The notes: generated by a model not told the origin, from the sequence alone. Counted from the first letter of the stretch, positions 1 through 64,000 are shown. The stretch: 64,000 bases of DNA from Candidatus Marinacidobacterales bacterium (GCA_965224085.1 CBDCYI010000009.1:416001-480000), one strand, 5' to 3'. Made by a program: numbers and translations.

Positions 1-1331
1 ACGACTTCGACGTCGGCCAAGGCCATGATGTTGAAAAGAGGGTCGCCGTTGACGACGATGATATCCGCGATCTTGCCCACTTCGATAGTTCCCAAATCGT
101 CTCTGCGCCCCAGGATCCGTGCATTGACTCGAGTGGTCGCCGAGATGGCCCGTTGGGGGCTCATGCCCAGATCTACGAAGGCCTTGATCTCTCGCCACAA
201 CGCTTCCGTATGGAAGTTCAACGGGGTGCCGGAATCCGTGCCCATGCCCACGACCGCGCCCGAATCGATCCACTGCTTGAGCGAGGCGTCGCCAAACAAC
301 ATCTGCCGCGGTGTCGTGGAGAAGTATCGAAGGGTATGCCAGTTCTCGAAGCTGTTCTGCACCTCCTCGTAGATCTCGGGCGGGAAATCCCTCTTCAGCT
401 GCGGGTCCTGCAAGCGCTCCGGAAACGCGACCGTCGCCGGAAACACCCATACGCGATGCGCTCCAGTGACGACGACCGGCCTCCCGCTCACAACGATGTC
501 TTCGAGGAGCTCCGCATCGTAGGGGGGTGTGCCGGCGGAGCCCACGTGCTGCAGCACGTCCACCCCGGCCTCGAGTGCGTCTCGAACTGCCTGAGGACTG
601 TAGACGTGCGCGTGCACTCGAATGTCGTACCGGTGCGCTGCCTCCACGATGGCCTCGTAATGCGCTCGGTTCAGGCCGGCCCAGGCCTTGATGACGTCGA
701 CGCCCGCCTTGGCCAGATCCTCGGTGGCCTTCCCGGCCTCCTCGGGCGTTTTGATCCCGATCTGAGACTCGGCCGGAAAAATAGGCCAGACGCGTCCCGT
801 CACCCAAGCGCCACTCATCCACATTCTAGGGCCAGGGATCTCGCCGCGGTTGATCCGATCTCGCACCGTGATGCTATCGTCGAGCGTCGCCCCCAAATCC
901 ACCGCCGAGGTCACGCCGGCCATCAGCAACTGTCGAGCTGAGATCTCCATGACCTGCTGGATAGGTGTCCCGGTTTTCTCAAGCCAGGGGAACCAGGTGG
1001 CATAGTCACCGTGGCCCAGGATCATGAGGTGAGCATGTAGGTCGATGAGTCCCGGCAGCATCGTCCGGCCCTGCGTATCGATGACGGTGTAGCCTTGCGG
1101 GATCTCGATCTCGGGGGCCCTACCGACGGCGACAATACGGTCGCTCTCGATGAGAACGGCCGCGTTGTGGAGCGGCGGTACCTCATATCCATCCAGCAGC
1201 ATGCCGCCCACGAGGGCGAGCTTGCTGTTTGGCTGCGCCGACGCTGCGCCTGCGAACACTATCAGCGAGACGGCCGCGGCCAGGAGCGTACCTGCCATTG
1301 GGAACGAGACCCGGCTTTTGCTTCTGTTCAT
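1..1331 (-). CDS. Secreted metal-dependent amidohydrolase, paralog A1 (3' end runs off the window)
   Basis: Absent from the ORF track because it has no stop in the window. Read manually: ATG at 1331 after GGAGAG, MNRSKSRVSF... signal peptide, LALVGGMLLDGYEVPP, DLHAH, IKA, HAH, QH, GTDSG and IIVVNGDPLFNIMALADVEVV, matching the other paralogs. Confidence 0.9.
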   Translation of the reverse strand, partial: MNRSKSRVSFPMAGTLLAAAVSLIVFAGAASAQPNSKLALVGGMLLDGYEVPPLHNAAVLIESDRIVAVGRAPEIEIPQGYTVIDTQGRTMLPGLIDLHAHLMILGHGDYATWFPWLEKTGTPIQQVMEISARQLLMAGVTSAVDLGATLDDSITVRDRINRGEIPGPRMWMSGAWVTGRVWPIFPAESQIGIKTPEEAGKATEDLAKAGVDVIKAWAGLNRAHYEAIVEAAHRYDIRVHAHVYSPQAVRDALEAGVDVLQHVGSAGTPPYDAELLEDIVVSGRPVVVTGAHRVWVFPATVAFPERLQDPQLKRDFPPEIYEEVQNSFENWHTLRYFSTTPRQMLFGDASLKQWIDSGAVVGMGTDSGTPLNFHTEALWREIKAFVDLGMSPQRAISATTRVNARILGRRDDLGTIEVGKIADIIVVNGDPLFNIMALADVEV

Positions 1332-1529
1332 TTTTCTCTCCATGAGGTGCCCTCCGCTCGTCTGCGCGCGGATCCCTCGACGAGATCGAGCAGCTCCCGG
1401 TCGATGGGAGCCAGATTTCGTATGGCCCTGAGATCGTTGATGCATTTGCAGAGGCTCGCCGACGTTCGTGCGCCCCCGTGTGCTCGAGGCCCTCGGGCTT
1501 GTCGTGCTGCCACTAATTGTCGCCATCGA

Positions 1530-1720
1530 TGTCGAAGCCCAAGCTACGGGCGAGAGTCCGAATGTGAACGCCCACGCGGATCGTTTTGTTCGTTCGATAA
1601 AACATGAACGCCTCGAACGGATGGTTCCGCTCGGGGAGAATATTCTTCGCACGGTTGTTCGCGCTTACGCCGCCCATGACAACCACCAAGGTCTCGACAG
1701 CGGGCTGGTCTTCCCAGTGC
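1530..1720 (+). pseudogene. Integrase-core (rve-like) transposase remnant
   Basis: ESPNVNAHADRFVRSIKHERLERMVPLGENILRTVVRAY..HDNHQGLD resembles the C-terminal part of integrase-core transposases (SPnxNayaERFVrSIKxEcL...rNHQGL). It has no N-terminus and appears to have an internal deletion. Confidence 0.65.
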
Positions 1721-1772
1721 AGGAAAGTCGCGGGGCGAGACTCATTGTGTCCCTCCGGCCGGAGCCAGCTGG

Positions 1773-3218
1773 CTACCGGCCGGTCGGCCCGCCCTTGTAG
1801 ACGACGCCGTCCTTGACGACCACTTCCACGTCGGCCAGCGCCATGATGTTGAACAGCGGATTGCCCCGCACCACGATGATGTCGGCCAGCTTGCCCGGCT
1901 CGATCGTCCCGAGGTCGCTCCCTCTGCCCAGGATCCGCGCGTTGATGCGCGTCGCCGCCGAAATGGCGCGCTGCGGCGACATCCCCATGTCCACGTGCGC
2001 CTTGATCTCCCGCCACAGTGCCTCGGTGTTGAAATTCGCTGGAGAGGGGTCGGTGCCCATGCCCATCACCGCGCCCGCTTCGATGAACTGCTTCAACCCG
2101 CGCTCGCGGAAGAACATCTCCCGGTCAACCCGCTGAAAGTAGCTGATCGTATGCCACTGCTCGAGCGAGGACTGCACTTCCTCCCATAGGCCGGGTATCG
2201 CGGCGAAGTCTTCCTTCAGCTGGGGGTCCTGCAGCCGTTCCGGAAACCCCACCGTGGCCGGAAAAATCCACGAACGGTGGGTGGCGGTGATCACCACCGG
2301 CCGCCCCGCGTTCACGACGTCGCGAATCAGCTCCGGAGTGTACGGCGGCGTGGTCCCGGCCGAGCCCGTATGCGTGAGGACGTCCACTCCGGCCTCGAGC
2401 GCGTTGCGCACGTCCTGCTCGTCGTACACGTGCGCGTGCACCCGGAGGTTGTGGCGATGCGCCGTCTCGAGGATCGCCCGGTAGTGCGCGGGCGTGAGGT
2501 TCGTGTATGCCTTGATGACGTCGACGCCTGCCCGGGCCAGTTCGTCGGTAACGCGCGCGGCGTCTTCGGGCGTGTCGATCGTCCCCGGCGGGTAGGCCCA
2601 CCACTCCTCGCCGGATCGAAACGGGCGCTTCTGGTTCCCCATCTGCGGATCAGGTCTCCCGAACGAGCCACGGAGCTCGATGTCGCCGCTTATCTCACCC
2701 TTCCGCGGGATCACCAATCCGGCCATCCACAGCCGCGGCCCCGGAATCTCGCCGCGGGCGACCCGATCGCGCACTCGCAAGCTCTCTTCGAGCGGCGACC
2801 CGAGATCGACCACCGAGGTAACGCCGGCCCTCAGCAGCTGTTTGGCCGACAGCTCCATGACGGCGTCCAGGACGTCTCGCTCGCGCACCCACTGCCACCA
2901 GCGCGGGTAGGCCGAGCCGAGCAGCGACAGATGGCCGTGCAGGTCGATGAGGCCCGGTAGCATGACCCGTCCTCTCGTGTCGATCACCGTCGCGTCCGAC
3001 GGAATCGTGGCCTCGGCGGCCCGGCCCACCCAGACAATCGTGTTGCCTTCGATGAGCACCGCCGCATGGTGCAGCGGCGGCACCTCGTAGCCGTCCAGGA
3101 GCATGCCGCCCACCAGCGCCACGCGCGTGGGCGTCTGCGCCCGCAGCTCCGCTGGGGTGCCAAGCAGCACGAGCGCCAGCACGACAACACCGTATGCGTA
3201 GTTTTTCGTGACTCTCAT
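1773..3218 (-). CDS. Secreted amidohydrolase, paralog A2
   Basis: ATG 3218 after GAGGGAGAG. Signal peptide ending ELRA|Q; DLHGH, IKA, HAH, TH and GTD metal-ligand motifs. The ORF-track start at 3422 is over-extended. Confidence 0.9.
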   Translation of the reverse strand: MRVTKNYAYGVVVLALVLLGTPAELRAQTPTRVALVGGMLLDGYEVPPLHHAAVLIEGNTIVWVGRAAEATIPSDATVIDTRGRVMLPGLIDLHGHLSLLGSAYPRWWQWVRERDVLDAVMELSAKQLLRAGVTSVVDLGSPLEESLRVRDRVARGEIPGPRLWMAGLVIPRKGEISGDIELRGSFGRPDPQMGNQKRPFRSGEEWWAYPPGTIDTPEDAARVTDELARAGVDVIKAYTNLTPAHYRAILETAHRHNLRVHAHVYDEQDVRNALEAGVDVLTHTGSAGTTPPYTPELIRDVVNAGRPVVITATHRSWIFPATVGFPERLQDPQLKEDFAAIPGLWEEVQSSLEQWHTISYFQRVDREMFFRERGLKQFIEAGAVMGMGTDPSPANFNTEALWREIKAHVDMGMSPQRAISAATRINARILGRGSDLGTIEPGKLADIIVVRGNPLFNIMALADVEVVVKDGVVYKGGPTGR

Positions 3219-3252
3219 GATTCGCTCTCCCTCTTCGGGCCTTCTCTGTGCG

Positions 3253-4617
3253 CTAACGGCGCGCCGGCCCACCCTTGTAGACGACGCCGTCCTTGACGAC
3301 CACTTCCACGTCGGCCAGCGCCATGATATTGAACAGCGGATTACCCCGCACCACGATGATGTCGGCCAGCTTGCCCGGCTCGATCGTGCCCAGATCCTGC
3401 CCGCGGCCGAGAATGCGAGCACCGATGCGCGTTGCGGCCGAAATCGCCCGCTGCGGCGACATCCCCATGTCCACGTGCGCCTTGATCTCCCGCCACATCG
3501 CCTCCGGATTGAAGTTCATCGGCGAGCCCGAGTCCGTCCCGATGCCCAGCACGGCGCCGGCCTCGATGAACTGCTTCAGCCCCCGCTCCCGAAAGAACAT
3601 CTCGCGGTCGACCTGCTGGAAGTACCCGAGCGTGTGCCAGTGCTCGAACGACTTCTGCACCAGCTCCCAGAGGCCGGGCTCGGCGCCGAAGTCGGCTTTG
3701 AGCTGTGGATCCTGTAGCCGCTCCGGGAAGTCGACCGTGGCTGGGAAGATCCACGTCCGGTGTGTGCCGGTGACGACGACCGGTCGCCCGGCGTTAACGA
3801 TGTCGCGAATCAGCTCCGGAGTGTACGGCGGGGTGCGCCCGGCTGAACCCGCATGGGTCAGCACGTCCACGCCGGCTTCGAGCGCGTTCCGCACGTCTTT
3901 TTCGTCGTACACGTGCGCGTGCACAAGGAGGTTGCGGCGATGTGCGGCCTCGACGATCGCCTGGTAATGCGCCGGCGTCAGGTTCGTGCGCACCTTGATG
4001 ACGTCCACGCCCGCTCCGGCCAGTTCCTCGGTGATGCGCGCGGCGTCTTCGGGCGTATCGATCCGGTCCGGGTGGACTGCCGGCCACGCGTTCGGGCCGG
4101 GAGGGCCGCCCCGCTGAATGACGAACCCGCTCACGAACAGCCGCGCCCCCGGGACCTCGCCCCGCGCGACCCGTTCGCGCACGTTGAGACTCTCCTCGAG
4201 CGGTCCACCGAGATCGACGACCGAAGTGACGCCGGCCATCAGGAACTGCCTGGCGGAGATCTCTATGACTCGCTCCATCAGGCCTTTCTCGGCCGCCCAT
4301 TCCCACAAGGGCGCGTACTTCGACCCCAGGTGCATCAGGTGCGCGTGCAGCTCGATCATCCCCGGCATCATCACGCGACCTCTGGTGTCGATCACGGTGG
4401 CGTCGGGCGGAATCGTGGCCTCGGCGGCGCGGCCAACCCACTTGATGGTGTCGCCCTCGATAAGCACGGCCGCATGGTGCAGCGGCGGCACCTCGTACCC
4501 GTCCAGCAGCATCCCGCCCACGAGCGCCAGCTGCTCGGGCGCCTGCGCCCACAGCTCCGCTGACGCGCCCGCCAGAACGAGCGTCCACGCAACGATGATA
4601 TTCGCGCGTCTTTTCAT
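3253..4617 (-). CDS. Secreted amidohydrolase, paralog A3
   Basis: ATG 4617 after GGAGG. MKRRANIIVAW signal peptide; ELHAH, IKV, HAH, TH and GTDSG motifs. The ORF-track start at 5109 is over-extended. Confidence 0.9.
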   Translation of the reverse strand: MKRRANIIVAWTLVLAGASAELWAQAPEQLALVGGMLLDGYEVPPLHHAAVLIEGDTIKWVGRAAEATIPPDATVIDTRGRVMMPGMIELHAHLMHLGSKYAPLWEWAAEKGLMERVIEISARQFLMAGVTSVVDLGGPLEESLNVRERVARGEVPGARLFVSGFVIQRGGPPGPNAWPAVHPDRIDTPEDAARITEELAGAGVDVIKVRTNLTPAHYQAIVEAAHRRNLLVHAHVYDEKDVRNALEAGVDVLTHAGSAGRTPPYTPELIRDIVNAGRPVVVTGTHRTWIFPATVDFPERLQDPQLKADFGAEPGLWELVQKSFEHWHTLGYFQQVDREMFFRERGLKQFIEAGAVLGIGTDSGSPMNFNPEAMWREIKAHVDMGMSPQRAISAATRIGARILGRGQDLGTIEPGKLADIIVVRGNPLFNIMALADVEVVVKDGVVYKGGPARR

Positions 4618-5237
4618 GAGTCGTCCTCCATCAGCCAGCGATCGGCACCGTCGCTTCGGCGGAATCTTAGCCTCCGCGATCCCCGCCGTTGAAACGGCCG
4701 AGTCACGACCTAGAACGCGAGGTTCGCGTTCACGAGCGGCCAATGGCCTGTGGCCATGAAGACCCGCGTCCGCGGCCCCTCGCCGAAGACATACAAGCCC
4801 GGGACGTCGAACCACGCCTTCTCGCACTTGATCTCCCCGCCCGCTATCGTCACGCTCACGCGCTCGCGCATCGTAAGCAGCGCCTCGTCCAGCACGCTGC
4901 GGATCGGCGGACGGATGCCTCGACTTGATCTCGTCCAGCAGCGTCTTGCAGGTCGGCATCGTGGCGAGAGAGCATAGCACAAAGAGAGCCGATAGGGGGG
5001 CGCACGGCCCAGGGACAGGAGCCGTGGTGCTAGACCTGCCTAGCATCGATTTACTTGAGAAAGACCCGAAGTTATGCTTTGGAATGCGAGACCGCGTTAT
5101 GATATCCATCGTAGGAGGAAACGGGGCAGAAGGATCGTCCCACCTTCTGCCCCTGATTTGGGCTCTGGAACATCCCAGTCCGTGCCGGCACGTGAGGGGA
5201 ACAGCCGTGTGAGCACAGAAAGGAGTCTGGTATAGAC

Positions 5238-6158
5238 ATGGACGGTCGTAGAGGCTCCGGCTCGTGGTGGCACGCCGTGGTGTTGTCCGGGTTTTTGCTG
5301 GTGTGCCTTACTCCAGGACATGCCGCGGCGCTCCAAAACACCGTTAAGGGCCGAGTTACTGACGAGGACGGCAACCCTCTCGAAGGCGCCGCCTGTACCT
5401 TCACGCAGCGGGCTCAAAATTTGACGGTCCGGGTCAAGTCCGGCAAGGACGGACGTTTCCTCCGAGCGGGGATACGGAGCGGCCAGTACCGCATCGTCTG
5501 TGAGCTTACCCGATACGCCCACGAGCCCATGGTCACTCAGATTGGAGGCGGGGGCACGGGTTCACTCGAGTTGCGGATGGTCAAGACGGAATCCACCTAT
5601 TACGAGGAGGGATTTCAGGCGTTCTCCGACGGGCGCTTCGAGGAGGCTGTCTCTCTGATGAAGCTTGCCTTGGCCGACGACCCCGACGACGCCCGAGCAG
5701 AATACATCTTGGGCCTCAGCCTAACCGATCTGGGGAAGTACGACGAAGCGCTGGAGCATCTGACGCGTGTGGCAAGCTCTGAAAGCGAGCTGGCGACGAG
5801 CGCCATGCTCAACCTCAGCCTCGGCCAGACGTACCTCCTGATGGGCGATGAAGAGACTGCCGAGAAATACATCCAGAAAGCGGGTAACCCCGCGGCGATA
5901 TCCTCCATGGTTGCCAACGCCGGGACCTGGGCCTTCAACCGCGGACAGTTGGAAAAGGCGGAACGGTATTTCCAGAGGGCACTCCAGGCGAACCCACAAA
6001 ATGTGGACGCGTTATACGGCCTCGGCGTTTGCCACATCAAGGCCAAGCGGACAGATGAGGCCTTGGAAGTCCTCAAAACCCTCCTCTCGACCGCGCCGGA
6101 GCACGAAAAGGCGAAACAAGCGGAAGTTCTCGTCAAGAAGCTCGAAGCTGAACGCTAG
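5238..6158 (+). CDS. Exported protein: carboxypeptidase-regulatory-like domain plus TPR repeats
   Basis: Signal peptide; VKGRVTDEDGNPLEGA...SGKDGRF Ig-like motif; TPR motifs (AEYILGLSL..LGKYDEALEHL; ALYGLGVCH); RBS AAGGAG. Confidence 0.85.
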   Translation: MDGRRGSGSWWHAVVLSGFLLVCLTPGHAAALQNTVKGRVTDEDGNPLEGAACTFTQRAQNLTVRVKSGKDGRFLRAGIRSGQYRIVCELTRYAHEPMVTQIGGGGTGSLELRMVKTESTYYEEGFQAFSDGRFEEAVSLMKLALADDPDDARAEYILGLSLTDLGKYDEALEHLTRVASSESELATSAMLNLSLGQTYLLMGDEETAEKYIQKAGNPAAISSMVANAGTWAFNRGQLEKAERYFQRALQANPQNVDALYGLGVCHIKAKRTDEALEVLKTLLSTAPEHEKAKQAEVLVKKLEAER

Positions 6159-6367
6159 GGAACGACCCGCTCGGTTGCCTTCTATCGGGCCAAGCTGGTC
6201 ACATAGTGTCGACGTTAGTTTAGAACCGGTCAGGTCTATCCCAGTGCTTCAAAGGACCAATGGAGCGAGTATGGTTTGGAACACGTCTCGCAGCGGGTCC
6301 CGTCCCCTGAGCGTCTGTGGGAAAAAACGACGCGATTCCCCTGGATGTAGCATGAAAATTGTGGCTC

Positions 6368-7696
6368 TTACCTGAAACTCAAGTCGCTATAATTTCTTCC
6401 GCCGACCATCAAGAAGTTCACGTTCCTCAAATCCCGGATGTTTTCGTCAGGCTTTCCCTGTATGGATATGATATCCGCGTATTTTCCCTTCTCGATGGTT
6501 CCTACATCGGCATCGATTCCGACGACCTGCGCGTTGATCCCAGTGGCAGCAGTAATCGCCTCCAAAGGGCTGAAGCCGGCTTTGACGAGGTTCTCCATTT
6601 CGAGCGCCATTAGACCATGCATGCTGTCCGTTCCGATGCCAACGAGGACCCCTTTTTCCTTCGCTCTTTTCAGCTGGCTCCAACGTTGCTTGACGCGACT
6701 GGCCCTTCGTTCGCTTTCGGCAATCGCTTCCTGATGAACTTTTGCGCATCTGTCGATCCACGCCTCGATACTCCGGGCCTCGTTGTCCAAAAACTCCCAT
6801 TCGTCGAATACCCTTTGGAAGCCGATCGTATACGTGTTCACGAATCCAACGCTCCGGTCCACCAAAAGATTCATAAGATCTTCATTGAGCCCTCCCCCGT
6901 GCTGGATCGAATCGACACCGGCTTCCACCGCCAGCCGAATCGACTCGCCGTTTGCGTGCGCCGTCGCTTCTATCCCGAGGCGGTGCAGCTCACCGATGGC
7001 TGCCTCGATCTCTTCCGTCGTATAGTTGGACTCTCCCGGGGCGTAGGGTGTACCGGTGTTCGGGCCGACCCGTGCCCGATCGGTGACCGTCAGCTTCATG
7101 TGGTGAGCGCCCATCTCGTAATTTTTGCGGACAAAGACCCTCATCTCCCAAGGCCCATTTGTCGTTCGATACTCGGCGGGTCCATGACCAGCGGTAGTCG
7201 AAATAAAGTTTCCGCTTGGGTAGATCCGAGGACCCGCAATAATTCCGTCATCCACCGCTTCGCTGGCATGTATGTCGTTGTAGTGGACTTCGCCCACAAC
7301 GTAGAGGCTGGTTACACCTGACAGCAGTTGCACCCGTATATCGCGAACGATTCGTGCCATTTGTTTGGCGTCAGCCTGGGTCATGCCCTCGAGCTGGCCT
7401 TGCAAAGTGCGGGTATCTGGGCGAATGGACAAGTGAGCGTGGGCGTCCACGATACCGGGCATCACAGTCTCCTGGCTCAGGTCTATGATTCGTGCCCCCT
7501 GGGGAACGGAAATGGCCCTTCCCACCGCCTCGATGCGATCTCCTCTAATAATGATGACGGCATTCTCGACCGCAGGCGCCCCCGAACCGTCAATCAACCG
7601 ACCTGCCCGGATCGCCGTCACTTCTTGCCCACTGACCATTGCCGTGCAAAGAATGAGGACGGAACTCAGCAAGAAAGATCCAGTCATGATTCGCAT
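6368..7696 (-). CDS. Secreted amidohydrolase (Xaa-Pro dipeptidase/imidazolonepropionase-like), divergent from A1-A6
   Basis: AIRAGRLIDG, MPGIVDAHAH, MKL, AHA, IQHG, GTDS and GTIEKGKYADII motifs; signal peptide; RBS AAGGAGAGG. Confidence 0.9.
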   Translation of the reverse strand: MRIMTGSFLLSSVLILCTAMVSGQEVTAIRAGRLIDGSGAPAVENAVIIIRGDRIEAVGRAISVPQGARIIDLSQETVMPGIVDAHAHLSIRPDTRTLQGQLEGMTQADAKQMARIVRDIRVQLLSGVTSLYVVGEVHYNDIHASEAVDDGIIAGPRIYPSGNFISTTAGHGPAEYRTTNGPWEMRVFVRKNYEMGAHHMKLTVTDRARVGPNTGTPYAPGESNYTTEEIEAAIGELHRLGIEATAHANGESIRLAVEAGVDSIQHGGGLNEDLMNLLVDRSVGFVNTYTIGFQRVFDEWEFLDNEARSIEAWIDRCAKVHQEAIAESERRASRVKQRWSQLKRAKEKGVLVGIGTDSMHGLMALEMENLVKAGFSPLEAITAATGINAQVVGIDADVGTIEKGKYADIISIQGKPDENIRDLRNVNFLMVGGRNYSDLSFR

Positions 7697-8055
7697 AATT
7701 CCCTCTCCTTACTCAAAAATGAATATAGTAATAACCAAGAGCTGTGAATTGGCTGATTGAACAAAGGCGATATATCCGCGCACGAACTCTGAAACGGAAA
7801 CCCGGTTTGCCGAAGCGGAGGAAGAAGGCGCCATCGGTGCTGAGGATACAAGATCCATCCAAGGAAAAGAGGAGAATTTCGATGGACCGGAGCGCGGGAA
7901 AAACCTCGGCGCGTGCTGGTCGAGGCAGTCGAGATGGGCTGCGGCGCGAGACACGGCGGGTGAATGACAAACCAGTGATCGACAAAGAACAGGAACCATC
8001 GTTTCTTTCGAAACGGGCGCGGTCGAGCAGAGCGAAAAGACAGGAGATTTAGAAG

Positions 8056-9730
8056 ATGCTTTACGATCGCCCTTTGAACCCGAACAAGACCAATCCGAAC
8101 CGGCACCTGCTCCTCCTCATCGTGTTCGCCAGCTTCCCGCTCGTGTCGGTTTGTTGCTCTTATCCGGAGGCGGAATCGGCGCGAGAAGCCTACCAATACG
8201 ATCTCTTGCTCAAGGGCGGAACCGTCGTAGACGGATCGGGTTCGTCCCGTTTTCAAGCGGACGTCGGAGTCCGGGGGGACAGGATTGTGCGCGTCGACCG
8301 GGACGGAATTCCGCCCGACGAAGCCGCACGGGTGCTGGATGCCGAAGGCCTGATTGTAGCACCTGGCTTTCTCGACCATCATGCCCACATTCAGGTGCGA
8401 ATCCATGAACATCCTCTGGCGGAAAATTTTATCCGCCAGGGAATCACCACGATTCTTGCCTCTTTGCACAGCGGTCGCCAACCTTATCCACTTGACGAGT
8501 ATGCGCGTTCTTTGAAGATTGCACCGAATGTGGGGTTTTTTGCGGGTCACAGCTGGACCCGCCGTCAGGTGCTCGGCATGGATAACCGGGAGCCCACTTC
8601 GGAGGAGTTCGAGCGCATGAAAGGGCTTGTCGAAGAGTCGATGCAGCAGGGCGCTTTGGGACTCTCCACCGGTCTCCTTTATGTACCGGCCAATTACGCC
8701 AAGACCGGGGAAGTTATAGAACTGGCGAAGGTCGCGGCACGCTATGGAGGCGTCTACTACACGCACATGAGAGACGAGGGACGCGGGCTTTTGGATGCCG
8801 TCGCCGAGGCCATCAGAATTGGGAGAGAAGCGGGGATTCCCGTGGAGATACAGCATCACAAGGCGATGGGTGCGGCTCAATGGGGTTGGACTGAGAAGAC
8901 GCTAGCCATGATCGATAAAGCCCGCGAAGAAGGCTTGGACGTCAAACATGATCTCTATCCCTACACTGCCGGAAGCACCGGATCGAGTGTGCTTTTCCCT
9001 CAGTGGTCTTTGGCCGGAGGTCCGGAGAAGTTTCGGGAACGCATTGAAGAACCGGAAACTCGTGCCCGCATCGAAGCCAAAATGAAAGAGATGTTCGAGA
9101 CCGAGTGGGTGGGCGACGATCTGGCGCGGATCCAGTTCCGACGCCTCCGTTCGGACCCACGATACGACGGTAAGACGCTGGCCGACTTGGCTGCCCATCG
9201 CGGGATGCCCAACACGGTTGCGTCGGGAATCCAGCTGGTCATCGAGCTCCAGCTCGCGGGCGGGTTCAGCGCCATTTACCACTTTATGGACGAAGAGGAC
9301 GTCAAGAGAGTGATGCGCCATCCCTTCGCGATGTTCCAGACTGACGGGGATCCGACCAGCTACGGCAAGGGTTTTCCGCATCCCCGGAGCTATGGCGCTT
9401 TTCCTCGGGTGCTGGCGCGATTTGTTCGCGAGCTCGGTGTGCTGGAGCTCGAAGATGCCATCCGGCGCATGACCCATGCCTCGATGATGCAGATTGGTCA
9501 GACGGAGAGGGGCTTGATCAAGGAAGGAATGTACGCAGACATTACCGTCTTTGACTTTGATCGGATTCAGGATCTGGCCACTTATACTGATCCTCACCGC
9601 TACTTCGGTGGGAATCGAGCATGTCATCGTCAACGGTGTCCCGATTATCGACGGCGCTCGATTGACCGGCGAGAAACCTGGGCGAGTTTTGGTAGGACCG
9701 GCGAGACCAAAAGATCCCGGCAAGACCTAG
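8056..9730 (+). CDS. D-aminoacylase (N-acyl-D-amino-acid deacylase), with a +1 frameshift near 9604
   Basis: YDLLLKGGTVVDGSG, APGFLDHHAH, GALGLSTGLLY, THMRDE, HHK and PHPRSYGAFPRVL motifs. The canonical end (GIEHVIVNGVPII..GEKPGRVL, stop TAG 9728-9730) is in another frame after 9604. Confidence 0.88.
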
Positions 9731-9895
9731 CTTAGTGACTTAACTAACTAGTACCCGTCCTGACAGGTGTAAGAGGTTGAGAAAAAAGGGGTAATCGCAA
9801 ATTTAGGGCTAGCCTTCTGAGGGAGTGTCGTTTAGTATCGAGTCGACAAAAACGCAGATTCTAAACGACTTAACTCCAAAGGAGACCAGCCCTAA

Positions 9896-11035
9896 ATGCG
9901 AAAAACGATCAACCCACAACCAAGCCTTCGCGAGCCCTGGCTGGAGCTGGAGTACGCACGCGAGCTCGAAACGATATCATCGCTGCTCGATGCCCATCCT
10001 AAGCTCAATGAGCTGGTACTGCAAGACCTGAGGTCGGTCACCCCATCGGCAGGGAGCGATGTTGGTCGTGGGGGAATGAGCGCGGAGCAGGTTCTCCGGG
10101 CGTTGTTGGTCAAGCAGCTGAATCAGTTCACCTATCGGGAGCTGGCGTTTCACTTGGCAGACTCTCGAAGCTATCGGACGTTTTGCCAGCTCGGCATCAT
10201 AGAGCCGAGCCCGTCGAAGTCGACCCTAGCAGCAAACATCAAAGCCGTGAAGTTCGAAACGCTGGAGAAAATCAACCGAGAGTTGGTGAGTGTTGCCGAG
10301 AAGACCGCGATCGAAAAAGGAAGAAAAGTACGAGTGGACTGCACGGTAGTGGAGTCGAATATTCATTCTCCTACGGACTCCGAGCTTCTTTATGACTGCG
10401 TCCGAGTTCTCACTCGCCTCATGTGCCGAACTCGCGAACTGCTGGGTACAGTAGTGGTCTTCGGCAATCGAACGCGTCGAGCGAAGAGACGTCGACTGGG
10501 AGTTCTAAACGCGAAGGATAAGGAACAAAGGCGTCGCGTCTATCGAGATCTACTGAAGGTGTCGGAAGAAACCTATCGCTCCGCTCAACGCGTTGCAGAC
10601 CAGTTGGACGAGTCCGGCTTGACCGAGCCGGTGAAGCGAGCGAGTGCGGAGAAGATCGCCGCGGATTTTAAGCACTTTCTCATCCTCACCGAAAAAGTCA
10701 TCAACCAAACTCGGCGTAGAGTGATTGATGAAGAGCGTGTGCCTGCGGAGGAAAATGTCGTTTCGATCTTCGAAGAACACACCGACATTATTCGCAAAGA
10801 CCGGCGCGAGACTCTCTACGGTCACAAGGTGTGTTTGACTGGTGGCTCGTCCTCGATGATTTTGGATTGCGTGATCTTGGATGGGAATCCGTCCGATTCA
10901 ACTCTCGCGGAAACCATGATCGACCGTCAAGTCGAACTCTACGAACGGGCCCCGATTGCTGACGATTCGCCTCTCGTTTCGTCCAAGATTTTCATTCGCT
11001 TCCGAGCCTACGAGGTGCCGACTGAAAACGTATAA
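9896..11035 (+). pseudogene. ISNCY-family DDE transposase, C-terminally truncated
   Basis: GRxGMSAEQVLRA, VRVDCTVVESNIHSPTDS and VSIFEEHTDIIRK..YGHKV motifs. Similarity stops near 10950, before the last catalytic segments. Confidence 0.8.
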
Positions 11036-11094
11036 TACCCACATCTTCGATAGGCCTCTCGTACACCACAAGTTATGGTGTTTCTGGACAGGAA

Positions 11095-11634
11095 GTGAAC
11101 AACCACCGCCTAGAAGGCGGTGGCTTCAAGGGCTGTCAATTGGAAATTGACTGTCGTCGTGAAGAGGCTCGCCATCCTGGGAGTCTATGTACTCCTTTAC
11201 CATCTCGTCCGTTATGCTTCCTGAACTCACCGCCAGATATCCTCGGGCCCAGAAGTGCCGGCCCCAAAACTTCTTCCTCAGGTGAGCAAACTCCTGAAGG
11301 AGTACTCGGGAGCTTATTCCTTTTAGCCACTGCACGATCGTACTCAGGTCCTGGTGTGGTCGGTAGGATACGAACACGTGGACGTGGTCGCGTGCAACCT
11401 TACCCGAGATTATGTGCAGCTCATGTTCCATCGCGATCTGACGAATCAGATCGCGCACACGAACCGCTACTGGACCGATCAAAACCTTTTTACGATATTT
11501 CGGTATCCAAACGATGTGCGCTTTTAGGTCCGTTTTCGTGTGCGCTCCGTGCCTGTAGTGACGCACGCGACCACAATACCACGATCTTCTCTTCGCCTAA
11601 AGGCGAGGGGTTTCGACCATCCCCGGAAGAGACA
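11095..11634 (-). mobile_element. IS200/IS605-family element (tnpA only), copy 1, 540 bp
   Basis: Subterminal hairpins CCACCGCCT/AGGCGGTGG and TCGCCT/AGGCGA. On the minus strand it is inserted 3' of TTAG and ends in TCAC. Near-identical to 25779-26319. Confidence 0.92.
11126..11566 (-). CDS. tnpA: IS200-family Y1 HUH transposase TnpA
   Basis: HIVWIPKYR, DHVH (HUH), LKGISS, FWARGY and VKEYI motifs. Confidence 0.93.
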   Translation of the reverse strand: MRHYRHGAHTKTDLKAHIVWIPKYRKKVLIGPVAVRVRDLIRQIAMEHELHIISGKVARDHVHVFVSYRPHQDLSTIVQWLKGISSRVLLQEFAHLRKKFWGRHFWARGYLAVSSGSITDEMVKEYIDSQDGEPLHDDSQFPIDSP

Positions 11635-11887
11635 CTAAACTAACCAGCTTCACACGGGGCGGTTCCGGCTACGTCATCAAAAAAAAATAACCACTCTGGT
11701 AGTGCAAAGTGGCAGGATCCCCGCCGGTTCGTTGAATCGGGATCCTGGATTGAAGGAGATCCACGTTGTTGGATCAAGAATCCGTAACTTTGGAGATATT
11801 CGAATGAACACCCACCAACTGTCGCTTTGGACGGCGTATCTTATTGAAAAATCTACTCAAACTAATCTCAACGGAGAAGTCTTGAAT

Positions 11888-11904
11888 CGGAACAGGGCTT
11901 GCAT
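11888..11904 (+). promoter_or_regulatory. Candidate sigma54 -24/-12 promoter for the TBDR operon
   Basis: CGGAAC-AGGGC-TTGCAT, with GG (11889-90) N10 GC (11901-02), about 100 nt upstream of the TBDR ATG. Confidence 0.45.
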
Positions 11905-12004
11905 GCCAGATTCTTCTTTAGTATCGATATCGTATCCGACGGCATCGACACGTCCCGGCCCAGGGACCACGGAGCCCCAGAAGCCGAGACTAAGGAGTAC
12001 GTAA

Positions 12005-14815
12005 ATGAGACGTTATATCACTTTCCCACAAATTTTTACAGCACTTATAGCGTTGGCGACCTGCGTCAGCTTGACGCCAGCGCTTTACGCTCAAGTGGCA
12101 TCGTCCGGGGTCTCGGGAAGGGTCACGGACGACACCGGAGGGCTCCTCCCCGGCGTGTCGCTGACCCTGACCAACGTGGCCACCAACCAGTCGCTAACGG
12201 TGGTAACCAATCAGGACGGATTCTATCGGTTTGGGAACCTTACGCCCGGCAACTACACGTTCGTGGCCGAACTCACCGGGTTTGCCACGTACAACCGTGA
12301 CGAGTTCATGGTCAATGTCGGAGGGGGGGTCGACCTGAGCTTCGTGATGCAGCTCTCATCCGTCGAGGAAACGGTGACGGTCACCGGCGAATCGCCGATC
12401 ATCGAGATCGCGAAAACAGACATGAGCACCGTCATTGGCTTGCAGGAAATCGAGACCCTCCCCACCAGCAGCCGGAATTACCTCGACTTCGCGCTCCTCA
12501 CCCCGGGCTCGGTGGAGAACAACAGCACGACCGGGCAGGGCATTGGTTTGAACATTGGCGGTGCCCGCGCCAAGGAGGGTGCCCTCCTGGTGGACGGATT
12601 CTGGAACACGGACGAGTCCTTCACCTTCGTGCGGCTCAAGTATAGCCAGGACTCGATTGCCGAGTTCGAGGTCGTCACCTTGGGAGCTCAGGCCGAGTAC
12701 GGTCGTGCCATCGGCGGCATCATCAACGCTGTCACGAAACAGGGCGGCAATCTGGTCACCGGCTCGGGATACGGGTTTTTCCGGAACAAGAGCTTCAACT
12801 CACAGGATCCCCTGTCGCGAGATCGGGGCGCCGAGAAGGCGGAGTTCGACCGCCAGCTCTATGGGGCAAGCTTCGGAGGCCCCATCGTCCGCGATCGCAC
12901 CTTCTTTTTCGGCTCGGTGGAGCGCGTACAGCAGGATACGCCGCTGGACAACAGCATCACCGCAGAGAATGCGGCCATTATCGGCTTGCCCGCGGAAGAC
13001 GTGGGCTCCATCGACAGGCCCCTCCGGGACACGTTCTTTATGGGGAAGGTCACCCACCAATTGAACCAAAATCATTCGATTCAGGGCAGCTACGTCTATA
13101 CCAAGGACTCGTTTATCTGCTGCTCAAACGCTTTTCGCACGCGATCGCAGACCTTCAATCTGAGGTCAACGGACCAGGCCTTTCAATTCCAATGGACCGG
13201 CGTCACGCGGGAAGGTAACTGGCTGCATCAGCTCCGGGCCTCTTACTTTCCGCGCGATTACAATCTGCAAAACCCCGACCTAGGCGGCCCTCCGCTGACG
13301 GCGGACGGGGAGCTCAGGTCAAGCTTCGCCCCGTCCGTGAACATCTCGAGTGTGGCTCGGTTCGGTAGCGGCAAATTCACCCTCGCCATGGAGACGCGCC
13401 CTTACCACATTACCTACAACTCCACCATCTTCAAGGACAATCATAGCTGGAAGTTCGGAGTGGACGGTATGTTCGTGGGCTTCGACTACATCCGCAATCC
13501 GGGACCGCAAACGGGATCTTACACCTTTCGCAATATCGATGATTTTCAACGAGGCGCGTACAGCCGTTACACTCAGCAGTTCGGGGAGCCGCTGGTGGAG
13601 CGCTATCACTCGTACGTTGCTTTGTTCCTGCAGGATACGTGGAACGTGAACGACCGCCTGACCTTGAACTATGGCATTCGCTACGACGTGGAGTTTCTCT
13701 CCGAGTTCAAGGGCCAGAATTACGGCGAAGACTACGGCAACATCGGTCCGCGGTTCGGCCTCTCTTACGACCTCACGGGCGAAGCGAAGACCCTGTTCAA
13801 GTTTGGCGCCGGCCTCTACTACGATCGGATATTCCAGAATCCCATCACGCCTACTTACTTCGACAACAAGGAAGTGGGTATCCAGGTGGGGGCCACCTGG
13901 ACCCCAGGCACGCCCGGCGCTCCTACCTATCCCAACACGTTTCCCAACGATTTGCTTGCCAGCGGGACGCTTCCGCTGAACGTGCGGAACGTGCACATCG
14001 TTCCCCCACCGGGCGGCGAGCCGGGCAACATGCAAGTGCCGACCTCTTTTCAGCTGATCACCACGGTGGACCATGCCTGGAATGACAACTTCGCTTCCAG
14101 CGTGAGCTTCGCCTATACCGACTCCTGGGACAAAGAGCTCTTCTTCGATCGAAACTTGGCGTTCGACGAGGCAGCAGGCCAGTTCATCCGGCCCGACCCC
14201 AACTTTCGAAGGATTAACCAGTATGTCTATTCCGGAATAGCGGAGTATTTCGGTCTCATCCTGGAATCGAAGTATCGCGCCCGCAATTTTCGAATCGGCG
14301 GCCACGTGACCTTCGCGGACGCGACGGACCAGCTCCAGAATGCAATCAGGGTCCCGATCAACGACGTTCGTTTTCCGGAGTTAGATATCGGCCCGATGGC
14401 CGACACCCCCACCGTCCGAGCCGTGGTCTACGGCAGCTGGGATATCAACACCTACAACGCGGTCTCTTTCATCTATCAGGGTCGTACCGGCTATCGGATC
14501 GACCCGCGTGTAGGCGGTGGGTTCGACCCGAACGGCGACGGAACATTCAACGATCGCACCCCGGGGCTTTTGCGGAATAGCTTTACGGGAGGTGGCGTTC
14601 AACATGTATCCGCCCGTTACACTCTTAAGGTTCCCATCGACAGGGGGCGGGTGGAGTTCACGGTCGAGGCGTTCAATCTCTTCAACCGGGATAACCCACT
14701 TGGATTCAACAGCCAGTATGGGCTAGACGCCGCCAATCCGCTCCCGCAGTTCGGAACCACGACGGCTTTCTTGAACCCCCGGGAAATCCAGCTCGGCGTC
14801 CGGATCGCTTTCTAG
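12005..14815 (+). CDS. TonB-dependent receptor with N-terminal carboxypeptidase-regulatory-like domain (Oar-like)
   Basis: Signal peptide, SGRVTDDTGGLLPG, VEETVTVTGESP TonB-box-like motif, LPTSSRNYLDFALLTPG plug, LQDTWNV..LTLNYGIRYD, and C-terminal REIQLGVRIAF; RBS AAGGAG. Confidence 0.93.
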   Translation: MRRYITFPQIFTALIALATCVSLTPALYAQVASSGVSGRVTDDTGGLLPGVSLTLTNVATNQSLTVVTNQDGFYRFGNLTPGNYTFVAELTGFATYNRDEFMVNVGGGVDLSFVMQLSSVEETVTVTGESPIIEIAKTDMSTVIGLQEIETLPTSSRNYLDFALLTPGSVENNSTTGQGIGLNIGGARAKEGALLVDGFWNTDESFTFVRLKYSQDSIAEFEVVTLGAQAEYGRAIGGIINAVTKQGGNLVTGSGYGFFRNKSFNSQDPLSRDRGAEKAEFDRQLYGASFGGPIVRDRTFFFGSVERVQQDTPLDNSITAENAAIIGLPAEDVGSIDRPLRDTFFMGKVTHQLNQNHSIQGSYVYTKDSFICCSNAFRTRSQTFNLRSTDQAFQFQWTGVTREGNWLHQLRASYFPRDYNLQNPDLGGPPLTADGELRSSFAPSVNISSVARFGSGKFTLAMETRPYHITYNSTIFKDNHSWKFGVDGMFVGFDYIRNPGPQTGSYTFRNIDDFQRGAYSRYTQQFGEPLVERYHSYVALFLQDTWNVNDRLTLNYGIRYDVEFLSEFKGQNYGEDYGNIGPRFGLSYDLTGEAKTLFKFGAGLYYDRIFQNPITPTYFDNKEVGIQVGATWTPGTPGAPTYPNTFPNDLLASGTLPLNVRNVHIVPPPGGEPGNMQVPTSFQLITTVDHAWNDNFASSVSFAYTDSWDKELFFDRNLAFDEAAGQFIRPDPNFRRINQYVYSGIAEYFGLILESKYRARNFRIGGHVTFADATDQLQNAIRVPINDVRFPELDIGPMADTPTVRAVVYGSWDINTYNAVSFIYQGRTGYRIDPRVGGGFDPNGDGTFNDRTPGLLRNSFTGGGVQHVSARYTLKVPIDRGRVEFTVEAFNLFNRDNPLGFNSQYGLDAANPLPQFGTTTAFLNPREIQLGVRIAF

Positions 14816-14846
14816 GAGCTCTTGGTTGGGTTGAAGGGAGGTCGTC

Positions 14847-15259
14847 ATGCCGGTCACGCGCCGCAGGTTTCTCACGGCGGCCGGCGTGATACCTCCCTTC
14901 GACGATCTCACCTCCTCTGACCGGGCCGGCGGCCAGCTTCTCGAGGAAAGCTTCGAAAGCGGAACGAGGCCGAGATCGTGCTGACCCTCGTCGGGGATTT
15001 TTACCTGATGAGGGAGTTTCCCGATCATGAGGAGGCCGCCGCGGAACAGGGTTTTGACCTGTTCCCAGGGTCGCACCTTGCCTTCATAAGCCTCGGGAAC
15101 GGTCTTTCCACGGCGGAGGCGAGTGGGTTTCCGAGCGTCGATTGGGGAGGCGGTCTGCGGGTCCCGTCGCTTCGCGGCCACCCCTCGTTCGTCAAAGAGC
15201 TGACCTGGTCCGGTGTCAACGCCGTTGCGCTTGCCAACCATCACCCGGGAAACACATGA
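14847..15259 (+). pseudogene. Truncated, frameshifted 5' copy of the CapA-family gene at 17078
   Basis: Homologous to about 17078-17505 (TRRRFL, LTLVGDFYLMREFPDHE, SLRGHP, NAVALANH), with deletions. Confidence 0.85.
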
Positions 15260-15276
15260 AATGGCAGGTTAGTGAG

Positions 15277-15409
15277 GACATGGTCGTGGTAGGGTAACCC
15301 GCTGTTCAACATCGTGGCGCTGGCGGACGTGGAAATCGTTGTCAAAGACGGAGTCGTGTACAAGGGCGGTCCCGGAGGCCGGGGGCGGGTGACCGAGAGC
15401 GAGCCATAA
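15277..15409 (+). pseudogene. Orphan 3' end of an A4-like amidohydrolase
   Basis: Encodes GNPLFNIVALADVEIVVKDGVVYKGGPGGRGRVTESEP*, nearly identical to the A4 end at 16809-16925. The downstream spacer is also shared. Confidence 0.85.
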
Positions 15410-15548
15410 AGAGCTTGGTCCGCGGAGCGGAAAGCGGCGGTCATGTCACCCAGCCAAGTATCAGCCAAGCCATGAAAATGCAAGGTCCGTGAAAGAGCCG
15501 ATATTTGGATGCGGTTTCGGTGGAGCTTTCCGGAGAGGAGGAAGCACG

Positions 15549-16925
15549 ATGAGGAGAGAACTTAGGCGCCTATGGCTGTCTCCGTTGATGGTGTTCATCT
15601 CGGTGGCCGCCATTCAGGCTCAGCCGACGAAGAAGCTAGCGCTTGTTGGCGGGATGCTGCTGGATGGGTACGAAGTGCCACCGGTACACCATGCCGCCAT
15701 CCTGGTTGAAGACAACAAGATCGTCGAAGTCGGGCGCGCCGCGGAGATGACCATTCCGCCCGACGCCACGGTGATTGACACGCGCGGCCGGGTGATGATG
15801 CCGGGGCTCATCGAGCTCCATGCACATCTGATGCTCCTCGGGCATGGGAACTACGCGCGGTGGTTCCCGTGGCAAGCGGAGCAGGGGCTCGGCGAGCGCA
15901 CGATGGAGATCTCCGCCAAGCAGTTGCTGATGGCGGGAATTACCTCGGCGGCGGATATCGGAGGTCCGCTGAAGGAGAGCTTGAGCGTCCGCGACCGCAT
16001 CAACAAGGGGGAGATTCCGGGGCCGCGGATGTGGATGAGTGGCCCCTGGATCTCAACCACACCCTGGCGGCTTGGGGGTTTGTCCATGACGTGGCCGGGC
16101 ATCGAGACCCCGGAAGACGCGGCACGGGCGACGGAGGAGCTAGTGAGAGCGGGTGTCGATCTGATCAAGGGGCAAAGTGGCCTGTCCTTCGAGTACTACA
16201 AAGCCATGGTCGAGGTAGCGCACAAACACGGCTTGAAGGTCCACGCGCACGTGAACATGCCGCAGGAGGCGCGCGACGCGGTCGATGCCGGGTGCGATGT
16301 CCTGACCCACGTCGGCTACGACAGGCCGGCTTACGATCCCGAGCTGGTGAAGGACATCGTGGTGAAGGGTATTCCCGTCAATGTCACGGCAGCCTTCCGC
16401 GCCTGGGTGTTTCCGGCGACGATTGATTTTCCGGAACGGCTCCAGGACCCACAGCTGAAGAAGGACTTCGGGCCCGAGATTTACCAAGAGGTGCAGGATT
16501 CCTTCAAGAGCTTTCATACGCTGAGCTACTTCCGCACCACCAGCGAGCGGGAGATGTTGTTCAGAGAAGCCTCTGTGAAGCAGTGGATCGATTCCGGGGC
16601 GGTGGTCGGCATGGGCACGGATTCCGGAACACCCATGAACTTCCATACCGAAGCGCTGTGGCGGGAGATGAAGGCGTTCGTCGATCTCGGGATGTCGCGG
16701 CAGCGGGCCATTTCTGCGGCGACGCGCATCAACGCGCGGATCCTGGGCAGAGGGAGCGACCTCGGGACGATCGAGGCGGGCAAGCTGGCGGACATCATCG
16801 TGGTGAAAGGCAACCCGCTGTTCAACATTATGGCGCTGGCGGACGTGGAAGTCGTTGTCAAAGACGGGGTCGTGTACAAGGGCGGTCCCGAAGGCCGGGG
16901 GCGGGTGACCGAGAGCGAGCCATAA
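15549..16925 (+). CDS. Secreted amidohydrolase, paralog A4
   Basis: ATG 15549 after GAGGAGG; signal peptide IQA|Q; ELHAH, IKG, HAH, TH and GTDSG motifs. Confidence 0.9.
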   Translation: MRRELRRLWLSPLMVFISVAAIQAQPTKKLALVGGMLLDGYEVPPVHHAAILVEDNKIVEVGRAAEMTIPPDATVIDTRGRVMMPGLIELHAHLMLLGHGNYARWFPWQAEQGLGERTMEISAKQLLMAGITSAADIGGPLKESLSVRDRINKGEIPGPRMWMSGPWISTTPWRLGGLSMTWPGIETPEDAARATEELVRAGVDLIKGQSGLSFEYYKAMVEVAHKHGLKVHAHVNMPQEARDAVDAGCDVLTHVGYDRPAYDPELVKDIVVKGIPVNVTAAFRAWVFPATIDFPERLQDPQLKKDFGPEIYQEVQDSFKSFHTLSYFRTTSEREMLFREASVKQWIDSGAVVGMGTDSGTPMNFHTEALWREMKAFVDLGMSRQRAISAATRINARILGRGSDLGTIEAGKLADIIVVKGNPLFNIMALADVEVVVKDGVVYKGGPEGRGRVTESEP

Positions 16926-17007
16926 AGAGGTTCGTCCACCGGGCGGAAGAGGCAGTCATGTCATTCCAGCCAAGTATTCGCGTAGCCATGAAAATGCTAG
17001 TTCGGTC

Positions 17008-17046
17008 CCCAAGGAAATCGCGTTCCGTATCCGGGTCGCTTTCTAG
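17008..17046 (+). pseudogene. Orphan 3' end of a TonB-dependent receptor
   Basis: Encodes PKEIAFRIRVAF* versus PREIQLGVRIAF* at the end of the intact TBDR. It is followed by the same GGGTTGAAGGGAGGTCGTCATG leader into capA. Confidence 0.75.
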
Positions 17047-17077
17047 AGGCTGTCGGTAGGGTTGAAGGGAGGTCGTC

Positions 17078-18376
17078 ATGCCGTTCTCACGCCGCAGGTT
17101 CCTCGAGGCCACCGCCGCGGGCGTGATACCTCCCGTCGCCGGAATCACCTCCTCTGGCCGGGCCGGCGGCCAGCTTCCCGGGGAAAGCTTCGAAAAGCTC
17201 CGAAAGCGGAACGAGGGCGAGACCGTGCTCACCTTCGTCGGGGATTTTTTCCTGATGAGGGAGTTGCCCGATCACGAGGCGGCCGAAGCCGAACAGGTTT
17301 TCGACCTGTTACGAGAGTCGGACCTTGCCTTCGCAAACCTCGAAAACGGCCTTTCCACGGTCGGTTCGCCAGAGGCGAGCGGCTTTCCCAGCGTCGACTG
17401 GGGGGGCGGCTTGCGCGGCCCGTCGCTGCGCGGCCACCCCTCGCTCGTCAAAGAGCTAACCTGGGCTGGTGTGAATGCCGTTTCGCTGGCCAACAATCAC
17501 ACGGGAAACTACGGTCGAGACGCGCTCCTGGAAACCATGACGACGCTGGACGGAGCCGGCATCCGCTACGCCGGCGCGGGACGGAACGTGGAGGAAGCTT
17601 TTGCGCCTGCATACCTCAGCGTGGGCGGCTTGACCGTGGCATTTCTATCTCTCTACAGCTATTACTACCAGTATGGTGCGGACGAGGTCGCAAGCTCGAC
17701 CGAGGCCGGTGTCGCCTCCTCGCGGACCTTTGATGTCCTGCTGCAGGTGCCCTCGGGTCTCGAGAGCAGGTATGTGAATCCGAACCATGACGATCCGCCC
17801 TACCAGCTTGGTCTCCAGCCGGGCGGCTCGCACGCCGTGTTGGCTCCACTCAAGGAAGATATCGATCGCATGAGGGACGCGATCTCCCAGGCCCAGGCCC
17901 GAGCGGATTTCACTATCTTGTCGGTGCACTTGCACTGGGGCCGGAGCGGCAAGCATGACCTCCCCTTTCAACAACGGGTGCTGGTCCAGGCGGCAATCGA
18001 CGCGGGCGTGGACCTCTTCGTGGGGCATGGCCCCCACGTGCTGGGGGGAGTGGAGACCTTTCGCGGAAAGGCCATTGCTTACAGTATGGGGAACTTCATG
18101 CTCTCACGCGCGAGCGCGCCCGAGCAGAGCGGGAAGCTCTCGTGGGCTGCCCTAGAAGGGCAGCCCACGCGCCAGAGCGTGGTGCTGCGAGCAACGGTGA
18201 AGAAGAAAGAGGTCGTTGCCCTCGAGCTTCTGCCCATTGTGATTGGCGCCGACGGCCGACCGCGCTTCGCGAGGGGTGCGGGCGGTCAGCGCATCGTCCA
18301 AAAGCTCATCGGTCTCTCTGCTCAACTTGGAACCGAGATAGAAGAGACGGACTGGTTTGGGAACGTCCGTGTATGA
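17078..18376 (+). CDS. CapA/PGA_cap family metallophosphoesterase-fold protein with Tat signal
   Basis: SRRRFLE twin-arginine motif; VGD, ANLE, SLANNHTGNYG, HLHWG, GHGPHV and YSMGNF motifs. Confidence 0.9.
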   Translation: MPFSRRRFLEATAAGVIPPVAGITSSGRAGGQLPGESFEKLRKRNEGETVLTFVGDFFLMRELPDHEAAEAEQVFDLLRESDLAFANLENGLSTVGSPEASGFPSVDWGGGLRGPSLRGHPSLVKELTWAGVNAVSLANNHTGNYGRDALLETMTTLDGAGIRYAGAGRNVEEAFAPAYLSVGGLTVAFLSLYSYYYQYGADEVASSTEAGVASSRTFDVLLQVPSGLESRYVNPNHDDPPYQLGLQPGGSHAVLAPLKEDIDRMRDAISQAQARADFTILSVHLHWGRSGKHDLPFQQRVLVQAAIDAGVDLFVGHGPHVLGGVETFRGKAIAYSMGNFMLSRASAPEQSGKLSWAALEGQPTRQSVVLRATVKKKEVVALELLPIVIGADGRPRFARGAGGQRIVQKLIGLSAQLGTEIEETDWFGNVRV

Positions 18377-18425
18377 CCCGCTGCAAGCGGGAGACGAAAT
18401 CTTAACAAGGAGGAGGGGAGAGAAG

Positions 18426-19793
18426 ATGCGAGTAACGATTCGACGAATGTGGATGTTTGTATTTGTTTTTCTGTTCTCCGTTGCAACGCTGTTGGCGCAG
18501 CCGAAAAAGCTGGCACTCGTGGGCGGCATGCTCTTGGACGGGTACGACGTGCCGCCCGTGCACCACGCCGCGATCCTCATCGAGGGCAACAAAATCGTAG
18601 AAGTGGGACGCGCCGCCGAAATGAGTATTCCAAGCGACGCCACGGTGATCGACACCAGCGGCCGTGTGATGATGCCCGGTCTCATCGACCTCCACGCGCA
18701 TTTGATGATCCTGGGGCACGGGAACTACGCGCGGTGGTTTCCCTGGCTCGCCGAGCACGGAGCGCAGCGAGTGATGGAGGTCTCCGCCAAGCAATTACTG
18801 ATGGCTGGCATCACTTCAGCGGTCGATCTGGCCGGTCCACTGGAGGAGAGTCTCGCCGTGAGGGACCGAATCAACAGGAATGAGATCCCCGGCCCGCGCA
18901 TGTGGATGAGCGGCCCTTGGGTCACGCGTTCTTTGGGCCGCTATCCTCCCGTGCCTGCGTTTCAGATCAAGGCGGAGACCCCGCAAGAGGCTGCCGCCGC
19001 CACGGAGAGGCTGGCAGAGGCCGGAGTCGACCTGATCAAGGCCTACCCCATGAGCTTGGAATCCTACAAGGCTGTCGTAGAAGCTGCCCACAAGCACAAC
19101 CTGAAGGTGCACGCCCACGTTTACCGTCCCCAAAACATCCGCGATGCAGTGGATGCTGGGGTCGACGTTCTCACTCATGTCGGCTCAGCCGGAAACCCCA
19201 CCTATCCCCCAGAACTGGTGAAGGATATCGTCGTGAAGGGGATTCCGGTCAACGTCACCGCGGCGCACCGGGTGTGGGTGTTTCCGGCGACCGTCGATTT
19301 CCCGGAACGTTTGCAGGACCCGCAGCTCAAGAGGGACTTCCCACCGGACATTTACGAGGAGGTCGAGAACTCTCTCGAGAACTGGCACACCCTGCCCTAC
19401 TTCCAGACGTCCGACCGGCAGATTTTCTTTGGGAAAGCGGCGCTCAAGCAGTGGGTTGATTCTGGCGCCGTCATGGGAATGGGCACAGATTCGGGAACAC
19501 CGATGAATTTCCACACTGAGGCTCTGTGGCGCGAGATCGTCGCACACGTGGATGTAGGCATGTCTCCCGAGCGAGCCATCTCCGCCACAACGCGGATCAA
19601 TGCACGGATCCTGGGGAGGGGAAGCGACCTGGGCACCATCGAAACTGGCAAGCTGGCCGACATCATCGTGGTGAAGGGAAATCCCCTGTTCGACATCATG
19701 GCCTTGGCGAACGTCGAAGTCGTTGTCAAGGACGGGGTCGTTTACAAGGGCCGCCCTGGCATCGGGAAACGACGACCGACCAGCGCGCAATAA
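18426..19793 (+). CDS. Secreted amidohydrolase, paralog A5
   Basis: ATG 18426 after GGAGGAGGGGAG; signal peptide LLA|Q; DLHAH, IKA, HAH, TH and GTDSG motifs. Confidence 0.9.
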   Translation: MRVTIRRMWMFVFVFLFSVATLLAQPKKLALVGGMLLDGYDVPPVHHAAILIEGNKIVEVGRAAEMSIPSDATVIDTSGRVMMPGLIDLHAHLMILGHGNYARWFPWLAEHGAQRVMEVSAKQLLMAGITSAVDLAGPLEESLAVRDRINRNEIPGPRMWMSGPWVTRSLGRYPPVPAFQIKAETPQEAAAATERLAEAGVDLIKAYPMSLESYKAVVEAAHKHNLKVHAHVYRPQNIRDAVDAGVDVLTHVGSAGNPTYPPELVKDIVVKGIPVNVTAAHRVWVFPATVDFPERLQDPQLKRDFPPDIYEEVENSLENWHTLPYFQTSDRQIFFGKAALKQWVDSGAVMGMGTDSGTPMNFHTEALWREIVAHVDVGMSPERAISATTRINARILGRGSDLGTIETGKLADIIVVKGNPLFDIMALANVEVVVKDGVVYKGRPGIGKRRPTSAQ

Positions 19794-19835
19794 TTTGAAA
19801 GCTCAGTGTACCGCGGCGGTTCCAGTAGCGTTGGG

Positions 19836-19890
19836 GACGCGGTGGTTTACAAGGGGGGGCCCCGCAAGGCCAGCGCAGGTGACGGATAAC
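19836..19890 (+). pseudogene. Second orphan amidohydrolase 3' remnant
   Basis: GACGCGGTGGTTTACAAGGGGGGGCCC reads DAVVYKGGP, echoing the family terminus DGVVYKGGP. Confidence 0.5.
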
Positions 19891-19967
19891 GCTAGAAGTA
19901 AGAGCAGTCGCAACATAGGTCGGGCGAGAGGTCTTGTCCGGAACTTCTTAGAAGAGGAGGAAATCTG

Positions 19968-21362
19968 ATGCATGGAGAAACGAGGCGATCATGGTTTTTG
20001 CTACTCGTGCTAATGGTGGTCTGCGTGGCGGCAGCGCAGGCCCAGCCGGCGAAAAAGTTGGCGCTGGTGGGTGGCATGTTGCTGGATGGATACGAAGTAC
20101 CGCCGCTTCATCACGCCGCGGTTTTGATCGAGGGGAACAAGATCGTGGAGGTCGGGCGCGCTGCCGAGATCACCATCCCCGCTGACGCGACGGTGATCGA
20201 TACGCGCGGCCGAACGATGCTGCCGGGGCTCATCGAAGCTCATGCCCACATGGGGCTTCTCGGGCACGGCAACTACGCCAGGTGGTTCCCGTGGAAGCGC
20301 GAGCACAACCTCGAGGAACGGGTGTGGGAGATCTCGTCGAAGCAATTCATCAACGCCGGAATCACATCTGCAATCGACCTGGGAGGTCCTCTAGATGTTA
20401 GTCTCCGCGTCCGCGATCGGATCAACCGGGGAGAACTCGTCGGACCGCGCTTGCTGGTAAGCGGCCCTATGTTGAGAGGTGGGGAAGAGGCCATGCCCGG
20501 GATGGGCAAGGTCGATACCCCGGAAGCCGCGGCAAGGAACGCCGAGGCGTTGGCGAAGGCCGGAGTGGATGTCATCAAGGCCCAGATTGGCATCAATGAT
20601 GAGCTCTACGTAGCCATCGTCGAGACGGCCCACAAGTACGGCAAAAAGGTTCACGCACACGTTTACTTCCCGGATAAAGTCAAAGCCGCTCTCGATGCCG
20701 GCGTGGACGTCTTAACGCACGTGGGATCCGCCGGGACGCCCCCATACACTCCCGAGTTGATGAGGGAGATTGTGGTAAGCGGACGCCCCGTGGTGCCCAC
20801 CGGTGCGCACCGGGTGTGGGTGGTCCCAGCCACGATCAATTTTCCCGAGCGTCTCCAAGACCCACAGCTGAAAGAATATTTCGGACCCATGATTTACGAG
20901 GAGGTACAGGATTCTTTCAAGAACTGGCATACGCTACCGTATTTTGGGCCGCTCATCGGTCTCGGTGACACGCCTCGACAGATGTTCTTCGGCGACGCAT
21001 CTCTGAAGCAGTGGATTGACTCCGGTGCCGTGGTAGGAATGGGCACCGATTCCGGAACGCCGATGAACTTCAATACCGAGGCGCTCTGGCGCGAAATGAA
21101 GGCTTTCGTCGACCTGGGCATGTCTCCTCAGCGAACCATATCGGCGGCGACCCGTATCAACGCGCGCATCATGGGAATGGGGCGCGAGCTTGGAACCATC
21201 GAACCGGGAAAGCTCGCCGACATCATCGTCGTCAAAGGCGACCCCTTGTTCAACATCATGGCACTTGCCGATGTCGAAGTAGTCGTAAAGGACGGCGTTG
21301 TGTTGAAGGGCGGCCCCGGATCTGCCAGGCGACCAACATCCGATGGCGGATTTTGTAACTGA
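19968..21362 (+). CDS. Secreted amidohydrolase, paralog A6
   Basis: RBS GAGGAGG; signal peptide AQA|Q; EAHAH, IKA, HAH, TH and GTDSG motifs. Confidence 0.9.
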   Translation: MHGETRRSWFLLLVLMVVCVAAAQAQPAKKLALVGGMLLDGYEVPPLHHAAVLIEGNKIVEVGRAAEITIPADATVIDTRGRTMLPGLIEAHAHMGLLGHGNYARWFPWKREHNLEERVWEISSKQFINAGITSAIDLGGPLDVSLRVRDRINRGELVGPRLLVSGPMLRGGEEAMPGMGKVDTPEAAARNAEALAKAGVDVIKAQIGINDELYVAIVETAHKYGKKVHAHVYFPDKVKAALDAGVDVLTHVGSAGTPPYTPELMREIVVSGRPVVPTGAHRVWVVPATINFPERLQDPQLKEYFGPMIYEEVQDSFKNWHTLPYFGPLIGLGDTPRQMFFGDASLKQWIDSGAVVGMGTDSGTPMNFNTEALWREMKAFVDLGMSPQRTISAATRINARIMGMGRELGTIEPGKLADIIVVKGDPLFNIMALADVEVVVKDGVVLKGGPGSARRPTSDGGFCN

Positions 21363-21495
21363 CGACAAGGAAGCTCAGGCTGTTGGATCAATATATTAGA
21401 TATTAGCGGAGCCTAGCTCCACATTGGCCTGGGGTCACCGTTTTGCGCGGCTCCAGGCCCGCTTAGATTCTATGTGAATACTCAAGGAGGGTTAT

Positions 21496-22758
21496 ATGCG
21501 AATCCCGCGATTCGTTTTGATGGCGGTTTTCATCTCTTCCGCATTTGCCGGCGCCCAGCAGGCTCCTACCGTGCTGAGCGTCACCACCGTGCTCGACGGG
21601 AGGGGTGGCATCGTCCGAGATACCAAGCTCGTCGTCGAAGGATCGCGGATCGTGGCAATCGATCCGGATGCCCAAGGCGTTACTTATGACCTCACCGGCC
21701 TCACCGTGATGCCTGGTTGGATTGATACACACGTTCACAGCAACCATCACTTCGATCGAGAGACGGGTAGAGCCCAGTTCGGGGGCGCCCCGTCCGAGGC
21801 GGACGAGGCCCTGCGGTGGGCTTCACAGGGGGCACTCTACGAGATGCAGAACCTTTACGCGACGCTCATGGCCGGCTTCACCACGGTGCAGAGCCTTGGG
21901 TCGTCCCGTTTCGATATCGACTTCCGCGATTGGATTGCCGAGGGCAGGATACCGGGCCCCAGGCTTCTGACGTGCATTCGACCGGTCCGCGAAACGACTG
22001 GCAGTCCCGACGAGATCCGGGCGTTTGTGCGGCAACTAGTTGCCGAGGGCGCGGACGTCATCAAAATTCGAGCTACCGCCAGCATCCGTGACGGCGGCGC
22101 TCAGACGATGACCGATGAGCAGATCCAAGCTGCTTGCGGCGAGGCAACGGTTCTGGGAAGGCGTTCGGCCGTTCATGCGCAGGCACCCGAAGGCGCCAAA
22201 GCGGCCGTCCTCGCCGGTTGCACCACCATCGAGCACGGGAACCGGCTGACCGACGAGGTCCTGGATCTGATGGTCCAGCATGGGACGTACCTCGATACCC
22301 ACAATGGAATACTGCTCCACAACTACCTTGAGAACAAGCACAGGTATCTCGGCATCGGCAACTGGGACGAGGAAGGCTTTGCCTACATGGAAAAGGGGGT
22401 TGCCATCGGGATCGAAACATTCGAGCGGGCTTTGAGAAAGGACGTGAAGATTGTCTTCGGAACCGACGCGGTTGCGGGTATCCACGGACGGAATTTCGAG
22501 GAGTTCGTCTATCGGGTGCGCGACGGCGGACAAGATCCAATGGAGGCCATCGTAAGTGCCACCTCGCTCGCGGCAGAGTCGCTAGGCATGCAAGACAAGA
22601 TTGGCACAATTGCACCCGGTATGGAGGCTGATATCATTGCCCTCGACGGCGATCCACTGCGGGATATCACAGCCGTCCGGCGAGTCGTCTTTGTCATGAA
22701 GGGCGGTAGGATATTCAAGAATGAATCCCTGAACGTCGGCGACAAGGTTAGTGAGTGA
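21496..22758 (+). CDS. Secreted amidohydrolase (Xaa-Pro dipeptidase-like), divergent
   Basis: RBS AAGGAGG; MPGWIDTHVH, IKI, VHA, IEHG, FGTDA and GTIAPGMEADII motifs. Confidence 0.9.
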   Translation: MRIPRFVLMAVFISSAFAGAQQAPTVLSVTTVLDGRGGIVRDTKLVVEGSRIVAIDPDAQGVTYDLTGLTVMPGWIDTHVHSNHHFDRETGRAQFGGAPSEADEALRWASQGALYEMQNLYATLMAGFTTVQSLGSSRFDIDFRDWIAEGRIPGPRLLTCIRPVRETTGSPDEIRAFVRQLVAEGADVIKIRATASIRDGGAQTMTDEQIQAACGEATVLGRRSAVHAQAPEGAKAAVLAGCTTIEHGNRLTDEVLDLMVQHGTYLDTHNGILLHNYLENKHRYLGIGNWDEEGFAYMEKGVAIGIETFERALRKDVKIVFGTDAVAGIHGRNFEEFVYRVRDGGQDPMEAIVSATSLAAESLGMQDKIGTIAPGMEADIIALDGDPLRDITAVRRVVFVMKGGRIFKNESLNVGDKVSE

Positions 22759-24960
22759 GTGAGGCAAGAAGGCACTGGCGATACTCCCCCCTTCGATGTG
22801 CTCAGCCGAGGAGTTGACCGGTCAGGTCGCAGTGGCAAGCCATGCCGGCTCGCTTTGGCCGGCTCGCTTTGGAAAGTGCAGCTCGTGAATCGGCTTCGGT
22901 GGCTTTCGCTGCTCCTGGCCTTCTCGGTCAGTGCGCTCGCTCAAAACGAGCGTTTAGACAGGCTAACGCCGGAAAAGCGCAAGTGGTTGGAGGAGGAGGT
23001 CGTCTATATTATCAGCGAAGTGGAGAGGGAGGTCTTTCTTTCGATCGAGACTCTCGAAGCAGGCGATCATTTCGTCGAGGCCTTCTGGAGGCGGCGCGAC
23101 CCGAATCCCGCCACTCCTCAAAACGAATTCAAGCAGGAGCACTACCGTCGCTTCGACTACGCCAACAGATTCCTTGGGCGGGAGACGTCCATCCCCGGGT
23201 GGAGGACGGATCGGGGACGCATGTACATCATCCTCGGCGAGCCCCGCGAAAAGCAGGTCTTCGTGGGGTTGAACGAGCTGGTTTCCAGCGAAATGTGGTT
23301 CTATCAGGGAGACGTGGAAAAGGGACTCCCCCCCTTCTTTTATCTGATGTTCTTCAAGAAACAAGATCTGGGTGACTTCCAGCTCTACAGTCCCATCGCT
23401 GACGGACCAAGGGCGCTTCTCCAAAACCAGTACGCCTTTCGCGAGGACGATCGCCAAGCTTTCGCCCGACTGCGGGAGATTTCGCCCGAGCTGGCACGGG
23501 TCTCGCTGTCACTCGACCCCAGCGATCCCGGCGACTACGAGAGGGGCGATGTATCACTTGGTGCCGACCTGTTGATTTCCCGGATCGAGGAATCAGCTAC
23601 CCGAGCCACCCGCAACGATCATGCCTGGGCCTGGCTTCGTTACGGCAGGAAGGTGGCGTCGGAATATTCCTTCAACTTCGTCCCCAGCCGGATCTTTTTC
23701 GCGGTCTTGCCAGGTCCAGAAGCGACTTCCTTCGTTCATTACAGCATCGAGCTCGACTCCGAGAACTTCACTATGGAAACGGATGAGCGTGGCACTCGCT
23801 TCTACACCACCCTCGACGTCAGTCTGGAAGTCACTGAGCCAGGGGGCACCGTAGTGGAGGCCTCTGATAAAGAAGTCTATGTAGAGCTCACTGCCGCCGC
23901 GGCCAGCCAGGTTGGTGCTTCTCCCTTCGCTTTCCAGGAAGCGTTCCCGCTCATCCCTGGAGACTATAAGGTCACGGTGATTTTGAGGAACCGCGTCGTC
24001 AAGCAATACACGGTAGCCGAGCACGAGGTGAGGGTGGCGCCCATTCCAGTCGAAAAACCGGGGCTAAGCGAGATCATCCTCGGGTACCGCAGTGAGCCGG
24101 TGGGCGACGCAAAAGGAGGAGAGCTACGCGCTTTCCAAATCGGCGGCTACCGTGTCTATCCCGCAGCGGAAGGGATTTTCGCCTCGGAGGACGATGCCCG
24201 TGTAGCCTTTCAAGTCATGGGAAGCAGACCCGACGACCGGCTGGATATTGCACTGCTCAACGGCAAGCAGAAGCTCCAAGAGCGTTCCATCTCGTTGGAC
24301 GCGCATCCCAACGGGCTAATTAACGAAGTCTTTCCGTTGCGAGAAACGGTCGGCGGCCGCTACGAGCTTCGTGTGCAGCTCATCGATCCCTCGGGTAGTT
24401 CCGTTGCTGAGAGCTCCGCCAGCCTTGTGGTTTCACCCCGGTCGATAATATCTCGTCCAGGTTTCTACAGCCGAAGGGCTTTCGACGCCGCTAGGCCCGG
24501 GCTGCTCTCTCTGGCCCGCGGTTCTCAGCTGCTAAACTTGAAGCGCACCGAGCAAGCGCGGCTGGAACTGGAAAAAGCTGTGGCTGTCAATCCCGAGCTC
24601 GGCGTCGCGCAGTGGGGACTCGCCTGGATCTTCATCCGACAGAGAGAGGCAGAGCGAGCACTACATCTTCTGCTTCCCTTGGAAGCGAATTTCCCCCGCC
24701 AGTACGAGGTGGTGGCGGGAATCGGGTTTGCCTCCTACCTCAACCACGATTTCTCGCGAGCGGCGCAGTACCTGGAGCAGGCGATGTCCATCCGAATGCC
24801 CGATACGGTGCTTCTCAACATGCTAGGAGACAGCTATCAGCAGTTGGGGCGCCTGAACGAGGCCGAGGAGGCATTCGAACGCTCCCTAGAGCTCCGACCC
24901 CAGCAGAAGGATATAAAAGAGCGCCTGTCTGCCATCGGGCGGGACAAAGTCTCACGGTGA
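22759..24960 (+). CDS. GWxTD domain protein with C-terminal TPR repeats (true start probably near 22876-22885)
   Basis: WLEEEVVYII, FWRRRDPNP and PGWRTDRGRMYIILGEP motifs; signal peptide ALA|Q; terminal TPRs. Confidence 0.88.
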   Translation: MRQEGTGDTPPFDVLSRGVDRSGRSGKPCRLALAGSLWKVQLVNRLRWLSLLLAFSVSALAQNERLDRLTPEKRKWLEEEVVYIISEVEREVFLSIETLEAGDHFVEAFWRRRDPNPATPQNEFKQEHYRRFDYANRFLGRETSIPGWRTDRGRMYIILGEPREKQVFVGLNELVSSEMWFYQGDVEKGLPPFFYLMFFKKQDLGDFQLYSPIADGPRALLQNQYAFREDDRQAFARLREISPELARVSLSLDPSDPGDYERGDVSLGADLLISRIEESATRATRNDHAWAWLRYGRKVASEYSFNFVPSRIFFAVLPGPEATSFVHYSIELDSENFTMETDERGTRFYTTLDVSLEVTEPGGTVVEASDKEVYVELTAAAASQVGASPFAFQEAFPLIPGDYKVTVILRNRVVKQYTVAEHEVRVAPIPVEKPGLSEIILGYRSEPVGDAKGGELRAFQIGGYRVYPAAEGIFASEDDARVAFQVMGSRPDDRLDIALLNGKQKLQERSISLDAHPNGLINEVFPLRETVGGRYELRVQLIDPSGSSVAESSASLVVSPRSIISRPGFYSRRAFDAARPGLLSLARGSQLLNLKRTEQARLELEKAVAVNPELGVAQWGLAWIFIRQREAERALHLLLPLEANFPRQYEVVAGIGFASYLNHDFSRAAQYLEQAMSIRMPDTVLLNMLGDSYQQLGRLNEAEEAFERSLELRPQQKDIKERLSAIGRDKVSR

Positions 24961-25464
24961 GTCCAGGAAGCGGTCGGAGGCCGAGCCGTTTCTCGTGCCG
25001 ACAGTATGCTCGGGTGAGGAGGCGGAAATTTCATAGCCGGTAGGGTCGACGGCGGCCTGAGGAACTGGCTGCGCAGTTTTTGCAAATCGAGTTGGCCCCA
25101 TCGTGGCGCGGGTTTTACGCTGGGTGGCGTTGAGCTCGTTGTCGTCGCGGGGTAAAGAAGAAAGCGGCGGAGTTGCTGGGCTTGAAGCCCACGATGATGT
25201 GTGACCAACCAACGCCGGCCCGGGGGAAGAATTAGAAACGCCGCAGCGGCGGCCGTCCATGTGATACCCACGCCGATCGCCGCATAGGTTTTGAGTGGGT
25301 CCATTTCAACGTCGCGAACTTGGGTTCCGACGATGCCAACGGCGAATAGGAGGCCAACTTGGAAACAACTGGAGGGCCCAAACAAAGACCGGCCAAAAGC
25401 GGGAGGTAGCGTCTTGTATAGTCTTTCGCTTGTCGATTTTAGCAGGTCGGCAGGCGGGCCGGGG

Positions 25465-25508
25465 AAGAATAGGAAAAATCACGCTGGTCGAGCGCGCGAA
25501 GATTAGTC
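25465..25508 (-). repeat. Orphan 44-bp copy of the IS91-like element terminus (partner at 31230-31273)
   Basis: AAGAATAGGAAAAAT(C/A)ACGCTGGTCGAGCGCGCGAAGATTAGTC, with one mismatch between copies. Confidence 0.85.
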
Positions 25509-25625
25509 CGCTAATAAACCCGCCGCCTTTGGCGGCGTGACCCGAAGAGCTTCGAGCGATGCGGCGTGTGCTAGGTTCCCCCCCCCCCGGAAGACCCTGT
25601 GGGGGCCTCCGAAAGGAGAACCTGC

Positions 25626-26593
25626 ATGCACGAATGGAAAAGCCTGTCGCAAGTGCGATGGGAATGCAAGTAGCACGTGGTGATCATCCCCAAGTATCGT
25701 AGAAGGGTGTTATATGGGGACCTTCGTCGCCGCGTGGGGCGAATTCTTCGAGAGCTTTGTGAGCAGAGAGGAGTAGAAGTGAACAACCACCGCCTAGAAG
25801 GCGGTGGCTTCAAGGGCTGTCAATTGGAAATTGACTGTCGTCGTGAAGAGGCTCGCCATCCTGGGAGTCTATGTACTCCTTTACCATCTCGTCCGTTATG
25901 CTTCCTGAACTCACCGCCAGATATCCTCGGGCCCAGAAGTGCCGGCCCCAAAACTTCTTCCTCAGGTGAGCAAACTCCTGAAGGAGTACTCGGGAGCTTA
26001 TTCCTTTTAGCCACTGCACGATCGTACTCAAGGTCCTGGTGTGGTCGGTAGGATACGAACACGTGGACGTGGTCGCGTGCAACCTTACCCGAGATTATGT
26101 GCAGCTCATGTTCCATCGCGATCTGACGAATCAGATCGCGCACACGAACCGCTACTGGACCGATCAAAACCTTTTTACGATATTTCGGTATCCAAACGAT
26201 GTGCGCTTTTAGGTCCGTTTTCGTGTGCGCTCCGTGCCTGTAGTGACGCACGCGACCACAATACCACGATCTTCTCTTCGCCTAAAGGCGAGGGGTTTCG
26301 ACCATCCCCGGAAGAGACACTAATAGAAGGCAACGCGCAACCGGACCACATCCACCTGTGTATGAGCATACCTCCCAAGTACAGCGTATCTCACACGATC
26401 GGTTTTCTGAAAGGGAAGAGTGCAGTACGCATCCATCGAGAATTGCTGAAAGAACGCCGGATGAGGGGCTTGCATTTTTGGGCGAAGGGGTACTGTGTGA
26501 GTACGATTTGGCCTTGACGAGGAGCGAATAAGAAAGTACATCCGGGAGCAAGAAAAGCTTGAGTCTCGCCAAGGTGATCTCGACCTGAGTTAA
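25626..26593 (+). pseudogene. tnpA: IS200 TnpA of the outer element (internal stop, insertion and frameshift)
   Basis: Removing 25779-26319 restores ...ELCEQRGVE|LIEGNAQPDHIHLCMSIPPKYSVSHTIGFLKGKS...FWAKGY. In-frame TAG near 25671. Confidence 0.88.
25779..26319 (-). mobile_element. IS200/IS605-family element, copy 2 (541 bp; a 1-nt insertion near 26030 frameshifts tnpA)
   Basis: Identical to 11095-11634 apart from TACTCAAGG versus TACTCAGG. Same TTAG target and no TSD. Confidence 0.92.
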
Positions 26594-26811
26594 CGAGAGA
26601 CGGCCCCAACGGGGCCTTCCCAACATCATCGGCCCCCTCGGGGGGCCTTCCTAAACCCACGCCCTATGGGCGTGGTCGGTGTTTGACGGACCCGCGTAGC
26701 TGGCAAATGTCTACGGTCGACACGTCGGGCTCCCTTACATATCGGTCGATCGGTTCAACTTCCTGAAACCAGGCTAGTTCCACGCTTCGCGCGCGGTGAG
26801 CCGCCACGGCC

Positions 26812-26908
26812 CGTCGGAACCTTTTACAATGTCTTCCCCCACGTAAAACGCACATGACTCCTAAATCATTGAGAGGACGCCGGTTGCTTTATAGGCATTC
26901 ATTTTGCA
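26812..26908 (+). promoter_or_regulatory. Sigma54-type promoter with TTTACA enhancer-like box and IHF-like site upstream of the PEP-CTERM gene
   Basis: CGTCGGAACCTTTTACA plus an inverted TGTCTTCCCCACGTAAAA; TAAATCATTGA (IHF-like on the minus strand); AGGCAT-TCATT-TTGCA with GG (26894-5) N10 GC (26906-7). Confidence 0.6.
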
Positions 26909-26965
26909 TCTGAGATCGAGGGCTGCGACGTGTCGTCGCAGGGCGAATGGGCGAAGGTCAATCGA

Positions 26966-27142
26966 ATGAGGAACGTCATGGGCGCACTGGTTAGGCTAGT
27001 CATCTATCTCTTAGCGATTCCAGCGATCGCACTCGCTGAGATTCCAGGACCGGCCGTCCCTGAGCCCGGCACCATGGCGCTTATCGCGCTCGGCGCCGTC
27101 ATCGGCATCGGCGTCAGGAGTTTGCGCCGCAGGCGCAAGTAA
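26966..27142 (+). CDS. Very small PEP-CTERM protein
   Basis: Signal peptide ..PAIALA, then EIPGPA, VPEPGT, a hydrophobic helix and RRRRK. The start could be 26966 or 26978. Confidence 0.8.
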   Translation: MRNVMGALVRLVIYLLAIPAIALAEIPGPAVPEPGTMALIALGAVIGIGVRSLRRRRK

Positions 27143-27307
27143 CGCCTGGATCGCTGCGCCGGGATCAGTGCGGCGCAGACACGGATTGCAAGACGAGGCT
27201 ACCTTTTTCGTCATGACACGATCGACGACGGCCGCTCTCCAACGGGACGAGCGGGATTAGATGCTACAGAGTACGAGTGGAGACGAGTTCCTGCCTCGCC
27301 TGAGGAG

Positions 27308-28390
27308 CTATCGACTGGCCCGGACGTCGTCGTATGTTTGCTGTACGAACCCGCTCTGGTCGAGTTCGCGCAGGATACGATCGTCGTAGAAATCCTCCGG
27401 CTCGTACTTCCGCATCTCGTGGGAGTCGTAGACCTCCATCGTCCGGCGAATACCGTCGTAGCATGGAAACGGTATTCGGGGAATCGCCGAAAGGTCATAC
27501 ATGAGCTCTGCATACCAGAGCGGAACGCCGTTCCAACGCTGAGCGACGTCCAGCGCGAGACCCCGATCCTCATGAAAGAGAGCAATCCCCTCGACAAGGG
27601 CTTTCAGGAAGCGGCGCATGGCTTCCTCATGCTCCGCGTCGTCTAGCCAGCGCCTCACGACTCGGACGCTGTTTCCGCCTACGGGGAGGTCACCCCAGCT
27701 CCGGGTATCCAGAAGTACTGGAAATCCTTCTTTTTGCGCCTCCGCATAGCGCCTCTCCCGTGCCACGATCGCATCCACTCGTCCTGCACGAAGATCGCTC
27801 ACCTCCGCTCCGTTGAGAATGATCGAGATGTCATTCACTGGGTCCCATCCCATCCGGTCGGCCAACTCGAGCACCACATATGCGGTGATGTTGTGCATCA
27901 GGCCCGACACGCCGATTCGCTTGCCCTTCAACTCTTCCAGACGCTCTATGCCGTGCGCGGCAACGATATGAGACCGGACGACGCAGTCCGTCGAGGCGAG
28001 CAGCACCAGCCCTCGATAGTCTAGATCGTTCACGCTCGCCACAACCTCCGGGGTGGCACCGTTCACAGTCACCTCTGGGCGCCATGGCCTTTGAAGGAGA
28101 CGATCCAATGCTCGCCGGACGAGAGAGCGTTCGCCTAGACCTCCTTCGAAATCTGGGGGTGGCATCCTGAGCTCGACGTCCAGACCGTACTTCGCGTACA
28201 GACCTTGGTCGGCCGCGATCAAGAAGGGGAGCTTGCTCACGGCCCGTGAGCCAAGTTCGACCTGCAGGGGCAGAGCATCGCTTGGCGCCAGCACGGTCCA
28301 GGCCCCGATACCGAGAGCGATTGATCCGACGACCGCAACCCCGAGTCGAACTCGCGATCTCACGGTCGGGGTCATTCGGCGCTCAATCAT
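27308..28390 (-). CDS. ABC transporter substrate-binding protein, NMT1/SsuA/THI5-like (orphan)
   Basis: LPFLIAADQGLYAKYGLDVEL, LEELKGKRIGVS, AGRVDA and RRFLKALVEG motifs; N-terminal membrane anchor. Confidence 0.8.
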   Translation of the reverse strand: MIERRMTPTVRSRVRLGVAVVGSIALGIGAWTVLAPSDALPLQVELGSRAVSKLPFLIAADQGLYAKYGLDVELRMPPPDFEGGLGERSLVRRALDRLLQRPWRPEVTVNGATPEVVASVNDLDYRGLVLLASTDCVVRSHIVAAHGIERLEELKGKRIGVSGLMHNITAYVVLELADRMGWDPVNDISIILNGAEVSDLRAGRVDAIVARERRYAEAQKEGFPVLLDTRSWGDLPVGGNSVRVVRRWLDDAEHEEAMRRFLKALVEGIALFHEDRGLALDVAQRWNGVPLWYAELMYDLSAIPRIPFPCYDGIRRTMEVYDSHEMRKYEPEDFYDDRILRELDQSGFVQQTYDDVRASR

Positions 28391-28688
28391 CGGCTAGGAT
28401 ATCTTGGAGCTAGGGCGACAAAAATCGCTACACCGGGTGACTCCTCCAAGTCTCGCTCCGGCACAGTCAAGTGTCCGGTCTGTTATCGCGCGGTTGCTCA
28501 GCCCGTTCGTAGAATGCGGAATTGATACTATACACTACAGTTGTTGGTCGAGAGTTTGCTCACCGGAAGCGCTGAGCGACGGGCGCTGCGGATCGGGGCC
28601 GGCCCGCAATTGTGGAGGGTTTTATCTGTCCTCGGCAGAGTCCACGATAGATAGCTTTGGAAATCATGGCGTGAACACCCCCGTACCT

Positions 28689-30491
28689 CTAGCGATTCGT
28701 CGGCACCCGTCGTTGCAGCTGCTTGAGCCAGCCGGTCGCGACTTTCAAGCGCGCTTTCGATTCGCTCCCGGGAAGAATCATCAGGAACCGCTGCCCGTCC
28801 GGAGCGACGTCGTATGATGGATTGCCATAAGCGTTCGTGCGATAGACTCCCTCGAACAACACTTGTGGCTCCCCCACCTCGAGCTCGGGCTCCGACGCGA
28901 TGGAAACCCTCATCAACCAGCTCCCCTCTCGATAGAAGAGCTCCGAGCCGTCTGGCCCCCAGACTGCCTCGGCCCCGCCCGCGGTCGTGATCTGGACCGG
29001 CTCACCGGGCCCGGGAAACGGGAGCAGGTAGACCTCATTCCGGCCGGAGCGGTTCGACACGAAGGCAATCCATCGGCCGTCCGGCGAGAACATGGGGGCT
29101 AGCTCGTTGAAGGGAGTCACCACGAGAGGTCTCGGTTGACGCTCACCCTCCATGGGAAGGACCCAGATATCCCGTTGCGTGGACGGATGGACTTCGTACA
29201 ACGCGAGGAACCGGCCGTCGCGCGACCACGAACCGGGTACCTGTTGGTTGTCTCGAGACAGGAGCTTTTCGGTAGCGCCTCCCTCCACCGCTCTCGAATA
29301 GAGACCCAGGCTTCCTTCCCGCTCCGAGTTGAACGTCACCCGCTTCCCGTCCGGCGTCCAGGCCGGGAAGAGGTTCTCGCCCTCGTACGTGGGAATCAAC
29401 CGGCGACGTTTCTCCCCCTCGTAGATCCAGATGTCGCGGCGGCCGCTCTCCTCGACGATGCGCACCGCGATCCGTCCGTCCGGGGAAACGCGTGGATACC
29501 AGAAGTCCTGACGGAGATCGGACACCGGCGTCGACTTCCCGCGCCGATCGACCCAGACGAGCAGGTGGTCCGCAGCTATCCCTCTCTCGACGTAGACGAG
29601 AGCCCCATTGCGAGCGATCGCGAAGTTCGCGACTCCAGAGACCGGATGAGCCGGGACCTTCTGCGGCAACGCCGTCTCGGGGCCGACCACGCGAAGGGCC
29701 TCGAGGTCGAACGGAACCGCAAAGAGTCCCGCGAGCTTTGCGTACACGAGGTGCCCGGTCGGTGCGTAGCGGGCGTCTGTACCTCCGCGAAGAAGCCGTT
29801 TGCGCTCCCCCGTTTCGAGGGAGAGCACTGCGATGGGCGCGTCCTTCGCCTCGTAGCTTCCCCATACGGTGAACAGAACGTTCTTTCCGCCCGGCAGGAT
29901 TTCGGGCCAACGGTGACTGTGCTCACCCTGATCGGATTCGGGAGTTGTCAGTACCGTGGGCGCACCTCCATCTGCGGAGACTCGATGGAGGCCCGACGCA
30001 CCACTGGGAGCGAACACGATGTAGTCGTCAGGGCCCCAGGCCGCGCCCCGGCTGTCGGCAGGCGCCTGGCAAATCGTATGGGACGACCCTCGGGTCAGCT
30101 CGATCTTTCTCAGCTCGCCGTCGGCAAAGAAACCGATCCACTTGCCATCGGGAGAGAAGAACGGATTTTGGGCTCCCTCGCTGCCGGGAATCGGGCGGGC
30201 ATCGAAACGATCGAGCTCTCCGACGTAGAGCCGTGTCGATCCGTGCTCGAAAGCAGCAACGACCAAAAGCGCCCCGTCCGGCGAGATGGCCAGAGGCCGG
30301 GAGGATCCCGTTTGCAGGGAGCTGACGTTCAGCTCGATCACGGAGCCTCCTGAAGTTTGTACCGGTGACGCCAGGACATGGCCACCCAGAAACGCTGCCC
30401 CCACGGCCATTGCCAGAGGACTCCGGCCGTTTTTTCCTCCCCGAAGGGGCTTTTCCTGTCCGCGGCGAAGCTCACGGCTCGTCAAACCCAT
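28689..30491 (-). CDS. TolB-like PD40 beta-propeller protein (resembles the extracellular part of acidobacterial Ser/Thr kinases; no kinase domain)
   Basis: Repeated SPDG/PDG motifs (ISPDG, FFSPDGKWIGF, FSPDGRWIAF, YDVAPDGQRFLM). Start uncertain. Confidence 0.8.
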   Translation of the reverse strand: MGLTSRELRRGQEKPLRGGKNGRSPLAMAVGAAFLGGHVLASPVQTSGGSVIELNVSSLQTGSSRPLAISPDGALLVVAAFEHGSTRLYVGELDRFDARPIPGSEGAQNPFFSPDGKWIGFFADGELRKIELTRGSSHTICQAPADSRGAAWGPDDYIVFAPSGASGLHRVSADGGAPTVLTTPESDQGEHSHRWPEILPGGKNVLFTVWGSYEAKDAPIAVLSLETGERKRLLRGGTDARYAPTGHLVYAKLAGLFAVPFDLEALRVVGPETALPQKVPAHPVSGVANFAIARNGALVYVERGIAADHLLVWVDRRGKSTPVSDLRQDFWYPRVSPDGRIAVRIVEESGRRDIWIYEGEKRRRLIPTYEGENLFPAWTPDGKRVTFNSEREGSLGLYSRAVEGGATEKLLSRDNQQVPGSWSRDGRFLALYEVHPSTQRDIWVLPMEGERQPRPLVVTPFNELAPMFSPDGRWIAFVSNRSGRNEVYLLPFPGPGEPVQITTAGGAEAVWGPDGSELFYREGSWLMRVSIASEPELEVGEPQVLFEGVYRTNAYGNPSYDVAPDGQRFLMILPGSESKARLKVATGWLKQLQRRVPTNR

Positions 30492-30934
30492 CCCTCTTCC
30501 GCGATGACGGACGTCTGCAACGTAGCCATGAGCATGAGCAGGACGATGGCTAGAGTTCCCAGGCACTCCCAACTCTGCCGCATGGGCTTCTCCTTTCCGG
30601 ACCGGGCGCTCAAGCTTGCAAACACCTGGTAGCGTATATTAGCCCCGATCGGAAATAAAGTCTCTATTCGACAGGCCGTAATGGAAGAATTTCGGATCTA
30701 CCTCGAGAAGCGGAGACGCTCGCCGTTCGGGAGCTTGGCACGATCGGACCGAGTGGCGCCTCCCAACCACATATCGACCTGGCGATCGGACGGCGCCGCC
30801 ATCTTCTTCGTCGCCGACCCCGACGACTGTTATCGCCTCGACGAGCTGATTGGGAAACGGAGACGATCTCCTTTCGCGGCCGGTGAGAGGGTCACACTCC
30901 GACCGCTCGCGCTAATGACGTCCCGGCCCGGGGG

Positions 30935-31230
30935 TCAGAACGGCTCGTCGCCGGCGACGGTCGTGCGGTACATACGCGCCGGTACCTCTCTTCGTCGAAG
31001 GGCGTGGCGCAATGCATGGTCGAGCGGTTGTCCCACAGGATGGCGTCGCCCACCCTGCACTTGTGCCGGTAGACGAAGCGTGACTGGATGGCGAACTCCC
31101 GGAGCTCACGAATCAGGGCCCGACCTTCTTCTTCGTGCATTCCCACGATCTCCCAGGCGACGTTGAGCCCCTCGATCTTCCGCTTCGTCACCTCGGGCAG
31201 TGCGTCGTAGGCGGCGAAGAGATTGGTGAA
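30935..31230 (-). pseudogene. TauD/TfdA dioxygenase 3' remnant, truncated by the IS91-like end
   Basis: FTNLFAAYDALP and YRHKCRVGDAILWDNRSTMH motifs; internal deletion. Confidence 0.75.
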
Positions 31231-32606
31231 AGAATAGGAAAAATAACGCTGGTCGAGCGCGCGAAGATTAGTCGAAAGTTCGTTTGCAGGGGCTGCGGGC
31301 CGTGAAAAGGTGAAGGCCGTTGTGAGCGGAGGGATCGTTGAGCGACTAGCCGGACGAAAAAAAGGGGTTGTTGCGTGAAGTTGGACGCAGGAAGATCGTT
31401 TGAACGAGGAGCGAGACAAGCTCGGCTCTCGCGCCGTGGAAAGCGGAGTCAAAGTTCTAGGGGGGGGAGGAGCGCGAGCGTCCCGTCGGTTCAAGTGTTC
31501 GACAATTTTGGTAATCACCTTGGGATCGGTGATGAAGGCAAGGACGCGAAAACTTCCGCCGCAATCGCAAAGGAGCGGGTCGGTCTTGAAAACCCTCTGA
31601 GTCGCGCTCGTCCGGAGATTCAGGTCCAATTTTGAGATTGTCCTGTTTTCTCAGAGCACGCGCCCTGGAGGAATAGAAGCCGTAGTAATGGATGTTATGT
31701 TTTCGAGGCTCTGGGATCTGGATGATGACGCGAGCGATAAATTCGAAGACATCGAAGGTCTCCCCATCGGGATGGTTGAGCAAACTCAACTGGGGGTCGT
31801 CGTGCGAGGATTTTCCTTGGTAGAAAAGGGTGCGTGCGCCGGGGGTCCAATGGATGCGGGACAAAGAGAGGGGGCACCGTAACATGTAGCGGCCGATTCT
31901 CTCGAGTCCTTCGGAGTCTTGAGGCCAAACGGTGGGAGACGTGTCGACGGAGAAACCTGAATGTCGAAACGAATCGAGTAGGTCTATGCGTTGTTCACCC
32001 AAGAGGTCTTTGCTCTTCAGCAAGCGAATGATCTTGAAGCGAAACAATTTTTCCGCAGCGTTGGTGTCGATATAAGGAACTGGGAGCCATTGTCCCAGAG
32101 CATTCCAAACACCTCTGGAAGCAAGGCAGTGGCAATGTGGATGGGGTTGCAGCACGGAGCCAAAGGTCTGAGGGACAAGAGACGACGCCGGGCCGAGCGC
32201 TGTCGTCGCCTGTGGCGTCGCCCATCAACTCGTTGATTGTTTCGTAGGCGAGCCGTGCGAGCTCGGCGAGAAGCTCCCGATTTCTCATGAAGAAGGCCCG
32301 CAGCATTTTTGGCACGGTGAACGTCCACATGGTGTGCCCGACGTTTTCGAGCAGCTCGTCTTTGAGAAAGGCGGCGAAAGCGGCCGCACGTTTCGCATCG
32401 CATGACGGACAGACACCCCTTTGTTTGCAACTGAGCGTTAATAATTTTTCCGCACCACATGCGTCGCATCGGAGTCTCGCGAAATGCTTCGACGGTGCCA
32501 CAATCTAGGTAACGCGCGACAACTTGATCGACGAAGCCTCTCCAGAAGCCGTACTTTTTCTCGAAGCATTGCTCCCAGACCGACTTGACGTCCTCGTAGT
32601 AGACGT
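31230..32606 (-). mobile_element. IS91-family (Y2 rolling-circle) element remnant with frameshifted, 5'-truncated transposase
   Basis: Zn-finger CDAC..SCKQRGVCPSC, WTFTVPK, HPHCH (HUH), HSGFSV, RYMLR, and C-terminal DPLLCDCGG..VLAFIT..KIVEHL..RAPP, spread over three frames. Downstream end reads TTTTTCCTATT. Confidence 0.85.
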
Positions 32607-32611
32607 CGCGG

Positions 32612-32660
32612 CAGGTGTCAACCAGGGTTGACGCCTGGGTGTCCGCCCGGACACCTAGGC
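32612..32660. repeat. Two overlapping GC-rich hairpins (REP-like)
   Basis: CAGGTGTCAACC-AG-GGTTGACGCCTG and GCCTGGGTGTCC-GCCC-GGACACCTAGGC, each with one G-T wobble. Confidence 0.6.
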
Positions 32661-32835
32661 CGGCGGAGCCGCGCTGTTGAGGGTGTGCTCGACGAGTTTA
32701 CCTAGAAGCCTGAACACGGAGGTGGGGAACATACGGATTGGAAGAGGATCGGCCCGGAACGGATCGAAGCTCCACTCCGGCGAGAATTCGACCCTAGGAA
32801 TCGCCGCACCGCTGGGCGCCCGCCTGGGTGACGAG

Positions 32836-33417
32836 CTACTCCAGTGCTTCGTATGGCTGCGCTCCAACAACACCCCGGTCACCCACGACGAATGTCGGAA
32901 CGCCGGTCACGCCGAGCTCAGCCGCGCGCGCCCAATCGCGGTCGACAGCGCTCTTCATGCGTCGCTCTGCGATCACCTCCCGCGCGTCTTCCGGTGAGAG
33001 TCCGAGCGATCCAGCGATCTCGACCAACCGGTCGGCGTCCGCCACGTTGATGCGGTCGACGAAGTAAGCTTTGAAAAGAGCGTCGTGTATGGCGGCGCCG
33101 CCCGGTTGCACCTCTGCCCATTTAGCCAGCTCTTGGGCGAGCCTGCTGTTATAGGTGTGGGTTCGCGTGCCGAACGGCAGTCCTTCCGCCTTCATCAGCT
33201 CGGCGAGGCGCCTCTGCGCAGCGTCGAGATCGAAGCCGCGACCGGCGAAGAGCTGCTCGAGCGTCGACCCCTCCTCTGGAGTCTCCGGGTGAAGCGGAAA
33301 CTGCATGAACTTGACGTCGACGGCGTAACTTTCGGCGATGCGGTCAATACGCACGGTACTGAGGTAGCACCAGGGTCAGATGTAGTCGGAGAAGACTTCG
33401 AAAACGATGCGGGACAT
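32836..33417 (-). CDS. DsbA/FrnE-family thiol-disulfide oxidoreductase selenoprotein (UxxC)
   Basis: ATG 33417 MSRIVFEVFSDYI-TGA-PWCY is in frame with ORF 32836-33354 (FPLHP, NSRLAQEL, GVTGVPTF, VGAQP). The TGA at 33378-33376 occupies the first Cys position of CPWC. Confidence 0.85.
33344..33362 (-). promoter_or_regulatory. Bacterial SECIS-like hairpin
   Basis: mRNA UCAGUAC-CGUGC-GUAUUGA forms a 7-bp stem with a G-containing loop, starting 13 nt after the UGA. Confidence 0.65.
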
Positions 33418-33433
33418 GTGTGGGCCTCTCGAG

Positions 33434-34933
33434 CTACTTCAGCGTCATCGGGTCGCGAAGCGGAATATGCGTCACCTCGCCGCCGAAAAACTCCGCCATC
33501 GTGGCCCGGTCATCGGGATCGCCGGGCGCGATCTCGTCCCACTTGCCTACAACGAGAAAGACGATTTCATCAGGTTTTAGGTACTTCTCGGCGACTCGCA
33601 AGACATCCTCCGCGGTGACGGCGCGGATCTGGTCGCGCCACTTTTGCCAATAGGTGTGCGAACGATCGAGATAGGCGTCGGTCGCGAATATGTTGACCCG
33701 CTGACCCGCGGATTCGAACCGTCTTGGGAACGTGTCCGCGAGAGAGTTCTTCGCGACCGAAAGCTCGTCGTCGCTCACGAGCTCGCTCTGCATGCGCCGG
33801 ACTTCTTCGAGCGCGATCTTAGCGGCGAGCGCGACGGTGGGGCTTTTTGATTGAAAAGAGATCCTGAACACGCCTGGCTCGATGGCGTCGAAACCGAATC
33901 GAGCGCCCGCGGAATAAGCGAGTCCCTCATCCGAGCGCACGCGCTTCATGATGCGCGACGTGAACCCGCTGCTGCCGAGGATGTGCTCCATGACTTGTAT
34001 AGGCGCGCGATCGGGGTTCTCCCAATCGGTCCATTGCGGCACGAGATGTCCAATCAAGATCTTTCCTTGAGGAATGTCTTTTTCGACGCGGTACACGCCA
34101 GGCGTAGGGCGTTCGGTCGGAAGAGGTGGCGGCCACTTGGCGTCGCCGCCTTGACCTGGCCAATCGGCGAGATAGCTTTCGAGCTTGGGCAGAAGCGTTG
34201 CGGCGTCGATGTCACCCGACACCGCGATAATCATGTTCTCCGGCCGCCAATACTTCTCGTGAAAGTCCGCGAGATCGGCACGGGTGATGTTCTCGAGGTT
34301 CGCTTGCGTCATACGGCGGCTCGAATAGTGATCCTTGCCGTAGAGTAGAAAATTCCATTCGCGCCGCAGGATATCCCCCCCGTCATCGTTGCGCTGGCCC
34401 ATCGCTTCGAGAATGCTTCCTTTCTCGATGGCGAGGCGTCCTTCATCGAAGCGTGGGGTTCGGAGCACGTCGAAAAACAGATCGAGAGACGCGTCCAGTG
34501 CGGGCGTAATGCTGCGGAGATTGGCCCCCGCCTGCGAATCGCCTCCAAAGCTCGAAATGCTGGATGCGAGAAACTCCACCTCTTCGTCGAAGGTGTCCGG
34601 CGTCATCCTCTCGGTGCCGCCCGAGCGCATCATGCTCCCCGTCAAGCTCGCGAGCCCAACTTTGTCCGGCGGTTCCAGATAGCTACCTTGGCGCAGGATC
34701 ACGCGGAGGCTCACGAGCGGGAAAGTGTGGTCTTCCGCGAGATAGACTTGAACGCCGTTCGACAACACGTGCCGAAAAGAATTCCCATCGGGCACCTCGA
34801 AGCTCAGCTCGTCATAGGCGAGCTGTTCGGGGCGAGCGGGGATATCGTGACCATCGTCGCGCACCGGCATCGGCTGGGCGCCCGCCAAAGTCGTCAACAG
34901 AAGAACGAGACCAAAGCTCCATCGCGTCATCAT
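33434..34933 (-). CDS. M16 (pitrilysin/insulinase) family, non-catalytic subunit
   Basis: LSNGVQVYLAEDH, GLASLTGSMMRSGGT (no HXXEH) and GFTSRIMKRVRSDEGLAYS motifs; signal peptide; overlaps the upstream stop. Confidence 0.88.
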   Translation of the reverse strand: MMTRWSFGLVLLLTTLAGAQPMPVRDDGHDIPARPEQLAYDELSFEVPDGNSFRHVLSNGVQVYLAEDHTFPLVSLRVILRQGSYLEPPDKVGLASLTGSMMRSGGTERMTPDTFDEEVEFLASSISSFGGDSQAGANLRSITPALDASLDLFFDVLRTPRFDEGRLAIEKGSILEAMGQRNDDGGDILRREWNFLLYGKDHYSSRRMTQANLENITRADLADFHEKYWRPENMIIAVSGDIDAATLLPKLESYLADWPGQGGDAKWPPPLPTERPTPGVYRVEKDIPQGKILIGHLVPQWTDWENPDRAPIQVMEHILGSSGFTSRIMKRVRSDEGLAYSAGARFGFDAIEPGVFRISFQSKSPTVALAAKIALEEVRRMQSELVSDDELSVAKNSLADTFPRRFESAGQRVNIFATDAYLDRSHTYWQKWRDQIRAVTAEDVLRVAEKYLKPDEIVFLVVGKWDEIAPGDPDDRATMAEFFGGEVTHIPLRDPMTLK

Positions 34934-36689
34934 GCACCTCCCTCGAGCTCGGCAATGCGCTCTTCGACGGTGCGTTCGAGGAGCGGTAGGACTTTCTGAA
35001 AGGGTGGCGGCGCTTGCTCGAACTGCGCCGGTAGCTGCTCCAGCATGCCTTTCAGCTCTTCCAAATTCTCGGACGCCCGAATTTGCTCGAGCTGACTCAT
35101 GATGCGTTGCTGCATTTGCGGAGGCAAGCCTTCGAGCTCGGTCGGTATCTCCACCGGCGCCGATCCTTCTTTGCGGTAATAGTGCGCGACGGCTCGGTTC
35201 GACGGCTAGAAATAAGTCGTGGCGACGCGTTTTACGTCGTCGACGGTGACGGTGAGCGTCTTGTCGGCCCACTCATTGATGTAGCCCCAATCCCCGAGCC
35301 CGTCATAAATGAGAAGCTGTAGCAGCAAAAAGAAACCGCTCGCGAGGCGCCTGTAGGAGCTCGCGGTGATCTGGTTCTTGACTTTTTGAATCTCGCGCTC
35401 CGGGATGGGCCCTTCGCGGATCTTCTTGAGCTCTTCTTCGAGCGCGAGCTGGAGCACCGCAGGCGTCGCGTCGCCTTGGTCTCGGCCGCCAGCGAGAACG
35501 AGCCCGCCCACTTTCGCGAGTCCTGACCAGCACCTGCGTCGACGGCAATCTCTTGCTCGAGCACGAGCGATTTATGGAGTCGACCGCTCCGGCCGTTCAG
35601 GATATTGGCGAGAACGTCGAGCGCATAGGAGTCGCGATGGCGAAACGGCACCGTGTGGTAGCGAAGCTCGATTTGCGGCTGGCAGTCGCAAGTGGCGTCC
35701 ATGCGCTTTTCCGCGGATTGCGGCATCTCCAAGGTCACGACGTCCGGTGGCGTGCTCGCGGCCGCGGACAGCCGGCCGAAATAGCGCTCGGCAAGCGTCT
35801 TGGCTTCGGCGATATCGAAGTTGCCGACAATGGCCGCAGTGAGGTTTCCCGGCGCGTAGTACGTGTCGTAATACTCTTGCGCCTGCGCCAAGCTATAGAC
35901 GCGAAGATCGGAAGGCCAGCCGACGACCGGCCAGCTATAAGGATGGGACTCCCAGAACATCGCGCCGAAGAGCTCGTCGAACTCGCCCGTGGGGGTCGAT
36001 TCCGTTCGCAGCCGCCGCTCTTCGTGGACGACATCCCGCTCCGAGTAAAACTCACGAAAGACCGGCTTCAATAGGCGCGTAGACTCCATCCAGAACCACA
36101 GCTCGAGCTTGTTCGCAGGCACCGTGATGAAATAGACGGTGACGTCCTCGCTCGTAAAGGCGTTCATCCCGGATGCGCCCGCTTCCGTGTAGAGCTTGTC
36201 GAACTCGTCCTTCACCATGAGCTCGCGCTGTGCCTCGACGAGCTCGTCAAAGCGGTGCTCGAGCTCGATGAGCTCCGGCGGCCGCGCTTCGGCGTCGAAG
36301 GGATCTTCAATCTCACCGAGGCGGTAGCGCTCACGCTGCTTGCGATAGATCGCGCGGATCTGCTCCTGCACTGTCTCTTGCTCGTCGATGATCTCGAGGT
36401 CGCGCTCGATGTTCGTTGTGCCGATGGCGTGGCTCCCTTTGAACATCATGTGCTCGAAGAAATGGCTCAAACCCGTGATGCCGGGACGCTCGTTCGCCGA
36501 GCCGACATGCGCGACCCAACCGGCGCTCACGGTTGTGAGCTCGGGCCTTGGGACGACGAGAAACTTCATCCCGTTCACGAGCTCGAAAGTCTCGACGGGG
36601 ACTTGGGTAATCTCCTGGCCGCGAGCTTCGAGGGCGACGAGCGCCAAGCATGCGGCAGCGACAATGCGGGGATAGGTCATGACGATCAT
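34930..36689 (-). CDS. M16 peptidase catalytic subunit (frameshifts near 35470 and 35205)
   Basis: GLSHFFEHMMFKG (HXXEH), NAFTS and VHEERR motifs. Continues through ORFs 35206-35511 and 34930-35154. Confidence 0.85.
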
Positions 36690-36955
36690 TCTACTACGCG
36701 GGTGCGGTGCTCTCGGGCTGCCACCTGAAGCATCGAAAATGACGTTTTTTCCGACGGCGCTCGCGCGAAGGCGCTCGCGAAGAGCTCGGCCGTCGAGCGG
36801 CAGGCCGACGTATCACCCGACAGACGGACCACGAATCTCATGCCGTTTGCGTGAGGCGGTTGCGATGATCGTTTCCATGTGCGCGCATCCAAACTAGCAT
36901 GGCAGCTCGCGGGATAGCCGGAGTGGTTCTGTATCGCTGGACGCCGACGGATCCT

Positions 36956-37640
36956 TTACTCTTCGGGGAGGAGCTCGAGCGGGGACGTTTGGGTTGCGGT
37001 TCTCGAGGGCAGCGTGCTTGCTACGACAGCGACGGTCGCGAGTACGACGAGCGAGCCGAGCGCGGATGCAGCATCGAGTACACCGACGCCGAATAGCTGG
37101 CTTTCGAGCATCGGCGCGACGAGTACGAAGCCTACGATGCCTAGGACAGCTCCCGTTATCGTCAAGCGCATTTGAGTCGAAAACCCGTTCCGGCGCCGAC
37201 GGCGGAGACGCCTGGTATGGCTCCGAGCTCGCGAAGGAGCCGCTCGTGGAATCGAAGCATCTTCGCTTCGCTGTCGTAGCGCGCTTCGGGAATCCCGATG
37301 CCGAACGAAACCACGCTCTCGGCCTCGAATCCCGGGTCGACCGCGGCCAGGCGCGAGAAGCTCTTTCCGAGAAGCGTCGTCTGGAGGAGCAAGAGGCCGA
37401 GAGCGACTTGCGCAACGACGAGAACGCTCCGGAGTCGAAGAGCAGACCCATGCGCGAAGCCCTCGGACTTCAATAGGCTCGGGGCAGAGCCGTGTAGGTT
37501 CAACACGAGAGGCACGAGCGAAAAGAGAAGCACGTTCGCGATGGCTGCAGCGAGACCGAAGATCACGCCGATGGGCTCGAGCGCGAGCTCGACTGCTCGC
37601 GACGCTCGTAAGGAAAAAAACGGGGGAGCGTCGGGGCATG
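36956..37640 (-). pseudogene. MacB/FtsX-type (ADOP-like) ABC permease remnant
   Basis: LRSVLVVAQVALG..LLGKSFSRLAAVDPGF and LESQLFGV..D...LPSRTATQTSPLELL fragments joined by deletions. Confidence 0.75.
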
Positions 37641-37709
37641 TCTCTACGGTATCAAATAGTGGGGTACAATCCGGGCGTTCCGACCAGGTGGGAGAACTAG
37701 ACTGACTAG

Positions 37710-39404
37710 ATGAAGCATGTCCACAAAAACTTAGCCGTCGTCACAGCGTTGGCTCTCGTTGGCGCGAGCTACGCTATCGCCGAGAACGCGCCGATCCGAG
37801 CGAAAAATGGGATGGTCGTCTCTCAGAACGAGCTCGCCTCGCAAGTTGGGGTCGACGTCATGAAGGACGGCGGAAACGCCATTGACGCTGCGGTCGCCAC
37901 CGCTTTCGCCCTCGCCGTGACGCATCCGTCGGCCGGAAATATCGGTGGAGGCGGGTTTCTCGTCTTTCGCCCCGCTGAGGGCGAGCCCATGACCTTCGAT
38001 TTCCGCGAGATGGCGCCTGCCAAAGCCACCGACACGATGTGGCTCGAAAACGGCGAGTACAGCTATGAGCGCCATCACCGCAGCCATCTCTCGGTGGGCG
38101 TCCCCGGTACGGTCGCCGGTCTGCACATGGCCTGGAAGGAGCACGGAAGCTTGCCGTGGGAGCGTCTCGTCGAGCCCGCGGTCCGTCTCGCGACGGAAGG
38201 CTTCGAAGTGACGGATGGTCTCGCGCGCTCGCTCGATCGGACCATGGAGCGCATCGGCAAGTTCCCGGCAACCAAAGCGCAGTTCACGAAAAACGGTGAG
38301 CCCTACGAAGCGGGCGACATCCTGAAGCAGCCTGACCTCGCGGCGACGCTCGTCCGCATCGCGGAAAAAGGAGTGGCCGGGTTCTACGAAGGCAAGACGG
38401 CCGAGCTCATCGAAAAAGAGATGATGGCCAATGGTGGCCTCATCACCCAGGAAGACCTCAAGGCTTACCGGGCGAAAAAGCGCGCGCCGATCCGCGGCAC
38501 CTATCGCGGCTACGAGATCATCTCGATGCCCCCCCCGAGCTCCGGCGGCATCGTGCTCGTCGAGATGCTCAATATCCTCGAACGCTACGACATCGCGAGT
38601 GATGGCTTCGGCTCGGCTCGCAACATGCACCGGATGGCCGAAGCGATGCGACGTGCCTACTCCGATCGCGCGCAATATCTGGGTGACCCGGATTTCAACC
38701 CCGACATGCCGGTCGATCGGCTGACGTCGAAAGCTCATGCCGACGAGCTCCGTAAAACGATCCGCGCCGACAAGGCCTCGAAATCGTCACCGGAAAGCTT
38801 CAACTGGCCAGCGGAGAGCCCCGAGACCACGCATTTCTCTGTAGTGGACTCGGCGCGCAACGCGGTATCGGTGACTTATACACTCGAGTTCGGTTACGGC
38901 TCCGGCATCGTCGTCCCCGGCGCAGGTTTCTTGCTCAACAACGAGATGGGAGATTTCAACGGCGGGCCGGGACTAACGGACGAGAGCGGCCTTATCGGCA
39001 CCAAGCCAAACCTCGCCGCGCCGCACAAACGCATGCTCTCGAGCATGACCCCCACGATCGTCGCCAAAGACGGCAAGCTCCTCATGGTGACCGGGAGCCC
39101 AGGCGGACGCACCATCATTAATACGGTCTTGCAGACCATCTTGAACGTCCTCGACCATGAGATGAACGCCCAAGCGGCGGTTGACGCCGGACGCATCCAC
39201 CACCAATGGCTCCCCGATCACATCCGCTACGAGCACCACGGTTTCTCCCCGGACACCTTGAACATCCTCACTTGGCTCGGCCACGACTTGAGAGAAATCG
39301 CGCGTCAAGGCGTCGCCCAAGTCATCGCCGTAAACCACGAAGACAACATGCTCGAGGGCGGCCTCGACCGCCGGGTCCCCAACGGAGGCGCCGCTACTTA
39401 CTAA
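37710..39404 (+). CDS. ggt: Gamma-glutamyltransferase, exported
   Basis: GGNAIDAAVA, GNIGGGGF, PPPSSGG, ETTHFSVVD (nucleophile Thr), LNNEMGDF, MLSSMTP and GSPGG motifs. Confidence 0.95.
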   Translation: MKHVHKNLAVVTALALVGASYAIAENAPIRAKNGMVVSQNELASQVGVDVMKDGGNAIDAAVATAFALAVTHPSAGNIGGGGFLVFRPAEGEPMTFDFREMAPAKATDTMWLENGEYSYERHHRSHLSVGVPGTVAGLHMAWKEHGSLPWERLVEPAVRLATEGFEVTDGLARSLDRTMERIGKFPATKAQFTKNGEPYEAGDILKQPDLAATLVRIAEKGVAGFYEGKTAELIEKEMMANGGLITQEDLKAYRAKKRAPIRGTYRGYEIISMPPPSSGGIVLVEMLNILERYDIASDGFGSARNMHRMAEAMRRAYSDRAQYLGDPDFNPDMPVDRLTSKAHADELRKTIRADKASKSSPESFNWPAESPETTHFSVVDSARNAVSVTYTLEFGYGSGIVVPGAGFLLNNEMGDFNGGPGLTDESGLIGTKPNLAAPHKRMLSSMTPTIVAKDGKLLMVTGSPGGRTIINTVLQTILNVLDHEMNAQAAVDAGRIHHQWLPDHIRYEHHGFSPDTLNILTWLGHDLREIARQGVAQVIAVNHEDNMLEGGLDRRVPNGGAATY

Positions 39405-39425
39405 ACGCCGGAATTAGTTAGTATT

Positions 39426-39492
39426 CCTAAATGCTGCCTAAATGCTGCCTAAATGCTGCCTAAATGCTTGCCTAAATGCTGCCTAAATGCTG
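39426..39492 (+). repeat. 11-bp tandem repeat (CCTAAATGCTG)x6
   Basis: Five exact units and one with an extra T. The array ends 1 nt before ATG 39494. Confidence 0.95.
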
Positions 39493-39493
39493 A

Positions 39494-40013
39494 ATGACGT
39501 ACGTCATGGTCGACATCGAAGCCGATGGCCCCATCCCGAGCGATTACTCGATGGTCTGCCTGGGTGCGGTCGTCGTTGAGCGGACTCTCGAGCGAACGTT
39601 CTACGGCCAGCTGAAACCGATATCGGATCGCTGGAACGAGAAGGCGTTGGCGGTCAGCGGTTTCTCCCGCGAGGAGACCCCTGGCATTTGACGAACCTGA
39701 AGACGTCATGGCGCGCTTTCGCGACTGGCTCGCGGGCGTTTCTGACGGCCAACCTCGTTTCATCTCGGACAATAACGGTTTCGATTGGCAGTTCGTGAAC
39801 TGGTACTTCCATCATTTCCTCGGCGCGAACCCGTTCGGCTTCAGCTCGTCCAACCTGGGCTCGCTCTACAAGGGCGTTGTGCGCGACACGTTCAAGAACT
39901 TCAAGCACCTCAGGAAGACACGCCACACCTACCATCCTGTAGACGACGCCAAAGGAAACGCCGAGGCGCTCCTCGCCATTCGCATTCAGTTCGATCTGAA
40001 GATACGCCTCTAG
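39494..40013 (+). CDS. DEDD 3'-5' exonuclease/exoribonuclease (frameshift in the C-run near 39680)
   Basis: VDIEADG (Exo I), FISDNNGFDWQF (Exo II) and HPVDDAKGNA (Exo III) across two frames. Confidence 0.85.
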
Positions 40014-40939
40014 GCAGAATAGCGGCGAAGAAACGCACTCGCGCCCGCCGCGGTGAGCACGCACCATGCCGCGAAGAGCGCTCCGGGAAGTGCGGTCTCG
40101 GGATTGAAATGCGCGAGCGCGAGGGCGACACCAAGCCCTGCGTTCTGCATGCCGATCTCGATGGTGAGCGCGAGTCGGTGCGGGTAGTCGAAGCGATAGA
40201 GCTTCGCGAGATACCACCCCGCGACATAGCCGAGCGCGTTCACGAGCACCACGTAGCCGAACACTCGCGGGCCGACCGTCGCGATGCGCGGTTGGTTCGC
40301 TGCCACGGCGTAGGAGCAAATCACGACGATCGCAACCGCGGCGATCCCGGGGCAGAGAGACTCGGCTGCGTTTAGATGTTGGCCAAGACGGCGTCGGAGC
40401 CACATTCCCAGTAGAAGTGGCACGAGCACAGTCTGAATGATCGTGACGAAAAGAGGCCAGAACGCAACCGGCATGAAGGCTCCGCCGAGCCACTTCACGA
40501 GGCTCGGGGTCAGCAGCGGCGAGAGAAACGTCGCCACGGTCGTCATCGCGATGGAAAAGGCGAGCGAACCGCCTGCGAGATAGACGATGACGTTGCTCGC
40601 CATCGCGCCCGGGGCCGAGCCCACGATGACGAAGCCGAGAGCTATCTCCGGTGGGAGTCCGCTTTCCGAGGCCACGGTGAAGCCGAGGATCGGCATGACC
40701 GTGAATTGGGTCAAGACGCCGAGAAGAACGCGGTGCGGCGACTCGAGCGTCCGCTTTAAATCACTCGGCTCGAGCACGACGCCGAGCGCGAGCATCGTGG
40801 CGGCGAAGAACCAGAGGAAGGTGTCGGCGAAGATGAGAAAAGCGGGCGGGTACAGATAGGCGATGACAGCGCCCGCCAGCGTGAGCGGTGCGAGCTGTCG
40901 CGAAAGAGAACGAAAGAAGGACATCGCTCGCGTCGTCAC
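40010..40939 (-). CDS. Bile acid:sodium symporter (SBF) family transporter
   Basis: QFTVMP, PGAMASNVIVYLAGG and IEIGMQNAGL motifs; many TM helices. Confidence 0.92.
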   Translation of the reverse strand: MTTRAMSFFRSLSRQLAPLTLAGAVIAYLYPPAFLIFADTFLWFFAATMLALGVVLEPSDLKRTLESPHRVLLGVLTQFTVMPILGFTVASESGLPPEIALGFVIVGSAPGAMASNVIVYLAGGSLAFSIAMTTVATFLSPLLTPSLVKWLGGAFMPVAFWPLFVTIIQTVLVPLLLGMWLRRRLGQHLNAAESLCPGIAAVAIVVICSYAVAANQPRIATVGPRVFGYVVLVNALGYVAGWYLAKLYRFDYPHRLALTIEIGMQNAGLGVALALAHFNPETALPGALFAAWCVLTAAGASAFLRRYSA

Positions 40940-41042
40940 CGGTGGGACCCCCTCTGTCCCCTAAGCTCGAGACGAGCGATTCTACAAGCGCAGCATCGGT
41001 CTATCCAGCCGGCCACGCGACGGGACGGAGAGGTCAGTGCTG

Positions 41043-41321
41043 TCAGTGCCAGATTAGCGCTTCCTTCATGTCCTCGACGGCGGGATAGCGACCCGCGATG
41101 GGCTCAGCATCGACAAAGGAGACGCGCGCGATGCGGTCCGTGGTCTCTTCGCGCAGATAGATGAACCCGACAGGAAACTTGTGTGTGACGGCCGCAGCTT
41201 CGAGGGCGGCGATAGGCGCGAACTCCATGAAAGCATCGACGGGCATAGTGACTCGGATCTCGACGTCTTGTCCGACCACGTCTTGCGAATCCCCAACAAT
41301 CACGACGCACTTGAATCGCAT
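41043..41321 (-). CDS. Small hypothetical protein
   Basis: Natural-looking composition in an otherwise empty gap; no recognised motif. Confidence 0.35.
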   Translation of the reverse strand: MRFKCVVIVGDSQDVVGQDVEIRVTMPVDAFMEFAPIAALEAAAVTHKFPVGFIYLREETTDRIARVSFVDAEPIAGRYPAVEDMKEALIWH

Positions 41322-41398
41322 TAGGCGAATTGTCCCTCCAATGGTCACTTGTGATTCAGCTAACAGGTGCCTGCTGCTACTTCATAGAACATGACACA

Positions 41399-42581
41399 AT
41401 GATGCGCGTGCGTGCGGCATGGGCGGCAGCGGTGGCGATCCTTGGAATCTCTGCGCTTCCCGTGTGCGCCGAAGAGCAAAGGTCGGTTGCGGATCGTTTT
41501 CTCTATGGCGGGGAGTTCGTCTTCAATGCGTCACCCAAAGACCGGGGCTATTTCAACGAGACCGAGTACCGCCACAACCTTCTCCGGCTTTTGCGGCTAA
41601 ACATAGCACTCGAGTTTCGCGCGCACGATAAGATATCTTTTCTAACCGAGATACGCTCGGACAACTTCGATGCGCCCAAGCCTTACGCGCTCTATTTGCG
41701 CATTCGCCCTTGGGCCGAGCGCGAGCTCGACGTCCAAGTCGGGCGCATTCCGCCTGTCTTTGGAGCCTTCGCTAGACGTCGCTACAACATGGATAACCCG
41801 CATCGGCTCGCCCCTCGCCTATCAATATCCCACGACGCTCCGGGCCAATGCCGCGCCAGAAATTCTCGATCAAGTCCTCGCGCAGCGCGGACACAACGTC
41901 ATCGCGCATTATCCAATTGGGGACAGAAGTGTGAAGGCGGGCCTGCCCCTCGTGAACCCTCTGAAGTGGGATACTGGGGTCCAAGCCAGACTCGGCCGCG
42001 ACCCGTGGCAGCTCGCTCTCGCGCTGACCCAAGGGACGCCCGGGAACCCGCGCGTTCGCGACGACAACTCGGGAAAACAGCTCGCCGGCCGACTCGCGTG
42101 GCGGCCCTTTTTTGGGTGGACCCTCGGTACTTCTTTTGCGCGCGGCGAATATGTGGCGGACGAGGTCTATGCGGCGGTGGACGGCGAGCTCGAGCCAGGG
42201 CATCAGAGCTCCTGGGGCCTCGACACGGAATATTCCGTCGGCCATTTCGTGCTACGCGCCGAAGCGATCTGGAGCCACTTCGAAATGCCGACACTCGATT
42301 CGGGCGCGCTCGGCGCCTTTGGAGGCTTGATCGAAGCCAGCTACAAGCTCTCGCCCGGGCTCTTCGTGGCCGCTCGCGTGGACCACATGCGCCATGACCG
42401 GGTTGAAGGAACGGACGGCCCGATTCGTTGGGAGTCACCGATAACGAGGATCGAAGCGGGTATCGGCTATTACTTCCACCGCCACGTCTTGGCGAAAGCT
42501 TCCTTTCAATACAACGAACGAGATTCCGGGCGTGTGAGGGCGCGCGGTATCCCGGCGGTGCAGCTCTTGTTCTGGTTCTGA
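41399..42581 (+). CDS. Putative outer-membrane beta-barrel/porin (frameshift near 41797)
   Basis: Signal peptide, VQVGRIPPVFGAF, alternating beta-strand patterns and terminal VQLLFWF. ORFs 41330 and 41670 join at DNP(L)IGSP. Confidence 0.7.
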
Positions 42582-42583
42582 AG

Positions 42584-43246
42584 ATGTCTATCTGCTTCAT
42601 GGTCTTGTGGCTGCTCGCAAGAGGTGTCTCGGCTGACGCGGCTCGCGTTCAAAGTGTCGGTGCCCTGACCGGCCGCGTCGAAGTGCGGCTCGCGTCGAAG
42701 GCGCCACGCGCGCTGCCATCGGTTCGCGAGCTCGGGACACCGGAGCGACGAGGGCGTCCGGACCGGGGCCGCAGCGTCGTTTACTTGGAGACCGCGCCGC
42801 AGGGAGCGTTCGAGGTCCCGCCACCTCGCCGCGCGGTGATGGATCAACGCGAAGAGACTTTCGTCCCTTACGCGCTCCCCGTCACCGTTGGCACGACGGT
42901 GGAGTTTCCGAATAGCGACCCCATCTACCACAACGTGTTCTCGTTCTCGAAGGCGAAGCGCTTCGACCTCGGGCGCTACCCCGAAGGCCGTACCAAGACG
43001 CTGCGCTTCGACCGGCCGGGTATCGTGCGCGTTTTCTGCGAGATCCACTCGCACATGAGTGCTTTCATTCTCGTCTTCTCGCATCGGTACTACGCTTCCA
43101 CCGACGTAGAGGGGCGGTACAGGATCGACGGGGTGCCGCTCGGGGAGTACGATGTGGTCGTGTGGACGGACGGCCAGGTTCGCGGGTCTCGGTCCGTTAC
43201 GATCGGCTCCGGTGGGGCGGTGACCTTGGACTTCGTCGTGGAGTGA
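42584..43246 (+). CDS. Cupredoxin-like exported protein with carboxypeptidase-regulatory-like C-terminus
   Basis: VEFPNSDPIYHNVFS and VFCEIHSHM (His...Cys-x2-His-x2-Met) motifs; GRYRIDGVPLGEY. Confidence 0.8.
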   Translation: MSICFMVLWLLARGVSADAARVQSVGALTGRVEVRLASKAPRALPSVRELGTPERRGRPDRGRSVVYLETAPQGAFEVPPPRRAVMDQREETFVPYALPVTVGTTVEFPNSDPIYHNVFSFSKAKRFDLGRYPEGRTKTLRFDRPGIVRVFCEIHSHMSAFILVFSHRYYASTDVEGRYRIDGVPLGEYDVVVWTDGQVRGSRSVTIGSGGAVTLDFVVE

Positions 43247-43249
43247 GCT

Positions 43250-44890
43250 CTGGTAAAAGCGCTTTCGTCTCTCGAGAACCGCGTTTTTCTCGCCTGCGCT
43301 TTCGTCGCAGTGCTTTCGATCGCGGTCGGGACGCACTTCGTCACCGTGCGGGTCTCTTCCGAAGCCGAAGCCGACCTTCGCCGCGGTCTCGAGGAGGCCG
43401 CGGAGCTTCTGAGCGACCACCACGCCTCCCGCACCGAGACCCTCACGCGTATGGCTTGGTTGATTGCCGATTTGCCCAAGCTGAAAGCGGCCGTCGCCAC
43501 CGGCGACGCGCCGACCGTGTTGCCCGTTGCTGCCGAGTACCGTGAGCGGGTGGGTTCGGACGTTATGATGATCCGCGACGGCGAGGGGCGCGTGCTCGCC
43601 TCGCTTGGAACGGAGGCCGCTGCCGCGTGGGACGAAGGCGCAATCTTTCAAAATACCGCCGCGGGTGTCCTTCAGATCGTGACCGTGCCCATCACGATTG
43701 GTCTCGAGCCTACCGAAGAGTTGGGTATCTTTGAGCCTCGGCTTCTTCCTGAACGACGAGCTCGCGCGCCAGCTCGGCGAGCTCACGCAGAGCGACGTCG
43801 TGCTACGCTCGGATGAGCGCGTCATCGCTACGACGGCTACGACCCTCGCTGAGATCGTCGAGGGCGAAGACTACGTCTCGGTGGCGGTGCCACTCGTCGA
43901 GGACGGTCCGGTCGCGACGCTCTTGCGTTCCCGGGAGGAACGTCTTTCGTTTCTCTCCGCGTTCCGAGAAGGGCTGTTGCTCTCGGCGCTCTTCGGCGTC
44001 CTTCTTGCGATCGTGCTCAGTTACGGCGTGGCACGGACGGTGACGCGGCCGCTTCTCGCCATCACCGAAGCCATGAGCGAGATGACATCCACCGGCGACT
44101 TGGCGCGCAAGATCGAGCTTCGGGGACGGTGGATTGACGCGGACGCTACCGTTCTCGCCCGCGCCTTCAACCGCCTCACGGAGTCGATCGCCCGCTTTCA
44201 GCGTGAGGCCGCTTCTAGAGAGAGGTTGTCCGCGCTCGGACGCATGTCGACAGTGATTGCGCATGAAATACGCAATCCGTTGATGATCATCAAGGCGTCG
44301 GTGCGGAGCTTCCGCCGGGCGAAAGGCATGGATGAGGACGTTCTCGAAGCCGCGGACGACATCGACCATGAGGTCGCGCGAATCGATCGTATCGTGGGAG
44401 ACGTTTTGGATTTTGCGCGGCCGCTGCGGCTCGACCTCCAGCCCACCGATGTTAACGCGGTGTGCCGGAGAGCGGCCCAGTCCGTCGTTGTGGGCGAGAA
44501 GGCGCCGCGGCTCGCGCTCCAGCTCGACGAGGAGCTTCCCGAGATCGTGACCGACGGCGAGCGCCTCGGCATGGCTCTCGTCAACGTGCTCGCGAACGCC
44601 CGCGACGCTGTCGTCGGCCGGTCCGGAAACGGGGGCTCCGACATCGAGCTCAAGACCGAATGCTCGGGAAAGGACGCGGTAGCCATCGTGGTGCGCGACC
44701 ACGGTGTTGGAATTGCCCAGCAGGATTTACCCAAGATCTTCGAGCCTTATTTCACTGGCAAGCGAACCGGGACAGGCCTCGGTCTTGCCATCACGAAGAA
44801 CATCATCGAATCGCTTGGAGGAACCGTCACTGCCGAAGCAATGCCACCGACGGCACCGAGATCCGATTCGACCTACTTCGAGCCGAGTGA
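43250..44890 (+). CDS. HAMP sensor histidine kinase (frameshifts near 43730 and 44838; start uncertain)
   Basis: Two TM helices, HAMP, AHEIRNPL (H-box), NVLANA (N-box), DHGVGI, FEPYFT and GTGLGL. Confidence 0.88.
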
Positions 44891-44893
44891 GTC

Positions 44894-46277
44894 ATGACGA
44901 CGAGCGGCAGCATTCTCCTCGTGGATGACGAGGAGCGTATCCTCAAGAGGCTGAGCCGCGCCCTGCGCGATGACGGGCACGACGTGAGTGTGTGCGCGAG
45001 CAGCACCGAGGCGCTACGCATGTTGAACGAACGGAGCTTCGATCTGCTCGTGGTCGACCACCGCATGCCAGAGTTTTCGGGTCTCGAGCTCATTCGTGAG
45101 CTCGTCGATCTCAGTGTCAGTGTCAGTGGCTCCCCTGGGAAACGAGCGTCCGGAGATTCTCATGATGACGGCCCACGCGACTGTCGAGAACGCCATCGAA
45201 GCGATGAAGCTGGGAGCCTTCGACTACCTGCAAAAGCCTTTCGACGTAGAAGAGCTTCTCATGGTGGCAGGCCGTGCTCTCGACCACCGGAGGCTCAGGA
45301 GCGAGCATCGCTATCTGTTGAGCGAGCGTAAAGTCGAGTTCAACGATTACGGCATCGTGGGCGGAAGCCCCGCGATCCGCGGAGTGATCGAAACGCTCGA
45401 GCGGGTCGCACAATCGAAGAGCACGGTGCTCGTCACAGGCGAGACCGGAACGGGAAAAGAGCTCGCCGCCCGCGCCATCCACGACCGGAGTGCTGAGCGC
45501 GACATGCCGCTCATCAAAGTGAATTGCGCTGCCATCCCTGAGACCCTTCTCGAATCCGAGCTTTTCGGCCATGTGAAAGGTGCTTTTACGAACGCGACCA
45601 CGAACAAGAAAGGGAAATTTTCGCTCGCGCATGGAAGCTCGATCCTGCTCGATGAGATCGGTCTCATGAGTACGGAGCTCCAAGCCAAGCTTCTGCGTGT
45701 TCTGCAAGAGCGCGAGTTCGAGCCGCTGGGATCCGAGACGACGCAAAGAGTCGACGTGCGCGTTATCGCCTCGACGAACCGCGATTTGGCAAAGCTGATT
45801 GCGGAAGGGAAGTTTCACGAAGACCTCTATTACCGCTTGAGCGTCATCCCGATCGAGCTCCCGTCGCTCAGGGAGCGTCGGGAGGACATTCCGTTGCTCG
45901 TCGCTCACTTTGTCGACAAGCACCAGAGGCGCACGGGCGAGCGCATCGAGAGCATGGCCCCGGAAGTGCTCGAGTTTCTGGGAAACTATGAATGGCCCGG
46001 CAATGTGCGAGAGCTCGAGAACACCATCGAGCGCGCCGTTGTTCTCGCGGACGGTCCCGAGATCGGTCTCGCCGAGATTTCGCTGCCCGCCGCGGTAAGC
46101 GCAGCGCCCGGCGAGCTTCCCTCAGCCAAACTTCACGACAACGTTGCCTGGGTGGAGCGCGAGTCTATCCGCCGCGCGCTCGACCGCGCGAAAGGTGTCA
46201 AGAAAACCGCCGCCGAGACGCTCGGTATCAGCCAGCGCGCCCTGAGCTATTATTTGAAGAAGTTTGATTTCGACTAA
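44894..46277 (+). CDS. Sigma54-dependent NtrC-family response regulator (frameshift near 45138)
   Basis: ILLVDDE, VDHRMP, GETGTGKE, ESELFGHVKGAFTNA, WPGNVRELEN and a C-terminal HTH. Confidence 0.9.
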
Positions 46278-46311
46278 TAAGACATTCGTGAAGAAGGACC
46301 GAGGCCGACCC

Positions 46312-47661
46312 ATGAACATTCTAGGGAGCATGCTGCTCATGACCATGATGGTAGGGGTGCCCCAAGAGGGCGCGGAGGGGAAAGTCTTTCCTTACCCCAT
46401 CGACGTTCACGATTTCGACAACGGGCTGCGACTCGTTGGTGTCCAGTTCGACAGCCCGGGGCTCGCCGCGTACTACACCGTCGTGCGCGTCGGGGCGCGC
46501 CAGGAAGTCGACGAAGGCAAGAGCGGCTTCGCGCATTTCTTCGAGCACATGATGTTTCGTGGCACCGAGGCCTTCTCTGAGGAAAAGTATAACGACGTCT
46601 TGCGCGCCATCGGCGCAGATTCGAACGCCTATACGTCCTCGGATCGCACCGTCTATCACATCCTCGCGAGCTCCCGCTCGCTTCCCCGAACCATCGAGAT
46701 CGAGGCCGATCGCTTTAGGCGTTTGAAATACGAGAAAGCGCAGTTCCAGAAAGAGGCAGGTGCCGTGCTCGGGGAGTACAAAAAGAGCGCCGCCAATCCC
46801 TTCATGGGCCTCTTCGAGAAGCTCCAGGACACGGCCTATGATGTTCACCCTTATCAGCACAGGGTCATCGGCTTTCTGAAAGACATCGAAGCGATGCCGA
46901 CCCTTTACGATTACAGCCTCGAGTTCTTCGACCACTTCTACCGGCCCGAATATGTGACGCTCCTCGTTGTGGGCGACTACGATTGGGCGGAGCTCCAAAA
47001 AGACGTCGAGGAGAAATATGGCGACTGGAAGCGTGGCGGCTATGTAGCCGACATCCCAAAAGAGCCGCCGCAGAACGAACCTCGTGAAGCGATCGTCTCC
47101 TGGCCGGCGCCGACGCTCCCCATTCTCGCCATCGCTTATCGCGCGCCCGCGTTCAGCACCGACCGCATCGACATGCCCGGCCTCGATGTGCTGTCCCAAG
47201 TGCATTTCGGCTCGACCTCTCCCATCAACCAGGAGCTCGTGATCGAGAAGCAGTGGGTCGACTTCATTTCCGCGGGCGCGACAGATCAGGCGGACCCTCC
47301 GCTTTTTACCGTCCTCACGCGCGTGCGCGAGCCGGATAAGCTCGAAGAAGTTCGCGCGATGCTGCTCGCTGAAATGGAGCGCATCTCGGAAGAGCTCGCC
47401 GACAGCGACAAGCTCGAAGCGACGAAGAGCCACATGAAGTATCAGTTCCTGATGGGTCTCGATACAGCGGATTCGGTGGCCAACACCATGGCCCACTATC
47501 TCTCGCTGACCAACGACCCCGAGACCGTCAATCGGGTTTACGAGCTCTACGATTCGGTGACGGTCGAGGATGTGCGCAGCCTCGCGAAGAAATATTTTCG
47601 GCCGGAGAACCGGACGATGGTGACGTTGACACAAAGCCCCGAAGTGAAAGGTGAGGACTAG
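46312..47661 (+). CDS. M16 peptidase catalytic subunit
   Basis: GFAHFFEHMMFRGT, NAYTS and VLGE motifs. Confidence 0.92.
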   Translation: MNILGSMLLMTMMVGVPQEGAEGKVFPYPIDVHDFDNGLRLVGVQFDSPGLAAYYTVVRVGARQEVDEGKSGFAHFFEHMMFRGTEAFSEEKYNDVLRAIGADSNAYTSSDRTVYHILASSRSLPRTIEIEADRFRRLKYEKAQFQKEAGAVLGEYKKSAANPFMGLFEKLQDTAYDVHPYQHRVIGFLKDIEAMPTLYDYSLEFFDHFYRPEYVTLLVVGDYDWAELQKDVEEKYGDWKRGGYVADIPKEPPQNEPREAIVSWPAPTLPILAIAYRAPAFSTDRIDMPGLDVLSQVHFGSTSPINQELVIEKQWVDFISAGATDQADPPLFTVLTRVREPDKLEEVRAMLLAEMERISEELADSDKLEATKSHMKYQFLMGLDTADSVANTMAHYLSLTNDPETVNRVYELYDSVTVEDVRSLAKKYFRPENRTMVTLTQSPEVKGED

Positions 47662-47664
47662 ATC

Positions 47665-49161
47665 ATGCGATTCTTGGCCTTGCTCTTGACCGTGCTCGTT
47701 TTCGCGAGCGCTCGGCTCACCGTCGGCGAAGAGCGCAACACCGTTTTGCTGAATAGCCCGGGGAACCCGCTCGTGAGCTTTCGCCTCGTCTTCCACGTCG
47801 GCTCGAGCCAGGACCCGCCGGGAAAAGAAGGCCTCGCGGCGCTCACATCGCTCATGTTGAGCCAAGGCGGCACGGAAGAGCTTTCGCTGACCGAGGTCAT
47901 GGAGGCTCTCTATCCAATGGCCGCGGGTGTCTCGGCGCAGCCCGACAAAGAAGTGACGACCTTCATCGGGCGCGCCCATCGCGATCACTTGGAGCAGTTT
48001 TTCTCGATCTTCCGCGAGCGGATTCAAAAGCCGCGCTTCGATCCGGCGGATTTCGAGCGGAACAAGAATCAGCTGCTCAACTTCCTCACCAAATCCCTTC
48101 GAAGCGCCAATGACGAAGAGCTCGGAAAGCAATCGCTCGAATGGGTGATGTATGAAGGCCATCCCTACCGCCACCCCGTACAAGGAACGGTGCAGGGTGT
48201 CGAGTCGTTAACACTCGACGACGTGAAGGCGTTCTACCGCGAGCGCTACACTTTCGAGAATCTTCAAATCGGTCTCGCTGGCGATTTTCCCGAGGGCTTC
48301 CCGGAGCGCGTCCGCGACGACTTCAAAAACGCGCTTCCGTCGAGCGCTACAAAGGCGGCCCTTCTTTTTAAAGTGGCGCGCGGAAAAGGGCTCGATGTGA
48401 CCATCGTCGAGCGCGACGGGGCGGATTCCACCGCTGTCAGCCTAGGCTTTCCCATCGACCTCACGCGGGCCGACGACGATTTCTATCCGCTTCTGGTCGC
48501 GAACATCTACCTAGGCGATCACCGCAGCTTCAATGGGGTGCTGATGAACGAGCTCCGCGCCAAACGCGGATTGAACTATGGCGACTATTCCTATATCGAG
48601 AATTTCATCCAGGACGGAGGGAGCACGTTTCCCGTGCCGAACGTGCCGCGCCGGCAGCAATATTTCAGCATCTGGATCCGCCCGGTCGCACCCGAGAACG
48701 CGCATTTCGCTCTGCGTGGCGCCATTTTCTATTTGCGCCGCCTCGTGGAAGACGGGATGTCGGAAGATGACTTCGAAGGGATGCGCGAGTACATCATGAG
48801 CTATTCGAAGCTCTGGGCGCAGAACCTCGACCGTCGGCTCGGCTACGAGCTCGACTCGAGCTTCTATCAGACGGGCTCTTACATCCAGGAGATCGAAAAA
48901 AGGCTGCGCTCTATGACGCCGGCGGACGTCAACCGCGCGGCGAAGAAATATCTCGACCGGTGGGATTTCGACGTGGCGATGGTGGCCGCGAGCACTGGAC
49001 CTCTCGCGGAGGCGGTTCGCGCCAACGCGAAAAGCCCCATCACGTATCAGACACCGGGAACGGCCGAAGAGGTGCTCGCGGAAGACAAATCGATCGAAGT
49101 GCTCGAGCTTCCCATCGACAACGTCCGCGTGGTCCCAGTCGCGGAGTTGTTCGAGAAATAA
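47665..49161 (+). CDS. M16 family non-catalytic subunit
   Basis: GKEGLAALTSLML (no HXXEH) and LMNELRAKRGLNYG motifs; signal peptide. Confidence 0.9.
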   Translation: MRFLALLLTVLVFASARLTVGEERNTVLLNSPGNPLVSFRLVFHVGSSQDPPGKEGLAALTSLMLSQGGTEELSLTEVMEALYPMAAGVSAQPDKEVTTFIGRAHRDHLEQFFSIFRERIQKPRFDPADFERNKNQLLNFLTKSLRSANDEELGKQSLEWVMYEGHPYRHPVQGTVQGVESLTLDDVKAFYRERYTFENLQIGLAGDFPEGFPERVRDDFKNALPSSATKAALLFKVARGKGLDVTIVERDGADSTAVSLGFPIDLTRADDDFYPLLVANIYLGDHRSFNGVLMNELRAKRGLNYGDYSYIENFIQDGGSTFPVPNVPRRQQYFSIWIRPVAPENAHFALRGAIFYLRRLVEDGMSEDDFEGMREYIMSYSKLWAQNLDRRLGYELDSSFYQTGSYIQEIEKRLRSMTPADVNRAAKKYLDRWDFDVAMVAASTGPLAEAVRANAKSPITYQTPGTAEEVLAEDKSIEVLELPIDNVRVVPVAELFEK

Positions 49162-49334
49162 TAAGAACGGCAATCGTCACCTCAGCCGGACGGGCTGGCT
49201 CTCCTCGTCCGCTGGCGTCCACTCGACGTGAGCATTCTGTGCGCGGCGGCGTTGACGCGCGCCGTCGTCTTTCTCTACCTCATCGTCGAGAACGTGCCAC
49301 AGGGTTGAGCCTGCTCCACAGATACAAGAACGGT

Positions 49335-49440
49335 CGCGTCGCTCGTGCTCCCCGGCTCGGTGACGCCTGGACAGCCGACGATGAACGGCATAAGGAGCGA
49401 CTCTTCGTACATCCAGCGCATGTCGAACCAGCCGATGGCG
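49335..49440 (-). pseudogene. Sulfatase internal fragment
   Basis: The minus strand reads GWFDMRWMYEESLLMPFIVGCPGVTEPGS, resembling the sulfatase motif GWFDKRxMYEESLRMPFIVRWPG. Confidence 0.6.
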
Positions 49441-49467
49441 CTCTTTCTCACCGAGGCTATTGCGGCC

Positions 49468-49633
49468 CTAGTCCCCTGGAACAGAGATTCGTAACCTAAA
49501 TCTCGGGCCCTTTTGCGCGCTGGCTGCGTTGTTTCTCCTCGAAATATCCCAATATGACTTCGTCGTCAACGCCTTGCCAGCCCACAAAATGACCTCGAGC
49601 TTTAGGCCACGAACCTCTGTTCCAGGGGACTAG
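49468..49633. mobile_element. MITE with terminal inverted repeats, bounded by CTAG
   Basis: 19-bp perfect IR CTAGTCCCCTGGAACAGAG (49468-86) / CTCTGTTCCAGGGGACTAG (49615-33), extending imperfectly to about 40 bp; no ORF. Confidence 0.8.
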
Positions 49634-50337
49634 TCGAGCTCGGTCAGGAGGTGCCGGAGCTCGTCCTCAATCTGGTCAGGGCCCGCCACGGTCTCGGCGA
49701 TCTCCTCGCGCAATATCTCGCCAAAACGTCGTCGCAATCGATGGACGGACACTTTGACGGCCCCTTCGCTCGTTCCGAGCTCCGCGGCCGCCTCGCGGTA
49801 CGGAGAAGCGGGCTCTTCTCCGATGAGGTAGCCCTTGAGCCTTTCGAATTGCTGTGACTTGCCCGCCTGGGAGGATTGTTCGCGCAGCCGGCTGAGAACT
49901 CGCTCGAGAACCGTCATCGCCCAACGTTTCTCGAACGCCCGCTCCGGCGTCATCTCGTCCACCAGTGCCGTCGCGTAGCGCTTTTCCGCGGTAGCCACGT
50001 CGAGCGAAATCGGCGCCCGGCCGGGATTCCTTTTCCCTGCTCGAGCCTTGTCCCGCTCGTCGGAAAGGAAGTGCTTCAGCGACACCAACAGAAAGGAGCG
50101 AAACCGACCCGACTGCGGCTTGACGTCCCGTAGATAGTTCTTTTCGAACAATCGCAGGAAATACGCCTGGATCAGATCCCGGGCGGCGTCTTCATCGTAG
50201 CCCTGTCGCCGAATGAAGGCATACAGCGGATACCAATAAGCTTCGCATAAGCTCGTGAGAGCTTCTCGGCCTTCACGGGTGTTGTCGTGAGCCGCCGCCA
50301 GCACGAGGCTCCAATGCGTCGTCTGAAAGCGGCTCAT
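49630..50337 (-). CDS. ECF-type sigma-70 factor (FxTTxWS N-terminal type)
   Basis: FQTTHWSLVLAA, LCEAYWYPLYAFIRR, GRFRSFL and SEGAVKVSVHRLRRRF motifs. Confidence 0.9.
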   Translation of the reverse strand: MSRFQTTHWSLVLAAAHDNTREGREALTSLCEAYWYPLYAFIRRQGYDEDAARDLIQAYFLRLFEKNYLRDVKPQSGRFRSFLLVSLKHFLSDERDKARAGKRNPGRAPISLDVATAEKRYATALVDEMTPERAFEKRWAMTVLERVLSRLREQSSQAGKSQQFERLKGYLIGEEPASPYREAAAELGTSEGAVKVSVHRLRRRFGEILREEIAETVAGPDQIEDELRHLLTELD

Positions 50338-50578
50338 AAAGAGGTTGCGTCGGGAATCATCATCGTGCCCCGTGGTGGCGAAACAGCCGTGGGACGGCTG
50401 AGACGAGTGAAGTTTAATGTGAGAACGGGTGTGTTGCGAACGCCGCTTTCAAAAATGCCTTCGCGCCCGAGTTAGACGCAACGTACCTTTTTCTTTTGAC
50501 CCTGGTTGGCAGGGAAAAAGGCGGCCTCGCCCCCGGGTTTGCCCTATGCCCGCTGGGGGCTGCGGTCATTGAGTTGGC

Positions 50579-51319
50579 TTAATCTAGACCGGTCACTAGA
50601 TAGAGCTCGGACATGTGGCGGACGAAAGTATACGCGTAGTACCTCCCATCAGGAGTCAGGACGATGGGAGTATTGCCCGAGATTCTCGCGGGATCCAGCA
50701 GGAACTCGTGCCAAATCTCGCGCCGCCCGCTGGCCAAATCCACTCGATACACTTCCGTGCGCCCGGCCTCTACGAGATCGCGACGCACGTAGAGCGAGTG
50801 ACCGTCTGCGCTCCACTGAATCGGAATCTCCGAGGCGGCCACGCCCGGCACGGACCGCGCCTCACCGTCGTGCACCGAGATGAGGAGTGCTTCGCCGTTT
50901 TCACCGGGCATCACGACGCGCGCGCCCTCGGGCGAGACGAGCGGTCTCGTTGGAAAACGCGCTGAGGATCGGACCGTTCGTTCGGAAGCGAGAGCTTTCC
51001 GCTCACCGGTGGCGAGCTCTAGAACATAGGCGCGCACCTCCTGCTCTGGCTCGCGGCCCAAAAGGAGCACACGCTTGCCGTCGGGAAACCAGCTCGCGCC
51101 GAGGCAGTCGAAGTTGTCCTCGGTCAAGCGACGGGTTTCCCCCGCCCCGGCTGGAAGAAGCCACAGCTCATTGCGCTGCAGGAGAGAGCCGCGCCAGCTG
51201 ATCGCGAGGATCCATTGTCCATCCGGCGAGAGTCCGATAGCTTCTCCCGGGCCCAGCCGAACAGCCGGCGAGCCGTCGGTTTTTCGGAGATATACCCCTT
51301 GGCCTTCTCCTCCGCCCCC
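50579..51319 (-). pseudogene. 3' part of a PD40-propeller (Ser/Thr kinase-type) gene, cut by IS5
   Basis: SPAVRLGPG..LSPDGQW, WFPDGKR, IQWSADG, LTPDGRYYAY and SELYLVTGL motifs; 5' part absent. Confidence 0.75.
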
Positions 51320-52406
51320 GGCGTTGTTGCACCGCTCTTGGCTGAGCGCGAAATCTACCTATGGTGGTGGCCGAGGTAATGTTCGACCATGAAGTATCCC
51401 AAGCGCAGCCAGTACAAGCACGCGAAGCAGAAGAAGTACCACGTTTCCAACTGGGCGGAATACAACGAAGGGCTGCGCCGCCGGGGCGATTTGACGGTCT
51501 GGTTTGACGAGGAGGCAATCGCGAACTGGAAGGCCGACAAGAGCGGTAAGCCTGGCGGTCAACGGGTCTATTCAGAGATGGCGATTGAAACGGGCCTGGT
51601 TGTCCGGATGGTGTACAAGCTTGCCTACCGCCAAACCGAAGGCTTCTTGCACTCGATCGCCTCGCTTCTCCGGCTGTGTATCGAGATCCCGGACTACTCG
51701 ACGTTGTGTCGGCGGTCGAGGCTGCTCCGCAAGAAGCTGCGGATTCGGAAAGCCGCAAGCAATCAACCAATCCACCTGATGATCGATAGCACGGGCTTGA
51801 GGATTCATGTTGGAACCACCCGCAAACCGCCAAAGCAGCGCGCCTGGCGCAAGTTGCACATCGCCGTTGATCGCAAGACCGGCAACATTGTTGCGTCCGA
51901 ACTGACGGCGTCACGAGCTCGCGACGCAACGCGAGTCCCCCCTTTGCTAACACAGATTCAAGCACCTATAGCGTCGGTGGCGGCGGACAGTGCATACGAC
52001 AAGGAAGCGGTCTACGAAGCCATCGAAGCGCACAGCCCTGGACGAAGGACGCGCGTGGTGATTCCGCCGCAACGAAACGCCACGCTCAGTCAGAATTCGA
52101 ACACCGCCATGCGGGAACGCGACCGCCATATTCGTGCCATCGAAAGACACGGCCGACGTGAATGGTACAAGCTCTCAGGCTGCACCGAGCGAAGCATGGT
52201 GGAGAACGCGGTCTATCGTTACAAGGCGATCATGGGGCCCGAGATGCGGGCTCGAACGTTGGCGAGGCAACGAGTTGAACACAGAATTGGGTGCGAGATA
52301 CTCAACAAGATGACCGCGCTCGGCATGCCCGATACTTACTGCGCCGGGTGACTCTCCGACCGGCACAGGGAGGTCAGCGATTTGCTCCGGGCCGTGCAAC
52401 AACGCC
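51320..52406 (+). mobile_element. IS5-family (IS903-like) insertion sequence
   Basis: TIRs GGCGTTGTTGCAC (51320) / GTGCAACAACGCC (52406); no matching TSD. Confidence 0.9.
51389..52351 (+). CDS. IS5-family transposase
   Basis: NWAEYNEGLRRRGDLTVW, PDYSTLCRR, IDSTGL, WRKLHIAVD, ADSAYD and RSMVENAVYRYK motifs. Confidence 0.93.
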   Translation: MKYPKRSQYKHAKQKKYHVSNWAEYNEGLRRRGDLTVWFDEEAIANWKADKSGKPGGQRVYSEMAIETGLVVRMVYKLAYRQTEGFLHSIASLLRLCIEIPDYSTLCRRSRLLRKKLRIRKAASNQPIHLMIDSTGLRIHVGTTRKPPKQRAWRKLHIAVDRKTGNIVASELTASRARDATRVPPLLTQIQAPIASVAADSAYDKEAVYEAIEAHSPGRRTRVVIPPQRNATLSQNSNTAMRERDRHIRAIERHGRREWYKLSGCTERSMVENAVYRYKAIMGPEMRARTLARQRVEHRIGCEILNKMTALGMPDTYCAG

Positions 52407-53138
52407 TGTCGACCCTCGACCTCGTACTCGACCGAGGTGTCTTGCGCGTAGCGGTGGCCTACACACCGCCCCCCGAAGAGGGTTCGCACCCGGAGTTCTA
52501 CCTGCATCCGAAGACGGGGGAGCCGAGCGGCGTCGTATGCGAGCTGAGCCGGATCATGGCCCGGGAGCTCGGTGTCCGGCCGGAGTTCGTGGACTTTGCC
52601 TGGTCCCAACACATGAAGGCACTTCTCGACGGCGACAGTCGACCTGTTGATGAGCTACACGAACACGCCCGAGCGGGCTCTCCACGTGGACTTCGCCGGT
52701 CCCCTGCTGCCCTCCGACATCGTCGTGATGGTCAGAAACGAAGGCGGGATCGAGAGCACCGCCGCACTGGACGAACCGTCGAGTTGCATCGGAGTGGAAA
52801 AGGGCTCTTCGATCGTCCGCGTCGCCCAGCGTCACTTCTCTCGCGCCCGGGTCCTGGAATCGACGTCGCCGGCGCCCGCGCTCAAAAACGGAGAGTTCGA
52901 TGCCTGGGTGACCGACGCGGTCACGCGCATCTTCATGAAACAGAATCTCGAGTTCGGTCTTCTTCGAGAACGGGACGGTCGACTCCTCGTCCTTGCCCGC
53001 GAGTACGGTCACCCCGCGGTGCGGCAAAATGATCCGAAGTTCCTGAACTGGGTCCGGAACTGGCTCCAGTATCACACCGCACAAGGGACCATCGACTACT
53101 GGTGCCACGAGTATTGGTTCTCCTGGATGGCCGATTGA
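52407..53138 (+). pseudogene. Family-3 amino-acid substrate-binding protein, 5'-truncated by IS5 and frameshifted near 52640
   Basis: VLDRGVLRVA, ARELGVRPEFV..W, NTPERALHVDF and DPKFLNWVRNWL motifs. Confidence 0.75.
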
Positions 53139-53141
53139 GTT

Positions 53142-56100
53142 CTAGCGACCGATTAGCATCTCTTCTTCGCGCTGCCAGTAGAACGGCTCGAACGGCACTT
53201 TCTCCGGCCAGAGTTGGTCCAGCGTCTCCCCTTCGAAGAGCTCGCCGTTGTTCATCACGTAGAGAATGTCGGTGCTGTGGCGGATGTTCTCGACGGGATT
53301 CTCGTTGAGCACGACGAGGTCCGCGATTTTGCCCGGCTCGATCGAGCCGAGATCCGCTTCGAGACCGATCGCTTCCGCGCCGGCCAGCGTGGCGGCACGC
53401 AGCGCCTCGAGCGGCGTCAACCCGCCCATCTCGAACATCCACAGCTCCCAGTGGGTCGCCAGCCCCTGCTCTTCTCCGTGACCTCCCACCACGGCGGAGC
53501 CACCCTGGCGAATCGTCGCGGCCGCTGCTTCGGCGGCGAGCACGAAGCGGTAATCCTCTTCGAGCGCCAGCAGGCGGCGGCGGGTCTTTCGATCGATCTC
53601 TTCGTGGGGAACGAATCGCCTCAGCTTGGCGTCGGCGTGTAGATCGGTTTTCTGGCGAAAATAGTACTCGCCTTGAGGGCCGACGAGGTCCACGACGAGT
53701 GTGGGGCAATAGAACGTCTTTCCTCGCGCCATGAGCTCGACAACGTCCCGGTAGACGGGGACGGCCGGGATACTGTGCTCGAAGCCGGTGAACCCATCCA
53801 GCACGTGGGTCATGTCGAAAGCGAGGTGATTGCCTCCGTCGGCCGTCGCGTTGAGACCTTCTTCTCTCGCCGCCATCATGAGCCACTGCCGCTGAATGCG
53901 GCGCGGCTGCAGGTACTCCTTGATCGCGATCGCCCCGAGCTTCTTGTACTGCCGGACGATATTGCGAGCGTCCTCGAGACTGTCGATTCGTGCCGCGCTC
54001 ACGTTCATGGCGGAGCCGGTGCTGAAGATCCGTTGTCCTGTCAACTCACCCGCCTCGACCATCTCGGCGTAGGTGAAGATCGCCTGGTTATCAGCCGAGG
54101 GATCGAAACCGGTGGTGACGCCGTAAGCGAGATGCGCAGCCAGCGACCACGCTCTTTCCGGAATGATGTCTCGGACCGGCCGCAGATGATCGTGCACGTC
54201 GATAAGGCCAGGAACGATGGTCTTTCCAGCGACGTCGAAGACTTGCGCGTCGTCCGGAATGGGGATGTCACCGCTTCGGCCGACCGCCATGATACGGTGG
54301 TTCTCCACCACGACGTCGCCCTGAGGAAGGATCTCGTCTCCACGCATGGTGACGATGCGAGCGCCCCGGAGCGCCACACGGCCGCTTTTGGTATGACGCG
54401 GCACCGATAGCGTGATCGAAAGCTCCGAAGGCTTCAGCTCAGAACCCTCAGCCTCCAGCACGTCATCGCGGTCGATGCGATAAAAGTGATTGGTGACCGC
54501 CCAGCTCAACGTCTCACCATCGGCGGCCCAGTTGAGATCGGCCGCCCCCTCGCGGGTGATTCGCCTCACTGGCACCGCGGGTGCATCCAGATCGATCGTG
54601 AGTGGCTCGCTGGTTCGCGGCATCGCGACGAGGTAGCCATCGCCTCGCAAGAGGAAGGCCGCCGATGCACCGTCGGGAGAAGCGATTGCCTGGGAGGCTC
54701 CGGGAAGCCGCAGGTGTGCCCGCCCGTCCGTGCCGTCGAGCCGTACAGAACGGACGATCACTGCATCCCGCAAGTCGCGCCTTTCGGTAAGCGTTTCATG
54801 GTCCAGGTAGAAGATGCGCTCGCCGTCGAGGCGGAACGTGGGCTGCTGGGCGGGCCGCCTTCGGCCGGGTGCCGGGATCGGGGAGTCGGTAACGAGAAAG
54901 GACTTTCCTCCTTCGGACGATACCCACCGAATCTGCTGTACGTCGCTGAAGTCCTGCGCGAGCCAGGCGCGCGCCGAGCCCATCACGTAGACGAGTCTCT
55001 CGCCGTCGGCGGACCAGCTCGGGTGGTGATAGTAGCCAGGAACCTGACTCAGTCGCTTCGGAGTTCCGCCCTCCGCTGGTACCTTCCAGAGGTGCCCGCC
55101 CTCCTGGTCGGTCCAGCTCACGTAGGCCACGAAGCGTCCGTCGGGAGAAAACCGCGGCGCGTACTCCCTATCGGCGCAGTCGGTGAGTCGTCGCGGCTGG
55201 CCGTCGGGGAGATCCGCCGTCCAGATCTTTCCGAGGGCGCTGAAAACGAGACGGGTCCCATCGGGTGACGCACTCATCCAGCGAAGCTGGCGCGCCTGCA
55301 CCGGACCCTCCTCGAGGCGACGAGAGAAGTGCACCAGCGGCGCGAGTTCCTGTTGCACGTGCGCCGTGAAACGAATCAGGGTCACTTCCGAAGAGCGCAC
55401 ATCGACCGTGTGAATCTTGCCTCCGAACGAGGCCACCACGGCGTTGCCGTCGGGCGTGAACGCGTATCCCGGCAGCAGATCGGTCGCGACATGCCCCTCC
55501 TGTTCGTCCCGGTCGATGGGATACACGAGCCACCGCTCGTCACCGCTCTCGAGATCCCGCAAGCGGAGGCCCGTCCGGGCGTCGTGCCGCGAGCCGTAGA
55601 CGAGAGATCGTCCGTCCGGGGAGAGGGACGGGCGGAGCCCACCGCCGTAGGCGGCGGTGAGCGTTTCGAGTTCGCCGGTCTCCCGGTCCAGTCGTCTTAA
55701 TTGCCAGTGCCCCAGATCAAGGTTGTAGATGTGGCGGTTCGGACTGCTCGAGAAGTAGAGGTAGCGCCCATCGGGAGAGAAGACCGGCCCGGCCACCGAC
55801 CGTGTCGGCCCTTCGGGACGGGTGAGCTGGACGCCCTTGCCACCGTGTTTGTGGAAGAGCCAGAGCTCCTTGAAGTCGAGAGTGGTCTCGCCTCGTCGCG
55901 CTGCGATGTAATTCCCGTCGGGCGAGAAGGCCGGAGCACCGAAGACGAATTTCGTCTCCTGGGTGATCGATCGGAGATCGCTGCCGTCGGCGGAAATGAG
56001 CCAGAGGTTGTCGGTGCCGTCGCGGTCGCTGACGAAGACGAGCTCTCTTCCGTCCGGTGAGAAGCGTGGCTGGTTGTCCCAGGCCGGACCTTTGGTGATG

Positions 56101-56357
56101 CGCGTCGCATCCCCTCCCTCCATGGGCAGCAGATACAGATCCCCCATGAGATCGAAGACGATCTGGCTGCCGTCGGGGGAGACGTCCAGGGACAACCACG
56201 TGCCCTCATCGGTGGTGAAATCCACCGTGCGCGTGGTCTCGAGGGGCAGGGCGTAGCCAGCTCTCCCGTCCCCCGGCGCGGTCTGAGCGAACAAGCCGTG
56301 ACAGGAGAGCAGAAACACCACTCCCCAATAGAGTTCTCTTCGGTTTTTCAGAAACAT
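53142..56357 (-). CDS. Large secreted amidohydrolase with N-terminal TolB/PD40 propellers
   Basis: FTTDEGTWLSLDVSPDG, multiple SPDG repeats, PGLIDVHDH, AIKEY, FEH, GGHGE and GSIEPGKIADLVVL motifs; RBS GAGGAG. Confidence 0.92.
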   Translation of the reverse strand: MFLKNRRELYWGVVFLLSCHGLFAQTAPGDGRAGYALPLETTRTVDFTTDEGTWLSLDVSPDGSQIVFDLMGDLYLLPMEGGDATRITKGPAWDNQPRFSPDGRELVFVSDRDGTDNLWLISADGSDLRSITQETKFVFGAPAFSPDGNYIAARRGETTLDFKELWLFHKHGGKGVQLTRPEGPTRSVAGPVFSPDGRYLYFSSSPNRHIYNLDLGHWQLRRLDRETGELETLTAAYGGGLRPSLSPDGRSLVYGSRHDARTGLRLRDLESGDERWLVYPIDRDEQEGHVATDLLPGYAFTPDGNAVVASFGGKIHTVDVRSSEVTLIRFTAHVQQELAPLVHFSRRLEEGPVQARQLRWMSASPDGTRLVFSALGKIWTADLPDGQPRRLTDCADREYAPRFSPDGRFVAYVSWTDQEGGHLWKVPAEGGTPKRLSQVPGYYHHPSWSADGERLVYVMGSARAWLAQDFSDVQQIRWVSSEGGKSFLVTDSPIPAPGRRRPAQQPTFRLDGERIFYLDHETLTERRDLRDAVIVRSVRLDGTDGRAHLRLPGASQAIASPDGASAAFLLRGDGYLVAMPRTSEPLTIDLDAPAVPVRRITREGAADLNWAADGETLSWAVTNHFYRIDRDDVLEAEGSELKPSELSITLSVPRHTKSGRVALRGARIVTMRGDEILPQGDVVVENHRIMAVGRSGDIPIPDDAQVFDVAGKTIVPGLIDVHDHLRPVRDIIPERAWSLAAHLAYGVTTGFDPSADNQAIFTYAEMVEAGELTGQRIFSTGSAMNVSAARIDSLEDARNIVRQYKKLGAIAIKEYLQPRRIQRQWLMMAAREEGLNATADGGNHLAFDMTHVLDGFTGFEHSIPAVPVYRDVVELMARGKTFYCPTLVVDLVGPQGEYYFRQKTDLHADAKLRRFVPHEEIDRKTRRRLLALEEDYRFVLAAEAAAATIRQGGSAVVGGHGEEQGLATHWELWMFEMGGLTPLEALRAATLAGAEAIGLEADLGSIEPGKIADLVVLNENPVENIRHSTDILYVMNNGELFEGETLDQLWPEKVPFEPFYWQREEEMLIGR

Positions 56358-56393
56358 GGCCACTCCTCGCTTTGAGCTCGTTTCGTCGCTTAC

Positions 56394-56822
56394 TTATACC
56401 GCCACTCGCACCGATGACGCACTCCCTGAGCGAAACGGGCTTCCGGCTCGCGCACGTCGAGCTGGCCGATTTCGAGCCGGCTTCCGAGATCCGCGGTAGG
56501 CTCCAGAAGCTCGAAGGGCTGGAGGTAGGAAGCTCCGTCGTGGAGCTCGAGTCCGACCCGCTCGAACTTGGCGGCGACATACTCTTTGGCGATTGGCGAT
56601 TTCGTAACCCTCATCGCCGTTATCGCGGCCGCGCAGCAGATCGTGTGACAGGAACCTGAGATGGCTCCGGACAAGAGTGGGCGTGATGCGCTCGAGCCCA
56701 GCCTCGAGCGCTTCCTCTTGACGGTCACATCCGAGGATCGCCAGGCTCGACGTGACGAGCCGGGCGAGGGCGAGACGGACTGCGGGCCCGCAGAGGATAG
56801 CACCACATTTTATCTCCGCCAC
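56394..56822 (-). pseudogene. M28 peptidase N-terminal remnant
   Basis: ITPTLVRSHLRFLSHDLLRGRD.G.EGYEIA / EYVAAKFERVGLE..YLQPF across a frameshift; catalytic part missing. Confidence 0.7.
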
Positions 56823-56859
56823 CTTTCACCCTGTTGCTTCTGGGGAGCTAAAAGTACTT

Positions 56860-57334
56860 TCAGGTTCGCCGGCGCGGATCGAGAGCTTCTCTCAAGGCAT
56901 CGCCCGTTAGATTGAGACAGAGGGTCACCACAAAGATCACCAGTCCGGGAATCGTGGGGACATGAGGTGCGACCGGCAGCAACTGTTGACCTTGACTCAG
57001 CATAGACCCCCAATCAGGCTCTGGAGGTAGGACTCCCAGCCCCAAAAAGCTGAGTCCGCTCCCCAGGATGATCATACGACCTGCTTCCAGGGTAGTCAGC
57101 ACAATGATGGGCGAGACGATGTTGGGAAATATGTGTCGCCAAATGATTTGCCATGAGCTTGCTCCGACCGCAATCGCAGCAGCTACATACTCCCGCTCCC
57201 GAATCGAAAGAGTAGAAGAGCGGATAATAAGTGCAAAACGGGGAATAGCAATCACCGATAGTGAGATGATGACATTGGTTGTCCCCGGCCCGATTGCCGC
57301 TGCGATGCCCAACGCCAGAAGGATAGAGGGAAAC
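56860..57334 (-). pseudogene. DppC/OppC peptide ABC permease 3' fragment
   Basis: AFPSILLAL, REREYVAAAIAVGA (EAA motif), HIFPN, LSFLGLG..PPEPDWG and GDALREALDP; 5' end cut by IS1634. Confidence 0.85.
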
Positions 57335-59274
57335 GCTAGACAGAAGTTCCCCTAACAGAAACACCTAGAACGGGGTGTAATTCATTGATTCTAAGTGGGA
57401 AACGAGAAAATGTGGCCCCACAAGTTTTCCCATGTATTGATCTGTTTTATATTGATATTAAGCTTTTTATGTGTATTATTGTTGCCATGTATGTCGACAT
57501 CGTTCCCAACCGGAACTCCCGGCCAGCCATCTTGTTGCGCGAGGGTTGGCGAGAGGGAAAGCGCATCCGAAAACGCACCATCGCCAATCTGACGGAGTGG
57601 CCCAAGGCCAAGGTCGAAGCCCTGCGACGCTTACTGAGAGACGAGCCCTTGATGGCTCCGTCGGATGTGTTCGTCGTGCAGCGGACACTGCCCCACGGCC
57701 ATGTCGAGGCAGTGCTCGGCACCATCCACCAACTGGAACTCGATAGACTCATCGCGTCGAAACGATGTCGCGAACGCGATCTGGTTATCGCCATGATTGC
57801 CGAGCAACTCATTCATCCCAGCTCGAAGTTGGGCACGACACGACTGTGGCACACGACAACGCTGGCGCAAGAGCTCGGCGTGGTCGATGCGGACGAAGAT
57901 GATCTCTATGCGGCAATGGATTGGTTGATCCAGCGCCAGTCTCGGATCGAAAAGAAGCTGGCGAGTCGACACCTTTCCGAGGGTGCACAGGTGCTTTACG
58001 ATGTGAGCAGTAGCTACTATGAAGGACGCACCTGTCCACTGGCTCTTTTCGGCTACGGCCGAGATGGTAAAAAGGGCAAACCCATCGTTGTCTATGGAGT
58101 GTTAACGGACCACGAAGGACGTCCCGTGGCCGTGGAGGTCTACCCGGGGAACACAGGGGATCCGACGACACTGCCGGATCAAGTACAAAAGCTTCGTGAG
58201 CGTTTTGAGCTTCAACAGGTGGTGCTGGTTGGTGACCGGGGCTTGCTCACTCAGACTCAGATTAAGGCTCTAAGGCAATACCCAGGACTTGGCTGGATCT
58301 CAGCCTTGCGTTCGACAGCGATTCGCAAACTACTGGACACGGAGTGTTTGCAGCTGTCGCTGTTCGACCAAAAAAACCTGGCGGAGATCACTTCTATTGA
58401 TTTTCCCGGTGAGCGACTGATTGCTTGCTACAACCCTCTGCTGGCCGAAGAGAGGCGAAGGAAGCGCCAGGCCCTGCTTGAAGCGACCGAGGCCAAGTTC
58501 GACAAGATCCGCCGACAGGTTGCCCGGCGAACGAAAACTCCTTTGGACAAAGCTGAAATTGGCAAGAAGGTCGGAAAGGTGCTCAACCATTACAAAGTGG
58601 GCAAGCACTTCACACTGAAGATCGAAGATAGCCTTTTTAGCTACAGCAGACGCGAGGAAAGCATTCGCCGAGAATCGGAACGCGACGGCATCTACGTAAT
58701 CCGCACCAGCGAGCCGCTTGAGCATCTCTCGGCCGAGGACACCGTGCGCAGCTACAAGCGGCTCTCTCAGGTTGAACAAGCCTTTCGTTGTTTGAAGGGC
58801 ATCGACCTGTTAGTACGACCCATCCGCCATCGCGATGCCCAACGCGTGCGGGCACACATCTTCTTGTGCTTGCTCGCCTACTATGTGCAATGGCACATGA
58901 AAAAGGCCCTTGCTCCACTACTTTTCGTCGACGAGCAACTTGACGCCGACCGCGAGACCCGAGACCCCGTCTTGCCAGCTCTGCCCTCGACTTCGGCCAA
59001 AAACAAAAAGAGCGTCCGTCGCACATCTGACGGATTACCTATTCACAGTTTCCCCACGCTTCTTGCCGAGCTTGCTACCCGCAGTCTCAACCTTTGCCAA
59101 CTCAAAGCCGACCCGACCGCTCCACCATTCCAGATGGTGACCGAAGCCAACTCAACACAACAACGCGCAATGCAACTGCTCGGTTTGTTCCCAGTGCCGG
59201 GAAACCTTCCCTGATGAAAAACTCCACGCGTTCAATACATTACGTCTGGCCTAAGCCGGGAACTTCCGGTTAGC
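57335..59274 (+). mobile_element. IS1634-family insertion sequence
   Basis: Imperfect TIRs GCTAGACAGAAGTTCCC / GGGAACTTCCGGTTAGC; flanking 5-bp repeat GAAAC (57330-34 and 59275-79). Confidence 0.85.
57487..59214 (+). CDS. IS1634-family DDE transposase
   Basis: MYVDIVPNRNSRPAILLRE, LYDVSSSYYEG, GYGRDGK, VGDRG, DGIYVIRT and YKRLSQVEQAFR motifs. Confidence 0.93.
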   Translation: MYVDIVPNRNSRPAILLREGWREGKRIRKRTIANLTEWPKAKVEALRRLLRDEPLMAPSDVFVVQRTLPHGHVEAVLGTIHQLELDRLIASKRCRERDLVIAMIAEQLIHPSSKLGTTRLWHTTTLAQELGVVDADEDDLYAAMDWLIQRQSRIEKKLASRHLSEGAQVLYDVSSSYYEGRTCPLALFGYGRDGKKGKPIVVYGVLTDHEGRPVAVEVYPGNTGDPTTLPDQVQKLRERFELQQVVLVGDRGLLTQTQIKALRQYPGLGWISALRSTAIRKLLDTECLQLSLFDQKNLAEITSIDFPGERLIACYNPLLAEERRRKRQALLEATEAKFDKIRRQVARRTKTPLDKAEIGKKVGKVLNHYKVGKHFTLKIEDSLFSYSRREESIRRESERDGIYVIRTSEPLEHLSAEDTVRSYKRLSQVEQAFRCLKGIDLLVRPIRHRDAQRVRAHIFLCLLAYYVQWHMKKALAPLLFVDEQLDADRETRDPVLPALPSTSAKNKKSVRRTSDGLPIHSFPTLLAELATRSLNLCQLKADPTAPPFQMVTEANSTQQRAMQLLGLFPVPGNLP

Positions 59275-59335
59275 GAAACGGAGGCGTCTGTTCTATGATA
59301 CCGGCTTCTTGAGCGGTCTACCCGCCAGATGGAGG

Positions 59336-59917
59336 ATGACTATTTTGCCATTTCGAAAATATCTCATTTTCGTAGCAGCGAGCCTGCTCGTGCCTTATAT
59401 GGCACTTGCCCAGGACGAGGATACCGCCAGCTCCGAGGACGCGACCTACGCCCTCATTGATGCTGTCATCGACGCCGATACCCGCGAGGTCCAGAACCAG
59501 CTGGGCGAAGGCGCCGACGCCAGCGTGAAGACGGATGAGGGACTCCCGGTCGTGGGCTATGCCGCCATGAAGGGCGAGGCCGACATCGTCGCCGCGCTCG
59601 TCGAGGCGGGAGCAGATCTCGAAGCTAAGGACAAGACTGGGGCGACAGCGCTGATGTATGCCGCGCAGTTCAATAACAACGAGATCGTCACCGCGCTCAT
59701 CGAGGCTAGCGCCAGCGTGAACGCGACCGACAATCTTGGTTGGACGCCGCTCATGCGTGCGGTAATCGGCGGGAATCTCGACGCCGTCACCGCGCTCATG
59801 GAAGCCGGCGCGGACGTGAACGCGATCGATTTTTTTGGCCGTTCTGCCGTTCGCATCGCGGAAGGCCGCGATCTCGACGAGATCCTCGGCGCGCTCAACG
59901 GCTCACCCGACTCCTGA
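59336..59917 (+). CDS. Secreted ankyrin-repeat protein
   Basis: Signal peptide ALA|Q; GATALMYAA, GWTPLMRA and GADVNA repeats. Confidence 0.88.
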   Translation: MTILPFRKYLIFVAASLLVPYMALAQDEDTASSEDATYALIDAVIDADTREVQNQLGEGADASVKTDEGLPVVGYAAMKGEADIVAALVEAGADLEAKDKTGATALMYAAQFNNNEIVTALIEASASVNATDNLGWTPLMRAVIGGNLDAVTALMEAGADVNAIDFFGRSAVRIAEGRDLDEILGALNGSPDS

Positions 59918-59985
59918 GCGACGAAGACACTGTAGCTGAGCTCGAAACCGGGCCGCCCGAGCATGGCTGGGAGGATTCTGGAGTT

Positions 59986-60639
59986 TTGACGCCGGAGGCT
60001 TTCGAGCTTCTTTGTGCTCGGCGGGCCCAACGCGCGTTGGTGCTGGCCGAGCGTTATCTCGAATCTCGCCAGGCGCTTGCGTTCTACGGAGCCGTCGCCT
60101 CATTTCAACGCGCGCTCGGCTCTTTCGAGGATCTCAGAACGCTTGCCGAAGAGCAAGGCCCCGCGGTGCTCGCGCGCGCCTCCCGGGAGCTGGACGAGAA
60201 GGCTTGCGAGAAGGCGATGGGCGCCTATCTATCGGGCGCCGACCGACTATCGCCTCGTGCTTTCTTCGCCCGGGTACTTCTGCAACGTGACCAGACGTGC
60301 ATGCAGGATTCGCACCTGGCTCAGCTGGGAGTCATCGTGCCTCAAGGGGACGGCACGGCCCTCGAGCTGCAATGTGCGCTCTGTTTCGAAGTGTGGCGCC
60401 ACGAAAAAGGGCGCTGCCACGCTTGTGGTGAAACAGCGCTTGGACACTACGCCGCCCCGGAGCTCGCGCACCTGGAAGTCCAGGCGTGTGAATCCTGCGG
60501 GACCTATTTGAATCTCGTCCACCAGGAAAAGGACCCCGAAGCGGTCCCGGATGTCGACGAGATCGCTGCACTGCCGCTCGATGTCTGGGCCAAAGAAAAA
60601 GGCTTTCGTAAACCCATCCCGAATCTCATCGGGATGTGA
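59986..60639 (+). CDS. fdhE: Formate dehydrogenase accessory protein FdhE (start uncertain)
   Basis: CALC..W...R.CHACG, CESCGTYL, DPEAVPDVDEIAALPLD and NLIG C-terminal pattern. Confidence 0.8.
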   Translation: MTPEAFELLCARRAQRALVLAERYLESRQALAFYGAVASFQRALGSFEDLRTLAEEQGPAVLARASRELDEKACEKAMGAYLSGADRLSPRAFFARVLLQRDQTCMQDSHLAQLGVIVPQGDGTALELQCALCFEVWRHEKGRCHACGETALGHYAAPELAHLEVQACESCGTYLNLVHQEKDPEAVPDVDEIAALPLDVWAKEKGFRKPIPNLIGM

Positions 60640-60641
60640 CA

Positions 60642-61415
60642 CTAGCTTTTTGTCTGGAGCGTGAAGTCGACTTCAACGTCCGCGAGGACGTTGATGGGAG
60701 CGCCGTCCACACTCGCGGGCTTGAACTTCCACGTCTTCACGGCCGCGATCGCGGCGCCGTCGAGCCCGTTGTCGAGTCTCTGGTGAAGGCGTACGGCCCC
60801 GATCGAGCCGTCTTTGCGGATGATGATCCTCAAGATGACGCGTCCCTCGATGCCGCGGTCAAAAGCGCTCTCTGTGTAGAGGGGCGGTGTGTCCTCGACG
60901 AGCTCCGGCGGGATGAGCAGCTCCGTTTCTAGGGTGACGGGTCTTTCGGTGAGAAAAATTCGAGCTCGACTCGGCTGGCTCGCAATAAGAATGATCTGTG
61001 CGAGATAAGTCCGCCCGCGCTCTTTCGCCCAGCCGAGAGCCGTTCGCCCGCGCCGGTCGAGGACCGTCGTGTCCGCTCCCGCCATCAACATCAGCCGGGC
61101 CGCGTCCACGCGACCTCTTTTGACCGCAATGATAAGCGCCGTATCGCCTCCGTTGTTCTGGAGGTCGAGGTTCGCTTGCGCCTTCGTAAGCAACGTCACG
61201 AGCTCAGGCTTGTTTCCACGGGCCGCATACATGAGCGCCGTGTACCCGTCTCGATCCGCCGCGTCTGGGTCCACAACCGGGTTCCCAAGCAGAAGCTGAG
61301 CCGCTTCATAGTCACCGTCGCGGACCTCTTTCCGGAGCGCCTCGTCAAGGTCCTGCCCCTGCTCAAACCCCGCAAACCCCACTAAAAGAAGCCCGACCCA
61401 AATCCGGTGAAACAT
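60642..61415 (-). CDS. Ankyrin-repeat protein fused to a TonB C-terminal domain
   Basis: GYTALMYAA, GDTALIIAV, GRTALGWA, then PLYTESA..GIEGRVIL...DG...GLDGAAIAAVKTWKFKPA. Confidence 0.85.
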   Translation of the reverse strand: MFHRIWVGLLLVGFAGFEQGQDLDEALRKEVRDGDYEAAQLLLGNPVVDPDAADRDGYTALMYAARGNKPELVTLLTKAQANLDLQNNGGDTALIIAVKRGRVDAARLMLMAGADTTVLDRRGRTALGWAKERGRTYLAQIILIASQPSRARIFLTERPVTLETELLIPPELVEDTPPLYTESAFDRGIEGRVILRIIIRKDGSIGAVRLHQRLDNGLDGAAIAAVKTWKFKPASVDGAPINVLADVEVDFTLQTKS

Positions 61416-61497
61416 CCCCCCGAGTCTAGCACGAAGCCCAAACCGCCCCCCCCTCGCCGGCCGAGAGTGTAGGAAAAGGAGATGTGGAGCCAGCCCT

Positions 61498-63531
61498 TCA
61501 ATCGAAGCGGATAGCCCGCACCCGCGCCGCGAGACGACGCGGATCGGGCTCGGACGCTCGCGCGAGCTCGGACCACCGAAGGCTCAGCCGCTCGACACCG
61601 ACGCTGTCCGCAGAGAGGTCGATGCGGAGCTCTTGCCAGCCGGGCGCGAGCTCACGAGGCGCAAGCATTTTCCCGTCGAGCTCCATCGAGACCGTTTGCG
61701 AACGCCCTTGAAGGCCTTGAAGAGGCGCTATCGAGAGCACCAGGGTGCGCGCCGATTTTGGGCGGCGGAACAACAGCGTGGAGCGCGTTCGGTGCGCCCA
61801 CCGGAACTCGTATGAGCCTTCCCGTTCGGCGAGCAGCCAGCCGCTTTCGAAATGTTGGCGCGAGCTCGGGGCGCCTGCCTCGATGTGCACGGGGTCGGGC
61901 GGCAGCGCCTCGCGCCGGGTCTTTAAGACGATGATCCCGGGATCCTCGTAGAAGGTATCGACAGGAAGCACGTCCTCGACGAAAGACACAACGCCACGTT
62001 TCGCGTAGGCTTTTTCGATCACAAAATAGCCCAGACCCAAAAAGCGAGCGACATGAGGCGCCGCGGCGCGCTCCCGCTTGAGGAGCTCTTCGGTGATCTC
62101 GATGCGACCTTTGCGCAGATCGATGAGCGGCCGCACGAGCGGAAGACCGAGATAGTACTCGCCCTTCTCGCGCGGCACGCGCGCCGCCGTGCCGACGAAG
62201 ATGCGCTTTCCATGAGTGCGCTGGTGGTCCATGATCTCGGCCGGGGACTGCTCGATACCGGGAATCTCCACGAGGGTGACGTCGCTCGGGTCGCGCGCAA
62301 GCTCGGCGTACACATCGTGGGTCTCGGCGCGAAAAAGAGGTGTCGGGATCGCCAAGTATTCCGCCACGAGAACGACGGCTGCGAGCGCGGTCGGCCAGCG
62401 TCTTTCAGGTGACCAGCGGAGCGCCATCATCATCGCGAGCGAGAGCATCATCATGATGGAGAAGCGCGAAGGTGCACGCAGATTCTCGAGGAGCGGCGTT
62501 TTGCTGATGAGCCAAAACGGCATCGGTACGCCGGTGTCGGCCCCAGCGATGTGTAGCGAGCTTCCGAGGCTCAGGACGAAGAAGACGAGGGCCGCCAAGG
62601 CCCAGAAGCGATGCCTCCACCCGAGCGCGGCGAGGACGAGCAACAAGAAGCCCGGAAAGACGGTCGTCTCCGTCAAATTGTCGGCAAACGCACGAGCGCC
62701 GAACATCGTCTGCTGCGGTGGTGGAACGACGAAAGCGGCGATGTCGGCGACGTAGCGATCCGCGCCGGGATAGGGCGGGTAGCTCCATTGGGACAAGTCA
62801 CGCCAAGCTTGCAAGAGAAGAGGCGCCATGAGTGCTATGACGACGAGACCGACGACGAGAACGCGGGCTACGAGCGCGCGTTCGCGACGGTAGGCAAGCC
62901 ATAGCAGCGTGAACAGGCCGAGGAAGACAAGATAGGAGAGCGCCGTGTAGCCGCACAGAGCCGCCACCAATCCTGTGAGGGCGGCGAGCGGCAAGTGTTG
63001 GCGCGGTCTTTCCGAGAGCTCGTGTAGCAGCAAGACATAGAGCGGGATCCACTCTGTTCCAAGGAGGTCGTAATGTCCTGCGAGGCGCGCAAGCCGATAC
63101 GGACAGAACGCGAACGCGATGCCGGCGAGAAAGGCACCTTCCCGGGTGGCCCCCACGCGACGCGCGAGTGCTTCGGCCGCGAGGGCAGAAGCGACGAATG
63201 TCCAGAGGATGAGAAGGTTCGGGGCTCTGACCGGTCCCGTGAGCTGCTCGAGCGTCGCCACGAGCACGCCTTGCAACGAAGCGAGCGTGTGGAGTGAGAG
63301 GCCGATACCAACAGGATAGAAGATATGCTCGGTCTCGAAAGGGCTCGTGCCGAGCTCGAAGACAGCTTTTTCGACCCACCAATAGTTCCAGAGATAAGCT
63401 TTGGCGTCTCCGCCCACCTCGCCGACGTGATGGGTCCCGAAATGCCATGCGAGTGGATAGGTGAAGAGGACCGCCAGAGCGAGGTAGGCTAGAGCCAGAA
63501 GACAAGCCCGGAGGGCTCGCCTCGACGTCAC
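61498..63531 (-). CDS. Polytopic membrane protein, probable GT-C/YfhO-like glycosyltransferase
   Basis: N-terminal TM then GD..YLWNYWW, IFYPVG, GAFLAG.AFAFCPYR..GH and LRAPSRF motifs; many TMs and a periplasmic C-terminus. Confidence 0.7.
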   Translation of the reverse strand: MTSRRALRACLLALAYLALAVLFTYPLAWHFGTHHVGEVGGDAKAYLWNYWWVEKAVFELGTSPFETEHIFYPVGIGLSLHTLASLQGVLVATLEQLTGPVRAPNLLILWTFVASALAAEALARRVGATREGAFLAGIAFAFCPYRLARLAGHYDLLGTEWIPLYVLLLHELSERPRQHLPLAALTGLVAALCGYTALSYLVFLGLFTLLWLAYRRERALVARVLVVGLVVIALMAPLLLQAWRDLSQWSYPPYPGADRYVADIAAFVVPPPQQTMFGARAFADNLTETTVFPGFLLLVLAALGWRHRFWALAALVFFVLSLGSSLHIAGADTGVPMPFWLISKTPLLENLRAPSRFSIMMMLSLAMMMALRWSPERRWPTALAAVVLVAEYLAIPTPLFRAETHDVYAELARDPSDVTLVEIPGIEQSPAEIMDHQRTHGKRIFVGTAARVPREKGEYYLGLPLVRPLIDLRKGRIEITEELLKRERAAAPHVARFLGLGYFVIEKAYAKRGVVSFVEDVLPVDTFYEDPGIIVLKTRREALPPDPVHIEAGAPSSRQHFESGWLLAEREGSYEFRWAHRTRSTLLFRRPKSARTLVLSIAPLQGLQGRSQTVSMELDGKMLAPRELAPGWQELRIDLSADSVGVERLSLRWSELARASEPDPRRLAARVRAIRFD

Positions 63532-64000
63532 GAAGACCCGGCTCCGTTTTTCTGGCTCCGCCTCCGTCGAAAATACTCCACTTGATATTTGTGCACGGCG
63601 CTTTCGTGCTCGCGATAGCTCTTCGAGAAGTGATGCGTCCCGTCGTTTTTAGAAACGAAGTAGAGATAAGAGGAGTCCGCGGGCTCGAGCACGGCATGGA
63701 TGGAAGCTTCGCCCGGCGAGGCGATGGGTCCGGGCGGGATGCCGGCAACGCGATAGGTGTTGTAGGGGCTTTTGAGCTCGAGGTCGACGCGACGAATATT
63801 TCCGTCATACGTACCTTGGAGCTTCAGCGCGTAAATGATCGTGGAATCCATGCCGAGCGCCATCCCCCGCTCGAGGCGATTCCACACGACTGAGCCGATG
63901 AGCGGCCTCTCGTCGGCGCTCCCCGTTTCTTTTTCGATGATGGAGGCAAGCGCCACGACTTCACGCACCGTCAAGCCTAGCTCTTTGGCCCTGTTCCTCT
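63528..64000 (-). CDS. mltG: Endolytic transglycosylase MltG (5' part outside the window)
   Basis: LASIIEKET, VVWNRL..GM.LGMD, SPYNTY..GIPPGPI.SPG and YLYFVSKNDGTHHFS motifs. Confidence 0.93.
   Translation of the reverse strand, partial: RNRAKELGLTVREVVALASIIEKETGSADERPLIGSVVWNRLERGMALGMDSTIIYALKLQGTYDGNIRRVDLELKSPYNTYRVAGIPPGPIASPGEASIHAVLEPADSSYLYFVSKNDGTHHFSKSYREHESAVHKYQVEYFRRRRSQKNGAGSS

Follow-up and report, generated by a model that had tools for sequence, protein, structure and literature searches.

Predicted exported amidohydrolases beside an outer-membrane transporter in a marine acidobacterium

Why would a marine acidobacterium encode nine metal-dependent enzymes for amide cleavage, all predicted to be exported, next to a transporter of the outer membrane, and why is this arrangement seen again in related bacteria? 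The window analysed here is a stretch of 64,000 nucleotides. A sequence-only reading of it had recognized six close amidohydrolase paralogues, two more distant amidohydrolases, a PGA_cap gene with a twin-arginine (Tat) signal and a single TonB-dependent transporter (TBDT). Pfam searches and alignment confirmed each of these. The 23 kb region includes six paralogous Amidohydro_1 genes (A1-A6), the distant B1 and B2, a D-aminoacylase-like gene, the PGA_cap gene (CapA) and one TBDT (Table 1).

Two clusters separated by an insertion sequence

The earlier view that these genes form a single 23 kb locus did not hold. The region is two neighbouring clusters with at least five transcription directions. 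An insertion sequence (IS) lies between the two and has, on our reading, brought them next to each other; in the reference genome (L001), which is 98% identical to the window, the two halves sit ~9.3 kb further apart. The left-hand cluster comprises A3-A2-A1, a TPR gene, B1 and the D-aminoacylase-like gene. The genes of the right-hand cluster all run in one direction (TBDT, CapA remnant, A4, CapA, A5, A6, B2, GWxTD), and IS copies and synteny breaks flank this cluster. The ISNCY transposase is split over two frames (9896-11035 and 11095-11643), and the left end given for the element (9880) is approximate. This element, the CapA pseudogene, the TPR and GWxTD genes and the frameshift towards the 3' end of the D-aminoacylase-like gene were absent from the sequence-only reading. 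The GWxTD/TPR gene is also found downstream of the cluster in genomes L002-L006.

Table 1. Features of the region and its right-hand border, in window coordinates
Feature	Coordinates	Strand	Basis
A1, A-clade amidohydrolase, predicted exported; C-terminus cut by window edge	3..1343	-	Pfam Amidohydro_1 9e-31, alignment, signal-like N-terminus
A2, A-clade amidohydrolase; long insert in loop after strand β3	1773..3218	-	Pfam, alignment; tree sister of A3
A3, A-clade amidohydrolase; recent duplicate of A2	3253..4617	-	Identity to A2
Predicted exported protein, CarboxypepD_reg domain and TPR repeats; divergent from A3	5238..6158	+	Pfam, hydrophobic N-terminus
B1, distant cog1228-type amidohydrolase, predicted exported	6368..7696	-	Pfam 3.6e-32; NF051886 228 bits vs cutoff 500
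D-aminoacylase-like Amidohydro_3 protein, predicted exported, possibly lipoprotein	8056..9735	+	Pfam, PDB matches
ISNCY-family insertion sequence	9880..11638	+	NF033593 317 bits, DUF772, synteny break vs reference genome, repeated 3' part
TBDT, Oar/SusC-like architecture	12005..14815	+	Pfam, AF2, Foldseek
CapA pseudogene, ~155 N-terminal codons including Tat motif; frameshift and stop	14847..15286	+	tblastn, nucleotide identity
A4, A-clade amidohydrolase; protein chosen for modelling	15549..16925	+	AF2 pLDDT 89.4; Foldseek matches 2p9b, 2qs8, 3mtw
CapA/PGA_cap family protein, twin-arginine signal	17078..18376	+	PF09587 182.5 bits vs 27
A5, A-clade amidohydrolase; recent duplicate of A4	18426..19793	+	Identity to A4
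A6, A-clade amidohydrolase	19968..21362	+	100* clade in tree
B2, distant cog1228-type amidohydrolase	21496..22758	+	Pfam; NF051886 232 bits vs cutoff 500
GWxTD-domain and TPR protein, abuts B2, same direction; true start may be internal	22759..24960	+	Pfam, TIGR04514
Partial second IS copy (3' part, 99.8% identical)	25776..26323	+	Just past right-hand synteny break at 25196

Among Pfam and NCBIfam matches there was no inner-membrane transporter or regulator in the window's cluster, and the closest regulatory genes, for a histidine kinase and a sigma-54 activator, lie at 43698-46274. A promoter and terminator scan gave nothing above chance, so operon structure is read from spacing and orientation. 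In keeping with a peptide or amide diet, the window also encodes two pairs of M16 peptidases, one gamma-glutamyltranspeptidase (GGT) and one PD40-amidohydrolase fusion.

A tandem duplication of a CapA-A unit is evident in the right-hand cluster. The CapA pseudogene matches CapA at 71% over 116 aa (tblastn) and at 80.6% of nucleotides over its first 432 nt, and it is present in the reference genome as well. The Tat motif of the intact protein reads RRRFLE. Partner genes of the CapB/CapC type define the poly-gamma-glutamate synthesis system; none was found when genes across the window were searched with Pfam. A conserved association with CapA had been expected, but the gene is adjacent in just one of seventy-three loci from other species, and any role for CapA in the system is one that we infer.

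The D-aminoacylase call was upheld in part. The protein matches 1RJP/1M7J over its full length (E of the order of 1e-78: 5e-78 to 8e-78) and 3gip at 1e-70. However, the eight residues VTGNCGIS of 1RJP/1M7J fall in an alignment gap, and the Cys-bearing GNCG is absent both from this protein and from its orthologues in L001, L002, L005 and L006. We take the cysteine of GNCG, which follows strand 2, to be a zinc ligand of the Alcaligenes D-aminoacylase. The frameshift, near 9604, swaps out the last 41 conserved residues, and the frame is intact in L001. Assignment to the NCBIfam subfamily PRK09061 was rejected (188.5 bits against a cutoff of 340).

The TBDT consists of a signal peptide, a CarboxypepD_reg domain, an ETVTVTG segment, a plug and a barrel, in that order. 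Its barrel matches OMP_b-brl_4 (PF25183) at 198 bits against 30, with older Pfam models below their gathering scores (Plug PF07715, 20.9 vs 23.9; TonB_dep_Rec PF00593, 21.4 vs 27). ETVTVTG (residues 121-127) may correspond to the TonB box, whose consensus ahead of the plug it resembles; E122, T125 and V126 are invariant or nearly so in 106 sequences, and the segment is modelled at pLDDT <50. A sequence search of the PDB with this protein found no TBDT. The AF2 model (pLDDT 88.1, pTM 0.86) has a plug-in-barrel fold, and every PDB match listed by Foldseek is a TBDT (best 4e-34, TMt 0.70).

The A-clade and its variable loop

A1-A6 are mutually 63-78% identical (63-69% to A1). The six match Pfam Amidohydro_1 at E values of 1e-30 to 1e-35, and together with B1 and B2 they score 107-127 bits against a gathering cutoff of 25. 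Alignment of A1-A6 bore out the near-invariant termini noticed earlier (LALVGGMLLDGY and IIVVxGNPLF...VEV). The HxH/K/H/H/D metal ligands, which the sequence-only reading held to be kept, likewise do not vary among A1-A6 or across 123 sequences of the clade (H91, H93, K207, H232/H234, H254 and D358, assigned by HMMER alignment to 2p9b), and the same motifs were read by eye in B1 and B2. Export signals had been proposed for all the hydrolases; by a crude hydropathy test, nine of nine have a basic-then-hydrophobic N-terminus, as do 114 of the 119 clade sequences that carry the motif.

The A4 model (pLDDT as in Table 1) is a (β/α)8 barrel with a flanking β-sandwich domain, and the ligands lie at its strand ends, with HxH following β1, the Lys β4, the two further His β5 and β6, and the Asp β8. 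Foldseek matched it to 2p9b, 2qs8, 3mtw, 3n2c and 3be7 with E values of 1e-33 to 1e-28. The best solved relatives, by sequence and by fold, are 2p9b, 2qs8, 3mtw and 3be7 (TMq 0.70-0.73, 22-26% identity); their titles include 'possible prolidase' (2p9b), Xaa-Pro dipeptidase (2qs8) and Cc2672 L-Lys/L-Arg carboxypeptidase (3mtw). We rejected A1-A6 as NF051886 Xaa-Pro dipeptidase equivalogs (154-171 bits against a cutoff of 500). Judged from sequence, A1-A6 are part of a large clade of cog1228/MEROPS M38 amidohydrolases without characterised members. The clade is widespread, with >5127 proteins at E<=1e-20 among 8000 scored candidates. The locus had been put forward as an undescribed system, and a literature search indeed found no description of the A-clade or of its TBDT link.

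A gene tree rejected the lineage-specific expansion that had been suggested, as the six paralogues do not form one clade (AU test, p 4.7e-51). The array mixes old subfamilies with two recent duplications (A2/A3 and A4/A5) and is not a lineage-specific burst. A1, which has an alternative start at 1331, stands alone in the tree near the marine clade. In L022 and L023 the final A gene ahead of B2 is, by position, the orthologue of A6; a gene of L025 groups with A6 too, but the L025 contig ends at that gene.

Sharp divergence in the loop after GPRxWMSG, described from the sequence, proved real: across 123 sequences this is the most variable segment of the mature protein (2.05 bits of entropy against a mean of 0.85). 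Variability after HxH is also present but moderate rather than sharp (0.5-1.35 bits, same sequences). In the A4 model the loop directly follows barrel strand β3, which by topology would put it on the catalytic face, in keeping with the active-site position suggested for the variable segments. Recent duplicates have diverged here, with a loop identity of 18-19%. A2 and A3 are identical at 340/438 positions (78%) outside the loop and at 9/51 inside it, and A4 and A5 at 323/436 (74%) and 4/21. Orthologues at similar overall divergence keep the loop (17/20, 19/21 and 18/19 positions identical). Among groups, too, it is conserved between orthologues and different between paralogues.

Transporter linkage and proposed function

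The sequence-only proposal of a TBDT-amidohydrolase link found support in other genomes, where the link recurs and is positionally concentrated. Among seventy-three loci from other species, a TBDT was directly adjacent in fourteen, within two to three genes in nine and not within three genes in fifty, counts that are not independent because the loci are phylogenetically related. By gene slot, TBDTs occupied 42/678 positions at offsets -5 to +4 and 0/335 further out. The A-adjacent TBDTs make up at least four groups, with <40% identity between groups; the window's group shows 24-27% identity to those other TBDTs that could be aligned. TBDT adjacency shows thirteen state changes on the tree. The link is frequent, not obligatory. 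TBDTs orthologous to the window's (49-62% identity) stand at the head of A arrays in L022, L023, L047 and L048. In L022 and L023 the array ends in B2, whereas in L047 and L048 its 3' end is cut off or is without B2; B2 is the last gene of the array in other genomes too. In distant Acidobacteriota the combination of TBDT, A array and B2 is conserved as a module. Of 120 TBDT homologues listed, 14 have a longest contig exactly equal in size to that of a listed A4 homologue, which hints indirectly at co-location.

In relatives, PQQ-dependent dehydrogenases are the most frequent neighbours; they occur within two genes of an A gene in 29/73 loci, a pattern that a simple peptide model leaves unexplained. 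GMC oxidoreductases recur near A genes as well, and the inner-membrane transporter CstA does so in 12/73 loci. Together with CstA, further neighbours speak for a peptide or amide context: GGT, peptidases of families M24 and S15, penicillin amidase, amidase and a class IV aminotransferase.

We put the probability at roughly 0.55 that the TBDT imports and that clustered binuclear-metal amidohydrolases then hydrolyse peptides or amides in the periplasm. Small peptides, or other compounds with amide links, would cross the outer membrane through the TBDT, and the exported cog1228/M38-type enzymes would cleave them, presumably in the periplasm. Going by characterised relatives, the enzymes may be carboxypeptidases, dipeptidases or N-acyl-amino-acid deacylases. 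N-acyl, D-amino-acid or gamma-glutamyl compounds, the substrates put forward in the sequence-only reading, are candidates here. The loop after β3 would set the specificity of each paralogue, and the left-hand cluster would add more enzymes of the same kinds. The system probably scavenges peptides or similar amides. A more specific version, periplasmic salvage of peptides with D-amino acids, for instance those of cell walls and necromass, strikes us as quite improbable. There the TBDT would import the peptides, CapA, with a peptide C-terminal epimerase as its one solved relative, would invert or expose the C-terminal residue, and the A array, as a set of C-terminus-specific enzymes, and the Cys-less D-aminoacylase-like enzyme would trim either chirality; if so, the relatives' class IV aminotransferase (the D-amino-acid type), GGT and CstA would complete uptake.

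Other readings have to be weighed against import and hydrolysis. It is unlikely that the substrates, in place of peptides, are sugar acids (N-acylated or amide-linked) or further small oxidised compounds, processed jointly with dehydrogenases of the periplasm in the manner of the ong cluster. Such substrates would fit the PQQ-dependent dehydrogenases and GMC oxidoreductases, and the D-aminoacylase-like protein matches the sugar-acid de-N-acetylase OngB (9kb1, E 2e-52), an enzyme of the kind that ong, as described in PMC9537276, pairs with a TBDT. The window's clusters, however, lack PQQ and GMC genes, sugar kinases and glycoside hydrolases, D-aminoacylases outscore OngB (266 against 181 bits), and the top solved A-clade relatives, by sequence and fold, carry the names prolidase, Xaa-Pro dipeptidase or arginine carboxypeptidase. 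It is unlikely, too, that the clustering has come about without functional coupling, through tandem duplication and IS rearrangement that gathered generic periplasmic amidohydrolases beside an unrelated TBDT in a genome rich in exported peptidases, TBDTs and IS. The synteny breaks, the CapA-A duplication and the fifty loci with no TBDT nearby would fit such a history, but the concentration of TBDTs near A genes, the several TBDT lineages involved and the module kept in distant Acidobacteriota argue for coupling.

An outward-acting, Oar-like TBDT that releases the neighbouring amidohydrolases as exoenzymes we regard as very unlikely. Its domain architecture is that of the Oar subclass (PMC6434023), the linked genes encode proteins with Sec signals that would reach the periplasm first, and the cluster is without an inner-membrane importer. 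Yet SusC-type importers share this architecture, which according to the same paper dominates in Bacteroidetes, all Foldseek matches listed are importers, and CstA in relatives' loci fits uptake; as far as that account goes, popC is not described as adjoining oar. Degradation of xenobiotics or toxins, the role of ochratoxinase, molinate hydrolase and phenylurea hydrolase on the same branch, is highly improbable. The ochratoxin-detoxifying ADH3/LlADH, molinate hydrolase and phenylurea hydrolase B are among the PDB relatives, but at 21-25% identity they are no closer than the peptidases, and the size and spread of the clade, with A genes near housekeeping and peptide-metabolism genes, fit a general nutritional role.

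Comparison with known systems

The region had been called PUL-like. As in a Bacteroidota PUL (SusC/SusD), a TBDT with an N-terminal CarboxypepD_reg domain accompanies a set of exported hydrolases, and SusC levan and dextran transporters are among the TBDT's fold matches. Here, however, the enzymes are amidohydrolases. No SusD-like protein was found among the Pfam and NCBIfam matches of genes in 1-25000, nor any carbohydrate-active enzyme or dedicated regulator by Pfam in the same interval, and because these and an inner-membrane transporter are lacking from the cluster, 'PUL-like' stands as an analogy and not as a strict PUL.

In the Fus system, as described in PMC5095587, PMC6071955 and PMC7593965, the TBDT FusA is coupled to the periplasmic M16 protease FusC, which acts in proteolysis of the imported cargo. 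By fold, the window's TBDT matches YddB (6ofr, 4e-34) and its relative FusA (4zgv, 5.6e-34) best, although sequence identity is only 13% and their lead over siderophore receptors (1.4e-30) is small. Fus is described as iron piracy with an M16 partner, whereas the partners here are amidohydrolases. The ong cluster of Pseudoalteromonas, for oxidised chitooligosaccharides, combines a TBDT with OngB of the D-aminoacylase family, whose structure matches the window's D-aminoacylase-like protein (PMC9537276). That account places the OngB step under intracytoplasmic catabolism, while the window's protein has an export-type N-terminus, and the GH20, kinase and deaminase genes of ong have no counterpart in the window. 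Myxococcus xanthus Oar is reported to be needed for secretion of the PopC protease from the periplasm (PMC6434023). Its CarboxypepD_reg-plug-barrel order, as described there, is that of the window's TBDT, but Oar acts in export and PopC is said to be without a signal peptide, unlike the window's hydrolases with their signal-like N-termini.

For CapA, the only PDB relatives are entries of MslH (E 5e-24), a lasso-peptide C-terminal Trp epimerase with a PGA_cap/calcineurin-like fold. Six of the seven MslH key residues inside the alignment (list from PMC10406935) are kept (E44, N87, H88, H259, H261, H295); Asp91 aligns with Asn, and Asp11 lies outside the alignment. Unlike MslH, the window's CapA scores 98 bits against an NCBIfam cutoff of 700, is predicted to be Tat-exported and is not in a lasso-peptide cluster.

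The A-clade itself has the fold and the HxH/K/H/H/D ligands in common with solved cog1228/M38 enzymes (Cc2672 3MTW, Sgx9260b/c 3MKV, 3N2C/3FEQ, 3BE7, 2QS8, 2P9B), and characterised members are described as cleaving Xaa-Pro dipeptides and N-acyl-prolines (PMC11511702). It differs from them in its low identity and in scoring below the equivalog cutoff, as given above, and in the β7-β8 region (A4 residues 256-342), which has no sequence alignment to 2p9b, is ~25 residues longer and holds a near-invariant FPERLQDPQLK motif. Unlike the solved enzymes, the A genes stand in arrays of three to six paralogues and are linked to TBDTs.

Two gene clusters in the window

Mapping of the window rests on an ORF listing combined with Pfam and NCBIfam scans. 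It identified six paralogous Amidohydro_1 proteins (A1–A6), two distant cog1228-type amidohydrolases (B1 and B2), a TonB-dependent transporter (TBDT) and a PGA_cap family protein (CapA). A2–A6 are 63–69% identical to A1, and in the alignment N- and C-terminal blocks are near-invariant across the six. The export signals claimed for every hydrolase in the sequence-only reading were recovered: judged by the hydropathy of the N-terminus alone, all nine hydrolases begin with a basic-then-hydrophobic segment, as do the TPR protein and the TBDT. CapA carries an N-terminal RRRFLE twin-arginine motif.

Features of the array and its immediate surroundings, in window coordinates
Feature	Position	Strand	Remark
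A1	3-1343	-	cut at window edge
A2	1773-3218	-	
A3	3253-4617	-	
CarboxypepD_reg + TPR protein	5238-6158	+	
B1	6368-7696	-	
D-aminoacylase-like Amidohydro_3 protein	8056-9735	+	
ISNCY-family insertion sequence (IS)	9880-11638	+	transposase split in two frames
TonB-dependent transporter (TBDT)	12005-14815	+	
CapA pseudogene	14847-15286	+	between TBDT and A4
A4	15549-16925	+	
CapA (PGA_cap)	17078-18376	+	
A5	18426-19793	+	
A6	19968-21362	+	
B2	21496-22758	+	
GWxTD + TPR protein	22759-24960	+	

At 98% identity the window matches OZ240210.1, a chromosome of 9.2 Mb titled 'Candidatus Marinacidobacterales bacterium'. Window positions 1–10954 and 11639–25196 correspond to two loci in this reference (L001 and L008), and contig ranges and BLAST coordinates place these halves about 9.3 kb further apart there than in the window. 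Synteny breaks at 10954/11639, coinciding with the IS, and again at 25196. The final 547 bp of the IS reappear at 25776–26323 with 99.8% identity, just past the second break and beyond the GWxTD gene; the reference also has, on the far side, a fragment of an integrase. Since synteny breaks at the IS and the halves are further apart in the reference, what had been read as a single 23-kb locus is two clusters. Genes of the left cluster run in at least four transcription directions; those of the right cluster are all co-directional, with 0–174 bp between them after A4. Scans of 11000–26000 found 0 promoter-like sites against 4.0 expected and 14 terminator-like sites against 13.6 expected; with counts at chance, they are uninformative on operons. 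In the reference, the sequence to the left of the window's start encodes DUF4178, DUF350, a serine recombinase, an amine oxidase and a SIS protein, so the array ends at A1.

For the D-aminoacylase-like protein, 1rjp/1m7j match with E ~1e-78; it and its exported orthologues lack an eight-residue GNCG stretch. Within 9596–9735 the frame changes right after ...TYTDPHRY, near 9604, and the conserved 41-residue C-terminus continues in the other frame to about 9730. The frame is intact in the reference, so the gene either became a pseudogene recently or carries an assembly indel.

Outside the array, exported peptide-processing genes lie at 33437–36689, 37710–39401, 46264–49158 and 53145–56363. They comprise two M16 peptidase pairs, a gamma-glutamyltranspeptidase (GGT) and a 1073-aa PD40 (TolB-like) amidohydrolase fusion, a type that also recurs close to A genes in soil Acidobacteriota. 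Elsewhere, at 59309–59914 and 60645–61415 and at 51389–52348 and 57385–59211, are ankyrin-repeat proteins, one carrying a TonB C-terminal domain as a fusion, and two more DDE transposases. The window as a whole is IS-rich.

An old array of differentiated enzymes

Among solved structures A4 comes closest in sequence to 2p9b ('possible prolidase'), 2qs8 (Xaa-Pro dipeptidase), 3mtw (Cc2672 carboxypeptidase) and 3be7; its sequence matches also include amidohydrolases that degrade ochratoxin, as well as molinate and phenylurea hydrolases. Modelled with AF2 (pLDDT 89.4), A4 matches the same relatives in fold, with TMq 0.70–0.73 at 22–26% identity. All 123 clade sequences keep the ligands H91, H93, K207, H232/H234, H254 and D358, confirming the HxH/K/H/H/D set noticed earlier; in the model these residues sit at the ends of strands β1, β4, β5, β6 and β8. 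Passages of a review (PMC11511702) describe characterised members of this branch as hydrolysing Xaa-Pro dipeptides and N-acyl-prolines, with aminoacylases among them. Against the nearest NCBIfam equivalog, the Xaa-Pro dipeptidase NF051886, A1–A6 score 154–171 bits with a cutoff of 500; they form a separate subfamily. Between β7 and β8, A4 residues ~256–342 (window ~16314–16574) are helical, about 25 residues longer than in 2p9b, and unalignable by sequence to 2p9b and the other solved relatives. This region holds the near-invariant motif FPERLQDPQLK and may form a clade-specific lid or binding element.

The clade is large, with more than 5127 proteins at E<=1e-20 among 8000 candidates scored, many of them 60–73% identical to A4. 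Their source names are only 'amidohydrolase family protein' or 'imidazolonepropionase-like amidohydrolase', an Atlas search with A4 returned only generic amidohydrolase clusters, and neither the clade nor its TBDT linkage was described anywhere in our literature searches.

Sequence variability had been placed both in a loop and in the helix after HxH. The first holds: A4 172–184 is the only long mature stretch above the smoothed-entropy cutoff, averaging 2.05 bits against 0.85 overall in the 123 sequences. The segment after HxH varies only moderately (0.5–1.35 bits). The whole loop spans residues 164–187 (block mean pLDDT 65 for 171–180) and directly follows strand β3 (160–163), which by strand topology puts it on the barrel face bearing the ligands. 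Within orthologue groups the loop is conserved as well as or better than the rest of the protein (18/19 vs 389/434, 17/20 vs 330/442 and 19/21 vs 347/440 identities). Between the window's recent duplicates it has diverged far more than the rest: A4 and A5 share 4/21 loop residues against 323/436 elsewhere, and A2 and A3 share 9/51, counting A2's long insert, against 340/438. A loop with subfamily-specific function would be expected to show this pattern.

The main A tree has 105 rows, with L001 and L008 left out and six fragments skipped; a 40-row IQ-TREE gave the same overall picture. A4 and A5 are sisters in the larger tree (support 97) and lie unresolved within one fork in the smaller. A2 and A3 cluster with L061 and with the gene adjoining a CapA in L023. 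A6 groups with the final A gene ahead of B2 in two other arrays (L022 and L023) and with the last gene of the short L025 contig (support 100), and A1 stands alone near a marine clade. Constraining the six paralogues as one clade cost 196.5 log-likelihood units (AU p 4.7e-51), so the lineage-specific expansion that had been marked for testing is rejected. Scattered as they are, A1–A6 form an old, differentiated array, with two recent duplications in the window lineage. The CapA remnant upstream of A4 keeps its Tat motif and 71% protein identity over 116 residues, interrupted by a frameshift and a stop, and shows that one of these duplications copied a two-gene [CapA-A] unit in tandem. The pseudogene is also present in the reference (L008 6454–6765).

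Neighbours of the A genes in other genomes

One scan of species-representative genomes gave 75 loci, or 73 after excluding the two from the window's own species. They were annotated with a GC3-guided ORF picker, phmmer labels against the window proteins, and Pfam for recurrent neighbour families. The 73 loci are mutually related, so locus counts are not independent trials. A TBDT lies directly beside an A gene in fourteen and within two to three genes in nine; the other fifty have none within three genes, several of them being contigs of only 4–7 kb. Around 88 A genes, TBDTs fill 42/678 slots at offsets -5 to +4 and 0/335 further out, with a peak immediately upstream (12/86). The expected association with a TBDT in relatives is borne out, in 23/73 loci within three genes. 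Mapped onto the A tree, closeness to a TBDT marks 23 tips, is absent at 49 and is not scorable at 14, with 13 state changes required; the link is thus frequent but repeatedly lost or gained. In metagenomes, 14 of the 120 TBDT homologues among the matches listed have a longest contig of exactly the same length as that of a listed A4 homologue, an indirect hint of co-location. Mere clustering of genes is a live alternative to a functional link.

A-adjacent TBDTs fall into at least four groups less than 40% identical to one another: thirteen members from marine and Vicinamibacterales loci, six in the window's group, and two singletons. A further six-member group lies two to four genes from an A gene. 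The window TBDT is 24–27% identical to aligned TBDTs outside its group. Its orthologues (49–62% identical) head A arrays in L022, L023, L047 and L048; B2 closes the first two, the L047 contig ends after its last A gene, and no B2 follows in L048. In the soil acidobacterial array of L023, one A gene (5445–6885) consists of two overlapping ORFs (HMM positions 11–163 and 164–452), a frameshift or pseudogene; the TBDT, A genes and B2 of this array are otherwise conserved. Four MAG records (L046, L047, L048 and L065) titled 'uncultured Bifidobacteriaceae bacterium' encode outer-membrane TBDTs, and their A-clade arrays nest among Acidobacteriota; the label looks wrong.

CapA had been expected to accompany the array in relatives. 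It adjoins an A gene in only one of the 73 loci (L023) and lies within 10 kb in four more; given this rarity and the absence of partner genes, a poly-gamma-glutamate role was set aside. CapA's solved relatives in the PDB are MslH entries only; MslH epimerises the C-terminal residue of a peptide in a Ca-dependent manner (PMC10406935). Of the seven key MslH residues covered by the alignment, CapA retains six and has Asn opposite Asp91; on the NCBIfam model it reaches 98 bits, with a cutoff of 700. We treat the likeness only as a lead.

The commonest neighbour is a PQQ-dependent dehydrogenase, within two genes of an A gene in 29/73 loci (many of L002–L007 and L030–L067), full-length (PF01011 E 1e-191 for a representative) and often alongside a TBDT and a GGT. 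The window's own clusters contain none. GGT lies within two genes in seventeen loci and fills 16/85 slots immediately downstream; a CstA transporter occurs in twelve, each time immediately upstream. Further recurrent neighbours are M24 and S15 peptidases, penicillin amidase, amidase, GMC oxidoreductase, class IV aminotransferase and PD40-amidohydrolase fusions. In the marine cluster of L002, L005 and L006 (~1450–4616), a class IV aminotransferase (D-amino-acid/branched-chain type) and an M24 peptidase lie upstream of the TBDT, and a two-gene GMC oxidoreductase separates the two A genes. In these three loci a D-aminoacylase-like gene and a GWxTD gene are conserved downstream.

Function and comparison with known systems

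We read the region as a module, linked to a TBDT, for hydrolysing amides or peptides in the periplasm, with a probability of roughly 0.55. The earlier observations were largely right, and their interpretation is partly supported. Peptide hydrolysis leaves the PQQ-dependent dehydrogenase neighbours unaccounted for, which motivates a live rival in which the substrates are not peptides and may be sugar acids; the ong cluster for oxidised chitin (PMC9537276) is a precedent.

Direction of transport is a separate matter. The TBDT scores just below threshold with the classical Pfam models (plug 20.9 vs 23.9, barrel 21.4 vs 27) and 198 bits with the newer barrel model PF25183. A PDB sequence search gave a sole, irrelevant match to the N-terminal domain. 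Its AF2 model (106 sequences, pLDDT 88.1) matches only TBDTs among the matches listed, best E. coli YddB (6ofr, 4e-34) and the ferredoxin receptor FusA (4zgv, 5.6e-34). Rfam and tRNA scans of the window returned zero matches, so Rfam offers no riboswitch clue to the cargo. The domain order CarboxypepD_reg, plug, barrel is that of SusC-type importers and equally that of Myxococcus Oar, which a passage in PMC6434023 describes as required for secretion of the protease PopC. Being common to both, the architecture leaves direction undecided, and export through the TBDT is a live rival to uptake.

The clade matters because its thousands of members have only generic annotation, and its arrays offer a natural experiment in which one loop may retune specificity after duplication. 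Soils and oceans hold abundant Acidobacteriota, whose diet is poorly known. The region is not a polysaccharide utilisation locus in the strict sense, having no SusD, CAZymes or regulator. If TBDT-fed periplasmic amide hydrolysis is correct, it would assign a role to some of the very numerous Oar-type TBDTs in Acidobacteriota and constitute an organic-nitrogen uptake route parallel to polysaccharide utilisation loci.
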